Shown piece after piece: positions 1 through 64,000 of a stretch of 64,000 nt of DNA. Positions within the stretch are counted from its first letter, which is position 1. Each line of letters begins with the position of its first letter. The translations under genes were made by a program, and so were the position numbers. The DNA comes from Candidatus Omnitrophota bacterium (GTDB lineage Bacteria; Omnitrophota; Gorgyraeia; Tantalellales; Tantalellaceae), in the NCBI GenBank assembly GCA_049643885.1, contig JBARQV010000020.1, positions 10,670-74,669 of the forward strand. Reading direction: 5' to 3'. The notes below the pieces were generated by a model. The model did not search any database. It saw only the letters and a list, made by a program, of their open reading frames with translations, and was not told the origin of the DNA.

Positions 1-1
1 A

Positions 2-3000
2 GTGAAAGAAGGCCGTGCAGGAGCAGCGAAACAAGCCCAGGAACTTTCCGGTAAATATAAGCACATGGCTGAGACGAACGCTGAATTGGCCCAAACAGAA
101 TTCAAGGCAAAGATATCCGGAGTAGCTACACCAAGGCAAGCCGCTGATATTAAAGTACTTAAGGCGGCGAGATTGAGTTTAGCCAAAGAAATGGGTTGGA
201 CCGGAAAACAGTTACGTACCAGTGGGAGAGTAGCAAGAAGCATGGTAAAAGCTATGATGAGGATGTATACCGTTTCGGGCGGCACATATCAATTGACGAC
301 TGTTCAGGTAAAGGCGCTATCCGCTGCTTTGACGCAGGCAATGAATAACAGCGGGACGCTTGATGTTACAAAAGCGGCCATGGGGATGATAGGATTGTCC
401 TGCGGTGCGGGTAAATCCTTCCCGATCGTTGCCATGAACCTGGCATTTCTCGAGGCAAAGGCAAGTGAGATGGGAGCAAAGGGCATGACCAAAACCCAGA
501 TACAGGCTGCGCTGCAGAAGATGAAGCTTGGTATCGTCACCGATACGGCTACAAACGCGCAGGATTTTCTCCAGAAAAGCGAGATGGACGCCTTGAAGCA
601 ATTCTGTAAGGAGAACGGTATCAATATCACACTTGTCGAGAACGCGGGCCAGATGACCGATGCCGGCGGGCTATTTATATTCAACGCGCATTCACTCATG
701 TCCACTTTCTATGAGAAAGCCGGCGCATTGAAAGGCTTCAGCATGGTCAATGTCGACGAAGCCGAAGCGGTATTCCAGTCGACCAGGTTGAGTTACAGCT
801 CCCTAGTGAATGCCTGGGCTGCAGCGGGAGTTACTACGCAGGCGGCTTGGAAAGCAAAGAACGCGCTGTGGGAAGGATTCGCAAATAGGACCATGGAAGT
901 TTTTAATGTGAAAATGGGCGGGAAGATCACAACAGTATCGCCTCTCCAGCGCTGCGGAGAGACAGGACAAATAAGGTGGAACGCAAAGGCATTCAACACA
1001 GAAGTGAAGGCGTTTCTGAGCACCAAAGCAGGCCGGAGTCTTGCCAGACAGGTCGGCGGCAAACAAATGGCAAAGAGGATGCTTACTGCTTTCGCGAACA
1101 GGGCCACTACGACACTCCTGCAGAGAGTTAATCAGGCGGGAAGCATTAAGATACAATCCGATGCACAGGGAAGATTCGTAAAATATGACTTGCTCGGTGG
1201 AGGCCAAGCCACCATGGCTAATACACAGCTTGGTGACTCGATGTCTGCCATGGCTGTTCTTTTCCGCGCGAAAGCCGGTAAGAGTATAGGAGGAATGGGC
1301 CTCAAGGCAAAAGCCGGAAGCACCTGGGACGCGGAAACCTTCAATGCGTTTAAGACCAGTTCAAAGGGCGGTGTGAGCATATTTGAAGCCCTGAACTTTA
1401 TTGACGCGAACAATGCTTTCGGTTCAAAGAGCGTCAGCATAGGATGGGGCGGAACTATAGAGGGCTGTAGGAATATCCTGGGAGCGAAGGGTGCGGTCCT
1501 TTATGACCTCGGGACGACCGGGTTGGAGGCTATGGGGCTGGTGAGCCTGAGCGATGGGAATTGTACGGGACGACTTGCAAACCGTGCCCTTGATAGGTAT
1601 GAAAGTATCCAGGCCTCGCCTAATGAATTAATGGCCATTGCCGGTGGTGCGCAGGGCCAGTCCGGGGGTGTGTACCGCGCTATTACCGCCGGCGCCAAAG
1701 CCCGAGGCATGAAGGTTGAAATGCAGACACATGGTAATGCTCTTAAGTTCCAGGAAGCCTTTGCCGCGGCAGCTGCAAAGGGACCTGCCGCGCTTAGGGC
1801 ATTTGGCAAGAAGATACATATTGTTGCGGAATGTGTGACTGCCGTTAACCTTTTCAAGACTAACGATGCAGGATTTATGAAGGCAACCGGTCCGAACGGA
1901 CAACAAATTGACATGTTTAACCGCGGCTTATTCCTGACAAATGGTGTGAATACTTCTTCGAACATGCTGCAGCAGGCCGCTCGCGGTAATATCCAGGTGA
2001 CTGATGCAAATGGTAAAACCGCTTTCAGGAGGATGGCAATTGAAATTCACCACTTCATGGATATAAATGATCTTCAGGGGACCGCCGGGCAGATGAGCGA
2101 ATTGAGGACGGCTATGCAGAAAGCCGGCGGCGTAGAAGTAAAAGGCAGTCTTGCAGGGAACAAGGGCAATGCGGGCGCTGAATTTGCAGCCGGTTCCAGG
2201 GGAGCCGTCGATGCTGCCTGGAACATAATGAAAAGCATGAATAACAGGATAGACGTCCGGCAGGCGACAGAGGTCCGCCAGGTCGTAAGGACTTCCGGCA
2301 AGGATATAAGTTTCAGGACGGGAACGGTATCGCAAACAGCGGCCCCGGCGCTGGTCCAGGTTGCCGCGCAGGTCCGGGGGACCTATGATATGGAATGGGA
2401 CACTATGAACACTGAAGACAGGCGCGCGGCGGTTTATGACAGCACTGCTTTTCAATCCCTGGATTCAGTGGAAGCCAGTCTCTTCACGGGTGCGTTCGAG
2501 GCGGATAGTTCACTTTCCTCGCTGAACGAGAATTCGGTCGTAGCCGCGATCGGTGCGGTCAATGATGTCAACGATATGGGAGGAGAGAGGACTGACTCTG
2601 ATAATATGGGGAGATTACTTGACAGAGTAAAGGGTATGGATAGCCTGTCGCAGGGCATGGCTGTCAGCGCGTTCTGCAGCGATATGTCCGTATCCGAATT
2701 CTTCCAGATAGCCGGTGCGCAAAGAGTACTCGGAGGAGAAGCAGGCGTAAAGGAGATAATTAAGTCAGAAGGCCTCGCGGAAGATACAAGTCCTGTTGAG
2801 TTTATTCGCCATGATATTGTTGCCGGCGGCGCTGCAAGGCTGCTTGATGTAGGCCCGGCCCAGTTAAGAGAGATACCGAGCATAAGAAGGGTTGCCAGGG
2901 GACGCGACGCCGACCACAACGCTGCAGCCGCGCTTGGCGCGCGTATGCTCGGTAGAGAAAAGTTAGATAGTGGAAATACCGGTCATATCGCCGCGTTCAC

Positions 3001-6000
3001 AGCCGCAGCGGGTCTCCTGGGCATGTCCAGTTTTGGCGCGACTAATTCTGCCCAGAATTTCTTTACGGGTAAAGCATTGGAGAGAATAAATACGCAGCAT
3101 TCCGGCCAGCTTGACGCGATGTTACGGCAGTTGACAAGCGTGCCGCAGCGCGGCAGGCCTTCAGCTCCGGCCGGCGGGAGTATACAGGAGCTTGTAGGCG
3201 CGATGTCAGATAGCGCGAATATGGGTGTGCGCATGACGGGCGCTTCTTACGGCCCGACGATGACCGGCGAGGTTCTTCTAAGCAAAGCCGCGGAGGTCCA
3301 GGCGACAGGTAATACCGTCAGTGTCCAGGCGCATGGCGTAACCGTCAATGTAGCGGTCGACGCTAGTATTGCCGATGTGGCCGCAGTCCAGACATCGTTC
3401 CAGGCGGCGCTCAGCAGTATGACGTCCCGGCAGATGAGTGCTATAAGTCAGACTCTCCAGGGCAGGCCCATGACGATCATTTCCGCTGCCAAGACCCAGT
3501 CGGCTTTTGAGAATCACGCGCAGGACGGTGTCGTCGTAGTGAACAGCTCGGTGTTCAACAAGACAGCGGACAATCCCGCTTTGAGGGCGGCCCTCCTGCG
3601 GGTAGGGTTCACACACGAGATGCGCCATGAAGCCGGTGTGGGCAACACCGCCGCGGAAGAGATGGCGCTTGCCTTCGGCGACGCCGCCACGTTTGTAAAT
3701 ATGTCCCAGCAGAACCCGGCGCTCATGACATCCATGCTGGCATTGCTGAATGATATAGCGACTCCCGCGAGCTCCTTCGGTATAGCCGTCAGGGCGCTTA
3801 TGAGCAACGACCTTTTAAGCAGTGGCGCGGTAGGCATAACAGCCGAGGTTGTGGACGGCGCGGCAACGCTGAACCTCGAGGGTGTTACAAGTCTTGCGGC
3901 GTTTAACAGTATAGCCCATACAATGGGGCTAATGGGTGCGACCGTAACGGCGCAGGTTCAGTTGGCCGGCATGGCTCAGCCTGTGGTCCTCCAGTCCCAG
4001 ATAAGGGATGGCGTGGCGGATACGTTCGCTACCGGTTTTGTCGCGCAGTCAGGCCAGGTCATAAGTCTTGACGCGGGTGTCAATATCAGCACAGCCGAAC
4101 AGTTCTCTCAAGCGCAGGCGGGCCTGAGCGCGATGTCAACGATAGCCCAGGGTGCGATAATGAATAACGCTGCCGGCTTTGTGTCAGTGGCAAATCAATT
4201 TGCGGCTCTGGGAAGAGGTATTACGGCTGAGGTCCAGGGTGTATTTCTGAGGTCGGCTGTTGAAAATAACGCGGTAACCGGAGTGCAGGCCGCTGCCCTC
4301 AGGACATCCGCAGGCCAGGTCATAAACCTGGCCCAGGTCATGAGGTTGGACATGAATATCGACGGCACCCTTACAAACGCTTCCATGACACTTATGAATG
4401 ATCTCGTCAGCGCTACTTCCGCGATAAGGGACATGACGGTTGTTGACGGTGTAGCCAGATTGAATCTCGTCGATGTCGGCATGCAGGCGTTCAGCGATAT
4501 TGCGGCTACAATGGCGCAGACGGGTATGTCGGTTACGGCTCAGGTCAAACTGGATGCCGTGGATTCGTCAGTTGTCCTCCAGTCGCAGGTCAGGGAAGGG
4601 GTCATAGACAGGACGCTCGTCACCGGACTCGTCACACAGGCTGACCAGGCGATAAACCTCGCGAGGCATATGGATATGAGCATTGTAAGCACTGCCGAGG
4701 GCTTGAGCAGGCTGCAGGCGCTGTCAGATATAACCTCACAGGTGACCAGTAAGGTGAGTGTCGATGACTTTGTCCAGCTGGCGCAGGCATTTGATGCCAG
4801 AGGTCAACAGATCACCGCCGAGACCGCTCAGGGCACCATGCTCCGTTCAGAGATAGCACTGGATAGCACCTTAAGGGTGAACGCTGTCGCGCAGAGGACA
4901 GCCGCCGGCCAGGTCGTCGATCTTGCCGAAAAGATGCTTGTGGCAGTGCAGGAAGCCCGCGCTTACGCTTCTAGTACGGGAATAGATGCGCTCGTAAGCG
5001 CTGCCGGCGCGGTAAGAGGTTCTGTGAATGACGCTCGTTCGTTCAACAAAGTGGCCGCTGATTTCGCGAAGGACGGCATAGCCATAAAGATGGAGGTTGC
5101 CGACGGTGTATCACTCGAATCCAGGGTGACGGATAATGAAGTTACGGGATTACTGGCGACCCGGGCAGGAGAGATAGGCAGGATATCGCTTGAAGTCCGT
5201 CCCGGCGGCATGCTTACCGAAGCCGGTCTGGCCAGGGCCGCTGAAGTGCTTGGCGTTGAAATTGAAATTGCGCCGGTATCGGAAGTCGCCGCGGATATGG
5301 CGGCAAGGGTCATGGACGCCTTCAGATCGGCTCTTACAAGTTCCAAGATAGGCGCCTTGAGGACAGTAATGAACATAACGGCAGGCGCCGCGCAGGCTAC
5401 CGATGCCCTCGCGGGTACTGTAAGGGATTTTGTGGATGCGCTTGGACGCAGGACGAGAGAGATAGACCTGGCAGAGATCATGAAGATCGACCCGGGCCTC
5501 GGCCAGCAGCTGCAGGGCCTCCTTGATGTGGAAGGGGTGGATATAAGCACGCGTCCGGCTAACGTTATGGATATAATCGTGGCTTTGAGGACCGGGAAGA
5601 CCCCGAGCGCGGTGAGCGCGGTGGAACAGGCGCTTTTCACGCTTGACGGTGTGATGATACAGAAAACGGCCGACGGTAAGCTCCTGCTCCAGTTCGCTAA
5701 CGGCGCCGATATGAATGACTTCCAGAACATGACGATGAATTTGAACGCGGCTACACTTGCGCAGATACAGACAGCGCTCGACGCGGGGCTGCTTGACCGC
5801 GTAGCTTCGGGTCAGTTGAACGCGGCCGACAGGCAAGTGATGAACATGATAGGCATGATCCTGGCTGAATGGTCGAGATACTCCGCGCTTGGTTTTAACT
5901 TTGCTCCGGATTCAGCGACGGCCAATATGATAAACAGCATTGTGCAGCAGATGGTAGATACGGGTAACCTCTCTCAATTACTTACCCTTGTGAAGAGCCA

Positions 6001-6910
6001 CGCGCCTGAAGGAGAGAAGACAAGCGCGGCGTCAATGGTCATGAAGGATATTGTGGGTATACCGGAACAGGTTGCGCGCCGTCTTGCGATCGCGGAACAG
6101 AAGGCTCTGGCGAATTTCGTGAAAGAGGTCGTTGAGAAAGCGACGCCGATGCAGCCGGCTCACGTCATCATGCAGACGCTGACCCCGGCGTCCATGTTCG
6201 GGGCCGATGTAGCGTCTGACATGACGATGGCGGAAGCGGCCCTGCAGGCCAATCCGGCGGTACGGGATCTGTCAATGGCTGCAGGGGAAGCCATTTATAA
6301 TAATGACGGAATACTTGAAGACGCGGAAGTGGTCCATATGCAGGCAGTGGATGCCGGGCTACTTGCGACCGAAAAAGACCTGGAAAAGATCGAAAGGATC
6401 GCAAGGTTATATGAGAGCATGAACGTTCACAAAGGCAGTAAGTTCCGCCTGATTATCGTAGGTGATGTTTCAGATACAATTGCCAGGAGGCTGGACTCTA
6501 ATGGTATTAAGCGTCTCGGGAAGAAGGCTGTCGAAGATTCTCCACGCGCAGCCATTAACGACGTGCTTAATCAGCAGAAACTGCAGAGCACACTGACAGC
6601 TGTGATGAAGGGCGACGAGGCCTACGCGGACGCGTTTGCGCGTGAGGTTGACAGTCTCATTATTGTGGATAACATGAACGTCTTCGGCGCGGCGACTGCA
6701 AGTTATATAAGGCATCGCGTTGTGGGGAAAGGCGAGCTCAGTTGTACGGGATTTACGGACGCGGCAAGAGACAAGTTACAGCAGTTGAGAAAGGGAAGCA
6801 ACAGGGCCGCAGGCAGCAACAACTTCAACGTCGATATCAGGGAAGAAGAAGCACGTGAGGAAATGGACGAGTATATACTGTCGGACATGGAAGCCGACGT
6901 CGCCTTCTAA
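2..6910 (+). CDS. C-terminal 2302 aa of a giant protein (5' end outside window). Low-charge Ala/Gly/Thr/Val/Gln/Met-rich, probably fibrous or extracellular; contains two ~197-aa internal repeats
   Basis: ORF open from the window edge to TAA at 6908-6910. Uniform composition, no competing ORF, same strand as and 185 bp upstream of giant gene 2. Confidence 0.85.
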   Translation: MKEGRAGAAKQAQELSGKYKHMAETNAELAQTEFKAKISGVATPRQAADIKVLKAARLSLAKEMGWTGKQLRTSGRVARSMVKAMMRMYTVSGGTYQLTTVQVKALSAALTQAMNNSGTLDVTKAAMGMIGLSCGAGKSFPIVAMNLAFLEAKASEMGAKGMTKTQIQAALQKMKLGIVTDTATNAQDFLQKSEMDALKQFCKENGINITLVENAGQMTDAGGLFIFNAHSLMSTFYEKAGALKGFSMVNVDEAEAVFQSTRLSYSSLVNAWAAAGVTTQAAWKAKNALWEGFANRTMEVFNVKMGGKITTVSPLQRCGETGQIRWNAKAFNTEVKAFLSTKAGRSLARQVGGKQMAKRMLTAFANRATTTLLQRVNQAGSIKIQSDAQGRFVKYDLLGGGQATMANTQLGDSMSAMAVLFRAKAGKSIGGMGLKAKAGSTWDAETFNAFKTSSKGGVSIFEALNFIDANNAFGSKSVSIGWGGTIEGCRNILGAKGAVLYDLGTTGLEAMGLVSLSDGNCTGRLANRALDRYESIQASPNELMAIAGGAQGQSGGVYRAITAGAKARGMKVEMQTHGNALKFQEAFAAAAAKGPAALRAFGKKIHIVAECVTAVNLFKTNDAGFMKATGPNGQQIDMFNRGLFLTNGVNTSSNMLQQAARGNIQVTDANGKTAFRRMAIEIHHFMDINDLQGTAGQMSELRTAMQKAGGVEVKGSLAGNKGNAGAEFAAGSRGAVDAAWNIMKSMNNRIDVRQATEVRQVVRTSGKDISFRTGTVSQTAAPALVQVAAQVRGTYDMEWDTMNTEDRRAAVYDSTAFQSLDSVEASLFTGAFEADSSLSSLNENSVVAAIGAVNDVNDMGGERTDSDNMGRLLDRVKGMDSLSQGMAVSAFCSDMSVSEFFQIAGAQRVLGGEAGVKEIIKSEGLAEDTSPVEFIRHDIVAGGAARLLDVGPAQLREIPSIRRVARGRDADHNAAAALGARMLGREKLDSGNTGHIAAFTAAAGLLGMSSFGATNSAQNFFTGKALERINTQHSGQLDAMLRQLTSVPQRGRPSAPAGGSIQELVGAMSDSANMGVRMTGASYGPTMTGEVLLSKAAEVQATGNTVSVQAHGVTVNVAVDASIADVAAVQTSFQAALSSMTSRQMSAISQTLQGRPMTIISAAKTQSAFENHAQDGVVVVNSSVFNKTADNPALRAALLRVGFTHEMRHEAGVGNTAAEEMALAFGDAATFVNMSQQNPALMTSMLALLNDIATPASSFGIAVRALMSNDLLSSGAVGITAEVVDGAATLNLEGVTSLAAFNSIAHTMGLMGATVTAQVQLAGMAQPVVLQSQIRDGVADTFATGFVAQSGQVISLDAGVNISTAEQFSQAQAGLSAMSTIAQGAIMNNAAGFVSVANQFAALGRGITAEVQGVFLRSAVENNAVTGVQAAALRTSAGQVINLAQVMRLDMNIDGTLTNASMTLMNDLVSATSAIRDMTVVDGVARLNLVDVGMQAFSDIAATMAQTGMSVTAQVKLDAVDSSVVLQSQVREGVIDRTLVTGLVTQADQAINLARHMDMSIVSTAEGLSRLQALSDITSQVTSKVSVDDFVQLAQAFDARGQQITAETAQGTMLRSEIALDSTLRVNAVAQRTAAGQVVDLAEKMLVAVQEARAYASSTGIDALVSAAGAVRGSVNDARSFNKVAADFAKDGIAIKMEVADGVSLESRVTDNEVTGLLATRAGEIGRISLEVRPGGMLTEAGLARAAEVLGVEIEIAPVSEVAADMAARVMDAFRSALTSSKIGALRTVMNITAGAAQATDALAGTVRDFVDALGRRTREIDLAEIMKIDPGLGQQLQGLLDVEGVDISTRPANVMDIIVALRTGKTPSAVSAVEQALFTLDGVMIQKTADGKLLLQFANGADMNDFQNMTMNLNAATLAQIQTALDAGLLDRVASGQLNAADRQVMNMIGMILAEWSRYSALGFNFAPDSATANMINSIVQQMVDTGNLSQLLTLVKSHAPEGEKTSAASMVMKDIVGIPEQVARRLAIAEQKALANFVKEVVEKATPMQPAHVIMQTLTPASMFGADVASDMTMAEAALQANPAVRDLSMAAGEAIYNNDGILEDAEVVHMQAVDAGLLATEKDLEKIERIARLYESMNVHKGSKFRLIIVGDVSDTIARRLDSNGIKRLGKKAVEDSPRAAINDVLNQQKLQSTLTAVMKGDEAYADAFAREVDSLIIVDNMNVFGAATASYIRHRVVGKGELSCTGFTDAARDKLQQLRKGSNRAAGSNNFNVDIREEEAREEMDEYILSDMEADVAF
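3614..3637 (+). other. HEMRHEAG: HEXXHxxG zincin-like motif in gene 1. Could be a metalloprotease active site or a chance match
   Basis: In-frame cac gag atg cgc cat gaa gcc ggt; Glu residues follow 14-15 aa downstream (AAEEMA). Confidence 0.2.
3849..5030 (+). repeat. Two divergent tandem ~591-bp (197-aa) protein-level repeats inside gene 1. Both start VVDG(A/V)(A/R)(T/L)LNL and contain TVTAQVQL / SVTAQVKL and VVLQSQ(I/V)R(D/E)GV
   Basis: Translated segments align at period 591 nt (anchors gcgaccgtaacgg at 3938 vs tcggttacggct at 4529). About 40% aa identity, so not a nucleotide-level repeat. Confidence 0.6.
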
Positions 6911-6970
6911 TGGAGGGAGGTGTTAGGGTTTAAAAAATTTAGCTTTTTCTCAGGTCTAGTTTTCACCTTG

Positions 6971-7011
6971 TGATATACTCTATACTAGGAACATAATATT
7001 ATGTATAGAGT
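6971..7011 (+). promoter_or_regulatory. Extended -10 (TGaTATACT, 6971-6979) overlapping a palindromic element: ACTCTATAC (6977-6985) / GTATAGAGT (7003-7011) arms around a perfect 14-nt palindrome ACATAATATTATGT (6991-7004)
   Basis: Read directly from sequence. No good -35 hexamer. Sits 85-125 bp upstream of the gene 2 ATG. Confidence 0.3.
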
Positions 7012-7052
7012 TACAACAAGCGAGTGGTAAAAGGAGGGATTATTTTTTTGGC

Positions 7053-7094
7053 ATGTTAATAAATACATTTAATAAGTACAGGCAAAGGTGCTAA
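7053..7094 (+). other. Candidate 13-codon leader uORF (MLINTFNKYRQRC*). Its TAA (7092-7094) ends 1 nt before the giant-gene ATG at 7096
   Basis: The only canonical SD in the intergenic region (AAGGAGG, 7032-7037) sits 15 nt upstream of this ATG, not of the giant gene ATG. The giant gene itself has only a weak AAAGGTG. Confidence 0.25.
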
Positions 7095-7095
7095 A

Positions 7096-10000
7096 ATGAA
7101 GTACTTATCTCAAAACGCCACAGAACGCCGAGACCCCATGGGCGGTAAAGAGATGCTGGCAAACAAGGCATTCAGGAGCCCGAAAGCCAGGCCATGGATG
7201 AAGACTATCTCGTGTGTCATCATCCTTACATTTCTCTTCCAACAGGTGGTCTTTGGCCAGGAAATAACCCCTGCGGCACCAGCCGAAAAACCCATTGTAG
7301 TTAACGGCCGTATCGATCTCAGGCAGGTCTCTCTTCCGCGTGATATCGCTATCACTAAAGAAGTGAGCATGGCCAAAAGCGAAGAGATTATCATCGATAT
7401 AAAGGACGCCCACGACAATTTCGGCGCCCAGGAGTCCATAGTCGCGGCGCTTGAAAACCTCCTTATAAATTACGACGTCAAGTTCATCGGGGTAGAAGGC
7501 TCTGAAGGGTTGATCGATATGGGCCTGATCTCTTCTTTTCCCGACGAGGATATCAAAAAAGAAACCGCCGAATACCTTATGCGCCAGGGTAAGATATCGG
7601 CCGGTGAATTCTTCGCGGCGACCTCAAAGACGCCCATAATGCTCTACGGTATAGAAGATACCGATCTTTACCTCAGGAATTACACTGATTTTATAGCCCT
7701 CCATGAAAAGATGAAAAGTAACCTCAAGTATGTGGACGGCCTGAGAAGGGCTCTGTACGCGCTTGAAGACCACGTGTTTTCGGAAGAACTCAAAACTCTT
7801 AACAGGAGCTCGATCCTCAGTAAAAACGGGAACAACAGGTTCACCAGGCGGTGGGAGTATATCGAGAACCTCGGCAAGAAATACGGCGTCAGCATAGAAG
7901 AGTATGAAAATATCAGGGCCTTGATACACACGATGGTGATAGAGGACTCGATAGATTACAAGGCCGTCAACGCGCAGAGGGAAAAGCTCCTGGACATACT
8001 GACCAAACGGCTCCCGAGGGACCAGCTCGAGGAGCTCATCCTCAAGAGCCTGAACTTCAAACTCGGCAAAATATCGAAGAGCCAGTTCTATACTCACCTC
8101 TTGTTCCTTGCTAAGGGGGAGGAACTTGACAGGGAAACCTATGACAGCATCGAGGTCTTCTGCGATTTTGTGAACACGTATGAGTCTATAGACATCGGCA
8201 CCCTCATGGACGAGATCGATGAATATGAATGCAAGATAAAGGATAAGCTTTTCACAGGCGAAGAGGACCGGGAGCTCACGCATCTTTTAAAGAACGTGGA
8301 GATACTCCATAATCTTTACCAGGTCCGGCTTACCAGCGGACAGTTGAAGTATTTCCGGGAGAACAAGGAAGATTTCAGCTCCGAGATATTCCTGGATTTT
8401 ATAAAGGATACGTACCAGAAATACGGCATGCGCGTCCCGGAAAACCTCCGCAGGAACACGTATAAACTCTTCGAGATGCTTCCCCAGGGTATAGACTTTT
8501 ACGAAGCCGCCACCAAAAGGAACCGCGCTATGGTCGACAACACCATAAAGCAGATGCGGGAAAATGGTGTTACGGTGGGAGCGATAGTGACCGGGGGGTT
8601 CCATACGAGGGGCATATCCGAGGTGCTTAAGTCCGATGAGGTCTCTTACCTGATACTCCTGCCCCGGTTCAACGCTCGGAACAACAAACGCCCCTACATA
8701 ACCGTCCTGACGAACAAAGCCGCTGAGTATAAGCATTATGTGGAATCGGGCAGATACCTTGCCGCGTCCTCTTACTTTTCGATGATGCAGGGTATTTTGG
8801 AAGGCTCCGGCCAGGAGGATACGGCCCGCAAGACAAGACTTGAAGCCCTGGCCGTCATGATAGGCCTGTACAGCCAGGGAAGGAGGGAGAGAGGCACGTT
8901 CAGCCAGAGGATACTGAACAATATGAAAGAAAGGCTCATGGATCAGTTCAAGGCGGGCCAGGAGCAGAAGCTGAAAGCGGGACAGATCACCCAGGGACAA
9001 TACGAAAGCCTGGTAAATGAGATGGAGACGCTCCTGGATAATACGTTCGTGACCTGGAAAGGAGAGGTTCCCCAGGTATTTATTAAGTCCACGGAAGGCA
9101 ATTTCATGTATGCCGTTGAAGCGGAGAAGGTGGAAGGAGAGACAAAACCCGTTGTTATGCTCGCCGCGTATGATGGCATTTCGGGTAAAAAGATCGAGAG
9201 CGTGAAACTGGAGAGCCAGATAATGGAGGCGGAGCTTGCCGCGGGAGAAGCAATAGACATGGGCAAGGAACTCTTAGCCAGAGTCCAGAAACTGAAGAAC
9301 GAGCAGTTTTTAAAGAGGTTTGGCATTGAGGCGAAAGCCCAGCTGGAAATAGAGATACTCAAAGGCAAGCTGGCCGATGCCGAAGACCTTCAAGAATGGC
9401 TCGAAACTAAGCTGACGAAAATGGCGAACGCCATGCGTGTCGATAAAGGACAGGTAGAGGCCGAAGCCCAGAAGATAATAAGTAGCCGTGTAGAAGAACT
9501 GACTGCCACCCTTGCCCGGGCAAGAGAAGGGGAAGTGTCCCCAGCCAAGCGTGTTGGCGAAGCGGTAGCGACAAGAAAAGCCGCTGATGATCTAGAGAAG
9601 GAAGTCAGGGCAAGCAAAGAATTTCAAGATCTCGTAGCTAAAGCAGAAGAGCAGAAACCCTCGGATATGATGGGGTCTATCAAAGTTGTAAAGCACGATT
9701 TCAAAGGTACTGGAGTCGCCGCGTTCAACTACCGTGAAGGGGAAAGGACTGGCATCCTCAAAGAAGGCAGGACATTAGTTGTAGCGCTCAACCAAAGCTA
9801 TATAGATGAAGCGGTTAAAATGCTCGAAGCGGCAGGGATAACGGAGATCACCGTGACCGTTGTCGAAAGGAGGCGGAAGAAAGAAGTCAAGATGTCCGTG
9901 AGGGAAGCGCTTGAACAGGAACTTATAGATCATGAGAAAAAAGAGGATCACTGGGTAGCAAAGCGTAAGGTCGGTGAAAGGCGGGGGCACATTCTGGCAA

Positions 10001-13000
10001 GCGCGGAAACTGCTCTAACATGGAGAGCAAAAGAGTTGGGCGGCCTTTCTTTGTTCCATTACATAGAACTTAAAATGATGGGATTTGAACAGCTTGAGGC
10101 CCTGGCAAGAGAGGACAGGACTGACCAGCATAAGATACTCAAAAGTGCGAAGATGGATCAAGCCATAGGTTATGAAGAAAATATGCAAAAGGCCGCGAGA
10201 GAAGAGGCCGAGCGCAAGATGTCCCCAGAGGTCAAGAAAAAGAGAGAAGACGCCGCGGTCCTAGCCAAAAAAGACGCTGTCGATAAAGTCAGGGGCGTGT
10301 TTGTCAGTATACACACGCAGGTACAGGCCGAACTGAGCAAAGTCCAGGGCCTGATCGATTCAGGCAAGCTTGATGATGCAGCGAGCCTTATGAAAAAGAT
10401 ATATTCAAGGCTTGAAGATCAAATAAAAGCGGCAACGGGTAAAGTAGGAAAAACATCTCCGGAGATGCTCAATGAAAAGGCTGTCCAGGAAGCCCTGGAA
10501 ATGGCTGAGCTAGCTCCTAATGCCCTGAATAGGGAACTTTTAAGATCGCTTATGAACCGCGATGCGGGAGCGTTTCTAACGGCCTTGGGGAACGCTCAGA
10601 AGGGCCTTGACCTGGACGGAAGGCCTATAAAAACCACAGCGGATGCGGAAAGGGCAATGCAGGAGGCGAAGAGAAGACAGGAGGCCGCATATGGTTCCTG
10701 GCTTGCAGCTGGATATGAAGACCTGGCCTTTCAGTATATGAGACGCGCGGGGGATAGGTATAAAGACAGGGTCATGATAGAAAGTCTTGGCCGTGAGATT
10801 AAGATCAATACAGGCTTCTTATTATTTGATCTCATCGATGCCGTCAACGGTTACCGGCAAGGAAAGGTCAATGCCAATGTTATTATGCTTTTGACCCAGC
10901 TTTATCAGGTATCCCTGGATGCTAATGCTGAGGCTAAGGGAACTAAGGCGGCCAAATGGGCCGATCATCTGATGAGCGGATTAAAAAATGCGCAGGAGAG
11001 GGCGAAAGACCCTAAAGACCCGCTTCTGGAACAACGTAAGGATAAGGTCAGGAATCTTGATATTGGTAGTTTTATGGGTGAGATCGGCGGGATCATAAAA
11101 GTAGCGCGTGGCGAAAAAGCTAAGGCAGTCGAAAAAGCCCCAGCCGCCCCGGCGGCAGCAGCTGAAATCGAAACAACAAGTTCTGAATTCGCGAGCAATG
11201 TGATGAAAGCGGTCCAGGCCAGACTCGATGCTATTGTGGGTAAAGGCAAAATAGCTGCTAAAGTTCGGGAATACATCGCCCGTAATTATGTAAAAGTTCT
11301 GGGCAGGAGATACAAAGCTATAAGCGCAGACAGAATAGTCCCTGCGATAAATATTTTAATGAGAAATGAAGCGGAAGTTATAAAAATGCTCGAGGAGGCG
11401 CAGACCAGGGTGCTTGAAGCGCTCCACGAGGAAGCTGTGAAGTTTTATGATGAAAAGATCGCGATCCACGTTTCCAAAGCGAAAACTGCCGCTGACTACC
11501 TGCAGGAAGAAGGCTTATACAGTCAGCTGAGAACAAAGATGCAAGCCGCGATAGAAGTGCGTAAAAAAGGCGCCGAAGCAGGTGTTATTCTACGCGAATC
11601 CGGGATCATTGAAAAAATGGATAGCCTGGAGACAGATGGAATTAAAATGGCGGATGATGGCATAACAACGGCGCAAAAACGTCGTGCGAAATTAGCCGAG
11701 GCAGAAGCAAAGAAAAAAGTCGCCCCTGCCGCACCGGTCGCAGCTAAGGCAGAGGCGGATAGACGAGCTGCCGAAGCTAAGGCAGAGGCAGATAGAAAAG
11801 CCGCTGAAGCCAAAGCTAAGGCAGAGGCAGATAGACGAGCTGTTGAAGCAAAGGCAGAGGCAGATAGACAGGCCGCTGAAGCCAAGGCAGAGGCAGATAG
11901 AAAAGCCGCTGAAGCTAAGGCAGAGGCAGATAGAAAAGCCGCAGAAGCCGAAGCTAAGGCAGAGGCGGATAGACGAGCTGCCGAAGCTAAGGCAGAGGCA
12001 GATAGAAAAGCCGCTGAAGCAAAGGCAGAGGCAGACAGAAGAGCCGCTGAAGCCAAGACAGAGGCAGAGAGACGAGCCGAAGCAGAGGCCGAGGCAAGGA
12101 GAGAAGCCGAAGATGCCGAGGCAAGAAGGGAAGCCGAAGATGCCGAGGCAAGGAGGGAAGCCGAAGATGCCGAGGCAAGGAGAGACGCCGCAGAGGCCGC
12201 GGCCAGAGCCAGGGCTGAGGACGACGAGTGGGTAGCGGCTGAGCAGGAGATAAAGGATCTAAAGGCAAGGATCGAAGAGACCAGGGCTGATGCCAAAGCT
12301 GCGCGGGAGAAGGCTGAACAGCTGCAGGCAGACACCGGAGTGGCCATTTCCCCGGAAATGCGGGATGCTGCACGTGATGCTAAAGCGCGCCTGGACGCTG
12401 TCCAGAAAGATCTGGATGAAGCAGAAGCGGCAAGAGAAGAGGCCGCCAAAGAAGTAGACGATTTAAAGGAAAAAGCAGACGACCTGGCCAAAAAGGCCGA
12501 AGAAGCCGAAAAAGCCCCCGCCACCCCGGCGGCTGTAGTAGGAAAAGCGATCAGTCCCGAAGTACAGAAGGTGTTAGATGAGGGCGGTGTCGAGAGGTTT
12601 ATAGAAAAGAGGTTAGGAATTATTAGTCGTAATGAGACCGCTAATGCTATTCTTATGCTGGAAGAATTTTGTAACAGTCTTATCGAAAAAGGCATCGATC
12701 CGGCATCAGTTTTTGACGCCAAACAATTGTCAGATTTTAAAGCAAATATGGCTAACGGAATAGCACTTTTTAGCCAAATTGCGACTAATAAACAAATGAA
12801 AGCAACAGATTTTGCTAAGCAACTTGATGCTCTGATTATTGATAAGACATCTCCAATTGCCTCATCCTATTATGAACTTTTTGCAAAGTACATAAACATG
12901 GCGGAGCCAACATCGGCAGGTAGGGAAGCACGAGCTGGTAAAGTAAAAGAAGCGTTTGCTATGGCTATGGCTGGATTTATCAGAAGCGGTCTTGTGAATG

Positions 13001-16000
13001 CTATTGATGCTATTGAAAAAGGCCCTGCCGCTGAAGCCGCTCCCGCGGTAAGCGTCGCCGACCTCAAGGCAGAACTGGAAAAAGCAAAAAAAGAACTGGC
13101 CGCCGCCGAGAAAAAACTCACCGAGCAGCAAGGTAAAAAGTCCGAGAAGGAAGACGCAAGGAGCCAGGCCGCTGCTGCCGTGGCCGAGGCAGAAGCCAAG
13201 CTTGAAAAAGCCCTGGCGCAAGCGCCGGCGGAAGAAATGCCCGAGCAGGCCCGGGAGTTAAGGAAAAGGGCGGAAGGAGCGGAGGCTCAAGCGGGAAATT
13301 TACAGGAAAAGCTTAATGCCGCCATGGCAAGAGTCGAGAGAATGGCTCAGGCGAGAGCCGATCGAGCAGCGACTTATGAAGGCGCGCGTGAAGCCGCTCG
13401 CGAATCAGCGAGCAGGGACGCGAAACGCGAAGCAGAAAGAGAAAAACGCAAAGAAGCACGAGCGACAGCTGAAAAGCGTCTGGAAGAGAAAGAAGAAGCG
13501 GACAGGGAAGTTGAAAATCTTTCCGAAGAATTCAAAAATGCAAAGCAGAAACTTATCGAGGCGGAGTGGACAGAGATGGTGGCCGAGAAAAAAGCGGAAG
13601 ACACGGAATTTAAAGACGCATTGGAACAGGCCGCCGCCAGGGCGGAAAAGCCAAAAACGGATAAAGAAGTCAAAGTCGCCGAAGCCGTTAATGTCTTTGA
13701 TGAAATTGAATCCAGCCAGAAAGAGGCGGAACAAGCGCAGAGGGAAGAAAAAGACGCGCAGGAACGCTTAGATCAATGGAAAAACATTGCGTCAGACGTT
13801 AAGGCGCGGGTCGAGATATCGGAAGAACTTCAAAAGGATGAAGCTAAGCGGCTGGAAGCGGACAGCGCGCGTGAAAAAATGAAAGAAGCACAGGATAGAG
13901 TCGCAAGCCGCGAAGCTGGTATTAAATCGGTGGAAGATGCTGCCGATCTTATGGAAATCGACGTAAAGAAGCAGGCTGAGAAGGTCGCAGACGCGGACAT
14001 AAAAAGACTCCAGGGCGAACTTGCTTTTGCTGACGAAGAATTAGAAAATTCGGAAGAAGCACTTAAAAAAGTCAGGCAGCGTCTGCAATCCGAGGACGAA
14101 ATAGAAAAAGACGCAAAAGGAAGGCTGACCTCCGATGCTGCCGCAAAAGTGTTGCGTCTCGAGGATGCACTAGCCAGGAAAAAAGCAGAAATAAACAATA
14201 AAGTAGCTCTCGGTCTTGGTGAATGGGGCAAACTGGGATTGAATACCGGAGATCCTAAGTTAAATGCTGAAAGAAAGGCAGCGAAAGCGAAAGCCGAAGC
14301 CGCACGAGATGCCCTGGAGGAGGCGTTGGAGAAGGCACTTGGCAAGGCGAGAGAAGAGGTGAAAAAAGAATACAGAAAGGAAATCGAAACGCTTACCGAA
14401 GAAATAGGATCCAGAAAGGAAGAAAAGATTTCACTGGCAGCCGATATAAAAGGACTGCAGGAAGGAAAAAAAGACGGGAGTATTGCTGAAAAAGCGCTTG
14501 ATAAGCGCGACAAAGATGACCCAGACGGGCGGACTTTTAGGGAACAGATAGAAATGCAAAGAAGACAGGCGGAGTTAGATAGGAAGGACCTGGAAGCGGA
14601 GAAAAATAAACTCGAGGAAGCGGAAGAAGCATATTATAAAGTAGTCGATGGAATTGAGGTTGAGGTCGATGAGGAAATAGGCAGGCTCAGCATAAGACAG
14701 GCGAATGAAAAATTGGCGGAAGCGGAAGAATCGGCGCGCCTCGCAAGGGAAAAAAGAGAAGGGCTTGATAAGCATTTACAGGAAGTTACCGAAAAGGCGG
14801 CAGCAGCGGCTGTGGCAGCCGGTCTTCAAATTGTCGGCGGAAGATTGGTGTCTCAGGAACTTATAAAGGTAAGAAGGCAATATGAAATAGCGCAGAAAAT
14901 AAAGGCAAGGCGAGAAGGAAGAGTCTCGGAACTTGAAAAGAAACTCGCGGAAGCCGAAAAAGCGTCCCGCGAAGCTGAAGCGGAAATTGCCAAAGCAGAA
15001 GAAGCCGCTCCTGAAGAAAGAGCCCCTCCTGAAGCCAAAGAAGCAGAAGCCCCTCCTGAAGCCAAAGAAGAAGCCCCTCCTGAAGTCAAAGAAGAAGCCC
15101 CTGCCCCTGAAGACGCTACTGCCCGTGCCCGTGCCAGGATAGATAAAATACTGGCTGAAAGCACCAGGGCGGAAGCCATAAGCCTTCTTATCGTTCTTTC
15201 GAGAAGCGATGACGCTATCGAGGCGAAGCTCGCCCGGGAAGCCCTCGGCAATCTTCTTGAAGGCAAAGACAAGCTATCGGGCGATGTCAATAACCTTTTG
15301 ACTACGAGTGAAGGCAGGGAGGAGCTGCTGGTAATATACAACCGCCTTCGCGGTCAAACCCTTGACCCTGAAATATCAGCGGAAGAGCTTGCAAAGGTAC
15401 AGGAGTCCATAAAAATAATCGAAGCGATCCTTTGGTCCGCTTTACTGAAAACCGCAGATCCTGCTGTCACCGAAGGCGCGATTGATGTAAGCCGCCGTCA
15501 TATAGAAGCGGTGAGCGCATTACTCCAATCAAGAATAAAAAGGTTAGGAGCTGAACTTGATGATCTTCTCGCAATGGGAGATCAAAAGAATCCGATAGAC
15601 CTTCTCAGGCAGATAAGTGAGGCCAGGAGGATTGAAAAAGAGCTCAAGGCATGTGAAACCGCCATTAAGGATATAAACGATCGCAGGATCAGTCTCATGT
15701 CGGATACCCAGGTCCAGCTCAGAGATGAAGACGGGAAATTCATATTAGAGGATGTGTATAAAAAGATCGATGAGCGTGAGATCGAACTGAAACTCGCAAA
15801 AGACAAACTGACACGACTCAAGTCCAGGAACAGCTATTTTCTAATGACCATCAAATGGGGCTCGAAAGAGACAAAGAAAACGCTTGAGGATAAGAAACCG
15901 CTGGAGGCCGAAGGCCCGGACGGGAGGACATATTATGTCAATGCCTCGACAGGCCAGGCGGATAGATACAGCCAGGAAATAGTAGATGAGGCGTCCAAGC

Positions 16001-19000
16001 TTCGCGACGAAGTTTTGGGCATGAGAGAGATCGCCAAAGCCGTTGTAAAAAAGATGGCCTGGTGGAGGTGGGGCTCATTGGTAGCCTTGGTAACCGGAAA
16101 GAAAGCAAAGATCCGGAATGAGCTGAAGGACAGGCTGCAGGAATGGGCGCTACTATTGATGGAACTGCTTCCGAAAGAACAAGCGGATAGATTCAAGGAT
16201 GAACTGAAAATAATAGGCGAATACAACGAAAAAGAAAAGACGTTCACGATTCATGAAGGTTTCGATTTCAAAAATGCCGTCGATATTATAGATTATCTGG
16301 CCAAGGTATCTATGGTAACCGTCGGCATGAAGACCGAAGAGAGAACGGAAGAAGGAGTGACGAGAAAATTCTATTCATTCGATGATACGGCCGTTTCGCT
16401 GGGAACCGTGGACAAGGTATCGAAAGAAGTCGGTTCAGTCATGCATAAACTTAACCAGATACTGAATCCCGAACCAGTTTCCGATGAAGTCGATAAAGTC
16501 AGCGATGAACAAAAGAAGAAGGCTCAAGAAAAGGCCACTAAAGGGTTCAGCGACCTTCTTGTCAGGATCGACGAGGCATTTGGCGGCAGGCTCGATGCTG
16601 CCAAAAAGCAGAACCTTGTGGATGCAAAGAAGCTTATCGGTGAAATACTTGAAGAGGTAGAGAAGAAAGTAAGCCGCTCGGGCGTAATAATGACAAAGAC
16701 CCTCCAGCTCATCAAACTTTTAGATAATGTTGTTTACGGAAATTCCATTGGCAAAATAAAGGAATTTCTTGAGGTGCAGCTCGGAGTCGACAAGATCATC
16801 GAAGAGAAGGACATCGATGACATTATGAGAGGGCTCGGCGTAGATGATAAGGCGGAAATAGACCAGTGCGTAAAACACGTCCTTGAAAAAGTGGACAACA
16901 CAAAGAGAAGAGAAAGGCTTGCCGAATACATTGTAAAGTTCATGCTCACCGGACATATTAAACCGGAAAAGATGGAGTTTTTTAACGTGAGCCCGGCAGA
17001 ACGTCAAGGTCTTATAGACGAAATAAGTGTAGGCATCGAGTTGAGTGAAATGATCCGCGAGAGAAAGGAGGAGATCGCTGAAGAGCTGAAAAAGAGGAAA
17101 CAGCGTTTTTCCGACCCGAATAACAAGGATAACGAGCTTGTATACGAGTTCGTTGCCCTGTACCAGATGTCCGCTCTGCTTATGAAGGGCGAGTCGCCTT
17201 TCATCGAGCAGGTCCTGACGGGTCTTTTCATGGCCGACAGCTTTTTTGTGGATATGGCTACCGGAGCGGGGAAAACGCTTTCTTTTCCTCTGGCGAACAT
17301 GCTGACCAGGTGCAATTCGGACGGCGGGAAGCATCCCGAGGGGCTCAAGAGCATGCATCTCGTCACGCACGGTTATTATACCGAGAGGGATTTCAGGGAA
17401 ACACATTTCATTTACAAGATGATGGGATATAAAGTCGCGTATCTTACTGACGAAGACAGGGAACTTGAAGCGGCGCACAAGTCCCTGGGCGATAACGATG
17501 TCGTTATAACTTCCTATTCAGCCCTTAGTTTCCTGTGCCTGGAAGCGGGCAAGATGGACAATCCCAAGAGCAAAGACTGGTTCGAGCTCCTGCAAAAGAC
17601 AAGGCTTACCTTTGACGAATGCGATGTCGCGCCGAGACTTGCCGATTTCATAACCGCGGCGATGCAGAACAAGTTGAGTTTGAAAGAATACATGAAGTTA
17701 CACGTGCTTTTCAAGACCGCCGAAAAACTGCATGAAAAAGGAGGAATAAGCGCCATATACTCCCTGTTCGAAGATAATATCGTGGGCGTCCTGGATAAGC
17801 AGGACAGGGCAAATCTTGATAAGCTTCGGAAGATGCTGGGGTTTGAAGAAGAGCCGGACCAGGTGGAGATAAACGATAAAGGGAACATCGTAATAGAAGG
17901 TAAGGAATATACGAAAAAACAGCTCAAAAAAGCCAAACAAATAGCCGTGCAGGGCTCCAAGTTTCTTGTTAAGCATTCGGATCAAAAGGGTTTTGTTTTC
18001 ACCAGGATGGAATACACCGCCCCGGTGGATCTCGACCCGCGAAAGGTTAAAAAGCGCATGGAGGATACCGGTAAGACCGAAGAGGAAGTAGAGGAAGAGC
18101 TCCGGAAAGAAGCCCTCGGTGCCAGCGGGGCGAAGATCGACCTTGTCTCGAGGAGCGCGTACGGGAACGAAAGCACCAAAGATATGGTGGCCGGGATAAT
18201 GCGCAGTATCACGTTCGGCCTGACCAGTACCCTCGGTAAGGAAGTCATAGAGGATACACCGACATGGCAGGAGTTCCTGGATGTCGTCAAGGTCCTGTAT
18301 GTAGACGAGGAAAACGTCGATTACAGGCTCAAGTACCAGGAAAAGGACGAAGTGCCCGCTATTTCGGTAAGGGAAGTCGACGGTGAAGCGGTTGTGTTCA
18401 AAGGAGAACAGATCGTCGAACCCGCTTTTAACGTGGAACGCCGCGCGGACGGTTCGGTCCGTATCGGGGATGAGACGGCGTCATATGTCATCAGCGATCA
18501 GTTTTTCAAACAAAGAAAGACCGATGATGAAAGGGTCATCTTTCTCGGTGGTAAACGGTACAGGGTCTCAAAAGGCAAGAAAGGCGGATACGAGCTCCAG
18601 GAAGTCGCTATGGAGATAGTCCTTCTTGATGAACAGACAAAGAGGGAACAGGGAAAGCAGAGGAAGGATACGTTCCACACGCTTTATGAGATGAAACACC
18701 ACCTGAAGAGAGACAGGCCGGATACGCCGGAGATAAGGGGCGATAACAAGAGTTCTGACCAGTGGAATATCGCTAACGTTGTCGATAAGGCGCATTCACT
18801 CGGTGGCGCCAGCGGATCGGTCAAGGACGCGGCAAGGGTGATGCTTGGTTTCTTCGGGAAGAAATGTAAACCCAGGATAAAGAAACTGCCCCCGCCTATC
18901 GCCAAAAAGGGAGCGCATAGACAGGGCATTTTCGTGCCGAGTGACAAAAGATTGTGGCAGGTAACGCTTAACAGGATAAAGCAGATATACACGCTTTCCC

Positions 19001-22000
19001 CAGGGGCGAGCATGATCATATACTTTGACGATATTGGCCAGGCGAAGGAGTTCGAGAAGGAACTGAATAAGATAGTGGACAACGAGGAATTCGAAAAATT
19101 GGCGGGTGGGAAAGTGAATGTGAACGTGTTCGACGACGAAGGACAGAAGGAAATAGACCTTGTCGAGCAGGCGGGAAAACGGAACACGATAACTTTAGCC
19201 GATTCAAAGCTCGGCCGTGCGACCAACGTGCGGCTTGCGGAAATTGTGGGTTTTAATCCTGCCAATTCCTCAAAAGCCCTAAGGGAATATTTAATGAGGA
19301 CACTTATAGATGAACCTGTCAGCAGGGGGGAAGTGCTGAGTGATGAAGAGAAACAAAAAACCCTGAAGACAATCGATCATTACGTCAAAGAATTCGTAGG
19401 CGTCCTGGCAGGTGTGTACCAAGAAGACGGGAAAGATAACGTAGGACTTTTTTATGAAACGGATGTCGCTTCGAGGGAAGTGAAGAGGCGCAAGGTGGAA
19501 GATTTCCTCAGGAAGATCGGCGTGGGTGAAGAAAGCGAGGTCTGGGATATAGTAAGAAGAAAATACATCGACGGACTATTTCTCATAGACCTTTCGCCGG
19601 ACGGCAACCTGCAGGCGAAAGAACAGAAGTTCGGCAGGAACATGAGGGCGGGCGATACAGGTTATGTCGATCCCATATATTCCCTACAGGAAGAGTCGAA
19701 GTTCTACACGATGGTCATGAAGCTGTACGATAAAGATTATAACCAGCAGTGGGGCCCCATACGCAGGTGGTGGAACGGAAGAATATTCACCGAATTCCAG
19801 AGAAATGTCGAAAGGCTGAAAGCGCTTGAGGAGAAAATGTACGATGAAAACGGTCATCGCAGGGCCGATGTGACCGAAAACGATCTGAATGAATGGGTTG
19901 AACTGCAGAGATATTTTTCGGATCTTCTGCTCAAGGTAAGGGTGGAGTGGCAGAGAAGGGCCGATAACGCGGCTATACGGGAAGTGAATAATAAGAGAAA
20001 GATGAGAGAAGAGCTTGAAAAGGTGAGTTTAATGCTCCCGGAGTTTTATAAAGCGGTTGAAGTTGATCCGACAGTAGCCGATGATCTAGTGATAAAAAGA
20101 CTGGAAAGGTTATTCGACAAGTATTTTGACCTGGAGCGCATGGATAAAGAAAGCGGAGTGATCGACCTTAAGGACTTGATCGGCACTATCGAACAAGAGT
20201 TCAAGCTGCGTCTCAAATTGTCGGAAAAGAGGAACCAGATCACTTTAAATCCGACAAACGATCAAGAAGCCAGGGACGAGCTCCGCTGGCGGCGGGACAT
20301 GTATATGGCGATATTTTTAAAGGCGATCGGCTCACTGGGGAGCGTAAGGATGAGCCCGAGAGAAGAGACAGTGCTTCAGGCGGGAAGGGACGCTTTCCAT
20401 CTTGAGATCGACGAAAAAGGTGTGTTAAGCCTCAAGTCACTGGTGCGAAATCAGCCTGACGGGTCAAAGGCTGAATTCAAAGCGGAAGAGCTGCCCGATG
20501 GTTCAGTGATCATCGCGGGGAAGGAATACGATGTGGTCCGTGAACCGGGCAGTGTTAAGTTGGTCGATCCGGAAACAGAACAGATCCAGTGGGAATTCAA
20601 CATAAAAGCTGGCATAAACGCGGCGGGCAGGCGGTTCTTCGCGGTGACTCTGGCGGGAGCGTATTTGGAAGCCATCAAGGAAGTATATAAGAACGGATTT
20701 GAGGCGCTTAAGTCGAAGATCATCCGCGAATTCCGGACTTACGGAAAAATAGTCAAGGTAGACACTTCAGAGAACGGCCTGGCCGATAGCGCGGAGGAAC
20801 AGGCGCTTGAAAGTTATAAGGACAGAGTCGCCGGCACTGCGACTTATGATACCGAGGCGTCTTTGGCGGTGATCGATGAGGCAGCTGAAGATATTGATAA
20901 AGGACTGGAGGAAGTTGGCGATAGACTGGCAAAGGAAAGGCAAAAGGATGAGGACCAGGGAGATAAGAGGTTGGAGAACGAACGCGGATGGGTTCCCCTT
21001 AAGCAGGAGGCCTCATCCAGAAAAGCGGCGAAAAAGGTCGAAAGAAAGGTAAGGGCGCCCCATGAACATGAAATGGGCCTGGAGATCCCCGCGCAGATCG
21101 TGGCTTCCAGGGAAAGAAATACTGATGAGGATTGGCATACCAGTGAGGTGGACCTTGATGAGGAATTTGAAGAAATGGAAGTAGAAGGAGAAAGGCCTTC
21201 CGTGGCTGCCGATGACGTGTCTGTTGCTGTGGTTGAAAAAGACCTCGCAAGAAAGGCCGGTAAGGATGATACTGCGAGGAAAGACAGGGAGAAGGAGAGC
21301 GTTGCCGCTCACAGGAGAAGGATCGTAGATGAAGGCGTGATCGATGTAAAGCATGCCGAGGGAGCGGTTGTCGCCACGAATAAAGGTGAAGTAAGACCCG
21401 TAAGCGAAGCCGAGGTGATACAGGGCGCGGACATTATAGCAGGGACGACTCCCGCCAAACCGCCTGAGCAGGTCCTGTCTGAAGGGGGAGTCGTTGTTTT
21501 TACAAGTGAAATGGCGTGGAATGAGCTTGGTGAAGCCGGACAAAAAGAGCTTATAGGAGAACTCCGTGAAAGGTTTCCCGGCATGTATGTGACATTCGAA
21601 GGCTGCGCGCCGAGAGGCGGCGCGCTCGGCACAGAAGAAGGAAGAGTTAATATTACAGGCCTGCGTGTATTCCATCCTTCCGCCGTGAAGGCGCTGGAGA
21701 AGGAAAAGGCGTCATTTGAGGATGAAGCTTTCAAGAAGGCGAAAGCGGGTGCCGAAAGAAGAGGCGAGGCGTTTACAGCGGACGAAGGTGGTGACGTGGT
21801 ATCACAGGAAAAGCTTGAAGGCGCTTTAGGCATTTCACCCAAAAAGGGTGAAAAAATATCCATCAGGAGGGTAGGAGATTCGTTTTTTCTTGTCGCCGAC
21901 ACGAAAGACGGTATTGTGGTGAGAAGTCTGGGTGGAGATGTCTATGGCCAGACAAGGCTTGCCATTGTCCGCGCGAACGAAAAGCTTTCAGCTAAGGACG

Positions 22001-25000
22001 AGGAAAGCGGGAAGAAAGGCATACAGGAGGGAGAATACGTCCTCGATAAAGACGGTATTTACAGTAGATCCACGGGCGTTCCCGGAGAATATGTGGTTAA
22101 ATTCGATAATATAATCACGGACAACGTTCCTGAAAAAGAGGTTATAGAGAGATTGCCTATGCCGCTGAAAGAAGCGCCCGGACCCGCGATATTAACGGGC
22201 GGTGTAATAGGCATCCCGCGATATTTAGGTACCAGTATCTTATCGCTCCTGAGAGGACTCAGGGACAGTATCGGTGATGCATGGGACTGGTTAATAGAAC
22301 GGCATCAATTGGTGCAGTCAAGATTCGTGACGTCCTGGAGAAATGTCTCGGGTATCGGGAGCGGACTTATTTTTGGTCTTTGGCTGTTAAGAAGAGCTCT
22401 TGGCATTCCCATGGACATCCTCAAATTCATATTTCATGATACAAAAAGACGTTTCGCTGTCCTGGGAGAGTGGATAAACGCGCGGTATAACAGAGCGATG
22501 TCCGAGATGGAACAGAGATGGAAAAGGGAAGACCCGAAGTACCAGCTCAGGGTTTACAGGCTTGAAGCGGTCGCAAAAGACAAGGACGCATCGTGGGCGT
22601 CAAAAGCCCTGGCGAATGTCAGATTATGGTGGCTTGGAAGGAGACTGGGGAGATGGAAGGGCACAGGATGGCATATTGCCCTGCGCGCGTATCAGGGCGC
22701 GCTGTTGGCCGCCAGAGCCGCCCAGGGGGTGTTATGGTTAGGGAAGAAAGCGGTACAACTTGTAACTTACGGGTGGTTTTACTGGCCCTGGTCAGCTTTG
22801 GATAAACGGCTCAAGGCCAGGCGGGCAAGAAGGGAAGTTGAACCAAAACCCGAAGAGGTCGTAAATATCCGGTTGCCTGATACTCTTCGCACGCCCGGGA
22901 AGCCTTCCGAAAAGGCCGAAGAAATAACAGATCTGGCCGAGAGTCTCACGGGCGAGAGGCTTTCCGGGGTTGAAAAGACAGGTCTCTTGGACAAGTTGCG
23001 GGAATACCTGGAGGCGGAAGGAGAGTACAGGTACGCATTAGGTTTCGGCGATGTCGGCGGGATAGCAAATATACTCGCCGATATGTACTTTTACGAAGTA
23101 AACAAAAAACCGGAGCATAAAGATTCTGCCGCCCGGTTGGGCCGCACGCTCTTTGGATTACACGAAAAAGAGGCGAAGGCCGCAAAAGAAGATGAAAAGA
23201 ATGAAATCCAGAAAAAGAAAGCCGAAAGGGCAAGGATACTCGCACAGAATTATATCGCCCTTGCGTCCGCATTAGACAAAAAAGACATTGACGTGAAAAC
23301 ACTCAGGGCGGTCACGCTGTACGCGGCCGGAGATAAGGAAGGCGCGAAAAAGATACTTGATAAGATAAAACTGGGTAATATACCCGACAGGGACGTCAGG
23401 AGGATGGCTTACGCTACTATGGCAAAGATGCTGGAGGATGAGAAGGATTATAATAGGGCCGCCGGTATGATCCAAAAAGCGAAGGGTTTGACGGAAGAAG
23501 ACAAAGTGACCGTGGCCGGTGAGGAGATAGAATTATCGGTGAAAAAACAGGGCGAACTTAAGAAACAGGCTTCGGAGAAAAAAGAAGAAAAAGTAAGCTT
23601 GCTTAATAGGGTAAAGAGGTTACTCTTCCCTGAAGCGGGGGCGTCTAAAAAACAAAAGGCAATAGGATTCGGGATATTTGTTGGGCTTTTCCTGCTCGCG
23701 ATATTGGCCCCGCAATTCCTGCCTCTTGTTTATTTGGGTTTTACGGCGCCTCCCGTTGTAACGGGCATTTGGAGCCTTGTTGCTATATCAGCACCGGTCT
23801 TTTATAACAAATTGCTTGTACAGTTAGCCATGTGGGTATTCAAGTACGCTGCAAGTCGGGTCAGGAACTGGACGACTAATAATTTTACACTGGGAAGGAT
23901 GTTGGCCCGCGAGATATCCGCCCAGAAGCGGGCGCCGGAGAAGGCAGAGCCGAGGATAAAACTTGTGAAAGCCTACGAGGAAGCGGGCGAGCAGAAAAAA
24001 GCGGAAAAACTTATCAAGAAAACCATGCGGATGATAAGAAAGGACCGCATGAGTCCGGAAGAAGCGGCGAAGTTTATAGAATATTTATTGGAGAAAGGCA
24101 AGGTTGACGAAGCGAAAGAACTTTTCATCCGCATTTATCCTCGCGTACCGGTCGATAAGGTTCCCGTGCCCTTACTGATACTCAGGGCGAAGATGGCCCT
24201 GAGAGATGAGCCGCTGGACCCGGTGAAAATGGCCGGTGAGCCGGAAGACCCGATCGAGATAGCCGCCGCAAGCGCCGACGGGGTCTTAAGCAGGGAACCT
24301 GAAAATGCCGAAGCGCTTTTATTGAAGGGCGAAGCCCTGGCCAAGAGATTTGAGAAGGAAGAGAAAAAAGATAAAAAGACGCCGGGCGAGTTCAATGATA
24401 TCCTCGCGAAATTGACAGAGCTTACAGAACGGGGGCTCCTGACTCCTGAACAGGAAAGGAGGGCCAGCGAGATGGAGATAGCCAAAGCCGTTAAGCCCGA
24501 AGATAGCGACAGGGCGGTCTGGAAAAAGGCCAAGGAGACAAAGGTCGGTGAGGCGGTCCCTGAAAAACCCAAGATGGCCGAAGAGCCTGCCAAGCCCGAA
24601 ACTCATAAGCCCGCGATGGAAGACCTGGAAAAGCTTAAAAAGGAGAAAAAGCTGAGCCCGTCAGATCGCCTTGCCCTTGCGGTGCTTTACATGGAAAACA
24701 AAGACTGGCGGAAAGCCCTTAATCTGCTACGGGCAATGCCGCAGGACGCGCCCGAGAAAGCCGAGGCTTTAAAGAGGATGGCCATGTGTTGCTACAGGAT
24801 GCTTGAGGATCCCAAATGGTGGTACCTCACATTGATAACGAGATTGAGGATGACGTCCGCGATAAACGGTCTGAGGAGTATCAAAGGGCAGGAAGAATGG
24901 GCCGACTGGATCGAAAGCACCATCAAAGGTTTTGACATTAGTAAGGCAAAGGCCGCGAGCGAGAAGATATCATATACTCCCAAACCCGAGGACAAAGAGC

Positions 25001-28000
25001 TGACCGGTGAACAAGGTTTAAATAACGAACTATTCACACTCGGCGTCGAAAGGGCCATCGCTTCAAAGAAGGACGAGATCGATACCGTCAATTGGGTGGG
25101 TGGCATTTTGAGCGAAGCGCAAATACCCGAAGCAGAAAAAGGGAAAATGCGGGCAAATCTGGACAAAAAGAAGAGCGCGGCTGCATCAAAGGAGTTACTC
25201 CGGGATATCCAGAAAGAGAAGAAAGCTAAATACGTGATGGTAAGTGATCTGCGAAAGCTAAGGAACAGAAAACGCAGGGCATTATCGGCGGATGAGAAAA
25301 TGTCTTTGGGTAGACAGATCGAAGAAACAGAAAAAGATATCAGTGACAAGCGCGCGAGGATATTGAAGATGTACACAGAACTCATCAATCAAAACGCGGG
25401 AAGGCCTGAGGTCATAGAGCAAGTAAGGAGGGAAATGGCCTCGGAGATCGGTGAGATAGCCGGTATGATGAAAAAAGAGGAAGATTTCACCCCGGAGAGA
25501 TTTACAAGCATCATTTTAAGCTTGGATGACAGGGTTTTGGTGGAAGATCTTTCGGAAGGAGGCAGGGATGCCTACGCTCTATTTTTAGAAAACTGGACAG
25601 AGTATATGGGGCAAAAACTGGGCATGTCCTATGAAAAAGACAAAGTGCCTGCAGAGCTTGAAGTAGGCAAAATGGACGTTTTCACGCAGCAAGTGACTAT
25701 GCTTCTTTTGATGTATCCCGGCGCAGATGAAAACCTTAAGCGGCAGATAGAAAAAATATTGAAAGAGATCTCCGGATTCAAGCTTTTCGGAAATTGGGAT
25801 AAAGAGGAAAAGGAATACACCCGGAAACCGATTTTTGACGTCATAGCCAGTATGATCCGTAGAAAAGATATCCCATCACTCCGCTTCCTTTGGGCGGGAC
25901 TCCAGATCGCGGAAGCCGGGAAAATAAGCAAAGATGATCTTAAAGAAAATCTCAAAGATAGGGCTGACGCGGCGCTACTTTTAAACGCGCCTTTAACCTC
26001 TTTAAAAAGCAAGGTTGTAGATCCCAAACAAGATGTAAGAGAAAAAGCGTTCAATCTGCTGTTATCTATAGTTAATTTCTGGTTCGGAGACGGCGCTGAT
26101 CGTGCGGTAGATGAATTGCTTGCTGAAATCATATCGAAAGAGACGCTTACCCCGGACGATATTAGCAGGATCCAGCGTGTGCTTGCTCAGGTAAGACTCA
26201 TGCCTGTTATGTATGATAATCAGAGGCAGTTTATCGAATATCTGGTGGGGTTAAAAGAGGTGCCTTTGAACAAGAAATTGGAAGCCATCGATAAGTGCGG
26301 TCTTTCGCCCAGGGAGAAGCTTGAGGTCCTGATCTCCTTAATGGAAAAAGAAAAGTTCACGGGAGACGACCTTTATATCGCCCTTGATAACCTGAAAAAA
26401 CGGACCGGCGAGGTCGAGCCGCAGGACCTGAAGGATCTTGAGAACAGTTTAACCAGGCTTCTAGAGGCTCTGCCCCCCGACAGGGATGCTCTTGTCAAGG
26501 GGATAGAAGTGATCAATGTTATTTCATCCAAAGCGACTAAGGAAATACCCATTGCCCACAAGGGTGTTTTTGAGACGTTAAGGCCCAGATTGGAAAAAGT
26601 TATGCTGGAAGAGATGAAGAAAAGCGAGAAGGCCGAGGTCGGACTTATGCTGGAAGAGATCGAACGCCAGGAAGCGATCGCGGCAAGGTTGGGGGAAATG
26701 GGTGAATACGGGCAAGCCCAGAAAATACTGGAAAAGGCGATCGAGCGTTTGAATGATGTGCTTAAAAAGAATATGGAATTAGCGCGAAAAGGAGAAGAGT
26801 TATATGCCAAAGACCAGGTCCTCAGGTTAGTAGACAAGGTTAATGTTCTTACCGGGAAGGTGACAGAGTTTTACAGAAGACAGGGTAAACATTACGAGGC
26901 GGAAATACTTGTTGTCAGGGGATACAGGCTCCTGGCCGAGTACGGGATAATCGTGGAAGGCCTGGCGGATGTTTCGGAATATACCCAGAAGGCCGAGGAA
27001 GCCCTGGTGAACGCGAACATGCTCAATCCCTACCAGCCGGAAGTCGCGCTGGAGATGATGAGGATAAAAGCTTTGAGTCTCAGGGTAGCGAGACGGGAGT
27101 TAGAAGAATCCGAAAAGTCTGTTAAAGAAGACGAAGAAAAAAAGGAAGAAATGGATTCTCAAATAGCGGCTTTGGATGAAGAGATAAACAAGGCAAAAAG
27201 TGATCTAGACCGCAAAAGAAGGATAAGAGATGCCGAGTTTGCCCTGAGGGAAGCCCAGGCGATAGCCGGTGACGAGCGCGCGGAGCAAAACATCCGCAGG
27301 CAGGAACTGGAAAAGGAAATGGAGCCTATAAAGGTCCCTGAAGATAAGAAAAGAGCCCTGGAGCGGGACAGGGCGGATGTTGAAGCCAGGCTGGACAAAG
27401 CGCGCAAGAAGAGAGACGCCTTAAAGAGTAGGGAAGTACACATACTTACTTATGAAAACGCGCCGATCGAAGAGGGGGCAGAATGGGCTTTTACGGTCTT
27501 GTCGAGGAGCGGGTATGACCGCGAAAAAGCGGAAGTAAAAGAAGCCATAGGATTTCTTGCTTCCCTGCCCGCCGGTTATGACGGCAGGATATTGAGCGGT
27601 ATAGGCCTTATGAGGACAAGGGCGGGCGCTTTGAGTGGGAAAGACAGGCATCAACGGGACGCTTTTATAGATAACCTTATTCTTGATATTTATTTCAGGG
27701 GAGATAAAACGAAGATGCTCGAGGCGATAGATAGTATAGTAAAAGCCGCCGAAGAAGGGAAAACCGAGATAAACATATTCGGCGGGGATTTCAATGTGAA
27801 CTTTGTCCTGGGATATATAGTGAATAAAATGAACCAGGTCATTAAAGAAGCTCCTGAAGAAGAAAAACAGAAACTGCAGAATGAACTTATCATCAAGCTG
27901 ATAGACGCGCTGAAGAGGATCCGGAGGCTTGATATGCCTTTCCTTGAAGCGGATCTATTCTCCAAAGTTTATACACAGCTGGAAGCCGAAAAAGACGAGG

Positions 28001-31000
28001 ATCTCAAAAAAGCCGACCAGTGGGATATGATGCTCAGGAGTCTTCAATTATTACTCCAGAAAAAAGGCCTGCCGGGAGACATCCGGACAGATAACGACCT
28101 GATGGAACTTATAATTGCCATGTTCGACAAATTAAGAAAGGATAAAAAGGAATGGGACAAGTTAGGCGAGCGCGACAAGACGGTGCTTGTAATGGATTTT
28201 AATATTGAAAGAGAGAGCGCGCCTGGCGAGATCGAATCTATTGTAGAAGAGAGAAAAGACACGGCAAGGCTTCCCATGTACCGAAGATTGGCTTCCTCCG
28301 GCGATATCGAGGAGAGGAAAGCGGGCATTATGGCTCTGGCTGAAATGGAAATGAAGAAAAGGGACCCGGATTATGATCTTGTAAGGGACCTGGCGGAAGA
28401 ACTTGCGGAACTTGATTCCAAAGAAACCAAAGCGAAGTGGTATCTTGCCTTTGCTTATTTCAGGGGCGGGAATAGGTTAACATCCGACGGTAAAGAAGTC
28501 GCAGGTTATTCAAGGGAAAAAGCCAAAAAGCTTATGGACGAATATCTAAAGACCCCGGAACCGGCGGAGGAAGCCCGCAGGCTCATGGGTGACATATACA
28601 AGGTGGAACAAAACGACAGGTTCGGGACTAATGTCAACTCCGAAGGGAATAATCCGGAAGCCTATAAATATTATATGGGCGCCGTGGAGCACCTGGTTAA
28701 GAGGTACAGGGAAGAGAGAGCCAAGGGGAACGATAAAAAGGCCAGCATGTACCTTATCGAAGCGATAGGCAACCTGGACATGGCCGTCACGACAAACCCG
28801 AGGAGCGGCGCCGTACGGGTGAAAAGATCCAGATTGCTCATGGATATGGGCGAGAACGATCTTGCCAGTATGGACATAGAGACCGTTACGCGTATCAGGG
28901 ATCTTAAGCCGGAAGAGAGACTTTTCGGGCTTATAGTTACAGAAGAAGACTTTAAGGAGGCGGACTTGATACAAGCGGACCTTGAGGGAAATAATGAAAA
29001 AGCGATAGATATATTGAAACCTAAGGGATGGTTTGCTTTCTTAAGGCGCGTTCCGGCGCGGGTAGCGGCAAGATTATCAGAAAGGTATGGCCGGCTTGGG
29101 GAAAAGAAATTGGCCGATAAATATAGAAAACTTGCGCTTAAAGCGGTCGAGAAACGTAAAGAAGAGATCGATACCGATATCTTGGATACTATGGCCGCAA
29201 GAAGGGAAGCTGAAGGGACTTATGAAAGCTTGACCGAAGCGATATCCTTGCGTGAGATGAGAAAAGGCCGGCCCGGCGTGAATGATGAAACCGAGAATAA
29301 GCGTATCGCCGGGCTTAAGATCAAGCTTGCGCGTGTTGAAGGTCCTATTTCCTTCTGGAAGAGAATAAGGTCCGCGGCCAGGCAGAAGGCGGCCCAGGAA
29401 GGCCGTGATGAAAGAAGGAAATTACTGAAGGAGGCGAGAGAAGCAGATGCCGAAAGGGCCGCGGAAATTGACGTTGCTTTTATGAATATCAATTACGAAG
29501 AGCTGGACCACCTGGAAGATCTTCAGGAGCAGTACGAAAACTACGCGAAAAAAGCCCGCTTCATGAAATTTATAAGCCGCAAACGCGAAGATGTAATGGA
29601 CAAGATATTGGAGCTGCGGGCCGATAACACGGAGCTGGTTTACGCGAAATTCGAAAGGAATGAAGTCCCCATCGGGGATGTAGAGGTCTTTCTGGAAAAC
29701 CTGGAAGAATATGCGCTTATTAAAGGGAGAAGCGTACCTGACAAATACAAAAAGGTGAGGGCTAATGCATTGGTCCAGAGGGGCAACCTGGCTTTTAAAG
29801 CAGGAAGGTATGCCGAGGCCCGTGATCTGTATAACGAGGCTATAGCGGAGGATCCCGCGAACTCAAAAGCGCATTTCGGGAAATATCAGGTCAGCAAGAC
29901 GTTGAGCGACAATTGGACTAACCTTACCTTTACAGAGCAGGCGGCAGAAGCCCTTAAACAGGCGCTTAAGCTCGATCCTTCTTTGGACGGCGCCGAATTG
30001 CAATATTCAGGGGAACTTATCGGGATCTACCTGGATCAGCTTGGAGATGCCGCTTCCGCGGATGAAGTAAGGCAAGCGATGTTAGCACGCGCTTTAAAGG
30101 AAGAGGTCGAACCGTCCAAAACGGTGATAAGCAGGGAGAAAGACAAGGCAAGCGCGCTTGATGCGATGGTGCGGGAGCAGATGGAATATGACGAACTGAA
30201 TAAGAGAATAAAGGAAAAAGAAAAAGAACTCGAAGCGATCACGAAAGGAGACAAAGATAAAAAAGGAGAGAGACCGGATTATGTCCGCCTGGAAGAAAGC
30301 ATCAAGATAGACAAAACGGTCAGAGACAAAAAAGAGGCTTCCCTGGAATCGAACAGAGGTGCTTTTGAAAGGCTTGCCGGGGATATGAAGATGTTCAACC
30401 AGGTGATAGGTAACGCTCGGGGCATGCCGGCGGATGAGGGAATAGCGTACCTGGAAGCGTTTTATTATCTCCTCGGTATCAATCGTTTACTTGAAGACAG
30501 AAACATCCGCGACCGGATCGATCTTGCCCTGGCGGAAGCGTATAACAAGAAAGGTGGTTTCGGTGAAGCGCGCGAAAAGGTCGATCTTCTTATAAACACA
30601 ACCGATATCCAAAGTATTATCTCAAGCATAGTATCAGATGATATTCCCGTTCCGGAAGGGTCACATCTCAAATTGGTCATCGAAGCCCTCATTCTCAGGG
30701 CCGGACTTTCACTTAAAACAGATAAACCGGAGAGATTCATGAGTGCTGTGTCGGACATGAACTCGGCTGTGCAGATCATCGCAATATATAATTTGATCTA
30801 TGGTACAAAATTGAGTGTCGGTGAAGCGTATGCGAGGTTCAACGATATACTCACGGAAGCCCGGAAAGCCGATGTGTCCATAGCCGATAATACGGATATG
30901 AAGCGTAATATATTCGGTATATTTATGGCCCTTGCCCGTCTCGGTGATGACGGAAATGCCGCGAGTAACGTAATGCAGGTGGCTTTATCGAGACCCGGCG

Positions 31001-34000
31001 ACAGGGATTCAGGTTCTTTTATAGTGGCTATGCTCGATGACAAGGGTGTCAGTGATATGATGAAGGAAAATATGATAAAGGGGCTTATCGACGACACAGT
31101 GAAGGAAGAGGAAAAGAAGGCATGGGTCAGGTCGATAGAAAGGATGCAGGATGTCCTTGGGTCCCTTAAAGAGTCGTATAACAAAGGTGTGAAAGCTGCG
31201 GCTATGATGGTCCTCGGTCTTATCGAGACGAGCAGAAGAAGGGCGAGACAGTTATTTAAAAAGGCTACCGCGCTGCAGGAAGAACTAAAGGAAGTTATTA
31301 GAAGGGGCAGGACGGCTGAATTTTACAGAAAGAGGGCGGAAAAAGCCTTCAGGGAGAGAAAATATAAAAGAGCCATAGCTAATTATGAAAAGGCCGTTTC
31401 GATGGACCCCGCGCTTAAGAAGGACGCCGTTCTTATGTTAGATCTGACCCGCTCATACCAAGGGGAAGCCGGGCGGTATAAAAGAGCGAGGAACAGGAGG
31501 AGAAATTTACCGAAACAGATGGAGATGCTGCAGAAGGCCCTGGAGACAGCACCTGATAACGAAAAGGCCGGGATAAGATCCGAGCTTATAGCGTCTTTAA
31601 GGGAATCCGCCGGGATCCGGATGAACAGGTACCGCTCAGCAAGGCCGTCCAGGAAACGCAGGGCCTTTCCGGCCCTAAGAAAGCAGATCTCGGAGCTGAA
31701 TTATCAAATAGGCAGCCTGCACCGTGAGAACGGTGAGACCAAAGAAGCTGAAGACGCTTTCCGGTTGGCCTCTAAATATGATCCGCAGAACGCTAAGGCG
31801 AGGACCGCGCTCGCGGAAATGGTAAAAGAAAAGGAGGAAAAGGCAGAAGCGGGAATGACGGGTGTGGAACTTCTGGTAAAGTCCATGCAAAAGAGAAGAG
31901 AAGGAGATCACAAAAAAGCGATAGCGCTTCTTGAGGAAGCCGTTAAGAGGGATAAAGAACTCGAAGACACGGTCAAACCCGATAAAGAAGCGATAGATTC
32001 CGTTGACAGGGGCATAGACCGCATACTCGATCATGAGATATTCAAGAAGTTAACAGGGGAGATGGCAAAAGCTGAAGTGGAGGGGAAAGATGACAAGTAT
32101 AAAGAAAAATTGCTCGACAAGTGGATGAATGAGCTTTCGGATGCATCAAAAAAGAGGGTAAGCGCGCGCAGGGCGATACTGGACAGGCATTTCATGGATA
32201 AAGAAGGCGACAGGTCGGATGAGGAAAAGAGGAAGAGATTTTTTGATATAGGGATGGACTTATTCAGAGAAGTCGGGGAGACCGAACCCAGTGTGCCGGC
32301 CGACAGGGATTCTTTCTTTAACCGGGCGCTGGTGGTAGCGCAAGAACTGTTAGAGCAAGGCAAGTTACGCAAGGCATATTATCTCGCCGATTTTGTCATG
32401 CGAAGGGATCCTGACGCAAAGAGAAGAGGAAGGGCCGCATTTCTTAAGGCGAGTTCATATATTAAGAGTGGCGATGATAAGGAAGGAAAAAACCTTGAAG
32501 AAGCGGAAAAATACTACGATGAAATAACAGATAAAAAGATGAGATCAGAGATCGCCCTGGGGATAGCCAATATGTATGCGGGGCGGAGCGGTGACCCCGA
32601 TCTTTTAAAAGCAGAACAAGCGGTGTTGAGAGGAGATGCTATCAATTATTACAGGCGGGCTATTGAAGACGATCCTTCGAACATAGCGGCGCTGGACGCG
32701 TTCATGGCTTTTTATGGAAGGGACAAAGCAGATGAAATATTCGCGGATAAAAATCTCGAACGCCTTAAAAATGCCCTGAAAACGGCGGTGGATATGGCGT
32801 TTTTGAGTTCTGTTGCCAGGGCCGCACTAAGCGGAGCGCCGAGTCCTGAAAAACTTGGCACACTCCGGGACATCTTAGACCGTATAAGGGCGTTACTGAC
32901 AGAGCCGGATATCGAGGAAAGGCCGTCCGATGCGGCAATTATAGATTTCCTGCGTAGCCTGACAAATTTACTGAAAGACACAAAGGCGAGGGTTTCCGAT
33001 AAAGAAGGAATTGCGGAAGTTGACAAAATAATCGATGCTATGAGTGATATCAGAAGCAGCATCGAGAAAGATGATGTTTACCGTGAGAACACCGGAATAA
33101 ATAACGTATTCACATTGTTGAACGCCCACTTGTATATGTACTCTGGCCGCGATGGGTCTGCGGAGATCGAAAAGGTCACTGTACAAACCGATGACGACAG
33201 GGCTGAAGTGATCTTTGCCCGTCTCAGGGGGATGCTAGCGCCCGATAAGCCGGATATTCAGGGAGCCGAGCTGGCGCTGAAGAGGTTGACTAAAGCAGAT
33301 CCTGAGGCAACACCCCGCGCCAGGCGCCAGATCGCGGAAGCGCTGTTCATTGTCGCAACAAAAACAAAAGATATATCCGATACCGATAAAGCGGAATATC
33401 TTGAAAGAGCCCTCCAGCTTTGGCCTGAATTTAAAGACGCCCACAGGGAATTTGCCGGTCTTTTTGCTAAGACAGGCAACACGGAAAGAGAAGCATATCA
33501 CCGTGGCCAGGTAAAAGCTATTGGAGACAGGATAATTATGCCACTCGCGATAGAGCCGAGCGGAATAGGGAAGGAACTGTTAAAGCATGGCGTAAAGGCA
33601 CCTTTGCTAGAAAGGTCTCTTTACTTTGCCGTACCGCTGCTTGCTGTATTTTTGGCCGGCGGTATTGCGACATGGGGTCTCGGTGCTTTCGGTTTCTTTC
33701 TGCTTCCGCTCGGCCCTGTCTTTAATACGGGATTTGCCCTGGGCGCCGCCGTATTCATTCCTAGTTTTGTTAAGGCGCATAAAGAAGGAAAACCGGCAGC
33801 CATGGCTGTTTCAATTACCAGTGTAGCGTTGCCTCTTCTCTTTAGTCTGTCACCGCTTGTGTATATTGCTCTTGCGATAGCGGCGCACTCCGCGGTCAAT
33901 CTCATCATTTTCGGCATCAACCGTTACGCGGGTGAGAAAGTATTAAGCTATGCCTCGGCGGAAAGGATAATCAGCCGCGAAACCGGTTTTCCGCAGGAAA

Positions 34001-35367
34001 TAATGAGGCCCGCAGGGGTCCCCAGGATGAAGCCGGTCGTAGTCAGTGACAGTCTTGAGATCGCGGAAGAAAGGAAGATTGCCACGGTCGGAATATTGGA
34101 TGTTGCCGATGAGGCATTGGCGGGATTCGGAGAGAAATATCTGGATATCAAGTTCATGCGGGTAACCAGTATGGAAGACCTGGAAAATGCGGAGGGTCCG
34201 CAGGTCCGTGTCTTCCTGGATCTCAGGGAAGGAATACCCATACAGGAAGCTGTCAAGATAGTGAGAGTCCAGTCTTTTGCCTTGAGATATCCGGGCCTGG
34301 CAAGACTGAACGAAGGTAGTATAGAAAAGCTCAAGACGGCTGCTTTAAGCGGGGCGGCTGAGATAATTTCGCAGAACATACCGAATGAAGTAAGGGAAAG
34401 CATTGATGATCTCTTTAGTGCCGGTTATATGGCCGGGGTAGCGCCCGAGAGAGAGCCGGCGGACGCTGAGGGGTGGACAAAAGAGAGCATAGTCGCGTTT
34501 AATGAGTTTTTGGAAGCGAGAGCGCAGGCGATAAAGACCGGCAAACCTGTCGATAGGGGTCCGGTTGAGAAAGTCATGGGCTACTTTGCCGGTATGGTCG
34601 ATTTTATGCGAGGGAAGAGTGACGAGGTAAAAAGAGATATACTTGTAGAGCATGAGGGTGTCGCAAAGGCGCAGAATGTTGAAGCGGCGGTAATGGGGAT
34701 ATTCAGGGAATTCAGAAGAGGTGAACTCTTGCCCAAGACACCGCAGGCGATAGTTATTGACGCGAGAAACACGGAAGAATCAGGGTTTGACCTTAAAGCG
34801 ATGCGTCCCGCTCTTGAAGCCTTTGCCGCCGATAAGCTGATAAAGGTGTGCGTGATCACGCGAGACGCCGTCCCGCCTGCCGAGATAAGAGAGCTTGCCG
34901 CAAAAGGTATTGTTACGCATATTGTCGCCGGTGAAGATGTTGCAATGCAGGGAATAGTGCAGGAAGTCCAAAACCGTCATAAGGAAGTGGCGACCGCGGA
35001 TATTGCCGTAACCGCGGGAGAGTATCTAACGAAAGATATGACGGATTATATAGGTGAAAACCTGATGGAAAGTACCAGTTTCGTTGTAGTGGGCCGGGGA
35101 GTGGTTCCTGTTGATGCCGCAGGAAGGAGAATAAACCGCCTGATACCGTCGATGGCGGCAATGAACATCCTTAACAGGGCCAGGGATATAAATAAACGTC
35201 CCAGTGTTATGACGGTCGGCTGTTCGGAAGAGAACGAAACCGCGATATCCAACGTGCGGGAGGTGCTGGGCCGCATATTTGAACTCATAAAGATCAAGGC
35301 CATTGATATAAGCCGCGAGATCACATCGCGCATCGAAGCTCTCAGCGAAGTCGCGAGGGCACTGTAA
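7096..35367 (+). CDS. Giant multidomain membrane protein, 9423 aa. Contains signal/anchor, TraB/GumN/TIKI-like N-domain, charged coiled-coil/SAH tracts, SecA-like DEAD motor, multi-TM clusters and a TPR-rich C-terminal third
   Basis: Single uninterrupted ORF from ATG to TAA in the supplied table. Only short antisense ORFs on the other strand. Followed by an intrinsic terminator. Confidence 0.9.
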   Translation: MKYLSQNATERRDPMGGKEMLANKAFRSPKARPWMKTISCVIILTFLFQQVVFGQEITPAAPAEKPIVVNGRIDLRQVSLPRDIAITKEVSMAKSEEIIIDIKDAHDNFGAQESIVAALENLLINYDVKFIGVEGSEGLIDMGLISSFPDEDIKKETAEYLMRQGKISAGEFFAATSKTPIMLYGIEDTDLYLRNYTDFIALHEKMKSNLKYVDGLRRALYALEDHVFSEELKTLNRSSILSKNGNNRFTRRWEYIENLGKKYGVSIEEYENIRALIHTMVIEDSIDYKAVNAQREKLLDILTKRLPRDQLEELILKSLNFKLGKISKSQFYTHLLFLAKGEELDRETYDSIEVFCDFVNTYESIDIGTLMDEIDEYECKIKDKLFTGEEDRELTHLLKNVEILHNLYQVRLTSGQLKYFRENKEDFSSEIFLDFIKDTYQKYGMRVPENLRRNTYKLFEMLPQGIDFYEAATKRNRAMVDNTIKQMRENGVTVGAIVTGGFHTRGISEVLKSDEVSYLILLPRFNARNNKRPYITVLTNKAAEYKHYVESGRYLAASSYFSMMQGILEGSGQEDTARKTRLEALAVMIGLYSQGRRERGTFSQRILNNMKERLMDQFKAGQEQKLKAGQITQGQYESLVNEMETLLDNTFVTWKGEVPQVFIKSTEGNFMYAVEAEKVEGETKPVVMLAAYDGISGKKIESVKLESQIMEAELAAGEAIDMGKELLARVQKLKNEQFLKRFGIEAKAQLEIEILKGKLADAEDLQEWLETKLTKMANAMRVDKGQVEAEAQKIISSRVEELTATLARAREGEVSPAKRVGEAVATRKAADDLEKEVRASKEFQDLVAKAEEQKPSDMMGSIKVVKHDFKGTGVAAFNYREGERTGILKEGRTLVVALNQSYIDEAVKMLEAAGITEITVTVVERRRKKEVKMSVREALEQELIDHEKKEDHWVAKRKVGERRGHILASAETALTWRAKELGGLSLFHYIELKMMGFEQLEALAREDRTDQHKILKSAKMDQAIGYEENMQKAAREEAERKMSPEVKKKREDAAVLAKKDAVDKVRGVFVSIHTQVQAELSKVQGLIDSGKLDDAASLMKKIYSRLEDQIKAATGKVGKTSPEMLNEKAVQEALEMAELAPNALNRELLRSLMNRDAGAFLTALGNAQKGLDLDGRPIKTTADAERAMQEAKRRQEAAYGSWLAAGYEDLAFQYMRRAGDRYKDRVMIESLGREIKINTGFLLFDLIDAVNGYRQGKVNANVIMLLTQLYQVSLDANAEAKGTKAAKWADHLMSGLKNAQERAKDPKDPLLEQRKDKVRNLDIGSFMGEIGGIIKVARGEKAKAVEKAPAAPAAAAEIETTSSEFASNVMKAVQARLDAIVGKGKIAAKVREYIARNYVKVLGRRYKAISADRIVPAINILMRNEAEVIKMLEEAQTRVLEALHEEAVKFYDEKIAIHVSKAKTAADYLQEEGLYSQLRTKMQAAIEVRKKGAEAGVILRESGIIEKMDSLETDGIKMADDGITTAQKRRAKLAEAEAKKKVAPAAPVAAKAEADRRAAEAKAEADRKAAEAKAKAEADRRAVEAKAEADRQAAEAKAEADRKAAEAKAEADRKAAEAEAKAEADRRAAEAKAEADRKAAEAKAEADRRAAEAKTEAERRAEAEAEARREAEDAEARREAEDAEARREAEDAEARRDAAEAAARARAEDDEWVAAEQEIKDLKARIEETRADAKAAREKAEQLQADTGVAISPEMRDAARDAKARLDAVQKDLDEAEAAREEAAKEVDDLKEKADDLAKKAEEAEKAPATPAAVVGKAISPEVQKVLDEGGVERFIEKRLGIISRNETANAILMLEEFCNSLIEKGIDPASVFDAKQLSDFKANMANGIALFSQIATNKQMKATDFAKQLDALIIDKTSPIASSYYELFAKYINMAEPTSAGREARAGKVKEAFAMAMAGFIRSGLVNAIDAIEKGPAAEAAPAVSVADLKAELEKAKKELAAAEKKLTEQQGKKSEKEDARSQAAAAVAEAEAKLEKALAQAPAEEMPEQARELRKRAEGAEAQAGNLQEKLNAAMARVERMAQARADRAATYEGAREAARESASRDAKREAEREKRKEARATAEKRLEEKEEADREVENLSEEFKNAKQKLIEAEWTEMVAEKKAEDTEFKDALEQAAARAEKPKTDKEVKVAEAVNVFDEIESSQKEAEQAQREEKDAQERLDQWKNIASDVKARVEISEELQKDEAKRLEADSAREKMKEAQDRVASREAGIKSVEDAADLMEIDVKKQAEKVADADIKRLQGELAFADEELENSEEALKKVRQRLQSEDEIEKDAKGRLTSDAAAKVLRLEDALARKKAEINNKVALGLGEWGKLGLNTGDPKLNAERKAAKAKAEAARDALEEALEKALGKAREEVKKEYRKEIETLTEEIGSRKEEKISLAADIKGLQEGKKDGSIAEKALDKRDKDDPDGRTFREQIEMQRRQAELDRKDLEAEKNKLEEAEEAYYKVVDGIEVEVDEEIGRLSIRQANEKLAEAEESARLAREKREGLDKHLQEVTEKAAAAAVAAGLQIVGGRLVSQELIKVRRQYEIAQKIKARREGRVSELEKKLAEAEKASREAEAEIAKAEEAAPEERAPPEAKEAEAPPEAKEEAPPEVKEEAPAPEDATARARARIDKILAESTRAEAISLLIVLSRSDDAIEAKLAREALGNLLEGKDKLSGDVNNLLTTSEGREELLVIYNRLRGQTLDPEISAEELAKVQESIKIIEAILWSALLKTADPAVTEGAIDVSRRHIEAVSALLQSRIKRLGAELDDLLAMGDQKNPIDLLRQISEARRIEKELKACETAIKDINDRRISLMSDTQVQLRDEDGKFILEDVYKKIDEREIELKLAKDKLTRLKSRNSYFLMTIKWGSKETKKTLEDKKPLEAEGPDGRTYYVNASTGQADRYSQEIVDEASKLRDEVLGMREIAKAVVKKMAWWRWGSLVALVTGKKAKIRNELKDRLQEWALLLMELLPKEQADRFKDELKIIGEYNEKEKTFTIHEGFDFKNAVDIIDYLAKVSMVTVGMKTEERTEEGVTRKFYSFDDTAVSLGTVDKVSKEVGSVMHKLNQILNPEPVSDEVDKVSDEQKKKAQEKATKGFSDLLVRIDEAFGGRLDAAKKQNLVDAKKLIGEILEEVEKKVSRSGVIMTKTLQLIKLLDNVVYGNSIGKIKEFLEVQLGVDKIIEEKDIDDIMRGLGVDDKAEIDQCVKHVLEKVDNTKRRERLAEYIVKFMLTGHIKPEKMEFFNVSPAERQGLIDEISVGIELSEMIRERKEEIAEELKKRKQRFSDPNNKDNELVYEFVALYQMSALLMKGESPFIEQVLTGLFMADSFFVDMATGAGKTLSFPLANMLTRCNSDGGKHPEGLKSMHLVTHGYYTERDFRETHFIYKMMGYKVAYLTDEDRELEAAHKSLGDNDVVITSYSALSFLCLEAGKMDNPKSKDWFELLQKTRLTFDECDVAPRLADFITAAMQNKLSLKEYMKLHVLFKTAEKLHEKGGISAIYSLFEDNIVGVLDKQDRANLDKLRKMLGFEEEPDQVEINDKGNIVIEGKEYTKKQLKKAKQIAVQGSKFLVKHSDQKGFVFTRMEYTAPVDLDPRKVKKRMEDTGKTEEEVEEELRKEALGASGAKIDLVSRSAYGNESTKDMVAGIMRSITFGLTSTLGKEVIEDTPTWQEFLDVVKVLYVDEENVDYRLKYQEKDEVPAISVREVDGEAVVFKGEQIVEPAFNVERRADGSVRIGDETASYVISDQFFKQRKTDDERVIFLGGKRYRVSKGKKGGYELQEVAMEIVLLDEQTKREQGKQRKDTFHTLYEMKHHLKRDRPDTPEIRGDNKSSDQWNIANVVDKAHSLGGASGSVKDAARVMLGFFGKKCKPRIKKLPPPIAKKGAHRQGIFVPSDKRLWQVTLNRIKQIYTLSPGASMIIYFDDIGQAKEFEKELNKIVDNEEFEKLAGGKVNVNVFDDEGQKEIDLVEQAGKRNTITLADSKLGRATNVRLAEIVGFNPANSSKALREYLMRTLIDEPVSRGEVLSDEEKQKTLKTIDHYVKEFVGVLAGVYQEDGKDNVGLFYETDVASREVKRRKVEDFLRKIGVGEESEVWDIVRRKYIDGLFLIDLSPDGNLQAKEQKFGRNMRAGDTGYVDPIYSLQEESKFYTMVMKLYDKDYNQQWGPIRRWWNGRIFTEFQRNVERLKALEEKMYDENGHRRADVTENDLNEWVELQRYFSDLLLKVRVEWQRRADNAAIREVNNKRKMREELEKVSLMLPEFYKAVEVDPTVADDLVIKRLERLFDKYFDLERMDKESGVIDLKDLIGTIEQEFKLRLKLSEKRNQITLNPTNDQEARDELRWRRDMYMAIFLKAIGSLGSVRMSPREETVLQAGRDAFHLEIDEKGVLSLKSLVRNQPDGSKAEFKAEELPDGSVIIAGKEYDVVREPGSVKLVDPETEQIQWEFNIKAGINAAGRRFFAVTLAGAYLEAIKEVYKNGFEALKSKIIREFRTYGKIVKVDTSENGLADSAEEQALESYKDRVAGTATYDTEASLAVIDEAAEDIDKGLEEVGDRLAKERQKDEDQGDKRLENERGWVPLKQEASSRKAAKKVERKVRAPHEHEMGLEIPAQIVASRERNTDEDWHTSEVDLDEEFEEMEVEGERPSVAADDVSVAVVEKDLARKAGKDDTARKDREKESVAAHRRRIVDEGVIDVKHAEGAVVATNKGEVRPVSEAEVIQGADIIAGTTPAKPPEQVLSEGGVVVFTSEMAWNELGEAGQKELIGELRERFPGMYVTFEGCAPRGGALGTEEGRVNITGLRVFHPSAVKALEKEKASFEDEAFKKAKAGAERRGEAFTADEGGDVVSQEKLEGALGISPKKGEKISIRRVGDSFFLVADTKDGIVVRSLGGDVYGQTRLAIVRANEKLSAKDEESGKKGIQEGEYVLDKDGIYSRSTGVPGEYVVKFDNIITDNVPEKEVIERLPMPLKEAPGPAILTGGVIGIPRYLGTSILSLLRGLRDSIGDAWDWLIERHQLVQSRFVTSWRNVSGIGSGLIFGLWLLRRALGIPMDILKFIFHDTKRRFAVLGEWINARYNRAMSEMEQRWKREDPKYQLRVYRLEAVAKDKDASWASKALANVRLWWLGRRLGRWKGTGWHIALRAYQGALLAARAAQGVLWLGKKAVQLVTYGWFYWPWSALDKRLKARRARREVEPKPEEVVNIRLPDTLRTPGKPSEKAEEITDLAESLTGERLSGVEKTGLLDKLREYLEAEGEYRYALGFGDVGGIANILADMYFYEVNKKPEHKDSAARLGRTLFGLHEKEAKAAKEDEKNEIQKKKAERARILAQNYIALASALDKKDIDVKTLRAVTLYAAGDKEGAKKILDKIKLGNIPDRDVRRMAYATMAKMLEDEKDYNRAAGMIQKAKGLTEEDKVTVAGEEIELSVKKQGELKKQASEKKEEKVSLLNRVKRLLFPEAGASKKQKAIGFGIFVGLFLLAILAPQFLPLVYLGFTAPPVVTGIWSLVAISAPVFYNKLLVQLAMWVFKYAASRVRNWTTNNFTLGRMLAREISAQKRAPEKAEPRIKLVKAYEEAGEQKKAEKLIKKTMRMIRKDRMSPEEAAKFIEYLLEKGKVDEAKELFIRIYPRVPVDKVPVPLLILRAKMALRDEPLDPVKMAGEPEDPIEIAAASADGVLSREPENAEALLLKGEALAKRFEKEEKKDKKTPGEFNDILAKLTELTERGLLTPEQERRASEMEIAKAVKPEDSDRAVWKKAKETKVGEAVPEKPKMAEEPAKPETHKPAMEDLEKLKKEKKLSPSDRLALAVLYMENKDWRKALNLLRAMPQDAPEKAEALKRMAMCCYRMLEDPKWWYLTLITRLRMTSAINGLRSIKGQEEWADWIESTIKGFDISKAKAASEKISYTPKPEDKELTGEQGLNNELFTLGVERAIASKKDEIDTVNWVGGILSEAQIPEAEKGKMRANLDKKKSAAASKELLRDIQKEKKAKYVMVSDLRKLRNRKRRALSADEKMSLGRQIEETEKDISDKRARILKMYTELINQNAGRPEVIEQVRREMASEIGEIAGMMKKEEDFTPERFTSIILSLDDRVLVEDLSEGGRDAYALFLENWTEYMGQKLGMSYEKDKVPAELEVGKMDVFTQQVTMLLLMYPGADENLKRQIEKILKEISGFKLFGNWDKEEKEYTRKPIFDVIASMIRRKDIPSLRFLWAGLQIAEAGKISKDDLKENLKDRADAALLLNAPLTSLKSKVVDPKQDVREKAFNLLLSIVNFWFGDGADRAVDELLAEIISKETLTPDDISRIQRVLAQVRLMPVMYDNQRQFIEYLVGLKEVPLNKKLEAIDKCGLSPREKLEVLISLMEKEKFTGDDLYIALDNLKKRTGEVEPQDLKDLENSLTRLLEALPPDRDALVKGIEVINVISSKATKEIPIAHKGVFETLRPRLEKVMLEEMKKSEKAEVGLMLEEIERQEAIAARLGEMGEYGQAQKILEKAIERLNDVLKKNMELARKGEELYAKDQVLRLVDKVNVLTGKVTEFYRRQGKHYEAEILVVRGYRLLAEYGIIVEGLADVSEYTQKAEEALVNANMLNPYQPEVALEMMRIKALSLRVARRELEESEKSVKEDEEKKEEMDSQIAALDEEINKAKSDLDRKRRIRDAEFALREAQAIAGDERAEQNIRRQELEKEMEPIKVPEDKKRALERDRADVEARLDKARKKRDALKSREVHILTYENAPIEEGAEWAFTVLSRSGYDREKAEVKEAIGFLASLPAGYDGRILSGIGLMRTRAGALSGKDRHQRDAFIDNLILDIYFRGDKTKMLEAIDSIVKAAEEGKTEINIFGGDFNVNFVLGYIVNKMNQVIKEAPEEEKQKLQNELIIKLIDALKRIRRLDMPFLEADLFSKVYTQLEAEKDEDLKKADQWDMMLRSLQLLLQKKGLPGDIRTDNDLMELIIAMFDKLRKDKKEWDKLGERDKTVLVMDFNIERESAPGEIESIVEERKDTARLPMYRRLASSGDIEERKAGIMALAEMEMKKRDPDYDLVRDLAEELAELDSKETKAKWYLAFAYFRGGNRLTSDGKEVAGYSREKAKKLMDEYLKTPEPAEEARRLMGDIYKVEQNDRFGTNVNSEGNNPEAYKYYMGAVEHLVKRYREERAKGNDKKASMYLIEAIGNLDMAVTTNPRSGAVRVKRSRLLMDMGENDLASMDIETVTRIRDLKPEERLFGLIVTEEDFKEADLIQADLEGNNEKAIDILKPKGWFAFLRRVPARVAARLSERYGRLGEKKLADKYRKLALKAVEKRKEEIDTDILDTMAARREAEGTYESLTEAISLREMRKGRPGVNDETENKRIAGLKIKLARVEGPISFWKRIRSAARQKAAQEGRDERRKLLKEAREADAERAAEIDVAFMNINYEELDHLEDLQEQYENYAKKARFMKFISRKREDVMDKILELRADNTELVYAKFERNEVPIGDVEVFLENLEEYALIKGRSVPDKYKKVRANALVQRGNLAFKAGRYAEARDLYNEAIAEDPANSKAHFGKYQVSKTLSDNWTNLTFTEQAAEALKQALKLDPSLDGAELQYSGELIGIYLDQLGDAASADEVRQAMLARALKEEVEPSKTVISREKDKASALDAMVREQMEYDELNKRIKEKEKELEAITKGDKDKKGERPDYVRLEESIKIDKTVRDKKEASLESNRGAFERLAGDMKMFNQVIGNARGMPADEGIAYLEAFYYLLGINRLLEDRNIRDRIDLALAEAYNKKGGFGEAREKVDLLINTTDIQSIISSIVSDDIPVPEGSHLKLVIEALILRAGLSLKTDKPERFMSAVSDMNSAVQIIAIYNLIYGTKLSVGEAYARFNDILTEARKADVSIADNTDMKRNIFGIFMALARLGDDGNAASNVMQVALSRPGDRDSGSFIVAMLDDKGVSDMMKENMIKGLIDDTVKEEEKKAWVRSIERMQDVLGSLKESYNKGVKAAAMMVLGLIETSRRRARQLFKKATALQEELKEVIRRGRTAEFYRKRAEKAFRERKYKRAIANYEKAVSMDPALKKDAVLMLDLTRSYQGEAGRYKRARNRRRNLPKQMEMLQKALETAPDNEKAGIRSELIASLRESAGIRMNRYRSARPSRKRRAFPALRKQISELNYQIGSLHRENGETKEAEDAFRLASKYDPQNAKARTALAEMVKEKEEKAEAGMTGVELLVKSMQKRREGDHKKAIALLEEAVKRDKELEDTVKPDKEAIDSVDRGIDRILDHEIFKKLTGEMAKAEVEGKDDKYKEKLLDKWMNELSDASKKRVSARRAILDRHFMDKEGDRSDEEKRKRFFDIGMDLFREVGETEPSVPADRDSFFNRALVVAQELLEQGKLRKAYYLADFVMRRDPDAKRRGRAAFLKASSYIKSGDDKEGKNLEEAEKYYDEITDKKMRSEIALGIANMYAGRSGDPDLLKAEQAVLRGDAINYYRRAIEDDPSNIAALDAFMAFYGRDKADEIFADKNLERLKNALKTAVDMAFLSSVARAALSGAPSPEKLGTLRDILDRIRALLTEPDIEERPSDAAIIDFLRSLTNLLKDTKARVSDKEGIAEVDKIIDAMSDIRSSIEKDDVYRENTGINNVFTLLNAHLYMYSGRDGSAEIEKVTVQTDDDRAEVIFARLRGMLAPDKPDIQGAELALKRLTKADPEATPRARRQIAEALFIVATKTKDISDTDKAEYLERALQLWPEFKDAHREFAGLFAKTGNTEREAYHRGQVKAIGDRIIMPLAIEPSGIGKELLKHGVKAPLLERSLYFAVPLLAVFLAGGIATWGLGAFGFFLLPLGPVFNTGFALGAAVFIPSFVKAHKEGKPAAMAVSITSVALPLLFSLSPLVYIALAIAAHSAVNLIIFGINRYAGEKVLSYASAERIISRETGFPQEIMRPAGVPRMKPVVVSDSLEIAEERKIATVGILDVADEALAGFGEKYLDIKFMRVTSMEDLENAEGPQVRVFLDLREGIPIQEAVKIVRVQSFALRYPGLARLNEGSIEKLKTAALSGAAEIISQNIPNEVRESIDDLFSAGYMAGVAPEREPADAEGWTKESIVAFNEFLEARAQAIKTGKPVDRGPVEKVMGYFAGMVDFMRGKSDEVKRDILVEHEGVAKAQNVEAAVMGIFREFRRGELLPKTPQAIVIDARNTEESGFDLKAMRPALEAFAADKLIKVCVITRDAVPPAEIRELAAKGIVTHIVAGEDVAMQGIVQEVQNRHKEVATADIAVTAGEYLTKDMTDYIGENLMESTSFVVVGRGVVPVDAAGRRINRLIPSMAAMNILNRARDINKRPSVMTVGCSEENETAISNVREVLGRIFELIKIKAIDISREITSRIEALSEVARAL
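7201..7260 (+). other. N-terminal signal peptide or signal-anchor of gene 2 (KARPWMKTISCVIILTFLFQQVVFGQE) after a ~35-aa n-region
   Basis: Basic residues followed by an 18-aa hydrophobic core and a G-Q-E cleavage-like site. Confidence 0.6.
7300..8720 (+). other. TraB/GumN/TIKI-superfamily-like domain (putative metallohydrolase or pheromone-shutdown fold). Paralogous to the gene 3 N-domain
   Basis: N-motif IDIKDAHDNFGAQESIVAALENLLINYDVKFIGVEGSEG and C-motif VGAIVTGGFHTRGISEVLKSDEVSYLIL resemble TraB GTAH..S..V..I...PD.V.VEL and VGAGHL.G..GL...L...G motifs. Confidence 0.5.
11746..12200 (+). repeat. Perfect in-frame tandem repeats: about 10 x 33 bp (AKAEADRKAAE units) then 4 x 27 bp (EARREAEDA). 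Single-alpha-helix / ER-K-like charged spacer
   Basis: Units aaggcagaggcRgatagaMRagcYgcYgaagcY start at 11746, 11779, 11818, 11851, 11884, 11917, 11956, 11989, 12022; 27-bp units run 12091-12198. Confidence 0.9.
15001..15114 (+). repeat. Short 21-27-bp tandem repeats encoding (E)APPEAKE x4, a Pro-rich linker
   Basis: gcccctcctgaagccaaagaa repeated with small variants. Confidence 0.8.
17200..19720 (+). other. Divergent SecA-like DEAD motor ATPase (NBD1, inserted region, NBD2) embedded at about aa 3370-4210 of gene 2
   Basis: Motif I DMATGAGKTL (17255-17278; SecA has MKTGEGKTL). Motif Ia MHLVTHGYYTERDF (SecA VHVVTVNDYLARRD). Motif II LTFDECDV (17611-17628; SecA LVDEVDSIL). Motif III-like FGLTSTLGKE. 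Motif V VEQAGKRNTITLADSKLGRATNVRL (SecA [25 protein letters not shown]). Motif VI GLFLID...QKFGRNMRAGDTGYVDPIYSLQEE (19630-19662; SecA GLHIIGTERHE...[22 protein letters not shown]). Confidence 0.75.
22170..22420 (+). other. Weakly hydrophobic segment, possible 1-2 TM helices (VSGIGSGLIFGLWLLRRALGIP)
   Basis: Hydrophobic stretches judged by eye. Confidence 0.35.
23650..23860 (+). other. Cluster of 2-3 TM helices in gene 2 (AIGFGIFVGLFLLAILAPQFLPLVYLGF...VTGIWSLVAISAPVFY...LLVQLAMWVF)
   Basis: Consecutive hydrophobic segments of at least 18 aa each, separated by short loops. Confidence 0.6.
29700..32700 (+). other. TPR-rich helical-repeat region of gene 2 (e.g. NLAFKAGRYAEARDLYNEAIAEDPANSKAHF; AFRERKYKRAIANYEKAVSMDP; AYYLADFVMRRDPD). 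A further TPR-like stretch lies at about 23000-23500
   Basis: Recurrent 34-aa W-LG-Y / A-F-A-P patterns read from the translation. Confidence 0.6.
33620..33920 (+). other. Cluster of about 4 TM helices near the gene 2 C-terminus (FAVPLLAVFLAGGIATWGLGAFGFFLLPLGPVF...LGAAVFIPSFV...AVSITSVALPLLFSLSPLVYIALAIAAHSAVNLIIFGI)
   Basis: Four hydrophobic segments of at least 18 aa separated by short loops. Confidence 0.65.
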
Positions 35368-35428
35368 TATGTAGTAACACGTCAGCTAACCAAATGCCTA
35401 CCAGCTACAGAGGCAGCTGACGAAAGAA

Positions 35429-35466
35429 GCGGGGAGGGCCGTGTAAGCCCTCCCCGTTTTTTTTAT
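35429..35466 (+). terminator. Rho-independent terminator of giant gene 2: gcggggagggc-cgtgtaa-gccctccccg then T9
   Basis: 11-bp GC-rich perfect stem, 7-nt loop and a 9-nt T-run, 62 nt after the TAA. A second 7-bp hairpin (gtcagct...agctgac) lies just upstream. Confidence 0.75.
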
Positions 35467-35544
35467 ATATAATAGACGTATTAAAGGAATATACACCCTA
35501 TAAGTGGGAAAGCAGTAGTTTGAAGCTAGAAAAGTAGCGGAGTA

Positions 35545-35970
35545 GCTAGGAATTAGAAGATAGAAATTAGTTGGGTCTGAAGCGCACTATAAGGGCCGTT
35601 AGCATCTTAGATAGGGCAAGAAATTGGGCATACAGATTTTCGAACTCGCTTTTACTGATCACGTTGGCTCTGTATAGAACAGTGATTATAGGGATACACT
35701 CGGAAACAGAGCCTTGAGATACTACGAAAGACTGCTTCTTTTCCCGGTTGCTTCTACGACCACTTCCCTCGGCTATATTGCAGGAAATGGACAAAGTCGC
35801 CCGTACAAGGTTATTCCCTATAGATCTTTGTAAATTGTAGGACATCTTGCTGAATATTGGGTATATTGATGAAGCGACATCTAAAGATACCTGGTACACG
35901 GTTAATCCCTCAAAGGCAAATTTCTTCATTGGGCGTCCTCCATACTAATTTCTATCTTCTAATTTCTAGC
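35545..35970. mobile_element. Compact 426-bp cassette bounded by 26-bp inverted repeats (25/26 match) that encodes only a four-helix-bundle protein. IVS-like or miniature insertion element
   Basis: Left arm gctaggaattagaagatagaaattag (35545-35570). Right arm ctaatttctatcttctaatttctagc (35945-35970) is its reverse complement with 1 mismatch. The arms overlap the stop codon and lie 16 bp upstream of the ATG of the enclosed minus-strand gene. Confidence 0.5.
35567..35929 (-). CDS. Four-helix-bundle protein of the TIGR02436 / 23S rRNA intervening-sequence protein family, 120 aa
   Basis: Signature NIAEGSGRRS...QGSVSECIPIITVL...LYAQFLALSKMLTALI matches the family pattern NIAEGxGR...GSxxE. Clean ORF between the inverted repeats. 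Confidence 0.8.
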   Translation of the reverse strand: MKKFAFEGLTVYQVSLDVASSIYPIFSKMSYNLQRSIGNNLVRATLSISCNIAEGSGRRSNREKKQSFVVSQGSVSECIPIITVLYRANVISKSEFENLYAQFLALSKMLTALIVRFRPN

Positions 35971-36068
35971 TTCTCCCTACACTTATAGACAACTCCTTCC
36001 CCTAAATTCTTGTAACTGGACGATTTAAGCCACTTTGTTTAGTTATAAAATAGTTAGTTATAACCATA

Positions 36069-36098
36069 TTGACAAACACTGGTGGGGTGTGGTATGAT
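36069..36098 (+). promoter_or_regulatory. Near-consensus sigma70-type promoter P1: TTGACA, 18-nt spacer, extended -10 TGgTATGAT
   Basis: ttgaca 36069-36074; tg 36090-36091; tatgat 36093-36098. An AT-rich direct repeat (tagttataa x2) sits immediately upstream like an UP element. Confidence 0.5.
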
Positions 36099-36245
36099 GG
36101 TCAGAACGTTAAGGAAGCAGAAAGAAAGCGTCCGTATAATAACAAAAAGTATGCAGTTGTTTTACGAAGGAAAATGCAAGAAATTAGGATTTCAAAAGCT
36201 AGGATATACCTGATGTTAAGGTATAAAATAGGTAGAATGATATCA

Positions 36246-36274
36246 TTGACTTGGGTATGAAAATGTGGTATCAT
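36246..36274 (+). promoter_or_regulatory. Second promoter P2: TTGACT, 17-nt spacer, extended -10 TGgTATCAT. It shares the tgtggtat core with P1
   Basis: ttgact 36246-36251; tg 36266-36267; tatcat 36269-36274. About 160 bp upstream of the gene 3 ATG. Confidence 0.45.
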
Positions 36275-36434
36275 TATATAGTAATTAGACGATAAAAAAG
36301 GCAGTTAGGGTTATTTATCGTCGGGAAAAACGACTTGGCAAAGAAGACTTGGCAGCAGCTTGGTAAATGACTTGGCAGACTTGGCGAAAAAGACTTGGCG
36401 AACAAAAACTTGGCAAAGAGGCTTGGCGAAAAAT

Positions 36435-64000
<27,566 letters not shown>

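Follow-up and report, generated by a model that had tools for sequence, protein, structure and literature searches.

Three very long genes fill the locus

The giant proteins of Candidatus Omnitrophota are a recognised phenomenon with an unsolved function, and a 64-kb stretch of DNA from a metagenome scaffold (the window, in what follows) raises the question of what the three very long genes that fill it encode and what their products may do. We consider it probable that they form a chromosomal cluster for giant membrane-anchored proteins of the kind typical of this phylum, the host cell being an uncultured bacterium. Three ORFs on the plus strand occupy positions 2-6910 (gene 1), 7096-35367 (gene 2) and 36435 to past 64000 (gene 3), and cover 98% of the window (62.7 of 64 kb, with gene 3 counted from the ATG at 36435); the frames, edges and coverage were exactly those of the initial annotation. 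The corresponding stop-free stretches are 2-6907 in frame 2 (2,302 codons, running off the 5' edge), 7063-35364 in frame 1, where the ATG at 7096 opens a protein of 9,423 aa, and 36309-63998 in frame 3 (9,230 codons, running off the 3' edge). Since ORFs in the remaining frames and on the opposite strand of the window do not go beyond 435 aa, these three lie far beyond chance. The approximately 1.2 kb of non-coding DNA that had been noted corresponds to gaps of 185 nt and 1,067 nt, the latter containing a 363-nt gene on the minus strand, and no Rfam family matched anywhere in the window. The source scaffold, ZINK19-1_SAMN08473120_METAG-scaffold_15 of ENA ERZ23498717, measures 87,509 bp, its base 10,388 being the first of the window, and extends the window by 10.4 kb upstream, where gene 1 starts, and by 13.1 kb downstream, where gene 3 ends after a further ~3.6 kaa.

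Sequence searches of Pfam, NCBIfam and PDB with the whole proteins returned almost nothing, and it was the division into 950-aa tiles that brought SecA_DEAD above threshold; transmembrane (TM) helices were called by simple hydropathy only. The giant-gene architecture had been attributed to Candidatus Omnitrophota, and this is borne out by the fact that every homolog found belongs to that phylum. The homologs of the N-terminal module described below and all 28 related loci in GTDB come from Omnitrophota MAGs, Omnitrophus magneticus, Tantalella remota and Makaraimicrobium thalassicum among them, and a 100% identical protein fragment (P0001) is annotated as Candidatus Omnitrophota. As to a viral origin, IMG/VR contained no relative of the module.

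Gene 2 belongs to a conserved family with a SecA-like motor

Gene 2 (7096-35367, plus strand) is complete. Its upstream ATG is backed by the PGAP protein P0001 (100% identity, full coverage), and its product is colinear, over almost its entire length, with P0020, a protein of 7,055 aa from another genome, and also colinear with P0021 (5,332 aa). At the level of sequence, these alignments show gene 2 to be an ortholog of a conserved Omnitrophota family of 5-9 kaa, whose members present, in this order, a basic tail and anchor helix, the N-module, a charged spacer of variable length, a SecA-type ATPase, TM clusters, a TPR scaffold and a C-terminal domain. The N-terminal hydrophobic helix (aa 35-53, 7198-7254), a signal or an anchor, follows the basic tail, has a Kyte-Doolittle value of 1.76, is flanked by four K/R residues on its N side and one on its C side, and bears an F-L-F-Q-Q..F-x-Q pattern that is conserved in homologs. 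The A/E/K/R-rich charged spacer (aa ~600-3050, 8893-16245) is likely a coiled coil or a single alpha-helix; its match to the coiled coil of QmcA was weak, and it carries tandem repeats of 33 nt and 27 nt at 11670-12218 and is missing or much shorter in orthologs (aa 610-788 of P0020). Beyond the ATPase come a central TM cluster of two to three helices (aa 5527-5579, 23674-23832, hydropathy up to 2.37) and a helical region of about 2.9 kaa with scattered TPRs (aa ~5384-8252, 23245-31851), in which several TPR families scored above gathering threshold in tiles and which is colinear with aa 2945-6791 of P0020. A second TM cluster of about three helices (aa 8844-8928, 33625-33879, hydropathy 1.9-2.2) has a visible counterpart in P0020 and P0024. 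The conserved C-terminal domain that closes the protein (aa 8940-9423, 33913-35364) had no Pfam match and was aligned in part with the same two proteins, up to aa 9129 and 9192 of gene 2, respectively.

The putative motor itself (aa ~3316-4200, 17041-19695) matched Pfam PF07517 SecA_DEAD with an E value of 6.8e-12 (45.7 bits for a gathering score of 24.6), and gave a weak match to P-loop_SecA (E 0.013). When a family alignment was compared by hhalign with four true SecA proteins, the probability was 99.8% (E 4.8e-28, 541 columns), the match spanning SecA residues ~51-609. Motif I (DMATGAGKT, with TGAGKT at 3389) and motif II (FDECD at 3507) are kept in six family members; they are followed by GGASGS at 3903, motif V (GRATNV at 4040) and motif VI (GRNMRAGDTG at 4180), and motifs I, II, V and VI are conserved across the family. 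A search of 1.84 billion representatives yielded no more than 15 relatives. Thus, as far as the sequence can show, this region is a divergent two-lobe SecA-type ATPase with all its catalytic motifs intact. Like canonical SecA, it has motifs I, II, V and VI plus GxxGT/S in the correct order; unlike it, the motor is embedded within a 9.4-kaa protein, carries an insert of ~400 aa at the site of the preprotein cross-linking domain, lacks the wing/scaffold domain (PF07516) and has diverged extremely in sequence. Neither PF01043 nor PF07516 was matched, although the SecA proteins used as controls (P0030-P0033) gave both. In the in-window parts of genes 1 and 3, nothing significant was found with HMMs of the gene-2 family or of true SecA.

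The topology of this protein is not straightforward. According to the positive-inside rule its N terminus would lie inside and, therefore, the N-module outside. Since hydropathy revealed no credible TM helix from aa 54 to ~5030, the ATPase would be outside too, which is at odds with an ATP-driven role. This conflict means that the anchor is reversed, that helices were missed or that the motor does not work as an ATPase.

Gene 1 is the upstream companion of gene 2

The window contains the 3' 6.9 kb of gene 1 (2-6910, plus strand; 2,302 aa), a larger gene that starts upstream and whose product is rich in A, G, S, T and V and low in charge. This part had no match in Pfam, NCBIfam or PDB. Low-complexity, coiled-coil, repeat, TM and helical-repeat segments had been ascribed to all three genes, and it is for gene 1 that the description fails, its in-window part having no credible TM helix by hydropathy and no helical-repeat match. 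It is homologous (22-26% identity) to giant ORFs located directly upstream of gene-2 orthologs in four related loci (L014, L020, L032 and L033), and its family occupies that position in at least 10 other genomes. No terminator separates genes 1 and 2.

Three features could be distinguished. The first is a candidate divergent P-loop NTPase (aa ~120-500, 359-1501) with the motifs G-A-G-K-S (aa 135-139), V-D-E-A-E (aa 251-255) and G-W-G-G-T (aa ~480), which four gene-1 orthologs retain and whose spacing matches that of the gene-2 motor; the hhalign comparison of this region with SecA or with the gene-2 family was not significant (E ~0.1). The second is an internal duplication (aa 1306-1477 versus 1502-1673, 3917-5020; E 6e-21 by phmmer on tiles). 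The third is an acidic C-terminal tail (6842-6907) ending in DMEADVAF-COOH, whose pattern h-E-A-[DE]-h-A-[FY]-COOH is kept in the upstream giant ORFs of nine loci (L014, L018, L020, L023, L025, L027, L028, L030 and L031).

Proposed membrane insertion and the adhesion hypothesis

On the basis of domain content, we propose that a few TM clusters would insert the giant proteins in the cytoplasmic membrane, and that the SecA-like motor of gene 2 would hydrolyse ATP at the cytoplasmic face. The motor could then drive the insertion or translocation of parts of its own giant polypeptide, or of a partner, which is the role that others have put forward for domains of this kind. In the envelope of a cell that depends on a host, the coiled-coil, TPR, HEAT and mTERF-like solenoids of the locus (the last two in gene 3, see below) would act as extended scaffolds that bind proteins or polyanions.

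A different view is that the giants are surface adhesins or cell-wall-degrading proteins for attachment to prey or host. We regard this as unlikely, even though it is the subject of a published hypothesis on Omnitrophota giant proteins (of the Archaeovorin and Dockerin types), an extracellular location is predicted for the HEAT and TPR repeats of Archaeovorins, the proteins studied here begin with a signal-like helix followed by a conserved module, and the basic histone-H1-like and mTERF-like segment of gene 3 could bind anionic surface polymers. Against it stands the content of the proteins: in ~21 kaa, searched whole and in 950-aa tiles, there was no lectin, dockerin, TSP3, Ig, cadherin, CBM, GH, GT or peptidase domain, and in composition the proteins are charged and helical instead of beta-rich. 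Moreover, the motif-complete ATPase and the N-module would, by hydropathy, lie on the same side of the membrane, and the related loci are flanked by Bat-operon or RND-efflux genes (BatD/TPR-SH3 or TolC-HlyD-AcrB), with no type II secretion genes. The role in prey adhesion evoked by the initial annotation thus finds no support in genes 1-3, where adhesin, lectin, dockerin, CAZyme and peptidase domains are all lacking.

Genes 2 and 3 share an Omnitrophota-specific N-terminal module

We favour membrane-anchored scaffolds served by a SecA-like motor, and the element that links genes 2 and 3 within such a scheme is their N terminus. Their paralogy at this end, proposed earlier, is real and limited to the anchor and the N-module: aa 34-562 of gene 2 and 46-574 of gene 3 are 35% identical (E 9e-102), and nothing else is common to both. 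In gene 2 the module comprises ~490 residues (aa ~75-565, 7318-8790, delimited by homolog alignments) with the motifs IKDxHDNxGAQESI, VEGSEG, ISAGEF, TGGFHT and RPYIT.LTN, and it was found in Omnitrophota only. One of the related loci (L026) provides a second case of a tandem N-module giant gene. The AF2 model of the gene-2 module has a mean pLDDT of 65, with a confident helical insert and a poor alpha/beta core.

The module had also been called TraB-like, a label that no test supported. It might be read as a metal-dependent hydrolase of the TraB/Tiki/ChaN type that processes the giant proteins, and we take the likeness to be one of motifs only, that is, D-x-H-D-N...Q after a strand, E-G-S-E-G on another strand and G-G-F-H-T at the C-terminal end, separated by a long helical insert. 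Such a hydrolase seems doubtful to us. None of the 17 module members matched the TraB, PrgY or GumN-Tiki families of Pfam at E<=5, a profile search of PDB was empty at E<=10, and no known family was recovered by either route.

Gene 3 carries other helical scaffolds behind the same module

Gene 3 (36435-64000, plus strand) is represented in the window by its 5' 27.6 kb (9,188 aa). As called on the source scaffold, it encodes 12,789 aa from a start 72 codons downstream of the ATG at 36435; the upstream ATG is backed by a homology to gene 2 that spans the TM helix. Only one closer relative was found (46% identity), on a short metagenome contig (L035). The anchor helix (aa 45-63) and the paralogous module (aa ~75-575) occupy 36567-38159 and were recognised by homology to gene 2 and by hydropathy. 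They are followed by a K/A/P-rich basic tract resembling histone H1 (aa 1040-1182, 39552-39980; pI 10.1), with repeats at the DNA level, and by an array of eight units of ~142 aa (aa 1183-2335, 39981-43439) that is net basic (pI 8.9). Further downstream lies a HEAT/alphaRep-like repeat region (aa ~7082-8770, 57678-62744; HEAT_2, E 5e-37), which matched alphaRep proteins of PDB with an E value of 2e-42 and is interspersed with hydrophobic helices that are TM candidates (aa 8066-8084 and 8390-8408), and then a TM pair (aa 9037-9078, 63543-63668, hydropathy 1.7-2.5). The alignments hence show that gene 3 reuses only the anchor and the N-module, with what appear to be other helical scaffolds behind them: the H1-like tract, the mTERF-like solenoid and the HEAT repeats.

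The eight-unit array is confidently modelled as an mTERF-type helical repeat fold, and the left-handed three-helix mTERF solenoid was its best structural match in two independent searches. It shares this left-handed three-helix repeat solenoid with MTERF1, MTERF3 and MTERF4, but is bacterial and placed inside a giant membrane protein. It also differs from the mTERF family in having ~32 motifs arranged as eight 142-aa super-repeats, and the global superposition is poor (TM-score ~0.3). In the tiles covering the array there was no match to Pfam PF02536 (mTERF) at E<=0.01.

A further possibility, to which we give little credence, is that gene 3 encodes a membrane-tethered nucleic-acid-binding scaffold whose H1-like tract and ~32-motif solenoid bind DNA or RNA of the own nucleoid or of the host. 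The same small likelihood attaches to a joint reading of the locus, in which genes 1-3 would constitute a conserved multi-giant module with a His/Asp/Glu N-domain, paired motors and a nucleic-acid-binding gene-3 track. Its three features, which we found described in no paper, are that the phylum-specific N-terminal domain with the His/Asp/Glu motif would mark the whole family of giant paralogs, that genes 1 and 2 would each have their own SecA-derived motor, and that a basic track of ~1,300 aa in gene 3 would bind nucleic acid and make it a membrane-tethered DNA/RNA-handling giant of a host-dependent bacterium. Within this reading, the acidic, aromatic-ended tail of gene 1 may dock on the TPRs of gene 2, by analogy with the clamp between EEVD-type peptides and TPRs.

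Intergenic elements and integrity of the assembly

The spacer between genes 2 and 3 contains several elements. Gene 2 is followed by an intrinsic terminator, a G+C-rich hairpin and inverted repeat preceding T8 (35423-35471, plus strand), and two sigma-70-like matches upstream of gene 3 (TTGACA-18-TATGAT and TTGACT-17-TATCAT, 36069-36274, plus strand), recognised as consensus matches only, both carry an extended TG. The sequence shows in this way a predicted strong terminator at the end of gene 2 and promoter-like sites proper to gene 3. Over the start of gene 3 there is a cluster of ACTTGGCR/CTTGGC repeats (36333-36500, plus strand; TRF periods 14 and 23): seven of the ten exact sites of the window fall within 115 nt, for 3.15 expected per whole window. 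These repeats were not found upstream of gene-2-type genes elsewhere.

Between terminator and promoter-like sites, on the minus strand, lies a stem-enclosed cassette (35539-35976) in which two inverted repeats of 33 nt, 94% complementary, flank a gene for a 120-aa four-helix-bundle protein (35567-35929). The presence of an IVS-type cassette had been correctly anticipated, as the protein matched PF05635 (23S_rRNA_IVP) with an E value of 5e-21 and 75.3 bits (gathering score 33.8) and the repeats enclose the ORF. The arrangement, a 120-aa four-helix-bundle ORF within long inverted repeats, is that of 23S rRNA IVS proteins, but the cassette is in the spacer between giant genes and not within a 23S rRNA gene. 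No homolog of the cassette gene was present in the 28 related loci. A role of the PF05635 gene in a DGR was considered and rejected, the window having neither a template/variable-repeat pair nor a reverse transcriptase.

Five independent Logan assemblies from other runs were 100% identical to positions 25567-36833 (11.3 kb). All Logan contigs end at the same base, 36833, and no repeated k-mer in the window accounts for this break.

That faulty assembly or pseudogene decay produced the giant ORFs, as their internal repeats and the shared contig break might suggest, is extremely improbable and already largely refuted: ORFs of 9.4 kaa and >9.2 kaa run unbroken where other frames reach at most 435 aa, the independent assemblies agree completely over 11.3 kb, orthologs from other genomes are colinear over thousands of residues, and the repeats have diverged to 60-90% identity and are small next to the length of the genes.

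Relation to known Omnitrophota giants

Giant proteins of Omnitrophota with many TM helices and a divergent SecA_DEAD domain that lacks the wing/scaffold domain have been described, and their self-export has been proposed (West-Roberts et al., bioRxiv 10.1101/2023.11.21.568195). A cluster with SecA_DEAD (PF07517) architecture and a class of tandem-repeat scaffolds (HEAT/TPR) are also known, and 94% of complete Omnitrophota genomes have a protein of at least 10 kaa (Nielsen & Lui, bioRxiv 10.64898/2026.06.07.730766). The former authors call giant what exceeds 30,000 aa and the latter call long what has at least 10,000 aa; none of our genes reaches 30 kaa, gene 2 (9,423 aa) is just below 10 kaa and gene 3 (12,789 aa) passes the 10-kaa bar only.

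The proteins studied here resemble those of both preprints in phylum, in their great length, in having a few TM clusters (by hydropathy, two to four internal ones in each of genes 2 and 3, besides the N-terminal hydrophobic helix) and HEAT and TPR scaffolds, in a SecA-like NBD1 plus NBD2 with no wing/scaffold, and in that most of their sequence has no Pfam match. They differ in that genes 2 and 3 are smaller (9.4 and ~12.8 kaa) than the >30-kaa giants, in the lack of a C39 or S8 peptidase near the N terminus, and in that no type II secretion genes were seen in the flanks of related loci. Searched whole and in 950-aa tiles, they also lack the GT, GH, methyltransferase, peptidase and NUDIX domains of the Archaeovorin type, with which they have HEAT/TPR alone in common, and, unlike the Dockerin type, they gave no match to PF00404 or PF18884. 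The locus is, therefore, a further example of the documented giant proteins and no new category. Neither preprint makes mention of the N-module, of its tandem paralogs, of the synteny of genes 1 and 2 or of the mTERF-like array.

This locus, whose products are relatively small (9-13 kaa) and lend themselves to alignment between genomes, offers tractable handles on such proteins, namely a motif-complete SecA-like ATPase, a phylum-restricted N-module common to paralogs and a modelled mTERF-like array. The existence of a subfamily without any of the adhesion or glycan-degrading domains calls for caution in extending prey adhesion or cell-wall digestion to all giant proteins of the Omnitrophota.

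Results

As the initial annotation had proposed, three giant same-strand ORFs fill the window. The plus-strand frames are stop-free over 2-6907 (gene 1; 2,302 codons, open at the 5' edge), 7063-35364 (gene 2; first ATG at 7096, giving 9,423 aa) and 36309-63998 (gene 3; open at the 3' edge), and the longest ORF in the remaining frames of either strand spans 435 aa. Taking ATG 36435 as the gene 3 start, coding sequence takes up 98% of the window, with non-coding gaps of 185 nt and 1,067 nt. GC and AT skews were positive in all 2-kb bins, and the coding strand is purine-rich throughout, which agrees with the Glu/Ala/Lys/Arg-rich products. The minus-strand 120-aa protein at 35567-35929 placed the locus on ENA scaffold ZINK19-1_SAMN08473120_METAG-scaffold_15 (87,509 bp), where the gene calls give products of 12,789 aa for gene 3 and 9,353 aa for gene 2. 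These calls start at window positions 7306 (gene 2) and 36651 (gene 3), 70-72 codons 3' of the ATGs used here, and thus leave out the N-terminal hydrophobic helix, so that the database versions of both giant proteins have no membrane anchor. Both upstream ATGs are supported by the gene 2/gene 3 alignment, which starts within the hydrophobic helix, and that of gene 2 also by the NCBI PGAP protein P0001, which spans the first 620 residues at 100% identity. The automatic ENA starts are too far downstream.

Gene 2 is colinear over nearly its full length with two orthologs, P0020 (7,055 aa) and P0021 (5,332 aa). Its product begins with a basic tail, then a hydrophobic helix (aa 35-53), followed by a strongly conserved N-terminal domain (N-module, aa ~75-565) in which His, Asp and Glu motifs are invariant, and by an Ala/Glu/Lys/Arg-rich spacer (aa ~600-3050) that contains 33-nt tandem repeats and ranges from just a few hundred up to ~1,500 residues in the orthologs. 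Next come a SecA-like motor (aa ~3316-4200), scattered TPR repeats (aa ~5384-8252), hydrophobic clusters (aa 5527-5579 and 8844-8928) and a conserved domain at the C terminus. Support for the motor is good: when the protein was scanned as tiles, PF07517 (SecA_DEAD) reached 45.7 bits, above its gathering score of 24.6, and a profile of seven family members matched four true SecA proteins with a probability of 99.8% (E 4.8e-28, 541 columns). Motifs I, II, V and VI and GxxGS are all present and conserved. The cross-linking and wing/scaffold domains were not detected by the same scan that found both in true SecA controls, and the family is very narrow (15 matches in 1.84 billion representatives). 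The motor is the divergent SecA_DEAD domain known from giant Omnitrophota proteins (West-Roberts et al., bioRxiv 10.1101/2023.11.21.568195), which forms one architecture cluster in Nielsen & Lui (bioRxiv 10.64898/2026.06.07.730766).

Related loci are flanked by genes of the Bat operon or of RND efflux, type II secretion genes being absent there. In other Omnitrophota genomes, BatD and TPR/SH3 (BatE-like) genes or a TolC-HlyD-AcrB efflux operon are directly followed by a gene-2-type giant gene (L008, 971-3534; L015, 7359-9664; L019, 7268-9495; L013, 3643-9614) and, since these 5' genes differ, the upstream context is not fixed. Short DNA repeats within or just 5' of gene-2-type gene starts in L012 (2030-2230) and L017 (225-280), GGGGACAGTCC in six copies and AACTCCCGGAGTTT in four, suggest that such genes are prone to repeats in their leaders or N-terminal tails.

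The paralogy noted earlier between genes 2 and 3 was confirmed (35% identity, E 9e-102) and is limited to the anchor helix plus N-module. Gene 3 then encodes a histone-H1-like Lys/Ala/Pro tract (39552-39980, plus strand; aa 1040-1182, pI 10.1), an array of eight mTERF-like units of ~142 aa (aa 1183-2335, pI 8.9), a region with more internal repeats, HEAT/alphaRep-like repeats (aa ~7082-8770) and several hydrophobic helices; no SecA-like domain was found in its in-window part. The H1-like tract directly precedes the array, and the two are the only large stretches with a net basic charge in a protein that is otherwise acidic. In L026 the ORF 5' of the gene-2 ortholog starts with a further N-module copy, and tandem N-module paralogs thus recur in other genomes. 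In some N-module proteins of other Omnitrophota (P0035, P0036) kinase, glycosyltransferase-2 or GNAT domains stand shortly after the module, which therefore also heads enzyme-bearing long proteins.

Window positions 25567-36833 were 100% identical in five Logan assemblies from other sequencing runs. All five independent contigs (L002-L006) end at base 36833, 9 nt past the only part of the two N-modules that is conserved at the nucleotide level (7378-7443 vs 36759-36824, 71% identity). These ends are not explained by a repeated k-mer within the window, and strain variation in gene 3 is a possible cause.

Over its 2,302 in-window aa, gene 1 matched nothing in Pfam, NCBIfam or the PDB and showed no credible TM helix. 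It is homologous to giant ORFs that end just 5' of gene-2 orthologs in L014, L020, L032 and L033. An upstream same-strand giant ORF was found in at least 10 related loci, 9 of them sharing the acidic, aromatic-terminated tail of gene 1, so that the gene 1/gene 2 pair represents a conserved syntenic unit. This tail (6842-6907, plus strand), ...LEA[DE]LA[YF]-COOH, ends the upstream ORFs in L014, L018, L020, L023, L025, L027, L028, L030 and L031; it is reminiscent of the C-terminal peptide ligands of TPR clamps, and TPRs are abundant in gene 2. Gene 1 conserves G-x-G-K-[ST], [VI]-D-E-x-E and G-x-x-G-T motifs with the spacing of the gene 2 motor, its profile match to SecA being not significant.

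No terminator was found between genes 1 and 2. The order 3' of gene 2 is a G+C-rich hairpin with T8, a PF05635 cassette, two promoter-like sites and an ACTTGGCR cluster. The cassette (35539-35976, minus strand, 438 bp) is a four-helix-bundle ORF within 33-nt inverted repeats (94% complementary) that looks like the rRNA-IVS type, yet its position is intergenic; 28 related loci lack it, and neither template/variable repeats nor a reverse transcriptase of a DGR occur in the window. The dense ACTTGGCR/CTTGGC cluster (36333-36500, plus strand, period about 14/23 nt) runs across the gene 3 start codon, with 7 of the window's 10 exact sites within 115 nt, and may act as a leader or operator, or encode a variable N-terminal tail. 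Were translation to begin at an upstream TTG, the repeats would read KTWQ/KTWR. Rfam gave no match within the window.

Discussion

Wherever N-module homologs carry a label it is Candidatus Omnitrophota, Omnitrophus magneticus among them. The 28 loci retrieved from GTDB (one genome per species) all belong to Omnitrophota MAGs or to genomes binned as 'uncultured Planctomycetia', and IMG/VR yielded no N-module relative. The lineage first guessed from sequence was thus correct.

Pfam scans of the giant proteins detected none of the domains that characterise adhesion or glycan degradation and, as the Bat-operon or RND-efflux flanks of related loci hold no type II secretion genes either, the prey-adhesion reading has no specific support here. 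What we observe is the domain order, its conservation and intact ATPase motifs. From these, the giant proteins would be membrane-anchored, their solenoids may act as scaffolds, and the gene 2 motor may have the ATP-driven insertion or export role that West-Roberts et al. proposed for the SecA_DEAD motor. A real inconsistency remains, in that charge bias would put the gene 2 N-module outside the cytoplasm and no TM helix lies between it and the ATPase; similar implausible localisations were noted by West-Roberts et al.

Among complete Omnitrophota genomes, 94% encode one or more proteins of at least 10 kaa, the median being two per genome (Nielsen & Lui), and TM-helix-bearing SecA_DEAD, HEAT and TPR architectures have already been catalogued (West-Roberts et al.; Nielsen & Lui). 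The conserved N-module family, the gene 1/gene 2 synteny with its tail motif, the tandem N-module paralogs and the mTERF-like array are absent from both papers, and represent incremental additions to known biology.

Follow-up and report, generated by a model that had tools for sequence, protein, structure and literature searches.

The window, 64,000 nucleotides of a Candidatus Omnitrophota contig (JBARQV010000020.1), carries two giant genes, genes 2 and 3, and raises the question of what stands at the start of their products and what it might do there. Omnitrophota giant proteins, which run from 9,000 to >100,000 aa, are largely unannotated. The earlier note proposed that both genes start with an export signal and a hydrolase-like domain of the TIKI/TraB/GumN/erythromycin-esterase superfamily, and the fold and conserved residues described below support that proposal. 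In our reading, each giant gene probably opens with a Sec-type signal peptide, behind which comes a very divergent TIKI/erythromycin-esterase/ChaN/TraB superfamily member, so that the protein would carry an exported hydrolase head.

The shared N-terminal module

The features of the two genes are as follows.

7096..35367, + strand: gene 2, giant ORF of 9,423 aa (ORF call)
7096..7200, + strand: gene-2 n-region, aa 1-35, net basic, of varying length among relatives
7201..7257, + strand: predicted gene-2 signal-peptide h- and c-regions, K36 to G54 (hydrophobicity, column statistics)
7321-8739, + strand: gene-2 conserved domain of ~473 aa, aa 76-548
7321..7710, + strand: TIKI-like core, N-terminal half, gene-2 aa 76-205, with invariant D104 (7405-7407), H106 (7411-7413), Q112 and E134 (7495-7497)
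7711..8457, + strand: family-specific, all-helical insert, gene-2 aa ~206-454 (model secondary structure)
8458..8739, + strand: TIKI-like core, C-terminal half, gene-2 aa 455-548 (conservation), with F468-Y469, R475 (8518-8520), N482, T-G-G-F-H503 (8602-8604), P523 and Y534
36435..64000, + strand: gene 3, giant ORF of >9,188 aa that continues past the window end
36576..36632, + strand: predicted gene-3 signal-peptide h- and c-regions, K48 to A66
36696..38114, + strand: gene-3 copy of the head domain, TIKI-like, aa 88-560, with catalytic-set residues D118, H120 (36792-36794), E148 (36876-36878), R487 and H515 (37977-37979)

Upstream of the gene-2 ATG at 7096 lies an AAGGTG Shine-Dalgarno sequence. 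M35 (ATG 7198) was rejected as the start because, unlike ATG 7096, it has no suitably spaced Shine-Dalgarno sequence. The gene-3 frame is open on the + strand from 36309 to the window end, and its first ATG is at 36435.

In BLASTP, aa 34-562 of gene 2 and aa 46-574 of gene 3 aligned with E=6e-117 (35% identity, 61% positives), which confirms that the head is duplicated at the start of gene 3. The two genes thus have in common a homologous N-terminal module of ~530 aa. Outside the head no similarity between them was found, even at BLASTP E≤0.1, and whole-gene paralogy was rejected, since the head alone aligns. The N- and C-terminal motifs quoted earlier occur as written in both genes, as IIIDIKDAHDNFGAQESIVAALENLLINYDVKFIGVEGSEG ... 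AIVTGGFHTRGI in gene 2 and TIINIQDAHASLAAQKSIVSLLDHMVANYDLNLIAVEGSEG ... ALITGGFHTEGL in gene 3. The interval first given for the gene-2 module, 7201-8720, corresponds to aa 36-542; the second copy had been placed at 36740-38060, and the homologous stretch there is wider (~36570-38156). In a codon alignment the two heads are 50.8% identical in DNA sequence, with 37% identity at third codon positions, and the longest exact DNA match between them is 12 nt. The last two values led us to reject recent duplication or gene conversion between the heads. Because the DNA identity is at the level expected from amino-acid conservation alone, the heads are old paralogues; the paralogy claimed earlier therefore holds for the proteins, but the partial nucleotide similarity claimed with it is no more than the amino-acid conservation gives.

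Behind the head, gene 2 contains a segment like SecA NBD1 (aa 3335-3462; match to PDB SecA, E=1.7e-5), TPR repeats, and hydrophobic segments at aa 5527, 8844 and 8910. Gene 3 contains HEAT repeats, and a SecA-like segment was not detected in its visible 9,188 aa. The description of the giant proteins as adhesin-like finds no support in this content.

The head belongs to a large family. It matched 9,784 cluster representatives at E≤1e-3 and 6,445 at E≤1e-30; with clusters defined at 50% identity, the family thus comprises at least 6,445 clusters at the stricter cutoff. In nearly all of the 150 best representatives the match starts within ~130 residues of the N-terminus, and in 74 loci the first motif lies 71-150 codons past the upstream stop. 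Species-representative genomes hold at least 573 head loci, and head-bearing giant genes occur several per genome, often in tandem. Every relative with an organism name is labelled Omnitrophota: among the best 80 loci, those with a specific label are Omnitrophota, and the others come from TPA bins that were submitted under the name 'uncultured Planctomycetia'. In the plasmid and phage collections tblastn of the head found no match, and so gave no indication of it on the mobile elements there. One N-terminal module can now be recognized in a large class of Omnitrophota giants, and it can serve as a sequence marker for giant-gene starts in fragmented metagenomes.

Fold and conserved residues of the head

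Scanned with Pfam and NCBIfam, neither native head had a relevant match, and a Pfam scan of 18 first homologues gave a single match, to PF04187 (E=0.12). The best Pfam matches were sub-threshold and came from insert-deleted constructs only. PF04187 (Cofac_haem_bdg, the ChaN family) was the TIKI-named Pfam family matched most often below threshold (6/33 constructs); its matches lie in the C-terminal motif region, the best at E=0.035 (14.5 bits vs a gathering threshold of 27.7). PF01963 was matched at E=0.095, and then only by the family consensus lacking the insert; hhalign gave it a probability of ~2%. The sub-threshold matches recur at the co-linear C-terminal ends of PF04187, PF01963 and DUF5694-type models, and the C-terminal half of the gene-2 core maps, again below threshold, to the C-terminal end of both PF01963 and PF04187. 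The commonest sub-threshold Pfam match was DUF5682 (7/33 constructs), of which a literature search found no mention. PF05139 (erythromycin esterase) did not match the head constructs at E≤10. Since the head's motif is (Q/K)-D-(A/V)-H and its best PF01963 score, 13 bits, is below the gathering threshold of 26.8, the head is a member of the wider superfamily only and not of the TraB/PrgY/GumN family proper.

Searches with alignments gave similar results. With full and insert-deleted head alignments, hmmsearch of PDB sequences returned chance matches only (troponin C, HSP90). Comparison by hhalign with a shallow YbaP/TraB alignment and a diverse alignment of 120 Ere-family sequences was not significant (probability <3%; P=0.15-0.29 against Ere), nor was a second run. 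The HHpred-type proxies we ran stayed below the ~50% for TIKI/TraB/GumN under which the earlier note would have given up its assignment. The partial hhalign alignments are topologically sensible, placing the head's VEG on Ere E74 and its RN...GGFH on the RN...GALH of YbaP. With the sequence-profile tests not significant, homology of the head to the superfamily rests on fold and motifs.

Template-free AlphaFold2 models of the two heads reached pLDDT values of 80.9 and 80.1, and their secondary-structure elements follow one another in the same order. Both predict an alpha/beta core in which helices flank a central parallel beta-sheet; this core can be superposed on Bcr135, ChaN, HopBA1 and RRSP, and a helical insert of ~250-300 aa splits it. 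For both models, 7-8 different TIKI-superfamily chains took the top fold ranks among 48,164 chains, aligning over 138-183 residues vs ~105-125 for generic folds; the matched proteins are superfamily members as named in PMC6254334. In a Foldseek search of the PDB no match reached E≤1e-3; the top probability, 0.87, went to EreC at an E-value of 0.04, and the helical insert drew long helical proteins. The models thus support membership of the head in the TIKI/Ere/ChaN/TraB superfamily at the fold level, with Ere the structurally closest branch. It could be argued that the resemblance is a generic Rossmann-like alpha/beta match or a modelling artefact, and that the head belongs to no known superfamily. 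We regard this as highly improbable, given the ranking of superfamily chains for models of paralogues only 35% identical, the longer alignments of those chains, and motif spacing that agrees with three characterized branches.

The conserved residues were compared in 154-157 cluster representatives (≤50% identity). D104, H106, Q112, E134, R475 and H503 (gene-2 numbering) are invariant and N482 nearly so, and the His/Glu positions singled out earlier are among the invariant ones; E283 and R295 within the helical insert are also invariant. The distance from the first motif to the second is 377-481 aa in 74 related loci. In both models the conserved catalytic-set residues follow beta-strand ends; in gene 2, strands aa 98-104 and 130-133 end at D104/H106 and in the E134 region. 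The head would thus have a 2His/2Glu-type set with a conserved Arg, in which the first acid is Asp, not Glu, and by sequence the putative superfamily catalytic set (D104-x-H106, E134, R475, H503) is intact. Its spacing, H106-28-E134 and R475-28-H503, compares with H46-28-E74 and R259-29-H288 in the Ere-family alignment, with H3902-28-E3930 and R4001-29-H4030 in RRSP, and with H85-28-E113 in Bcr135 (the last two from PMC6254334).

A TIKI-like fold need not mean an enzyme. ChaN, PMT and HopBA1 share the fold and are not known enzymes, which counts against a hydrolase reading; like ChaN, which binds haem, or PMT C1/C2 and HopBA1, the head might be a ligand- or protein-binding domain or a scaffold. 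This seems to us unlikely, because the complete acid-x-His, Glu, Arg and His set is invariant in ~155 representatives no more than 50% identical, with the spacing of the active enzymes RRSP and Ere, and such invariance is unusual in a purely binding domain.

Predicted export signal, topology and proposed role

As described earlier, both proteins start with a basic n-region followed by a hydrophobic core; the n-region is ~35-47 aa long and net basic. Kyte-Doolittle peaks lie at aa 35-53 of gene 2 and aa 45-63 of gene 3. Among relatives, most of which begin to align near gene-2 position 28, column statistics in gene-2 numbering show K/R36 in 150/152 and F46 in 151/155. The h-region of the head family spans positions 37-48, ~12 aa. 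Position 52 is G/V/A/T/S in 142/155 relatives, position 53 is F/W, position 54 is Ala in 122/154 and Ala/Gly/Ser in 143/154, and position 55 is Gln, giving the c-region consensus (G/V/A)-(F/W)-A|Q. In gene 2 an SPase I cut is predicted at V-F-G|Q55, and in gene 3 cleavage is predicted at T-W-A|Q67-G-G. By column statistics only, the basic n-region, the h-region and the small -3/-1 residues fit the signal-peptide rule. Instead of the signal anchor first proposed, this conserved site makes a cleavable Sec-type signal peptide the more likely N-terminus of the head.

Export of the head meets a topological conflict in gene 2. From the signal peptide to aa ~5030 no hydrophobic segment was found, and because none intervenes, an exported head would take the SecA-like ATPase segment (aa 3335-3462) along. 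We therefore considered whether the hydrophobic segment is instead an uncleaved membrane anchor that leaves the head in the cytoplasm beside this segment, which should need cytoplasmic ATP. The localization predictions for Omnitrophota giants have been described as implausible (West-Roberts et al. 2023, bioRxiv 10.1101/2023.11.21.568195), and this too would fit a cytoplasmic head. The K/R conserved N-terminal to the h-region, the shortness of the h-region, and the small-x-Ala|Gln c-region, which obeys the (-3,-1) rule in >90% of relatives, argue for an N-terminus that stays inside, export of the C-terminal side, and cleavage. On balance a cytoplasmic head is rather unlikely.

If the head is an exported hydrolase, it would cross the cytoplasmic membrane ahead of the rest of the polypeptide, after which the signal peptide would be removed and the exported head could act. 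Its His-Glu pair might activate water for attack on a peptide or ester carbonyl, the Arg might help in substrate binding, and the helical lid might gate access. Whereas the earlier note spoke of the His/Glu residues as metal ligands, such a role is only putative, since RRSP and Ere use the same residues without a catalytic metal (PMC6254334); the head may work with or without one. We infer, from its presence on unrelated giant bodies with Omnitrophota labels, that the head most likely provides the giant proteins with a common function, enzymatic or in maturation, at their exported end.

The head might also be mainly a handle for biogenesis or secretion, much as the TPS domain is in two-partner-secretion exoproteins, with catalysis secondary, e.g., for self-trimming. 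The head is the sole part common to genes 2 and 3, and it is essentially always N-terminal, after an extended signal peptide, on otherwise unrelated giants. RND transporter genes stand immediately upstream, in the same orientation, in 8 related loci, but these are 8 of the ~41 loci with enough upstream sequence, no conserved partner gene for the head was seen in the window, and an enzymatic function accounts better for the invariant catalytic residues, so that we find a mainly secretory role improbable. We give similarly little credence to a more specific proposal, that the head is a shared maturation and export module that enables the Omnitrophota giants, either as a self-acting TIKI-type peptidase or as a domain that a dedicated export route recognizes. 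Once the N-terminus had been threaded by way of Sec, the head would then process or dock the growing polypeptide at the envelope. If true, this would explain why it is the sole conserved piece before thousands of unrelated giant bodies, and it might explain the RND-type transporters directly upstream in some genomes. The exported-hydrolase reading remains the one we prefer. For work on it, the head offers a ~500-aa soluble construct (aa 55-560) and five obvious point mutants without the need to handle a giant protein.

Comparison with known systems

The Ere-like proteins (EreB/EreC and Bacillus cereus Bcr135/Bcr136; PF05139) share with the head an acidic residue followed by His, a Glu 28 residues after that His, and an Arg-Asp/Asn 28-29 residues before the last His. 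In open and closed EreC structures a helical lid subdomain lies between the core halves, as in the head. Unlike the head, however, Ere proteins are free-standing, cytoplasmic and ~410 aa long, whereas the head sits behind a predicted signal peptide on proteins of at least 9,000 aa. The head's D-x-H and GGFH stand where Ere has E-x-x-H and HNAH, its insert is far larger (369 aa from E134 to H503 vs ~214 aa from E74 to H288 in EreB), and the two are not significantly similar in sequence or profile.

ChaN, a lipoprotein, is exported, as the head probably is. It differs in binding haem, in being only 255 aa long without the large insert, and in that an enzymatic role is not established for it. RRSP (DUF5, of MARTX toxin) has E3900-x-H3902, E3930, R4001 and H4030 at nearly identical spacing, and it works as an enzyme within a giant secreted bacterial protein, as the head may do. 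RRSP, however, is an internal effector domain that is delivered into eukaryotic cells, in a toxin exported by type I secretion, whereas the head lies at the extreme N-terminus behind a predicted Sec signal and has no sequence similarity to it. TIKI1/2 and TraB/PrgY/GumN proteins resemble the predicted layout of the head proteins: a signal peptide comes first, a TIKI domain outside the cytoplasm next, and membrane segments after it. E. coli YbaP can be aligned with the head residue for residue over the C-terminal motif, R-N...G-x-x-H-x-x-G, but the N-terminal motif of the head is Q-D-A-H, not the G-(T/S)-x-H of TraB/PrgY/GumN.

West-Roberts et al. (2023, bioRxiv 10.1101/2023.11.21.568195) reported that the N-terminal regions of Omnitrophota giants are generally without identifiable domains except C39 and S8 peptidases, and the TIKI-like head is mentioned neither there nor in a 2026 Omnitrophota preprint. 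Gene 2 has the features of the SecA-DEAD giant proteins of that work, i.e., a giant ORF (>9,000 aa), a divergent SecA NBD1-like segment and several hydrophobic segments. The tandem arrangement of the giant genes and the Omnitrophota labels among the head's relatives are further likenesses. In sum, the head adds a very divergent, large-insert branch to the TIKI/erythromycin-esterase superfamily.

The window and the shared head

The + strand of the window holds three very long ORFs, with two further elements between the second and third:

2-6910, + strand: gene 1, an ORF whose 5' end is cut off
7096-35367, + strand: gene 2, an ORF of 9,423 aa
35430-35464: terminator-like GC-rich hairpin then T8 (CGGGGAGGGC-N7-GCCCTCCCCG-TTTTTTTT)
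35567-35929, - strand: 23S-rRNA-IVP family gene for a 120-aa protein (PF05635, E=5e-21)
36309 to window end, + strand: gene 3, an open frame with its first ATG at 36435, from which it encodes >9,188 aa

The + strand is purine-rich, GC and AT skew both being positive in every 2-kb window throughout, which is consistent with the location of all three giant genes. An AAGGTG Shine-Dalgarno sequence precedes the gene-2 ATG. The hairpin, 63 nt past the gene-2 stop codon, looks like an intrinsic terminator, so that genes 2 and 3 are probably transcribed as separate units. Nine copies of RCTTGGCRR straddle the gene-3 ATG (36333-36491) at intervals of 9-42 nt, mostly ~14 nt, with TRF periods of 14 and 23; the whole window has 13 copies versus 4.3 expected by chance, a count that no shuffle reached. 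The copies may serve as binding sites of a regulator or as sigma-54-like TGGCA elements. With an upstream TTG as the start, they would be translated into KTW(Q/R) repeats in the gene-3 n-region.

The earlier note proposed that genes 2 and 3 begin with paralogous modules, here called heads, and BLASTP bore this out: gene-2 aa 34-562 and gene-3 aa 46-574 are 35% identical (E=6e-117), and the N and C motifs it quoted occur as written in both translations. The amino acid similarity that it described thus stands; the nucleotide similarity amounts to only 50.8% identity, falling to 37% when third codon positions are taken by themselves, and the longest shared word is 12 nt. These values rule out a recent duplication. 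Judged from their sequences, the two heads are old paralogues under purifying selection. Beyond the ~530-aa head, genes 2 and 3 (each at least 9,000 aa) had no similarity by BLASTP even at E<=0.1, so that the head acts as a module placed on unrelated bodies. Gene 1 resembled neither gene 2 nor gene 3 by BLASTP, and its charged-residue fraction is much lower.

Signal region, bodies and topology

The two copies were aligned with 157 cluster representatives, mutually <=50% identical. As had been described, both proteins have a net-basic n-region and then a hydrophobic core. Across the alignment the signal region keeps its form: position 36 is K/R, the hydrophobic h-region is ~12 residues long with F46 nearly invariant, and the c-region reads (Q/S/Y)-(Q/N/D)-(I/V)-(G/V/A/T/S)-(F/W)-A↓Q-G-G. 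Because the small residues at -3 and -1, found in >90% of aligned sequences, match the signal-peptidase I rule, we infer that a cleavable Sec signal peptide is more likely than the "signal-anchor" of the earlier note. A rival explanation, that the head is cytoplasmic behind an uncleaved anchor, has the same -3/-1 residues against it and the topology of gene 2 in its favour. The bodies of genes 2 and 3 contain:

17098-17481, + strand: SecA NBD1-like segment of gene 2, aa 3335-3462 (E=1.7e-5 to SecA structures)
17254-17277, + strand: Walker A motif MATGAGKT in the SecA-like segment
~61.6-63.4 kb, + strand: HEAT/alphaRep-like repeat block, approx. aa 8,400-9,000 of gene 3, towards the C-terminal end of what is visible of the protein (PF13646, E=1e-36; designed alphaRep proteins, E=1e-41)

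TPR repeats occur in gene 2 as well, and hydrophobic segments lie around aa 5030-5560 and 8844-8930; with the SecA-like segment, these identify gene 2 as a SecA-DEAD giant protein of West-Roberts et al., who found the N-terminal regions of such proteins to be generally without identifiable domains (bioRxiv 10.1101/2023.11.21.568195). The visible part of gene 3 has HEAT repeats only. The label "adhesin-like" is unsupported for either protein. An Ala/Glu/Lys/Arg-rich run of AEAKAEADRKA- and EARREAEDA-type repeats spans gene-2 aa 1552-1710 (11749-12225), and much of gene 2 has 30-46% charged residues, a composition that suggests extended helical or coiled regions.

From the signal peptide to aa ~5030 gene 2 has no hydrophobic segment, thus none before the SecA-like ATPase. 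With nothing to separate the two, export of the head would imply export of the ATPase, a predicted topology paradox. A second rival explanation makes the head a secretion or biogenesis handle for the giant protein; its place behind an export signal on unrelated bodies speaks for this, and against it the invariant residues of the domain that follows the signal fit an enzyme better.

The conserved domain and its family

7321-8739, + strand: conserved head domain of gene 2, aa 76-548, in the alignment with 157 representatives

Among its polar residues, D104, H106, Q112, E134, E283, R295, Y469, R475, H503 and Y534 (gene-2 numbering) are invariant and N482 is conserved in 152/154 sequences; G135, G185, G500, G501 and P523 are invariant too. 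The His/Glu conservation anticipated earlier was thus found, at H106, E134 and H503. Template-free AlphaFold2 models, each made from 18 aligned sequences, had pLDDT 80.9 for gene-2 aa 60-560 and 80.1 for gene-3 aa 72-572, with pTM ~0.7. In both, the N-terminal part is beta/alpha, and its strands end at D104/H106 and E134. A long region made up of helices follows (~aa 190-460), then a helix on which R475 and N482 lie, a strand that runs up to T-G-G-F-H503, and another strand.

In the databases the gene-2 head is closest to proteins that are all annotated as hypothetical and all from Candidatus Omnitrophota, Omnitrophus magneticus among them. When 1.84 billion cluster representatives were searched with a profile, 9,784 proteins matched at E<=1e-3 and 6,445 at E<=1e-30. 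Among the best 150, nearly all matches begin within the first ~130 residues, and the proteins reach 7,834 aa, many being cut by contig ends. Species-representative genomes have at least 573 loci encoding a relative; the best 80 are all from MAGs, most labelled Omnitrophota and some, TPA bins, 'uncultured Planctomycetia', and several of these genomes have >1 copy. Plasmid and phage collections contained no head relative. At 74 of these loci, 71-150 codons separate the upstream stop from the first motif and the motif-to-motif distance is 377-481 aa, so the helical insert is universal there. Viewed with 10-kb flanks, 65 ORFs extend past the flank. In ~25 of the 41 loci with enough upstream sequence a giant same-strand ORF lies upstream, as in the window, and RND transporter genes do so in eight:

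L012, L014, L021, L033, L041, L055, L058 and L075 (Omnitrophota), same strand: one or two AcrB-type RND genes directly upstream (PF00873, E down to 1e-273)

Comparison with TIKI and Ere enzymes

No sequence-profile method was significant for the head. Native heads had no relevant Pfam or NCBIfam match. When 33 constructs with the insert deleted were scanned against Pfam, sub-threshold matches appeared to PF04187/ChaN (6/33, best E=0.035), DUF5682 (7/33) and DUF5694 (1/33), and the family consensus lacking the insert gave PF01963/TraB at a sub-threshold E=0.095; in all matches with reported coordinates (PF04187, PF01963, DUF5682) the C-terminal motif falls on the corresponding model end. Probabilities from hhalign against YbaP and Ere alignments were <3%. 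These proxies for an HHpred match to TIKI/TraB/GumN, the assignment made earlier, fall short, and the superfamily assignment consequently rests on fold and motif geometry, with D104, H106, E134, R475 and H503 only presumed to share one pocket. A further rival explanation, that the fold match is spurious, must be set against the spacing of the residues.

RRSP has a 2His/2Glu set (E3900, H3902, E3930, H4030) and an essential R4001, and Bcr135 a His85-Glu113 pair (PMC6254334). An Ere-family alignment of 28 sequences, started from database-verified EreB, has E43, H46, E74, D260, H285 and H288 invariant and R259 nearly so. First His and Glu are 28 residues apart in RRSP, Bcr135, EreB and the head alike; Arg precedes the last His by 29 residues in RRSP and EreB and by 28 in the head, and Asp or Asn follows this Arg in both Ere and head. 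The non-significant hhalign alignment paired R-N and G-A-L-H of E. coli YbaP with R475-N476 and G-x-H503.

From these spacings and the models, we think it likely that the head is an exported, divergent domain of TIKI/Ere-type fold with a large helical lid, and a probable hydrolase. Its His-Glu pair would activate water and its Arg would assist substrate binding, with peptides, esters and its own giant protein as candidate substrates. The same fold could instead serve as a non-catalytic binding domain, a rival explanation that has to accommodate the invariant His, Glu and Arg. In sum, the result is of use and comes as a moderate surprise: the kind of system is not new, but within a known superfamily the head forms a very large branch that is new and unannotated, and its architectural context is new as well.

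Follow-up and report, generated by a model that had tools for sequence, protein, structure and literature searches.

A tandem-repeat-encoded, alanine-rich helical rod as a probable spacer in a giant Omnitrophota protein

Two adjacent in-frame tandem repeat arrays in a giant gene of an Omnitrophota bacterium probably encode the core of an alanine-based helical rod of approximately 200 residues and 30 nm, which would act as a semi-rigid single-helix spacer between the modules of the protein. We give this reading, which draws on a predicted structure, a probability of roughly 0.6. The repeat, its frame and composition, the predicted helix, the host protein with its taxon and the assembly breaks are shown by the data; the monomeric state of the helix, its spacer role, its cellular location and its ability to change length are what we infer. 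In what follows the window is the whole 64-kb stretch of DNA that was analysed, and nucleotide coordinates refer to it.

The repeat-bearing gene, g2, is the middle one of three tandem giant genes, and both the ORF list and a stop-to-stop scan give a reading frame that stays open through 28 kb. An NCBI fragment (P0001) shares its start ATG. The gene content of the window is limited to the three giant ORFs and one PF05635 gene, and an Rfam scan of the whole 64-kb window found no RNA family. The features referred to below are these:

2-6910: gene g1, over 2,302 aa, with its 5' end cut off
7096..35367 (+): gene g2, 9,423 aa
7198..7254 (+), g2 aa 35-53: N-terminal hydrophobic segment that follows a stretch rich in K/R and is a signal peptide or signal anchor (Kyte-Doolittle scan)
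7276..9195 (+): conserved N-terminal domain of g2, ~640-700 aa, common to g3 and 14 Omnitrophota loci
11719..11742 (+): Pro/Ala hinge VAPAAPVA directly before the helix (translation; non-helical and of low pLDDT in AF2)
11731..12336 (+), g2 aa 1546-1747: predicted single continuous alpha-helix of 202 residues (AF2 single-sequence model m759aee3f6ca8, query residues 47-248, pLDDT 90-97)
11743..12084 (+), g2 aa 1550-1663: array 1, with eight 33-nt and two 39-nt units, all ten in frame (TRF, manual parsing)
12085..12192 (+), g2 aa 1664-1699: array 2, made up of four 27-nt units that are in frame and encode [E/D]AEARREAE (TRF, manual parsing)
~12337-12354, g2 aa 1748-1753: second break, GVAISP, directly after the helix (translation; non-helical and of low pLDDT in AF2)
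14989..15102 (+): second in-frame low-complexity repeat of g2, period 24/45 nt, EAPPEAKE (TRF, translation)
17065..17625 (+), g2 aa ~3324-3510: divergent SecA-DEAD-like ATPase region (NCBIfam TIGR00963 secA and Pfam DEAD)
~36435 to beyond 64000: gene g3, 12,789 aa on the source contig (ENA ERZ23498717 scaffold_15)

The product of g2 is a signal-peptide-plus-transmembrane giant protein that is otherwise almost wholly unannotated. Its N-terminal hydrophobic segment reads MKTISCVIILTFLFQQVVF, lacks the sequence S-H-L-S and has an equivalent in g3; further transmembrane clusters lie at aa ~5527-5590 and 8844-8930. Pfam identifies only TPRs and a weak DEAD match (E=0.008) in g2, and HEAT repeats in g3, while the TIGR00963 secA match to g2 (aa ~3324-3479, E=1.5e-12) falls far below the curated cutoff. 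The conserved N-terminal domain has no match in Pfam or NCBIfam scans, nor does its profile match any PDB sequence, and its AF2 model (mean pLDDT 76.7) gives a single weak structural hint, the erythromycin esterase EreC. All named homologues and loci of this domain are Candidatus Omnitrophota MAGs, and two loci are labelled Planctomycetia.

Upstream of the helix lie the conserved head and an orphan helical module (together aa 60-1540). Downstream are a globular module (aa 1815-1963), charged helices (aa 1970-2700) and then the SecA-like ATPase region, and the EAPPEAKE repeat forms a Pro-rich linker that closes the charged helical region. A charged E/K/A/R coiled-coil style had been described in the first-pass annotation as continuing across roughly 9-16 kb, which is too wide, as it is marked only at ~11.6-15.2 kb (aa ~1500-2700) and is broken by the globular module, of normal composition, at aa ~1800-2000.

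Array 1 is the top-scoring tandem repeat of the window. Its units encode AKAEADR[R/K/Q]AAE, in some cases lengthened by AK or AE; the two 39-nt units arise from an added GCCAAA at 11809-11814 and an added GCCGAA at 11947-11952, and the tenth unit is degenerate (AKTEAERRAEA). TRF reports the array at 11742-12079 with a period of 33 (9.9 copies, 80% matches, 7% indels) and also with a higher-order period of 138 nt (2.4 copies, 89% matches, 0 indels). The second array is reported at 12084-12203 with a period of 27 (4.4 copies, 90% matches), and its units carry a net charge of approximately -2 each. Together the arrays encode aa 1550-1699, or 150 residues, in units whose lengths are all multiples of three. 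The unit consensus, allowing up to three mismatches, occurs six times against an expected 0.00 in 100 shuffles, and Pfam and NCBIfam scans of the repeat returned no match. The arrays had been noted as perfect or near-identical in-frame repeats: TRF and parsing bear out the place, the frame, the length of about 150 residues and the order of ten then four units, but identity between units is 86-89% and two units measure 39 nt. Since the copies run head to tail without spacers and in frame within a 28-kb ORF, a CRISPR-like or regulatory DNA repeat can be ruled out. A 399-aa ORF on the antisense strand (11523-12722) owes its existence to repeat codons that are poor in stops.

The helix predicted by AF2 has a length of ~30 nm at 0.15 nm per residue, with the two arrays as its core, and agrees with the earlier description of a long, highly charged, Ala-rich alpha-helix. 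The array peptide is 42% Ala and 56% charged, and large hydrophobic residues make up 0.7% (one Val in 150 residues). Attractive charge pairs number 0.17 per residue at i+3 and 0.28 at i+4, against 0.04 and 0.09 for repulsive pairs, and within each 11-mer the ion pairs are K2-D6, E4-K8, E4-R7, R7-E11 and K8-E11. The ER/K motif has a very high content of E, R and K, roughly three quarters or more. E, R and K account for 0.46 of the 33-nt array and 0.53 of the 27-nt array, and Ala for 0.44 and 0.36, so that the label ER/K-type given previously does not fit, and the composition is closer to TolA domain II or to (EAAAK)n-type helices. A canonical heptad coiled coil is ruled out, as there is no hydrophobic a/d seam, the units are 11, 13 and 9 residues long, and no residue class has a periodicity of 3.5-3.7; Ala instead gives a signal at a period of 2.2 (11/5). 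The predicted helix, its Ala-rich charged composition and the i+3/i+4 pairs together point to a single-helix or TolA-domain-II-like spacer rather than to a canonical ER/K helix or a heptad coiled coil.

On this basis the helix would be stabilised by ion pairs from i to i+3 and from i to i+4 without a hydrophobic seam, and would most likely stand alone as a semi-rigid single helix bounded by the Pro/Ala hinges. Such a rod could set a constant separation between the N-terminal head with the orphan helical module on one side and the downstream modules on the other, which would be the same functional solution as TolA domain II. The rigid spacer role suggested in the first-pass annotation is plausible for a modelled helix that lies between modules. 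Several findings count against the single-helix reading: the E/R/K content is well under that of canonical ER/K single helices; there are weak, bias-prone matches to helices that pack; and the N-terminal signal or anchor predicts export of aa 54 to ~5100, although the ATPase-like domain sits in that stretch.

The second of these findings bears on an alternative that we consider unlikely, in which the helix is an oligomerisation element. Straight Ala stripes of 11-residue periodicity (A1/A5/A9 and A3/A10) could allow lateral association of the helix, either with its counterparts in other molecules or with further helices in its own chain, forming a right-handed or untwisted bundle or barrel of the kind seen in SPFH/flotillin cage helices, the vault cap-helix and V-ATPase peripheral stalks. 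The hendecad unit and its Ala positions are in keeping with this, as are phmmer matches in PDB sequences to the QmcA C-terminal helix (SPFH; E=2e-5), the cap-helix of the major vault protein (E=0.02) and subunit E of the V-ATPase (E=0.39), but these matches are of low complexity, have high bias scores and are limited to the low-complexity helix. The AF2 model pairs the end of the long helix with the next helix as a hairpin, and a Foldseek search of the PDB with the helix model returned only generic helical hairpins (E>0.1); as a monomer run, AF2 does not distinguish a single helix from one packed in an oligomer. Against packing, the Ala period of 2.2 rather than 3.67 places Ala all round the helix and not along one seam, large hydrophobic residues are almost absent, two 13-residue units break the hendecad register, and Pfam finds no SPFH (Band 7), vault repeat or other oligomerising domain in g2.

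The arrays also record something of their own history. Near-perfect identity had been taken to imply a recent expansion, a conclusion that the codons contradict. Mean pairwise nucleotide identity is 86% over all ten units of array 1 and 89% over the first nine, the only identical pairs are units 1 and 7 and units 2 and 8, and no exact internal repeat exceeds the one of 69 nt (11742-11810 = 11952-12020), with several exact repeats of 32 nt besides. Most of the differences that separate the units are synonymous (pS 0.35, pN 0.042), giving a pN/pS of 0.12, or 0.03 once the R/K/Q codon is left out, so the peptide has been conserved and the array is not the product of one recent burst. Most copies are old and kept by selection on the peptide, and only the 69-nt exact duplicate is recent. 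The array would have grown as 33-nt units, and also blocks of several units (138-nt and 210-nt periods), were duplicated in frame, and would then have been maintained through selection on the peptide pattern.

It is distinctly improbable that the array is chiefly a contingency locus, where fast slippage or recombination alters the length of a surface-exposed rod so as to tune its reach or evade recognition, a role reported for repeats in surface proteins and for the tolA tract. Unit lengths of 27, 33 and 39 nt would all preserve the frame, and the 69-nt duplicate and the 32-nt repeats are possible substrates for slippage or RecA-dependent recombination. There is also a precedent in tolA, where contraction occurs at 6.9e-5 and copy number affects phenotype (PMC3477136). 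However, 35% of synonymous sites differ between units, which implies that most of the array has gone without recent homogenisation or turnover, and six independent assemblies of the population are 100% identical at all overlaps, none of which spans the array. Flank searches, a HMMER search and a JGI flank scan turned up no contig with another copy number.

A full HMMER search of 1.84 billion representatives with g2 aa 850-1548 returned only its own fragments and one weak match (P0021, E=3e-4), and with no real homologues of this stretch there are no orthologues in which to compare array length. Word-index homologue searches with the array flanks, with and without their low-complexity parts, gave no match and also missed the identical contig P0014, which looks like a limit of the index rather than absence; an exact 24-nt flank scan of JGI metagenomes likewise gave none. 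In support of the single-helix reading, relatives that share the N-terminal domain also have charged helical stretches, though unrelated ones, in the variable region that follows it, for example a non-repetitive one at aa ~1380-1510 in locus L012 and an Ala/Glu/Arg tandem array of 48/60 nt at aa ~800-880 in locus L014. Small metagenomic DUF3782 / PD-(D/E)XK proteins contain tandem ADRRAAE / AKAEADRRAAE units identical to those of g2 (AEAKAEADRRAAE), and the copy number of these units differs among homologues of 221-245 aa, as a contingency locus would predict. These proteins are unrelated to g2, being ~230 aa long with a nuclease-like C-terminal domain, and they encode Arg with CGC/CGG/CGT where g2 uses AGA/CGA, so the likeness is convergent and not shared DNA.

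A more far-reaching proposal, to which we give little weight, is that the helix, like TolA, provides reach or transmits force, here within a cell-surface machine of Omnitrophota. It would bridge the periplasm, or the space separating the cell from its host or prey, and so link the N-terminal head to a membrane-embedded body containing the SecA-like ATPase, with its length tuned by gain or loss of 11-residue units. Were this so, it would be a molecular ruler specific to an episymbiotic or predatory lifestyle.

Collapse or mis-joining of the repeat in the source scaffold, which would make the unit count or some of the array an assembly artefact, is very unlikely. The scaffold derives from short reads, and two independent assemblies of the same population end inside the array at exact-repeat boundaries: the NCBI MAG contig P0014 at 11811, 1 nt past the 69-nt exact repeat, and a Logan k=31 contig at 11991, the last unique 31-mer. 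Both breakpoints are those expected from assembler k-mer limits and not from conflicting sequence, both partial contigs match the window fully over their whole extent (for P0014, units 1-2 of the array), and the reading frame is unbroken over 28 kb. No k-mer of 71 nt or more is repeated in the array, so ordinary reads of 100-150 nt can resolve the copy number, which has no positive sign of artefact. The warning of a short-read mis-assembly point therefore stands as far as fragmentation is concerned, but not for the number of copies. The importance of the repeat is mainly practical: short-k assemblies of a 28-kb gene break at the array, so giant genes of this type in Omnitrophota will be under-called in MAGs.

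Finally, a disordered polyampholyte linker, a flexible tether instead of a rod, is hardly tenable: the composition is of low complexity and 56% charged and Pro/Ala-rich hinges lie on both sides, but the array contains 42% Ala, the strongest helix former, has no Gly or Pro and an ordered i+3/i+4 pattern of opposite charges, and is modelled as helix at pLDDT 90-97 against <50 in the flanking hinges.

[quoted passage not shown] The closest known parallel is TolA, where domain II is an extended helical domain that gives reach and rigidity across the periplasm (PMC10666116). In E. coli TolA (aa 48-310 compared) this Ala/Lys/Glu/Asp-rich extended helix derives partly from in-frame tandem repeats, as in g2, and the peptide AKAKAEADAKAAE, which TolA contains, can be set beside AKAKAEADRRAVE from the g2 array. 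Both helices have approximately 40% Ala, few hydrophobic residues and an excess of i+3/i+4 ion pairs. The TolA unit is K1-2A3-4(E/D), whereas that of g2 has 11 or 13 residues, includes Arg and sits in a multi-module host of 9,423 aa. TolA also has an anchor helix with an SHLS motif, a TolA/TonB C-terminal domain III and tolQR neighbours; all are absent from g2 and its locus, as judged from Pfam and the gene content of the window, and homology to TolA is ruled out. The copy number of the intragenic tandem repeat of tolA differs between strains, with a phenotypic effect (PMC3477136), and if copy number in g2 were to vary in nature the two tracts would be parallel.

ER/K-type single alpha-helices (SAH), as found in myosin VI/X, caldesmon, INCENP and the CAF-1 KER, have been proposed to separate domains as semi-rigid spacers or to act between them as constant-force springs (PMC4183817, PMC5378345, PMC5347031). 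An SAH is monomeric in solution and melts non-cooperatively; what bears on this for g2 is the monomer AF2 model, a helix at pLDDT 90-97. The g2 helix resembles them in being long and lacking a hydrophobic seam, with dense opposite-charge pairs at i+3/i+4 and few like-charge pairs. It differs in its lower E+R+K (46-53%) and higher Ala (36-44%), which bring it nearer to Ala-based (EAAAK)n helices, and in being bacterial and repeat-encoded.

Omnitrophota possess a class of long signal-peptide-plus-transmembrane proteins bearing SecA-DEAD domains (West-Roberts et al. 2023, bioRxiv 10.1101/2023.11.21.568195), and g2 is one of this class. With these giant membrane proteins (Archaeovorin-like) g2 shares an Omnitrophota genome, a divergent SecA DEAD domain and multiple transmembrane regions, but at 9,423 aa it falls short of the at least 30,000 aa of the Archaeovorin-like group, and it contains TPRs and a weak DEAD match in place of glycosyltransferase, methyltransferase, hydrolase and NUDIX domains. 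In a TRF survey of giant Omnitrophota genes, 86% contained at least one fuzzy tandem repeat, with copies that had diverged synonymously (Nielsen & Lui 2026, bioRxiv 10.64898/2026.06.07.730766). Neither study mentions coiled-coil or single-helix spacers, and g2 (9.4 kaa) is under the 10-30 kaa thresholds used in them. The synonymous divergence between the repeat copies of g2 agrees with the pattern of that survey. The g2 array is an ordinary kind of feature for giant Omnitrophota genes, and it leaves current views of Omnitrophota giant proteins unchanged.

The tandem repeat in g2, the second of three tandem giant genes in the window, is a genuine in-frame repeat that has moderately diverged, and it probably encodes a rod of TolA-like or single-helix type within a giant membrane protein of Omnitrophota. 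The source contig is ENA ERZ23498717 scaffold_15, of 87.5 kb, and the genes and arrays within the window are:

2-6910, plus strand: g1, >2,302 aa, 5' end cut
7096-35367, plus strand: g2, 9,423 aa
11743-12084, plus strand: array 1, within g2, ten units (eight of 33 nt and two of 39 nt) as parsed on the peptide
12085-12192, plus strand: array 2, within g2, four 27-nt units encoding [E/D]AEARREAE
35567-35929, minus strand: PF05635 gene (23S rRNA-intervening-sequence protein, four-helix bundle), 120 aa; no other small gene lies between the giant genes
~36435 to beyond 64000, plus strand: g3, >9,188 aa in the window and 12,789 aa as called on the source contig

Tandem Repeats Finder describes the first array (11742-12079) as 9.9 copies of period 33 with 80% matches and 7% indels, while a period of 138 gives a better fit (2.4 copies, 89% matches, no indels); the second array (12084-12203) has a period of 27, with 4.4 copies and 90% matches. 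Units of array 1 encode AKAEADR[R/K/Q]AAE, the two long units adding AK or AE and the last unit being degenerate. Each unit length is divisible by three, and the units, at aa 1550-1699, share the reading frame of the g2 ORF. Allowing up to three mismatches, the consensus unit matches six times, compared to 0.00 expected in shuffles, and no tandem repeat of the window scores higher than this array. The existence and location of the repeat reported in the first-pass annotation were borne out by Tandem Repeats Finder and peptide parsing, but it is not the perfect repeat described there: mean pairwise identity between units is 86% overall and 89% among the first nine, only units 1 and 7 and units 2 and 8 are identical, and the longest exact repeat is 69 nt.

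From a single sequence AlphaFold2 predicts one unbroken helix of 202 residues (~30 nm) at g2 aa 1546-1747, bordered in the model by a non-helical Pro/Ala hinge (VAPAAPVA) before and a GVAISP break after. Of the 150 repeat residues 42% are Ala, 56% are charged and 0.7% are large hydrophobics, with opposite-charge pairs enriched to 0.17 (i+3) and 0.28 (i+4) per residue and like-charge pairs rare. Ala alternates with a period of 2.2 and therefore encircles the helix without forming a seam. Composition, charge pairs and periodicity together argue for a segment that would be a free-standing, salt-bridged, Ala-based helix. The segment offers a manageable entry point into a protein that otherwise lacks annotation. 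Against a canonical coiled coil, large hydrophobics make up just 0.7% and no residue class in the repeats shows a periodicity of 3.5-3.7. The helix had previously been called ER/K-type; the helical prediction stands, but because E, R and K together make up just 46-53% the segment is not a canonical ER/K motif. A less likely alternative is that the g2 helix packs as an oligomeric helical bundle or barrel, to which the hendecad unit of the array and weak, bias-prone PDB matches (QmcA/SPFH C-terminal helix, vault cap-helix, V-ATPase subunit E) would point, although both a large-hydrophobic seam and an associated domain are absent.

Six of the nine variable columns of the units are at third codon positions. 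Comparison of the nine regular units gives pS 0.35 and pN 0.042, or 0.32 and 0.010 with the R/K/Q codon excluded. Most copies are thus old, having picked up numerous silent changes without loss of the peptide. The sole sign of a recent event is the 69-nt exact duplicate, the copies of which are 210 nt apart. By analogy with tolA the array could plausibly be a contingency locus, but two findings weigh against this reading: the units have diverged strongly at synonymous sites, and every overlapping assembly is clonally identical. The six assemblies of this population (one from ENA and five from Logan runs) match the window at 100% identity along 1.3-20 kb.

In practice the array matters for assembling giant genes. 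Two independent contigs reach it and both end within it. The first, of 3,186 nt (window 8626-11811), encodes P0014, an NCBI MAG fragment of g2 itself (aa 511-1572), and ends 1 nt beyond the 69-nt exact repeat. The second, Logan contig SRR28062511_233, holds the C-terminal 7,791 aa of g2 and ends at window 11991, where the final unique 31-mer precedes a 32-nt repeat (11989-12020). No repeated k-mers of 71 nt or more were found within the array, which is therefore a predictable break for short-k assemblers yet resolvable from normal reads. The proposal of a mis-assembly point consequently holds for contig breakage, whereas there is no sign of an error in the copy number that the window shows. 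For the same reason the array is unlikely to be an assembly artefact; a disordered linker is likewise unlikely given the unbroken AlphaFold2 helix, with pLDDT 90-97 over the repeats. Elsewhere, position 36833 in the g3 N-terminal region is the exact end of all five Logan (k=31) contigs bearing the PF05635 gene, which points to a further assembly-breaking repeat or paralogue-shared k-mer.

Conservation among relatives is limited to the N-terminal ~750 aa of g2, with aa 2773-4198 additionally kept in Ca. Tantalella. A ~700-aa N-terminal domain with D-x-H, VEGSEG and TGGFHT motifs is common to g2 (7276-9195), g3 (about 36700-38500) and at least 14 other Omnitrophota proteins (L007-L020); the named homologues of the g2 domain are all Candidatus Omnitrophota, including Ca. 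Omnitrophus magneticus, Ca. Tantalella remota and Ca. Makaraimicrobium. Pfam, NCBIfam and PDB sequence searches gave no match to this domain. Foldseek with its AlphaFold2 model (pLDDT 76.7) hinted weakly (probability 0.8, E=0.085) at the erythromycin esterase EreC / BcR135 family, and the domain could be a Tiki/TraB/Ere-like hydrolase head. A search of 1.84 billion representative proteins with the 700 aa before the array (aa 850-1548; 9643-11739) revealed no homologue: it recovered pieces of g2 itself and, as the sole other match, a weak one to protein P0021 (E=3e-4). Judged by this search, the stretch is an orphan segment within the giant gene.

Downstream of the conserved domain, the variable region of relatives also contains unrelated stretches of charged helix:

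L012, aa ~1380-1510: 60% charged, without a DNA repeat
L014, aa ~800-880 (3438-3679): in-frame Ala/Glu/Arg helical tandem array of 48/60-nt units
L008, aa ~1620-1700: charged helical stretch

In L013 an in-frame 36-nt array (21205-21400; 5.4 copies, 99% identity) encodes mucin-like TTVIPSESTEV. Searching metagenomes with a degenerate DNA pattern for AKAEADR[RKQ]AAEAKAEAD returned nine loci (L022-L030; JGI/NCBI contigs), all encoding small DUF3782/PD-(D/E)XK proteins of 221-245 aa that carry ADRRAAE and AKAEADRRAAE units in varying numbers before the nuclease-like domain. Because the Arg codons differ, the likeness to g2 is attributed to convergence, and the peptide unit seems broadly suited to building helices of variable length.

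Other repeats occur in g3. Strongly basic, histone H1- or AlgP-like low-complexity repeats, Lys/Ala-rich (KKAAKKVAKK) and PEAAA, occupy aa ~1040-1150 (39570-39880), a position roughly matching that of the g2 charged helix. At 47622-48017 a 192-nt repeat (2.1 copies, 88% identity) doubles a ~64-aa module, and many further degenerate copies (EKxxV...FY..R) tile aa ~3300-3950. About ten (A)CTTGGC(A/G) copies with 9-16 nt spacing (36332-36465) lie immediately upstream of and overlap the likely g3 start (ATG 36435), and in L012 a 14-bp array of 3.9 copies (AACTCCCGGAGTTT; 226-280) lies upstream of the giant ORF; such an array may bind a regulator of giant-gene expression.

g2 has a signal/anchor helix at its N-terminus, transmembrane clusters further on, TPRs and a divergent SecA-DEAD region (TIGR00963 E=1.5e-12; Pfam DEAD E=0.008), and g3 contains HEAT repeats. 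g1, rich in Ala, Gly, Ser, Thr and Val and very unlike g2 and g3, gave zero Pfam matches but contains a Walker-A-like GAGKS together with a DEAE motif reminiscent of the g2 SecA-DEAD region. The architecture of g2 and g3 is that of the giant Omnitrophota proteins of West-Roberts et al. (bioRxiv 10.1101/2023.11.21.568195) and is consistent with the SP+TM class of Nielsen & Lui (bioRxiv 10.64898/2026.06.07.730766), but at 9.4 kaa g2 falls short of the size thresholds in both. The synonymous divergence of the array agrees with the general statement of Nielsen & Lui that nucleotide tandems of long Omnitrophota genes are mostly "dissolved" via synonymous change. The closest match in kind to the g2 segment is TolA domain II, an extended helical domain that lends the protein rigidity and lets it reach across the periplasm (PMC10666116); the intragenic tandem repeat of tolA differs among strains and modulates stress tolerance (PMC3477136). 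With no SHLS anchor, domain III or tolQR the g2 segment is an analogue only and not a TolA family member. E. coli TolA (sequence from NC_000913.3) is 40% Ala and 41% charged, contains AKAKAEADAKAAE and has the same charge-pair bias as the g2 segment.

What the first reader, a model, noticed from the sequence alone, without database searches (positions are those of the whole stretch)
17200..19720. Motif-complete but divergent SecA-like DEAD motor buried in the middle of a 9423-aa membrane protein
By-eye alignment recovers SecA motifs I, Ia, II, III-like, V and VI in the right order; the individual matches are listed on the feature at 17200-19720. NBD1 and NBD2 are separated by a ~230-aa insert, which could be a preprotein-binding-like domain. 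A translocase-type ATPase fused into a giant secreted or membrane protein suggests self-driven export, or ATP-driven remodelling of the giant protein itself. Omnitrophota giant genes are reported to contain divergent SecA DEAD domains, but the function is unknown.
Basis: partly seen in the sequence, partly recalled or inferred. Interest (0 to 1): 0.85.

Follow-up and report, generated by a model that had tools for sequence, protein, structure and literature searches.

The report
SecA-derived ATPase inside giant protein
The middle of a 9,423-residue membrane-anchored protein, probably from an Omnitrophota bacterium, holds a divergent but motif-complete copy of the SecA protein-export motor without its channel-docking tail, a kind of domain already reported in these giant genes and still of unknown function.

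Summary
Residues 3357-4214 of the 9,423-aa ORF (window 17164-19737) are a SecA-type motor.

- **Sequence:** Pfam SecA_DEAD scores 45 bits against a cut-off of 24.6. A family profile aligns to canonical SecA at E 1e-27 and E 3e-13.
- **Motifs:** Walker A, DECD, motif III, motif V Arg and motif VI GRxxRxGD are invariant in ten relatives that share only 26-49% identity.
- **Insert:** it is about 375 aa, not about 230, and lies inside NBD1 at the position of the preprotein-binding domain (PPXD). Only its last ~75 aa are demonstrably PPXD.
- **Missing parts:** no scaffold, wing, two-helix-finger or zinc tail is detectable.

I read it as a SecA-derived, probably active ATP-driven polypeptide clamp, tethered by the giant's own membrane helices and not a canonical SecYEG-docking SecA. 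Its substrate and its side of the membrane are unresolved: hydropathy places it outside the cell here but inside in one relative.

Divergent SecA_DEAD domains in Omnitrophota giants were reported in 2023, so this is a new member of a known kind. Interest is moderate.

The parts
7096..35367 (+). Giant ORF of 9,423 aa that carries the module
   Evidence: Uninterrupted ORF. Homologous over aa 3099-5981 to a giant ORF in locus L001. Same architecture in P0002, P0003, P0007, P0008 and L003-L007.
7198..7254 (+). Signal-peptide-like or signal-anchor-like hydrophobic segment (aa 35-53) with a positively charged N-flank
   Evidence: Hydropathy 1.76. N-flank +4/-0, C-flank +1/-2. The same feature occurs in P0002, P0003/L005, L004 and L007.
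17164..19737 (+). SecA-type motor: NBD1, PPXD-position insert and NBD2 (aa 3357-4214)
17164..17640 (+). NBD1, N-terminal part (aa 3357-3515), with the Q-like motif, Walker A, motif Ia and Walker B
   Evidence: hhalign module 28-157 aligns to E. coli SecA 72-191, prob 97.9%. 27 invariant columns in the family.
17254..17277 (+). Walker A MATGAGKT (K3393, T3394)
   Evidence: Aligns to E. coli EMRTGEGKT, residues 101-109. TGxGKT is invariant in the family. Coordinates.
17611..17625 (+). Walker B / motif II FDECD (D3507, E3508)
   Evidence: DECD is invariant in all family members. By position it corresponds to SecA DEVD; this correspondence was made by eye, because MAFFT misplaced it in A4.
17641..18762 (+). 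Insert of about 375 aa at the PPXD position inside NBD1 (aa 3516-3889). The first ~300 aa are family-specific.
   Evidence: Lies between motif II and motif III. The N-terminal part shows no significant match to SecA 185-335 and no Pfam SecA_PP_bind hit. Modelled with mixed helix and strand at pLDDT about 50-87.
18535..18762 (+). PPXD core (aa 3814-3889), including the signature EIVLLDEQTKREQGKQRKDTFHTLYEMKH (18613-18699)
   Evidence: hhalign alignment starts at E. coli SecA 319 and covers [31 protein letters not shown]. 13 invariant family columns. P0012, a 917-aa SecA-like protein, aligns here with iE 1e-10.
18763..18882 (+). NBD1, C-terminal part (aa 3890-3929), with motif III GGASGS at 18802-18819
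   Evidence: Aligns to E. coli GMTGTA, residues 389-394. GxSGSV is invariant.
18883..19737 (+). NBD2 (aa 3930-4214), with motif V (19186-19230) and motif VI (19624-19662)
   Evidence: hhalign to E. coli SecA about 400-600. LGRAT and GRxxRxGD are invariant. R4041, R4181 and R4184 align to E. coli R509, R574 and R577. Pfam P-loop_SecA is sub-threshold at 15-18 bits.
19249..19560 (+). Family-variable helical insert in NBD2 between motifs V and VI (aa 4052-4155)
   Evidence: Left unaligned by hhalign against SecA. Low family conservation, 0.34. Helices in the model.
19738..20127 (+). Family-specific helical extension after NBD2 (aa 4215-4344), with a helix of 51-63 residues. Not detectably the SecA scaffold or wing.
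   Evidence: hhalign against E. coli SecA 595-901 gives prob 0.3%. Model 2 has pLDDT 82, and Foldseek finds no SecA hit. No Pfam SecA_SW hit.
20341..20655 (+). Small beta domain downstream of the helices (aa ~4416-4520)
   Evidence: Strands 222-325 of model 2. Only weak lipocalin-like Foldseek hits, E 3e-3 or weaker.
22366..22422 (+). Weak hydrophobic segment 'TM-A' (aa 5091-5109) in a Trp-rich region
   Evidence: Hydropathy 1.42, C-flank more positive. A counterpart occurs at a similar distance after the module in relatives.
23674..23832 (+). Hydrophobic hairpin (aa 5527-5545 and 5561-5579) about 1,200 aa after the motor
   Evidence: Hydropathy 2.37 and 1.46, with positive charges on both outer flanks. 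The position is conserved in relatives.
24667..31791 (+). Long region with scattered TPR repeats (aa ~5858-8232)
   Evidence: Pfam TPR_1, TPR_2, TPR_8, TPR_19 and related families above cut-off.
33604..33912 (+). C-terminal cluster of 3-4 hydrophobic helices (aa 8837-8939)
   Evidence: Hydropathy 1.6-2.2. A similar cluster occurs near the C-terminus of P0002 and P0007.

Best explanation
Residues ~3357-4214 of the giant protein are a SecA-derived motor. It has two RecA-like nucleotide-binding domains, and a preprotein-binding-domain (PPXD) homologue is inserted into the first, as in SecA.

**Shown:**
- It is homologous to SecA and has the SecA fold.
- It retains every residue class that SecA uses to bind and hydrolyse ATP.
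- It retains the conserved core of the PPXD.
- It lacks detectable scaffold, wing, two-helix-finger and zinc-tail domains.
- The module is conserved in a small family of Omnitrophota-labelled giant proteins. In all of them a cluster of hydrophobic helices follows 750-1,200 residues downstream.

**Inferred:**
- It is an active ATPase.
- ATP-driven opening and closing of the NBD cleft is coupled to the enlarged PPXD 'clamp', which grips or moves an unfolded polypeptide segment.
[quoted passage not shown] - It is not a canonical SecYEG-docking SecA.
For: **Identity**
- Pfam SecA_DEAD 45 bits against a cut-off of 24.6.
- All significant PDB sequence hits are SecA, with two colinear stretches.
- NCBIfam best hits are secA2 and secA.
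- The family profile hits canonical SecAs at E 6e-22.
- hhalign prob 99.8% with E 1e-27 over E. coli SecA 319-634, and prob 97.9% with E 3e-13 over 72-191.
- The AlphaFold model has pLDDT 77.8 and pTM 0.62.
- Foldseek: top 36 PDB hits are all SecA/SecA2, E 1e-17 to 1e-7, with DinG next at 2e-6.

**Catalytic competence**
- Across ten non-redundant relatives at 26-49% identity, invariant columns concentrate on Q3372, TGxGKT, DECD, SGS, LGRAT and GRxxRxGD.
- The inserts and the C-terminal helices have almost no invariant columns.

**PPXD**
- The signature aligns to E. coli 331-361 and is invariant in the family.

**Tethering**
- Hydrophobic helices recur at a similar distance after the module in all members.
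- Positive-inside charges flank the 5527/5561 hairpin on both sides.
- One relative, L004, has three extra helices between the N-terminal domain and the module. That would place the module in the cytoplasm.

**Literature**
- The same class of domain, and the same hypothesis, is in West-Roberts et al. 2023.
Against: - No biochemical data exist. ATPase activity and polypeptide binding are inferred from conservation only.
- In this protein no hydrophobic helix separates the signal-peptide-like N-terminus (aa 35-53) from the module. Together with the charge bias at aa 5091, naive topology puts the ATPase outside the cytoplasm, where there is no ATP.
- The SecA elements that contact SecY and push the substrate (two-helix finger, scaffold) are not detectable, so the mode of force transmission is unknown.
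- Some SecA-specific residues are not conserved. The ESRRID segment before motif VI, including R566, is replaced, and D512 is Asn here.
- About 300 aa of the insert have no detectable relation to the PPXD.
- Topology rests on hydropathy alone.
Confidence: 0.55

Rival explanations
1. The module is exported together with the N-terminal ~5,000 residues, as the naive topology says. It works outside the producer's cytoplasm, for example after delivery into a prey or host cell, where it would use the victim's ATP.
For: - A signal-peptide-like N-terminus with a positive N-flank occurs here and in P0002, P0003, L004 and L007.
- No hydrophobic helix lies between it and the module in the window protein, P0002 or L007.
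- The charge bias at aa 5091 fits an out-to-in helix, and the bias at 5527/5561 fits an in-out-in hairpin. That gives a self-consistent model with aa 54-5090 outside.
- Omnitrophota are proposed predators or parasites.
Against: - No ATP is available in the periplasm or the medium.
- L004 has three helices before the module, which implies a cytoplasmic location for a homologous domain.
- The hydropathy analysis is crude.
- No precedent or delivery machinery is identified in this window.
Confidence: 0.1
2. It is a generic SF2 helicase or nucleic-acid translocase that merely resembles SecA.
For: - Pfam DEAD gives a weak hit of 17-22 bits.
Against: - The DEAD hit is below its cut-off of 26, and Helicase_C is not hit.
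- The SecA-specific PPXD signature is present and invariant.
- The best sequence neighbours outside the family are all SecA.
Confidence: 0.05
3. It is a decayed, catalytically dead SecA relic that serves only as a structural spacer in the giant protein.
For: - The module is very divergent, at about 11-22% identity to SecA.
- It carries large inserts, has lost the C-terminal domains, and shows some SecA-specific residues changed.
Against: - All nucleotide-binding and catalytic motifs are strictly invariant across relatives that share only 26% identity.
- The flanks and inserts drift freely. This is the pattern expected of an enzyme under selection.
Confidence: 0.05
4. It is a normal secA or secA2 gene that appears fused into a giant ORF through assembly or gene-calling error.
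For: None beyond the general risk that comes with metagenome assemblies.
Against: - The 28-kb frame is open throughout, and base composition is uniform.
- The same embedded arrangement recurs in independent assemblies from several sources.
- NCBIfam secA and secA2 scores are 47-50 bits against cut-offs of 800-930.
- The C-terminal SecA domains are absent.
Confidence: 0.01

Closest known systems
Divergent SecA_DEAD / SecA preprotein-binding domains of Omnitrophota giant proteins (West-Roberts et al. 2023, bioRxiv 10.1101/2023.11.21.568195; PF07517 architecture cluster in bioRxiv 10.64898/2026.06.07.730766)
   Same: - A SecA-type motor embedded in a very long protein that bears transmembrane helices.
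- No scaffold or wing domain.
- Very divergent from canonical SecA.
- Relatives are labelled Candidatus Omnitrophota.
- TPR repeats occur elsewhere in the protein.
   Different: - This protein is 9.4 kaa, whereas the 2023 paper emphasises proteins above 30 kaa.
- The module sits mid-protein, upstream of the first hydrophobic cluster. The paper describes the domains as following C-terminal anchors.
- Pfam SecA_PP_bind is not hit here.
- The module belongs to a rare sub-family: 11 proteins with E <= 1e-10 among 1.84 billion representatives.
- No direct sequence comparison with the published giants was possible.
Canonical SecA preprotein translocase ATPase (E. coli SecA; PDB 2fsf, 3bxz, 1tf5, 5eul)
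   Same: - NBD1-PPXD-NBD2 order, with the PPXD inserted in NBD1.
- Walker A, Walker B, motifs III, V and VI, and the PPXD core signature are all present.
   Different: - It is not a stand-alone soluble protein.
- The PPXD position is enlarged by about 215 aa, and there is an extra ~105-aa insert in NBD2.
- No detectable HSD, HWD, two-helix finger or zinc tail.
- ESRRID and R566 are not conserved.
- NCBIfam equivalog score is 47 bits against a cut-off of 800.
Accessory SecA2 (M. tuberculosis 4uaq, C. difficile 6t4h; TIGR03714)
   Same: - Best NCBIfam E-value, 1.6e-13.
- SecA2 is also a reduced SecA paralogue with a dedicated substrate set. That last point rests on my own knowledge.
   Different: - Score of 50 bits against a cut-off of 930.
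- SecA2 is a free protein of 700-800 aa that keeps the scaffold helix.
- No accessory Sec genes are in the window.
P0012, an unnamed 917-aa stand-alone divergent SecA-like protein from metagenomes
   Same: It is the closest non-family sequence: E 1.5e-9, with iE 1e-10 over the PPXD core, motif III and NBD2 at 28% identity.
   Different: - It keeps a SecA-like C-terminal region. This was seen by eye in the alignment.
- It has a canonical-length PPXD.
- It is not part of a giant ORF.

Membership tests
Canonical SecA (TIGR00963 / PRK12904) | NBD1 with Walker A and B, recognised by Pfam SecA_DEAD (PF07517) | tested here: met
   45 bits against a gathering cut-off of 24.6, E about 1e-11. hhalign prob 97.9% to E. 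coli 72-191.
Canonical SecA (TIGR00963 / PRK12904) | Preprotein-binding domain (PF01043) inserted in NBD1 between motifs II and III | tested here: inconclusive
   The position is correct, and the C-terminal ~75 aa align to E. coli 319-378 within an E 1e-27 alignment. Pfam SecA_PP_bind is not hit, and the first ~300 aa of the insert show no significant match.
Canonical SecA (TIGR00963 / PRK12904) | NBD2 with motif V and motif VI arginines (PF21090) | tested here: met
Canonical SecA (TIGR00963 / PRK12904) | Helical scaffold, helical wing and two-helix finger (PF07516 SecA_SW) | tested here: not met
   No Pfam hit. hhalign prob 0.3% against E. coli 595-901. A separate model of aa 4195-4650 (pLDDT 82) finds no SecA by Foldseek. 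A structural analogue of the long scaffold helix is not excluded.
Canonical SecA (TIGR00963 / PRK12904) | Full-length equivalog score and stand-alone ~800-1,000-aa protein | tested here: not met
   TIGR00963 scores 47 bits against a cut-off of 800, and PRK12904 scores 39 against 814. The module is internal to a 9,423-aa ORF.
Accessory SecA2 (TIGR03714 / TIGR04221) | Equivalog score above cut-off | tested here: not met
   50 bits against a cut-off of 930, and 27 bits against a cut-off of 725.
[quoted passage not shown] | SecA_DEAD-type motor without scaffold or wing, inside a very long ORF with transmembrane helices | tested here: met
.
[quoted passage not shown] | Host genome belongs to Omnitrophota and also encodes a normal SecA and SecYEG | not testable with these tools
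   The window holds only three giant ORFs and one small ORF, with no marker genes. Named relatives are Candidatus Omnitrophota, but the one genome-collection hit is labelled 'uncultured Planctomycetia'.
[quoted passage not shown] | Falls in the published giant-protein SecA clade | not tested
DEAD-box / SF2 helicases (PF00270 + PF00271) | DEAD and Helicase_C domains above cut-off | tested here: not met
   DEAD scores 16-22 bits against a cut-off of 26, and Helicase_C is not hit. Helicases rank below SecA in both fold searches.

The most novel reading that the evidence does not exclude
The SecA-derived ATPase is exported with the N-terminal ~5,000 residues of the giant protein, as the signal-peptide-like N-terminus and the lack of any intervening helix suggest. 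It then operates in another cell's cytoplasm. On this reading it would be a predator-delivered, prey-ATP-powered polypeptide motor that pulls or threads the giant protein into the prey.
Probability: 0.07. Interest if true: 0.9.

Novelty: new member of a known kind. Interest (0 to 1): 0.5.

Why it matters
How bacteria make, insert and export proteins of ten thousand residues or more is an open problem. A built-in SecA-derived motor is the most concrete lead so far.

This instance is compact and cleanly delimited. It has a defined core of about 860 aa with every catalytic motif intact, an enlarged clamp domain and no SecY-docking parts. That makes it a practical construct for ATPase and peptide-binding assays.

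It would also show which parts of SecA are dispensable when the motor is tethered in cis. The contradictory topology predictions within one family point to a specific experiment, locating the domain, that would separate a self-export model from an effector model.

Tried and rejected
- **Pfam on long chunks.** A 4,800-aa chunk lost the SecA_DEAD hit entirely. It returned with chunks of 1,000-1,200 aa, so long-chunk scans were not trusted.
- **Pfam on sub-fragments.** SecA_PP_bind, SecA_SW and Helicase_C gave nothing, and P-loop_SecA was sub-threshold.
- **hhalign on two sub-regions.** Neither the C-terminal helices against SecA 595-901 nor the insert's N-part against SecA 185-335 was significant.
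- **Separate model of aa 4195-4650.** Foldseek found no SecA scaffold or wing, only weak lipocalin-like hits to a small beta domain.
- **Second SecA-like module.** None was found in the other two giant ORFs or elsewhere in this ORF, using blastp and phmmer, a family HMM and a canonical-SecA HMM run with --max.
- **Word-index protein searches.** The first found only one fragment, P0001. The second, run with the family profile, added only canonical SecAs. The giant relatives came from the exhaustive search.
- **Alignment problems.** MAFFT misplaced Walker B of the canonical SecAs in A4, so motif II correspondence rests on position and family invariance.
- **N-terminal domain.** My recollection that the shared N-terminal domain resembles TraB/TIKI/ChaN-type hydrolases found no support in Pfam or in a PDB profile search. 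I dropped it.
- **RNA genes.** Rfam and tRNA scans of the window were empty.
- **Gene context.** Upstream genes in L004 gave one TPR/SH3 protein and one ORF with no hit, so no informative context.
- **Rival readings.** Helicase, dead-relic and assembly-artefact readings were considered and rejected, for the reasons given under the rival explanations.

Full report
**1. What is in the window**

Nearly all of the window is three giant + strand ORFs.
- 2..6910 is the last 2,302 aa of a gene that runs off the left end.
- 7096..35367 encodes 9,423 aa.
- A frame open from 36309 to the right end encodes at least 9,230 aa.

Base composition is even, with a strong purine excess on the + strand throughout. 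The finding (17200-19720) covers aa 3369-4208 of the middle ORF.

**2. Checking the observation**

Scanned in pieces of 1,000-1,200 aa, the region hits Pfam SecA_DEAD at 45 bits against a gathering cut-off of 24.6, E about 1e-11. The match covers aa ~3321-3482. The same hit vanishes when a 4,800-aa piece is scanned.

- All significant PDB sequence matches are SecA, with two colinear stretches at Walker A and motif V.
- The best NCBIfam hits are secA2 and secA, at 47-50 bits. These are far below their equivalog cut-offs of 800-930.
I verified their coordinates by translation. They are Q-like PFIEQV, Walker A MATGAGKT, HLVTHGYYTERD, Walker B FDECD, motif III GGASGS, motif V TITLADSKLGRATNV and motif VI QKFGRNMRAGDTG.

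**3. Relatives**

An exhaustive HMMER pass over 1.84 billion representative proteins found only 21 hits at E <= 1e-3, and 11 at E <= 1e-10.
- The strong hits are other very long proteins and fragments of such proteins. The long ones are P0002 (7,055 aa), P0003 (5,332), P0004 (at least 2,781), P0007 (7,334) and P0008 (at least 4,748).
- The next tier is SecA itself and a divergent 917-aa SecA-like protein, P0012.
- One genome-collection locus (L001) and five metagenome loci (L003-L007) carry the same module at 36-49% identity.
- Every relative that has a source name is 'Candidatus Omnitrophota/Omnitrophica'. L001 is labelled 'uncultured Planctomycetia'.
- Homology between the window protein and L001 spans aa 3099-5981, so the whole central part of the giant is conserved, not only the motor.
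- The window's own protein is not in the searched databases.

**4. Homology to SecA, domain by domain**

A seven-member family profile hits canonical SecAs down to E 6e-22 in a database of 5.8 billion proteins. I then ran profile-profile comparisons against a 15-member SecA alignment headed by E. coli SecA.

| Module positions (add 3329 for protein residue numbers) | E. coli SecA | Result |
|---|---|---|
| 486-909 | 319-634 (second half of the PPXD, rest of NBD1 with motif III, all of NBD2) | prob 99.8%, E 1e-27 |
| 28-157 | 72-191 | prob 97.9%, E 3e-13 |
| 150-500 (first ~300 aa of the insert) | 185-335 | not significant |
| 870-1111 (region after NBD2) | 595-901 | prob 0.3% |

The PPXD hallmark is recognisable as EIVLLDEQTKREQGKQRKDTFHTLYEMKH, against E. 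coli [31 protein letters not shown].

The insert therefore lies inside NBD1, between motifs II and III, exactly where SecA carries its PPXD. There are 392 residues from Walker B to motif III, against 177 in E. coli. Only the C-terminal ~75 residues of the insert are demonstrably PPXD. A second, family-variable insert of ~105 aa lies between motifs V and VI.

**5. Structure**

An AlphaFold2 model of aa 3330-4440 was built from a 22-row alignment. It reached mean pLDDT 77.8 and pTM 0.62.
- Foldseek against the PDB returned SecA or SecA2 for the top 36 hits, E 1e-17 to 1e-7. DinG, DdmD and XPD followed from 2e-6.

A second model covered aa 4195-4650 (pLDDT 81.9). It shows a 28-residue helix, a 63-residue helix, further helices and a small beta domain. 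Foldseek found nothing at E < 1e-3 and no SecA scaffold, wing or two-helix finger. The long helix could be a structural analogue of the SecA scaffold helix, but I could not test that.

**6. Is it likely to be active?**

I compared ten non-redundant family members at 26-49% identity to the window. Invariant columns cluster on Q3372, FVD..TGxGKT, LTxDECD, the PPXD core (L..R....QR.D..HT.YE), GxSGSV, LGRATxV and GR..R.GD.
- The NBD and PPXD-core blocks carry 11-27 invariant columns each, and the short NBD1 C-terminal segment with motif III carries 6.
- The much longer insert and C-terminal blocks carry 0-6.

This is the signature of selection on nucleotide binding and hydrolysis and on the clamp core. 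Equivalences to E. coli follow from the alignments:
- K108/T109 correspond to K3393/T3394, and D209/E210 to D3507/E3508.
- R509 corresponds to R4041, R574 to R4181 and R577 to R4184.

Differences from E. coli:
- DEVD is DECD here, and TGT is SGS.
- D512 is Asn in the window, although it is Asp in several relatives.
- The ESRRID segment, including R566, is not conserved.

**7. Architecture and the topology problem**

By hydropathy, the protein starts with a signal-peptide-like segment at aa 35-53, with a positive N-flank. No hydrophobic helix follows until a weak one at aa 5091, then a hairpin at 5527/5561 and a cluster at 8837-8939. TPR repeats lie between the last two.

In every relative a hydrophobic cluster follows the module by about 750-1,200 residues. 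Taken literally, the N-terminal signal plus the flank charges give a self-consistent model in which aa 54-5090, including the ATPase, lie outside the cytoplasm. That is hard to reconcile with an ATPase under selection.

One relative, L004, has three extra helices between the N-terminal domain and the module. That would put the same module inside the cell. Hydropathy cannot settle this, and I treat it as the main unexplained point.

**8. Mechanism**

*Shown:* a SecA-derived NBD1-PPXD-NBD2 unit with intact catalytic motifs, no detectable SecY-docking C-terminal domains, and a conserved position upstream of membrane helices.

*Inferred:* it hydrolyses ATP. It uses the cleft motion to operate an enlarged polypeptide clamp at the membrane. 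It is tethered in cis and acts on the giant protein itself or a partner.

I give this reading 0.55 overall. Identity as a SecA-derived motor is about 0.95, and the mechanism is much less certain. The rivals are an exported or prey-delivered motor (0.10), a nucleic-acid helicase (0.05), a dead relic (0.05) and an assembly artefact (0.01).

**9. Comparison with what is known**

West-Roberts et al. (bioRxiv 2023.11.21.568195) already report several of these points.
- Most Omnitrophota giant genes encode divergent SecA DEAD helicase and preprotein-binding domains that lack the scaffold and wing.
- These domains form a long-branched clade separate from the organisms' normal SecA.
- They may serve export of the giant protein itself.

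A 2026 preprint lists a 20-protein PF07517-only architecture cluster among long Omnitrophota proteins.

The present case fits that class. It differs in four details:
- The protein is 9.4 kaa.
- The module is mid-protein, before the membrane helices.
- Pfam PP_bind is not detectable.
- The sub-family is rare.

It fails membership of canonical SecA and SecA2, with no C-terminal domains and equivalog scores about 20-fold below cut-off. It also fails membership of DEAD-box helicases.

**10. Verdict**

The functional interpretation is plausible but untested. Novelty is 'new member of a known kind', and interest is moderate at 0.5.

The value lies in a compact, well-delimited construct for testing what these embedded SecA motors do, and in the sharp topology question.

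Noticed in passing
window 2-6910, 7096-35367, 36309-64000 (+): Three giant ORFs lie in tandem on one strand: the last 2,302 aa of one, a complete 9,423-aa ORF, and one of at least 9,230 aa that runs off the right end. Its probable start is the ATG at 36435. Only the middle ORF has a SecA-like module.
   Followed up: partly
window 7255-8895 and 36624-38288 (+); also L004:2843-4480 and L007:953-2590: The second and third giants share only an N-terminal domain of about 530 aa, directly after a signal-peptide-like segment (35% identity). The same domain heads P0002, P0003, L004 and L007. Conserved motifs include IxIKDAHDN..AQxSIV, VEGSxG and TGGFHTxG. No Pfam or PDB sequence match was found.
   Followed up: partly
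window 35570-35929 (-): A 120-aa ORF between the two giant genes, on the opposite strand, is a 23S rRNA-intervening-sequence protein (four-helix-bundle family, Pfam PF05635, E 5e-21). A terminator-like hairpin lies at 35456-35430 on the - strand.
   Followed up: partly
window 11743-12219 (+), aa 1550-1708 of the giant: An Ala/Glu/Lys/Arg-rich tandem repeat (AEAKAEADRKA... then EARREAEDA...) lies within a long, highly charged and probably coiled-coil region. This is also where the AT skew of the window peaks.
   Followed up: no
window 7096-21495 scanned as one protein: The SecA_DEAD hit (45 bits in a 1,000-aa piece) disappears completely when the same region is scanned inside a 4,800-aa piece. 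Pipelines that scan whole giant proteins may therefore under-report such domains.
   Followed up: yes
L004, ORF aa 851-920: One relative carries three strong hydrophobic helices between the N-terminal domain and the SecA-like module. They are absent from the window protein, P0002 and L007. This implies opposite sides of the membrane for a homologous ATPase if the predictions are taken literally.
   Followed up: partly
L005 versus L006 (both match P0003): Two contigs from different samples appear to carry the same gene, with identical ORF starts and module coordinates. They differ in that the frame stops at ORF aa 5360 in L005 but stays open to the locus end in L006. This is either a real truncation or a sequencing error.
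   Followed up: no
window 20341-20655 (+), aa ~4416-4520: A small, confidently modelled beta domain lies downstream of the motor. Its only Foldseek resemblance is a weak one to lipocalin-like barrels, E 3e-3 or weaker.
   Followed up: partly
window 33913-35364 (+), aa 8940-9423: The C-terminal ~480 aa after the last hydrophobic cluster have no significant Pfam hit. By eye they look conserved at the C-terminal ends of P0002 and P0007.
   Followed up: no

Follow-up and report, generated by a model that had tools for sequence, protein, structure and literature searches.

Conserved hydrophobic modules and a CPBP-like four-helix domain within a giant protein of Candidatus Omnitrophota

The window analysed here, a stretch of 64,000 nt from a Candidatus Omnitrophota bacterium, is occupied by three tandem giant genes (Table 1). 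The product of gene 2 carries two long hydrophobic modules deep inside the chain, a central hairpin and a C-terminal cluster, the latter being a conserved domain with invariant polar residues and not a set of generic passes. We assign a probability of about 50% to the joint reading that genes 2 and 3 encode giants of a known class, that the two gene 2 modules are staples with both ends at the cytoplasmic side of the membrane, and that the four-helix domain is CPBP-like. Internal transmembrane (TM) helices combined with a signal peptide have been described earlier for Omnitrophota giants (bioRxiv 10.1101/2023.11.21.568195; 10.64898/2026.06.07.730766), and genes 2 and 3 belong to this class. An N-terminal fragment (P0001, named as a Candidatus Omnitrophota MAG protein) and a C-terminal fragment (P0019) are both 100% identical to gene 2, and P0041, a relative of 7,055 aa, is collinear with it. 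The start of gene 3 is probably the ATG at 36435.

Table 1. Features of the window, with nucleotide positions counted from its first letter (KD, Kyte-Doolittle hydropathy).
Feature	Position (nt)	Strand	Residues and remarks	Basis
Gene 1	2-6910		partial ORF	
Gene 2	7096..35367	+	9,423 aa giant protein, Candidatus Omnitrophota	ORF call
Signal-peptide-like N-terminal segment, gene 2	7198..7257	+	aa 35-54	
Conserved head domain, gene 2	7258..9045	+	aa ~55-650, paralogous to gene 3 head	
SecA-like motor region, gene 2	16324..20958	+	aa 3077-4621	PDB, Pfam, P0041 comparison
Trp/Arg-rich amphipathic helix array, gene 2	22183..22803	+	aa 5030-5236	hydropathy and hydrophobic moment
Central helical hairpin, gene 2	23659..23808	+	aa 5522-5571, 50 uncharged residues, two helices	
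Possible weak third helix, gene 2	23812..23856	+	aa 5573-5587, LLVQLAMWVFKYAAS; decides parity of central cluster	
TPR-containing helical-repeat region, gene 2	24625..31791	+	aa ~5844-8232, between both membrane modules	
Conserved four-helix module, gene 2 (predicted membrane module)	33574..33960	+	aa 8827-8955	alignment and AlphaFold2
Conserved C-terminal alpha/beta (Rossmann-like) domain, gene 2	34063..35364	+	aa ~8990-9423	
GC-rich hairpin, then T8 run	35430..35465	+	terminator-like, just 3' of gene 2 stop	stem detected in sequence
Gene 3	36435..63998	+	open frame, runs off window, at least 9,188 aa	
Signal-peptide-like segment, gene 3	36567..36632	+	aa 45-66, ends TWA-Q	
Single Gly/Ala/Ser/Thr-rich hydrophobic segment, gene 3	48354..48473	+	aa 3974-4013, KD 2.09	
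Short hydrophobic helix and basic cluster, gene 3	56313..56399	+	aa 6627-6655, YSPYIFAILAAIAWWL-KKHLKPKRRLRR	
Hydrophobic segment, gene 3	60582..60686	+	aa 8050-8084, 13 + 22 residues, one Glu between	
HEAT/Arm repeat array, gene 3	60924..62744	+	aa ~8163-8770	Pfam HEAT_2, E = 1.3e-36
Helical hairpin, gene 3	63549..63680	+	aa 9039-9056 and 9060-9082	

Hydrophobic segments compared with chance

TM segments were assigned from hydropathy scales, uncharged-run statistics, conservation and AlphaFold2 models. Hydropathy was scored as KD in 19-aa windows with a threshold of KD ≥ 1.6, together with the Eisenberg mean <H> and the hydrophobic moment. The chance expectation for single windows was taken from composition shuffles, and run lengths were compared with 300 shuffles. 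Windows at KD ≥ 1.6 number 5 in gene 2 (expectation 5.0), 6 in gene 3 (expectation 7.3) and none in gene 1 (expectation 5.1). The uncharged runs of gene 2 (43, 50 and 52 aa) exceed those of all 300 shuffles, the longest of which was 35 aa; the runs of 22–23 aa in gene 3 equal the shuffle mean of 22. The original prediction of TM clusters deep inside the giants held for the two gene 2 modules and was at its weakest at 22.3 kb and 56.33 kb, and the single helices of gene 3 are not distinguishable from composition chance.

At about 22.3 kb the predicted TM cluster of gene 2 was rejected because of low KD, charges and a high hydrophobic moment. The best 19-aa window reaches a KD of 1.42 and carries three charges, <H> is at most 0.52, and the hydrophobic moments lie at 0.52–0.64. 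The counterpart in P0041 contains Asp and Lys, and the uncharged character is not kept. The array is amphipathic, the very alternative that had been set against TM spans when the cluster was proposed, and its helices are probably interfacial or buried.

Two to three helices had been expected at 23.65–23.86 kb. Two of them are found as a hairpin with a mean KD of 1.64, the helices reaching 2.37 (best 19-aa window) and 1.55. Its position is kept in P0041 and its sequence identity is low except for conserved Pro and Ala, as would be expected for an anchor. K/R number five in the N flank and two to three in the C flank, and the connecting turn has none. The third segment is weak, with 15 residues, two Lys and <H> of 0.10–0.50; it aligns with part of a stronger third hydrophobic segment of P0041, whose central cluster consists of three such segments. 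Other relatives include single helices, and a rule of always even numbers therefore fails across the family.

Of the isolated helices predicted in gene 3, those at 48.4, 60.6 and 63.55–63.68 kb are plausible as TM segments (KD 1.72–2.51). The 40 uncharged residues at 48.4 kb exceed the shuffle maximum of 36. At 60.6 kb, aa 8063-8084 have a KD of 2.21 and both flanks are basic (K+R 4 and 5); the hairpin at 63.55–63.68 kb has KD values of 1.72 and 2.51, flanks with K+R of 4 and 5, and an RYE turn. The 56.33-kb helix, which had been credited with a textbook positive-inside flank, comprises 16–17 hydrophobic residues with a maximum KD of 1.27 and K+R of 4 on the N side and 8 on the C side. It is sub-threshold as a TM span, and with two basic flanks it is no textbook positive-inside case. 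The repeat helix at aa 8389-8408 (nt 61599-61658), a window with KD 1.72 inside the HEAT array, is probably buried rather than TM.

The four-helix module and its resemblance to CPBP proteases

The prediction of about four helices at 33.62–33.92 kb was borne out by two uncharged runs (aa 8841-8892, nt 33616-33771, and aa 8900-8942, nt 33793-33921) and by AlphaFold2, which models a four-helix bundle with pLDDT 89 and pTM 0.81. The module is present in about 14 of 37 homologues, located 490–600 aa from the C-terminus (813 aa in P0040), and in gene 2 itself about 480 residues from it. The 14-sequence alignment has eight invariant residues: P8836, E8839, P8847, F8891, H8895, A8902, H8931 and N8935. 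Mean K+R across these sequences is 1.43 in the N flank, 0.14, 2.57 (helix 2-3) and 0.00 in the successive loops, and 1.57 in the C flank, a pattern from which we infer an N-in, C-in orientation. The alpha/beta domain that follows has 37 homologues and is found in each at the extreme C-terminus. Its AlphaFold2 model alternates strands and helices, with pLDDT of 76–96 per 10-residue block across most of the domain, and a Foldseek search with it gave no specific match.

Six of the eight invariant residues form the CPBP/Abi/Rce1 signature (PxxE, FxxxH, HxxxN), each in the correct helix of the published Abi/CPBP layout, which has motif 1 in TMH1, FxxxH in TMH2 and HxxxN in TMH4 (PMC3578759; PMC11980579). 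Every module-bearing protein contains a single match to a regular expression for the composite motif, no further match occurs in 106,000 residues, and all six plasmid CPBP proteins checked match as well. When the module was aligned by hhalign with 14 real CPBP sequences, all motifs fell in register with a score of 19.4 (P = 0.0086). None of 120 column shuffles reached this score and the reversed alignment scored 10.7; block-preserving shuffles equalled it in 18 of 150 trials, and the probability given by HH-suite itself is 4.7%. One family member weakly matches NCBIfam CPBP_JDVT_MrtJ (E = 0.073). The module has no match to Pfam PF02517 or in a PDB profile search, and the best Foldseek hit (PDB, BFVD) has E = 0.9.

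Like CPBP/Abi/Rce1 proteins (PF02517; MmRce1, myxosortase MrtX), the module is built on four core helices: the first opens with Pro-x-x-Glu, the second closes with FxxxH, the third bears small residues and the fourth contains HxxxN. Its only invariant polar residues are those of the signature, and the prediction puts the active site at the cytoplasmic leaflet. It differs in an incomplete motif 1 (PxxE[R/Q/S], which has neither the Arg nor the second Glu of EExxxR) and in an insertion of ~23 residues that lengthens the stretch from motif 1 to motif 2; Glu and FxxxH are spaced by 52 residues, against ~29 in CPBPs. It also differs in the lack of an HMM, PDB or Foldseek match and in its place close to the C-terminus of a protein of 9,423 aa, whereas CPBPs are free-standing proteins of ~200–300 aa. 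Because the Pfam, PDB profile and Foldseek searches were negative and the profile-profile support is weak, the motifs weakly suggest a link to CPBPs that we describe as resemblance, not membership.

Signal peptide, motor and known giants

The N-terminal hydrophobic segment of gene 2, originally taken for an anchor, looks like a cleavable Sec-type signal peptide rather than a TM anchor. A basic n-region is followed by a 12-residue h-region, TISCVIILTFLF, a polar QQ and then VFG-Q, with K+R of 5 ahead of the segment and 1 behind. About 18 family members repeat this n-h-c layout, in which position -1 is a small residue and position +1 is Gln. The heads of genes 2 and 3 are 35% identical across ~530 aa; the head domain has 18 homologues in Omnitrophota and neither a Pfam nor a PDB match.

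The soluble modules that had been named are present, as a SecA-like NTPase and TPRs in gene 2 and a HEAT array in gene 3. The NTPase was detected at aa 3335-3510, where aa 3390-3394 form the Walker A motif GAGKT and aa 3507-3510 read DECD. The motor region matches SecA NBD1 in the PDB (E = 2e-5) and, weakly, Pfam DEAD, and is 36.5% identical to P0041, which carries PF07517 SecA_DEAD. Walker A and DExD are kept in three diverged relatives (gene 2, P0041 and P0036), which argues for a cytoplasmic SecA-like domain. Matches to Pfam ANAPC3 and TPR lie at aa 5844-5902, 7556-7595 and 8200-8232 of gene 2.

No hydrophobic segment lies between the signal peptide and the ATPase in six full-length relatives, and by classical rules head and motor would thus be on the same side; in none of the full-length relatives was a stop-transfer segment found within the first 2,800–3,300 aa. 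That no membrane pass intervenes between a signal peptide and an ATPase is a genuine topology paradox, already noted in the literature, where the implausible sidedness of some domains has been remarked (bioRxiv 10.1101/2023.11.21.568195). The sidedness of the soluble segments is indeed non-obvious, as had been anticipated, and with a signal peptide of cleavable appearance in place of the supposed N-terminal "anchor", the real paradox moves to the N-terminus.

With the "Archaeovorin-type" giants (West-Roberts et al., 2023; bioRxiv 10.1101/2023.11.21.568195), these proteins share an Omnitrophota origin and a tandem arrangement of ORFs that run to thousands of codons. Also common to both are TPR and HEAT repeats, TM helices distributed along the chain, and a divergent SecA NBD for which no scaffold or wing domain is evident. 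At ~9,400 aa they are far below the proteins of >30,000 aa highlighted in that study. Typical domains of the type (glycosyltransferase, hydrolase, NUDIX, C39, S8) were not detected in genes 2 and 3, and the window has no T2SS genes. West-Roberts et al. (2023) describe neither the CPBP-like module nor the two other conserved domains, the head and the C-terminal alpha/beta domain. An N-terminal signal peptide with scattered TM helices is also shared with the SP+TM class of long Omnitrophota proteins (Nielsen and Lui, 2026; bioRxiv 10.64898/2026.06.07.730766), a topology acknowledged there as prediction only. TM density is lower here (~6–7 helices in the 9,423 aa of gene 2, ~1.4% of residues in TM segments against an estimated ~2% in that catalogue), and the survey holds no analysis of cluster parity, conservation or motifs. 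The SecA preprotein translocase motor shares NBD1 similarity, Walker A and DExD with gene 2, NBD1 being the only part of SecA detected there by sequence; unlike SecA, the domain is embedded, thousands of residues from the N-terminus, in a protein that has a signal peptide of its own at the start.

Topology of gene 2

Even-numbered insertion with both ends inside is suggested by the basic flanks of the hairpin and of the four-helix module, together with the basic inner loop of the latter. Both modules would enter and exit the membrane at the cytoplasmic side and, like staples, would fasten a mostly cytoplasmic chain onto the inner face of the membrane; this chain begins with the SecA-like ATPase, continues with the TPR region and ends with the C-terminal alpha/beta domain. 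The modules would not thread successive soluble domains onto alternate sides, and the K/R patterns thus speak against the alternation originally proposed. The central hairpin, with its variable sequence and conserved position, would be a plain anchor, and the N-terminal head would be exported via the Sec-type signal peptide.

It is also conceivable, though in our view unlikely, that the signal peptide exports the whole N-terminal part of ~5,470 aa (head, coiled coil, SecA-like domain and amphipathic array), that a three-span central cluster returns the chain to the cytoplasm, and that the last 3,850 aa stay inside owing to the four-helix module. The family-wide signal-peptide-like N-terminus with its conserved -3/-1 pattern fits this course, as do the missing stop-transfer segment and the three segments of P0041 with their weak third counterpart in gene 2. 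In addition, DeepTMHMM surveys place many such proteins in the signal-peptide-plus-TM class, and earlier work predicted most domains to be extracellular. However, an NTPase whose Walker A and DExD motifs are conserved would then sit outside the cytoplasm, without ATP; the N flank of the central cluster, its most basic (K+R 5), would violate the positive-inside rule; and the third helix of gene 2 has two Lys in 15 residues and <H> of ~0.1–0.5.

The giant protein might instead be a polyprotein that is cut into pieces, which we consider improbable, by its built-in CPBP-like domain at internal sorting signals made of a hydrophobic helix and then a basic cluster. Examples in gene 3 would be aa 6627-6655 and 8063-8094, which would serve as an internal counterpart of the tripartite sorting signals cut by CPBP sorting proteases such as myxosortase. 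CPBP proteases cut tags of signature motif, TM helix and Arg-rich tail before T2SS-dependent surface display (PMC11980579), giant Omnitrophota genes have been reported beside T2SS loci with cleavage into smaller polypeptides proposed (bioRxiv 10.1101/2023.11.21.568195), and here the module is present in cis along with several helix-plus-K/R-cluster elements. Against this, a conserved signature motif ahead of the helices was not found, the window has no T2SS gene, the elements are basic on the N flank too, unlike classical sorting tags, and protease activity and cleavage are only putative here. That the hydrophobic segments are all helices of soluble helical-repeat domains, with no internal membrane passes, we regard as very improbable for the protein as a whole and as likely to be true for the weak segments only. 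The chance-level count of single windows, the amphipathic 22.3-kb array, the 61.6-kb window within the HEAT array and the sub-threshold 56.33-kb helix all point that way, and the literature cautions that TM calls on Omnitrophota giants are unreliable (bioRxiv 10.1101/2023.11.21.568195). The uncharged runs of 43–52 residues with a mean KD of ~1.65 are, however, absent from shuffles, no window occurs, where 5 are expected, in the soluble-looking and equally long ORF of gene 1, the hydrophobicity of the two robust modules is kept in relatives at ~25–40% identity, and the loop charges follow the pattern of a membrane protein.

In the favoured arrangement of two staples, the signature would place Glu where helix 1 starts and FxxxH where helix 2 ends, both at the cytoplasmic side, with HxxxN in helix 4. 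The four-helix domain may then serve the giant as an integral juxtamembrane protease, or be a catalytic relative of such an enzyme, and its target would be either the giant protein itself or a partner at the inner leaflet. As judged from its motifs, the C-terminal cluster of gene 2 would thus resemble a built-in membrane-embedded protease more than a plain anchor.

Internal hydrophobic segments of genes 2 and 3

Candidate membrane segments were judged by KD, Hessa and Eisenberg hydrophobicity, the hydrophobic moment, uncharged runs, composition shuffles, conservation and AlphaFold2 models. Two internal hydrophobic clusters of gene 2 are beyond doubt, as the original prediction had it. The central cluster, placed at about 23.65–23.86 kb, is a 50-aa uncharged run (aa 5522-5571), and the cluster at about 33.62–33.92 kb consists of runs of 52 and 43 aa (aa 8841-8892 and 8900-8942). 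Mean KD of the three runs is ~1.65; when gene 2 was shuffled 300 times at constant composition, the longest uncharged run averaged 19.7 aa and never exceeded 35. The 19-residue windows with KD >= 1.6 numbered 5 in gene 2 (5.0 in shuffles) and 6 in gene 3 (7.3 in shuffles), and gene 1, which looks soluble, had none vs 5.1 expected from its composition. Thus, the clusters are significant, and isolated helices are indistinguishable from composition chance by hydropathy alone.

The central cluster is also hydrophobic at the homologous place in P0041, a 7,055-aa relative, where little of the sequence beyond a few Pro and Ala is conserved, in keeping with a plain anchor. A further gene 2 cluster, predicted at 22.3 kb, did not hold up: its best window reaches KD 1.42 with three charged residues, Eisenberg <H> does not exceed 0.52 and the moments range over 0.52–0.64, and the homologous stretch of P0041 contains Asp and Lys. 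Judged by these values, it is a Trp/Arg-rich amphipathic helix array (aa 5030-5236).

The gene 3 helices at 48.4, 60.6 and 63.55–63.68 kb are TM-like as predicted (KD 2.1–2.5). The helix at 56.33 kb had been credited with a textbook positive-inside flank; it has 16–17 hydrophobic residues, a maximum KD of 1.27 and two basic flanks, and is not a span of that kind. A further hydrophobic segment, at 61.6 kb, is probably a buried helix of the HEAT array in which it lies. At three of the four internal sites of gene 3 (aa 6627-6643, 8050-8084 and 9039-9082) basic residues flank both sides, which suggests hairpin, re-entrant or monotopic insertions with both flanks on one side of the membrane. The sole asymmetric site is aa 3974-4013 (K+R 3 before, 0 after), and the HEAT array is situated between two of the basic-flanked sites.

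Two further ideas were rejected. An Ala-rich segment of gene 2 (aa 2568-2586) was considered as a stop-transfer helix; it has a KD of 1.44, contains Arg and is not flagged by the summed Hessa scale, and it was discarded also because it belongs to a coiled-coil insert wholly missing from P0041. The idea that every cluster has an even number of helices was given up after the clusters of six relatives had been read, as these include single helices and triplets.

Features of the window, in nucleotide positions
Feature	Position	Strand	Description
Gene 1	2-6910	+	ORF, 2,302 aa, cut by window edge
Gene 2	7096-35367	+	ORF, 9,423 aa
Head domain, gene 2	7258-9045		Follows signal peptide
Tandem DNA repeats, gene 2	11742-12203		In frame, periods 33/105/138 and 27
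Further repeats	14989-15102
Central cluster, gene 2	23659-23808		Uncharged run
Uncharged runs of four-helix module, gene 2	33616-33921		Two uncharged runs
Post-module motif, gene 2	33943-33957		SYASA
C-terminal domain, gene 2	34063-35364		~430 aa
Stem-loop	35430-35465		GC-rich 11-bp stem, then T8; ~60 nt after gene 2 stop
Small ORF	35567-35929	-	120 aa, 23S rRNA intervening-sequence protein family (PF05635, E = 5e-21)
Promoter-like sites	36069-36098, 36246-36274
ACTTGGCR array	36333-36448		Seven copies within 116 bp
Gene 3	36435 (probable ATG) to beyond 63998	+	ORF, at least 9,188 aa
Head domain, gene 3	36633-38255		Follows signal peptide
Duplication, gene 3	47622-48017		192 bp

The four-helix module and the C-terminal domain

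About 14 relatives carry a hydrophobic cluster 490–600 aa from the C-terminus (813 aa in the related protein P0040), and in gene 2 this is the four-helix module. In an alignment of 14 module sequences the mean column identity is 39%, and P8836, E8839, P8847, F8891, H8895, A8902, H8931 and N8935 are invariant. AlphaFold2 run on this alignment gave a confident four-helix bundle (pLDDT 89, pTM 0.81) with helices at module positions 2-29, 38-59 (plus a short one at 62-67), 73-89 and 94-119. Mean K+R counts along the chain are 1.43 before helix 1, 0.14, 2.57 (helix 2-3 loop), 0.00, and 1.57 after helix 4. This distribution predicts that both ends of the module face the cytoplasm (N-in, C-in) and would place the Glu and the first His at the interface on that side.

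The Abi/CPBP/Rce1 family includes glutamic intramembrane proteases (PMC11980579), and its core carries motifs 1, 2, 3 and 4 in TMH1 to TMH4 (PMC3578759). The module is like this core (PF02517) in having four TM helices in the AlphaFold2 model, with PxxE located in helix 1, FxxxH closing helix 2, helix 3 containing small residues, and HxxxN within helix 4. Both residues of motif 2 (FxxxH) and both of motif 4 (HxxxN/D) are among those invariant in 14/14 sequences. Motif 1 differs: in place of EExxxR the module has PxxE only, the position after E8839 being R, Q or S and the position of the CPBP Arg being Y or F, so that the motif lacks its second Glu and its Arg. Glu and FxxxH are 52 residues apart in the module vs ~29 in CPBPs.

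Database searches returned little. A Pfam search with 14 module members gave no PF02517 match at E <= 10, a PDB profile search of the module gave no match, and NCBIfam yielded one weak match (CPBP_JDVT_MrtJ, E = 0.073). In Foldseek the best match of the module in the PDB had E = 3.7 and Rce1 entries were absent, small helical bundles being a weak case for Foldseek; BFVD gave no meaningful match. Since a CPBP consensus-like probe also matched nothing in the PDB, the comparison was made with 14 real CPBP sequences drawn from plasmid and phage records. Alignment to these by hhalign brought all three motifs into register across 90 columns (score 19.4, P = 0.0086), the first Glu of the module being paired with the first Glu of the CPBPs. 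No column shuffle out of 120 reached this score and the reversed alignment scored 10.7; however, 18/150 shuffles that preserved 8-column blocks did reach 19.4. A composite pattern of P..E, F...H and H...[ND] with loose spacing matched once in each module-bearing protein (n=15) and nowhere else in 106,000 residues (shuffle expectation 0.2), and all six plasmid CPBPs checked match it as well. On balance we lean towards the module being a CPBP-like catalytic core and a real, very divergent relative, a candidate and not a proven member of the family.

Most relatives have a short conserved [N/S/G/P]-Y-A-T motif ~10 residues beyond the end of the module's last helix; gene 2 has Y-A-S at this place (aa 8950-8954). 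The motif could be a cleavage or recognition site.

The domain that follows (aa ~8990-9423) is the last domain in all 37 homologues of this region and has conserved stretches AIVIDAR, NFVI-G and RINRLIP. It is modelled as a conserved alpha/beta domain with a Rossmann-like fold. Foldseek with the whole C-terminal region gave no meaningful match in the PDB (TM-scores ~0.15, with a cannabinoid-receptor (GPCR) crystal structure at the top). Its upstream partner varies among the homologues, being the CPBP-like module, a motif-less two-helix hairpin (in the related protein P0036) or no nearby hydrophobic segment.

Relatives and genomic context

The N-terminal ~530 aa of genes 2 and 3, which comprise the head domain behind the signal peptide, are paralogous (35% identity), and the rest of the two proteins is not. 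A profile search with the head found 18 proteins, one of them a 976-aa fragment that is 100% identical; all names that carry an organism are Candidatus Omnitrophota/Omnitrophica or Ca. Omnitrophus magneticus. Near-invariant residues of the head include D104, H106, Q112, E134, G135 and T499-G-G-F-H503, a pattern that looks like a metal-dependent hydrolase signature, and the head has no match in Pfam or the PDB. Its DxH, VEGSEG and GGFHT motifs resemble the TraB/GumN/Tiki superfamily, a relationship that found no support and that we do not claim.

When gene 2 aa 5001-5735 and aa 8780-9423 were used as queries, word-indexed homologue searches recovered nothing, the query itself included. An exhaustive search with aa 8780-9423 found the 37 proteins, in every one of which the match reaches the extreme C-terminus, and they include full-length proteins of 4,340–7,715 aa that open with the same head. 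Scans for related loci found none in genome contigs (using the gene 2/P0041 alignment and a single C-terminal module) and none in metagenome contigs (using gene 3 aa 7801-9188 and a 4-sequence module alignment). P0041 is complete on a 21.5-kb contig, carries PF07517 SecA_DEAD and is collinear with gene 2 except for the gene-2-only coiled-coil insert of ~2,400 aa (aa ~650-3076). At the protein level, the tandem repeats within this insert read as units of the AEAKAEADR(K/R)AAE type. Public protein sets contain genes 2 and 3 as fragments only (P0001 and P0019, identical fragments of gene 2). Other relatives lie on contigs L017 (1-9651, P0036) and L018 (1-9886, P0051). One related giant gene is directly downstream of a MoxR AAA+ / DUF58 / VWA / BatD / TPR (Bat-like) operon, and another stands in tandem with a second gene, of 7,655 aa, from which an RHH-PIN toxin-antitoxin pair separates it.

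The window contains the giant genes and one small ORF only, which lies alone and antisense between genes 2 and 3. It has none of the T2SS or carbohydrate-import genes that neighbor the described Omnitrophota giants, and the contigs of the relatives show the other neighbors named above. The partial ORF of gene 1 has no Pfam match and differs in character from both others: charged residues make up only 19%, Ala, Ser, Thr, Gln and Gly are abundant, and its GC content (0.52–0.57) is higher. The stem-loop with its T8 tract points to separate transcription units for genes 2 and 3. Downstream of the two promoter-like sites, the ACTTGGCR array stands immediately upstream of the probable gene 3 ATG and overlaps it; the whole window has 10 copies vs 3.15 expected, a number reached in 0/100 shuffles. 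The array may have a regulatory function or may be part of the 5' leader.

Topology and its implications

The N-termini of genes 2 and 3 and of ~17 relatives share one layout, in which a basic n-region and an h-region of 12 residues precede a conserved polar pair (QQ/QE/EQ), then four residues of which the last is small, and a Gln (VFG|Q, TWA|Q, VFA|Q). As read from the sequences, the features of a Sec-type signal peptide are present (n-region, h-region of 7–15 residues, polar c-region, small residues at -3/-1). What had been taken for an N-terminal anchor thus appears to have the layout of a classical cleavable Sec signal peptide and not that of a 20-residue anchor. Gene 2 also has a SecA-like NBD1, with Walker A GAGKT at aa 3390 and a DExD-type DECD at aa 3507, both conserved in P0041 and P0036. 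The match to SecA in the PDB has E = 2e-5, the phmmer alignment covering NBD1 only (query residues 35-161), and no SecA DEAD-like domain was found in the part of gene 3 within the window. The conserved Walker A and DExD motifs would fit a cytoplasmic, ATP-using domain. In six full-length relatives the first 2,800–3,300 residues hold no candidate stop-transfer segment, which by the usual rules puts head and ATPase on the same side. As far as the sequences tell, a contradiction in sidedness therefore holds family-wide, the signal peptide saying outside and the ATPase saying inside.

By their charge distribution, both gene 2 modules appear to start and end in the cytoplasm. This in-in pattern would leave three parts cytoplasmic: everything upstream of aa 5522, the TPR region between the modules, and the C-terminal domain. 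As aa 55-5522 contain no hydrophobic segment, the SecA-like NTPase would belong to the upstream part. The original prediction had huge soluble segments alternating between membrane passes; the two robust clusters stand, and an alternation of sides is not required in gene 2. We propose that the robust internal clusters would staple a giant, largely cytoplasmic scaffold to the membrane, and that one staple would double as a juxtamembrane protease of CPBP-like type, or a catalytic relative of one, facing the inner leaflet. We give the staple topology about an even chance (roughly 0.5).

Its main rival is a weaving model that takes the signal peptide at its word: the first ~5,470 aa would be exported, ATPase included, and a three-span central cluster would return the chain to the cytoplasm. 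The central cluster has three hydrophobic segments in P0041, and two strong ones and a weak one in gene 2; with the in-in charge pattern on the other side, we consider this model unlikely. We find it harder still to favor a self-processing polyprotein, in which helix-plus-basic-cluster elements would serve as internal sorting signals. The protein would then be a membrane-stapled giant with a divergent CPBP-type glutamic intramembrane protease ~480 residues from its C-terminus. This built-in protease would cut its own chain or the neighboring giant at those elements, freeing the signal-peptide-exported N-terminal modules for surface display or delivery to prey. If true, this improbable reading would be an internal, in-cis version of myxosortase-type protein sorting and would explain the signal peptide, the ATPase and the cytoplasm-facing staples within one reading frame.

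Giant Omnitrophota proteins that combine a signal peptide with many TM helices, SecA_DEAD and TPR/HEAT repeats are known from two preprints (bioRxiv 10.1101/2023.11.21.568195 and 10.64898/2026.06.07.730766), one of which includes a DeepTMHMM survey of 916 proteins. The proteins studied here share the Omnitrophota origin, the very long ORF with distributed TM helices (robust clusters at aa 5522-5571 and 8841-8942) and, in gene 2 and P0041, the divergent SecA DEAD-like domain. The general architecture is therefore already described, and what this analysis adds is the separation of robust from weak calls. It further adds an in-in reading for both modules, a probable signal peptide in place of the anchor, and the conserved, candidate CPBP-like module with its C-terminal domain; neither preprint mentions a CPBP-like module.

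Giant Omnitrophota proteins rank among the largest proteins known, and published surveys count their TM helices yet concede that the topologies are unreliable. Our analysis indicates that such "TM helices" differ in kind, some being conserved domains, some interchangeable anchors and some probably noise. If the CPBP resemblance is motif convergence only, the finding shrinks to another example of a described architecture. Taken together, the proposed in-in staples in gene 2 predict a scaffold that is tethered to the membrane and lies mainly in the cytoplasm, as opposed to a chain stitched repeatedly through the bilayer, and the protease-like catalytic signature of one module offers a handle, in four of its residues, for asking whether these giants are processed.

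Follow-up and report, generated by a model that had tools for sequence, protein, structure and literature searches.

Genomic setting

The window, i.e., the whole stretch of 64,000 nucleotides that was analysed, belongs to an 87.5-kb metagenomic scaffold from a Candidatus Omnitrophota bacterium. Its ORFs are three co-directional giant genes (>2302, 9423 and 12789 aa, the last length being that of the source record) and one ORF of 120 aa, and nothing else. The small ORF lies in the 1283-bp spacer between the end of gene 2 (35367) and the start of gene 3 (36651), within a cassette that is antisense to both neighbours. Neither rRNA, tRNA nor any other Rfam family was found at the gathering score in the whole window, and at E<=10 nothing relevant turned up in 35000-36600. 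The features of the spacer, in window positions, are as follows:

35423-35466, GC-rich hairpin, the gene 2 terminator, followed by T8 on the plus strand; terminator-like on the minus strand too, about 80 nt past the 3' arm of the cassette
35498-35506, left half of the outer stem (CTATAAGTG), partner 35980-35988; the outermost boundary detectable, paired in the minimum free energy (MFE) folds of both strands
35507-35538, minus strand, one-sided extension of the pyrimidine-rich 3' arm, with extra heptamer-like units that have no partner (CTTTTCT, AGCTTCA and AACTACT among them, minus strand)
35539-35571, left arm of the inverted repeat, i.e., the 3' arm of the ORF, covering its last two codons and TAA stop
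[quoted passage not shown]
35937-35941, minus strand, Shine-Dalgarno (SD) sequence GGAGG, 7 nt 5' of the ATG, within the loop and 2 nt away from the 5' arm of the stem
35944-35976, right arm of the inverted repeat, i.e., the 5' arm of the ORF, with the minus-strand heptamers AGCTAGA, AATTAGA, AGATAGA and AATTAGT; a 14-nt tandem repeat (D2) lies inside
35977-35988, CTAC extension and right half of the outer stem (CACTTATAG, 35980-35988), from reading of the sequence and MFE folds
36047-36075, minus strand, weak candidate promoter of the cassette gene, TTGTCA-17-TATTTT, 9/12 by consensus match alone, back-to-back with the -35 box of P1
36069-36098, plus strand, P1, promoter of gene 3, TTGACA-18-TATGAT, 11/12

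An earlier note on this DNA, made from the sequence alone, had placed the cassette between the gene 2 terminator and P1 of gene 3, and this location was borne out by the hairpin at 35423-35466 with its T8 and by P1 at 36069-36098. The hairpin was scored as terminator-like on the minus strand as well and could therefore serve the cassette transcript, too. The usual arrangement, in which a cassette is transcribed along with a host operon, is inapplicable here, as the cassette is antisense to both neighbours. Homologues of the N-terminus of gene 3 were all from Candidatus Omnitrophota, and the small protein likewise had its nearest genomic relative in an Omnitrophota MAG. Six other independent assemblies contained the cassette at 100% identity across 2.4 kb, and it is therefore not an assembly artefact.

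The four-helix-bundle gene

The product of the small ORF matched both PF05635 (E 5e-21, 75.3 bits; cut-off 33.8) and TIGR02436 (E 9.5e-21, 74.1 bits; cut-off 24). Its AlphaFold2 model, a single chain of four long helices with a pLDDT of 95.7, was superposed by Foldseek on Xcc0516 (2GSC; TM 0.92, rmsd 1.2 Å), 2RLD (TM 0.80) and bAvd (4DWL; TM 0.76), and Xcc0516 was the sole relative in a PDB sequence search (E 1.8e-5). A single 120-aa four-helix-bundle gene on the minus strand between the arms, as had been proposed, is thus upheld by profile matches at E ~1e-20 and by the TM of 0.92 to Xcc0516. The family motif was published as GxxRxxxSxxxNxxE (PMC3936711); its core, RxxxSxxxNxxE, is present in the protein as R43, S47, N51 and E54, and the leading G is found at -5, not -3. 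Residues S47, N51, I52, A53, E54 and G55 were invariant in a 17-sequence alignment. The protein had no match in PADLOC or PHROGs, and readings as a defence system or a phage gene were rejected on these grounds. Its ORF has a GC content of 42% (GC3 48%) vs 49-54% (GC3 54-60%) in the giant genes.

The inverted repeat

The repeat scan delimited two arms of 33 nt each (35539-35571 and 35944-35976), which are 372 nt apart and complementary at 31/33 positions (94%). The inverted repeat of 26 bp with one mismatch described before at 35545-35970 is real and constitutes the inner core of these larger arms. The geometry given for it needed some correction: the 3' arm does cover the TAA stop (35567-35569), and the 5' arm ends 14 nt, not 16 nt, before the ATG. 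Beyond the arms and a bulge of one nucleotide (C 35538), GTAG (35534-35537) is paired with CTAC (35977-35980), and the outer stem of 9 bp (35498-35506 with 35980-35988) follows past a 27-nt insertion on the left side. Measured from arm to arm the element is 438 nt long, and with bulge and outer stem it extends over 491 bp (35498-35988). The 5' arm also has an alternative partner of 18 nt, at 83% (35515-35532 with 35963-35980; repeat scan).

The terminal stem was present in the MFE folds of both strands (z ~ -3.8), and 0/100 shuffles were as stable. The arms have a GC content of 30-33% and are internally repetitive. When the 64 kb were searched for the arm sequence at 3 mismatches, the two arms themselves were the only copies, with 0 expected from 100 dinucleotide shuffles; the pair is the sole genuine long inverted repeat of the whole window, the other one being a 74% pair at chance level. 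The copy number of the arms, by which the earlier note had proposed to judge the element, gave no copies beyond the pair in the window or in the fetched loci; the arms were single-copy in both, with one scaffold of the genome searched.

Probable accessory status at the locus

No four-helix-bundle ORF was present at seven Omnitrophota loci (six distinct places) with homologues of the gene 3 N-terminus. At one of them, L174, tandem giant genes stand just 441 bp apart, with hairpin terminators and AT-rich promoter-like DNA between them. Gene 2 has no homology to the giant gene upstream in L174, and these loci are therefore analogous, not orthologous, empty sites. The C-terminal 450 aa of gene 2 gave zero matches as a protein query, and none of 166 fetched loci was hit by tblastn with the three giant genes. 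A strict empty site or a polymorphism of occupancy was not found, all seven assemblies being identical, and reading of the sequence outside the 33-bp arms and outside the outer stem gave no target-site duplication. The absence of the cassette from the seven gene 3-homologue loci, together with the lower GC content of its ORF, suggests that it is accessory to the giant-gene locus, short of proof of insertion.

Inverted repeats around related genes

Relatives with 29-53% identity were surveyed at 79 loci of species-representative genomes and 80 metagenomic loci, located with a 9-sequence family alignment, plus individual homologue contexts. Inverted repeats were scored by a gapped local comparison between the two 130-nt flanks of the ORF, upstream of the ATG and downstream of the stop, and 717 mock genes at 700-1500 nt distance in the same loci served as controls. 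The score exceeded the 99th percentile of the controls in 66 of the 145 evaluable loci vs 8 of the 717 controls, and the 95th percentile in 84 of the 145. The window cassette had the second strongest score of the survey. Each of the closest homologues (L008, L094, L015 and L017; 50-53% identity) possessed its own heptamer inverted repeat, at or above the 99th percentile of the controls. Related ORFs standing without inverted repeats had been named beforehand as evidence against a mobile or IVS-derived element, and all four of these closest ones turned out to be flanked by them.

None of 157 related loci was situated in rRNA. Since all of them lie outside rRNA, the non-rRNA location is the norm for the subfamily of the window protein; the rarity of such cassettes outside rRNA, which the earlier note had implied, was contradicted by this count and by the bounding inverted repeats at about half of the loci.

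The arm sequences differed in almost every locus (e.g., TGGTTCC x5, GAGCACA x8, TTCGTNN, AGCATGG, GTTACTT and GTGTAAG), while their position was conserved, the 5' arm ending at a median of 28 nt before the ATG and the 3' arm starting at a median of 11 nt past the stop. Median values were 30 nt for the arm, 462 bp for the span and 118 aa for the ORF. Conserved position with variable sequence is, for a stem, the equivalent of covariation, and on this comparison of sequences it shows that the arms are part of the inherited and selected unit. Autocorrelation of the arms was 0.55 at lag 7 vs ~0.25-0.35 at other lags, with 7 scoring highest in 33 of 54 arms. In prokaryotes, no class of slippage-prone repeats is commoner than that of heptanucleotides (PMC4679880), and the periodicity of 7 nt may reflect mutation instead of function.

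Mismatches between the arms, read on the sense strand of 63 loci, comprised 53 G·U vs 49 C·A, and the energies of sense and antisense duplexes were equal, with no bias. As G·U was not above C·A and the energies were the same, there was no sign that the stem is selected specifically in the RNA of the ORF. The G-rich arm came first in 52 of the 63 loci; this polarity was considered as an indicator of the strand and dropped, as an inverted repeat reads X...rc(X) on both strands.

Genomic contexts and probable mobility of related cassettes

A tRNA or tmRNA on the same strand ended within 700 nt upstream of the ORF in 63 of the 152 unique loci (~41%), at a median distance of 125 nt, and a tRNA on the opposite strand occurred in that zone at one locus only. 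Several cassettes were sandwiched between two tRNAs. Strong inverted repeats were commoner at loci without tRNA (39/69) than at tRNA-linked ones (18/63; Fisher p 0.0015). Among the 48 loci with an inverted repeat and no tRNA, the cassette was co-oriented with both neighbours in 31, and that of the window was the only one antisense to both. According to published work, ORFs of PF05635 are scattered across many insertion sites in the 16S and 23S genes of CPR bacteria and also occur within cas operons.

Two loci, L114 and L116, are syntenic pseudopilin operons (amino acid identity 68% for gene A and 43% for gene B; nucleotide identity of the host genes 74-81%) that differ in their occupancy. L116 has a full cassette at the A|B junction, and L114 has a 90%-identical cassette at B|C, together with a 131-nt remnant at A|B that has different heptamer arms and retains only the first 15 codons of the four-helix-bundle ORF. 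Both full copies begin right after a stop codon and end just 5' of the next SD, and no target-site duplication was seen at these junctions. This pair, with its change of junction and its decayed remnant, supports mobility of the class, and taken together the contexts, the pair and the published occurrences support gain, loss and replacement of cassettes at the DNA level.

Interpretation of the element

Based on the results of this study, the element in the window is probably a non-ribosomal four-helix-bundle cassette of the type of the rRNA intervening sequences (IVSs), presumably selfish and horizontally mobile, the arms of which would form a stem of the RNase III type. The parts of such a cassette stand in a fixed order, with a G/purine-rich array of about five tandem heptamers (5' arm) followed by the SD, the PF05635 gene of ~120 aa and the complementary pyrimidine-rich heptamers of the 3' arm, which overlap the stop codon. 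In a transcript that crosses it in either direction, the arms would form a duplex around the ORF, 33 bp long or longer, and RNase III would cut this duplex, by analogy with the 23S rRNA IVSs; the length of the stem (>=22 bp) appears compatible with this enzyme. The cut would free the cassette RNA from the host transcript, whereby the damage to the host would be limited. Because the window copy lies between the gene 2 terminator and the gene 3 promoter in antisense, it would depend on a weak divergent promoter of its own and on the hairpin terminator that it shares. By inference, the window cassette would be cleaved by RNase III, its ORF may be expressed and this copy may itself be mobile.

That the cassette is a small mobile or IVS-derived element had been suggested before. 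The suggestion was sustained by the IVS architecture and, indirectly, by the varying positions of the cassettes of relatives, and it found no counterpart here in a strict empty site. An influence of the cassette on read-through or on the expression of gene 3, which the earlier note had considered, would be speculative and found no support in the analyses. The practical consequence for the host genome is small; the cassette is outside both giant-gene transcription units.

The result of the survey is of more interest than the single copy in the window. Together with this locus, it shows that the complete IVS module, i.e., heptamer arms with an ORF, is not specific to rRNA and is also found at operon junctions, on the 3' sides of tRNA and tmRNA genes and in a giant-gene spacer, and the IVS could thereby be recast as a general cassette at one of its landing sites. 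The searchable literature covers rRNA IVSs, the homology with Avd and PF05635 in cas loci, and does not cover non-rRNA cassettes bounded by inverted repeats, heptamer arms or the linkage with tRNA and tmRNA. Occupied and empty sites, as well as cassettes and their remnants, offer natural comparisons for how the cassettes move and for the role of the Avd-like protein. For annotation, genes labelled as four helix bundle protein with flanking heptamer arrays would better be regarded as probable selfish insertions than as operon members.

Alternative explanations

The ORF could instead be a resident, non-mobile gene of the host, the complementary ends of which serve as a private post-transcriptional device (stabilising the mRNA, or occluding the SD that lies 2 nt from the stem), with the likeness to IVSs reflecting shared gene ancestry. 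An intact ORF with a strong SD, a confidently predicted fold and all family-invariant residues would be in agreement with this, and so would the plausible promoter and terminator of its own, the identity in seven assemblies, the arms with no further copy known and the lack of a visible target-site duplication. However, a resident gene does not readily account for homologous cassettes that occupy different junctions of syntenic operons and decay in place, nor for cassettes in rRNA, tRNA, tmRNA, cas and pilin contexts of many phyla. The cassette is also absent at the other Omnitrophota giant-gene loci, and the sense strand has no G·U bias, unlike what would be expected if the stem served its own mRNA only. 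We therefore consider a resident gene rather unlikely.

Another explanation is a non-autonomous transposon of the MITE type with terminal inverted repeats (TIRs), in which the four-helix-bundle gene is a passenger and a transposase encoded elsewhere binds the arms. Terminal repeats of 33 bp would fit such an element, as would arm mismatches that are symmetric and strand-neutral, and relatives that vary in position and include an internally deleted remnant. On the other hand, the arms of different cassettes share periodicity alone and no conserved terminal motif, which is unexpected for the sites of a transposase family. There is no target-site duplication here or at L114/L116 and no transposase in the window, and the characterised members of the IVS group are processed as RNA. 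The chance that the cassette is a transposon of this kind seems slim.

A third explanation, that the gene is an orphan avd gene of a diversity-generating retroelement (DGR) which diversifies a giant gene, is very improbable. PF05635 is the Pfam family that matches the Avd proteins of DGRs (PMC10053308), and the model of the window protein superposes on bAvd with a TM of 0.76; both points would speak for it. However, the window has neither a reverse transcriptase (RT) ORF nor a pair of template and variable repeats (TR/VR), its repeats being in-frame tandem coding repeats only, and the reading was rejected for these reasons. The protein is moreover without a PHROGs or PADLOC match, and in sequence and structure it is far nearer to the non-DGR group of Xcc0516 and BT_0352.

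Finally, the AT-rich arms (30-33% GC) with repeats inside them (D2) could be a chance or low-complexity coincidence beside an ordinary small gene, a reading with next to no probability that is refuted by the shuffles (0 matches expected) and the mock-gene controls, the arms forming the sole long inverted repeat within 64 kb and the architecture recurring in about half of the 145 homologous loci vs ~1% of the controls.

A possible ribonucleoprotein element

Returning to the element as a non-ribosomal IVS-type cassette, a more far-reaching and quite speculative extension, to which we would give little credence at present, is that the heptamer-armed PF05635 cassettes constitute one widespread class of mobile elements of the ribonucleoprotein (RNP) type. 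The Avd-like pentamer would bind about 4-5 of its own heptamers, one per subunit, for spread or maintenance, and the cassette could move through excision as RNA followed by reintegration, or with the help of a recruited host polymerase or RT. If true, this would explain why each cassette has a private heptamer and why the G-rich arm comes first (52/63), as well as the hitch-hiking on operon junctions and on the stable-RNA operons with the heaviest transcription (23S and 16S rRNA, tRNA and tmRNA). In that case, the window copy would be an active member that landed between giant genes.

Comparison with known systems

The cassette resembles MITEs and other TIR elements in being short, in its terminal inverted repeats and in having relatives with variable occupancy and deleted derivatives. 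It differs from them in its conserved and apparently functional non-transposase ORF, in the variable tandem-heptamer arms and in the lack of a target-site duplication.

In the DGR of Bordetella phage, bAvd is a pentameric scaffold that binds nucleic acid and the RT. It has the same fold as the window protein (4DWL and 8UBE; TM 0.76) and belongs to the same Pfam superfamily, but the identity is 10-12% only, and the window cassette is without RT, TR/VR or a match to a phage family. Xcc0516 and BT_0352 are stand-alone pentamers of four-helix bundles in the 'S23 ribosomal protein family'. They are the top structural matches (2GSC, TM 0.92; 2RLD, TM 0.80) and, like the gene studied here, are chromosomal genes outside rRNA.

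An integron cassette has one attC, located 3' of its ORF, and stands in an array linked to intI. The reading of the window element as an integron cassette was set aside, since its pair of arms flanks the ORF, unlike the single attC. The short tandem repeat arrays (STRR) of cyanobacteria consist of heptanucleotides in intergenic positions. In the Beggiatoaceae, TAACTGA repeats likewise form intergenic heptanucleotide arrays (PMC4679880). Both are similar to the cassettes in that tandem 7-nt units stand in intergenic DNA directly 5' of start codons. They occur, however, genome-wide, with one fixed heptamer in mostly direct orientation, whereas each cassette has a private heptamer, in an inverted pair, around one gene family.

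The closest parallel is found in the 23S rRNA IVSs, which have been known since 1990. They are inserted at helix 25 or 45 and are excised by RNase III without religation, and ORF-containing ones also occur in Leptospira, Brucella and the Xanthomonas type. As in these, complementary termini of the window element form a long stem around the insert (33 bp, 31/33 paired). Insertion in a 23S gene does not apply, as there is no rRNA in the window and both flanks are protein-coding giant genes.

The comparison was made in particular with the published description of the IVS of Coxiella burnetii, none of the 160 fetched loci being in rRNA. That IVS is 428-444 nt long, with a terminal stem of 28 bp that has one mismatch and one bulge, and contains an S23p/PF05635 ORF, the ATG of which is preceded by an AG-rich SD and then GACAGAT x3 (PMC4990558). 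RNase III cuts it out within the stem, and it is regarded as selfish and horizontally transferred (PMC4990558). The window cassette differs in its location outside rRNA, between giant protein genes and antisense to them, and in its SD, which is inside the loop here and in the cleaved-off part of the stem in Coxiella. In other respects the two are alike: each has a PF05635 ORF in an element of similar size (438-491 nt here, 428-444 nt there), enclosed by a stem (33 bp with two mismatches and a bulge here, 28 bp with one mismatch and a bulge there), and in each an AG-rich SD and tandem heptamers mark the region of the 5' arm, the ORF following the heptamers. The likeness to IVSs that the earlier note had recognised therefore holds in protein family, size, long stem with mismatch and bulge, and heptamer 5' region, and the window element has the same architecture as an ORF-bearing 23S IVS.

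Linkage to stable RNA genes

Among the 152 unique PF05635 genes of the survey loci (L015-L173), 63 had a tRNA or tmRNA gene upstream on the same strand, at a median distance of 125 nt, and only one had an opposite-strand tRNA in that position. Several were flanked by tRNA genes on both sides. Loci showing the linkage are as follows:

Linked to stable RNA, examples: L021, L044, L045, L052, L060, L061, L166
Linked to tmRNA: L036, L038, L062, L068, L074, L085

A position so shortly 3' of same-strand tRNA or tmRNA genes suggests that PF05635 genes are co-transcribed with stable-RNA operons, and this may be the commonest lifestyle of the subfamily to which the window protein belongs. No description of the tRNA/tmRNA linkage of PF05635 genes was found in the searchable literature.

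The cassette and its surroundings in the window

In the window, the cassette gene is preceded on the minus strand by a 5-codon upstream ORF (35926-35943; ATG GAG GAC GCC CAA TGA), which covers the SD and whose terminal ATGA falls on the main start codon. On the other side of the cassette from the giant gene 2 lies the giant gene 3, with a leader of about 545 nt (within 36069-36650) 3' of the strong promoter P1. The leader had no match in Rfam; the following features were recorded in it or its surroundings:

36036-36057 and 36214-36235: direct repeats TGTTTAGTTATAAAATAGTTAG / TGTTAAGGTATAAAATAGGTAG
36039-36063: direct repeat TTAGTTATAA, two copies
36082/36094-36213: small ORF of 39-43 aa, which the source record annotates as a gene
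36246-36274: second promoter-like site

The giant genes 2 and 3 each begin with a copy of one paralogous domain (7378-7443 and 36759-36824; …DAH…GVEGSEG…), homologues of which are widespread in Candidatus Omnitrophota as the N-termini of giant or fragmentary proteins. Five Logan contigs (L002-L006) end at one common point within this domain, near 36833. When the C-terminal 450 aa of gene 2 (34015-35364) served as query in a word-indexed protein search, no match was returned, and since the collection should contain the gene 2 protein itself, this outcome is probably an artefact of the candidate limit caused by low-complexity words.

Arms, flanking architectures and genomic position

The 5' arm was G-rich and C-poor in 52 of the 63 loci with inverted repeats (p 2e-7), a set that includes the window arm at 35944-35976. 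The cassette thus almost always runs from a G-rich to a C-rich array, and this order is true of both strands because the inverted repeat is symmetric. A second flanking architecture of the family is found in four tRNA/tmRNA-linked loci of Bacteroidota (L093, L034, L038 and L020), where the gene lies between two direct copies of a self-complementary hairpin of about 48 nt instead of a simple pair of heptamer arms. The Planctomycetia homologue L016:3001-3426, with a masked N run and an extra insertion of about 22 residues inside the four-helix-bundle ORF, was left out of alignments.

Cassettes can also cluster, as two same-strand PF05635 ORFs occurred within 6 kb in ten loci (including L064, L048, L051, L067, L049, L155 and L169). 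In two syntenic pseudopilin operons, cassettes with 90% identity occupied differing intergenic junctions (L114:1208-1662 versus L116:1841-2294). The 3' arm of the L116 cassette is read through by the frame of the next gene. At the junction where L116 carries its cassette, L114 has a decayed one of 131 nt (L114:532-662), in which the heptamer arms differ and 15 codons of the ORF remain.
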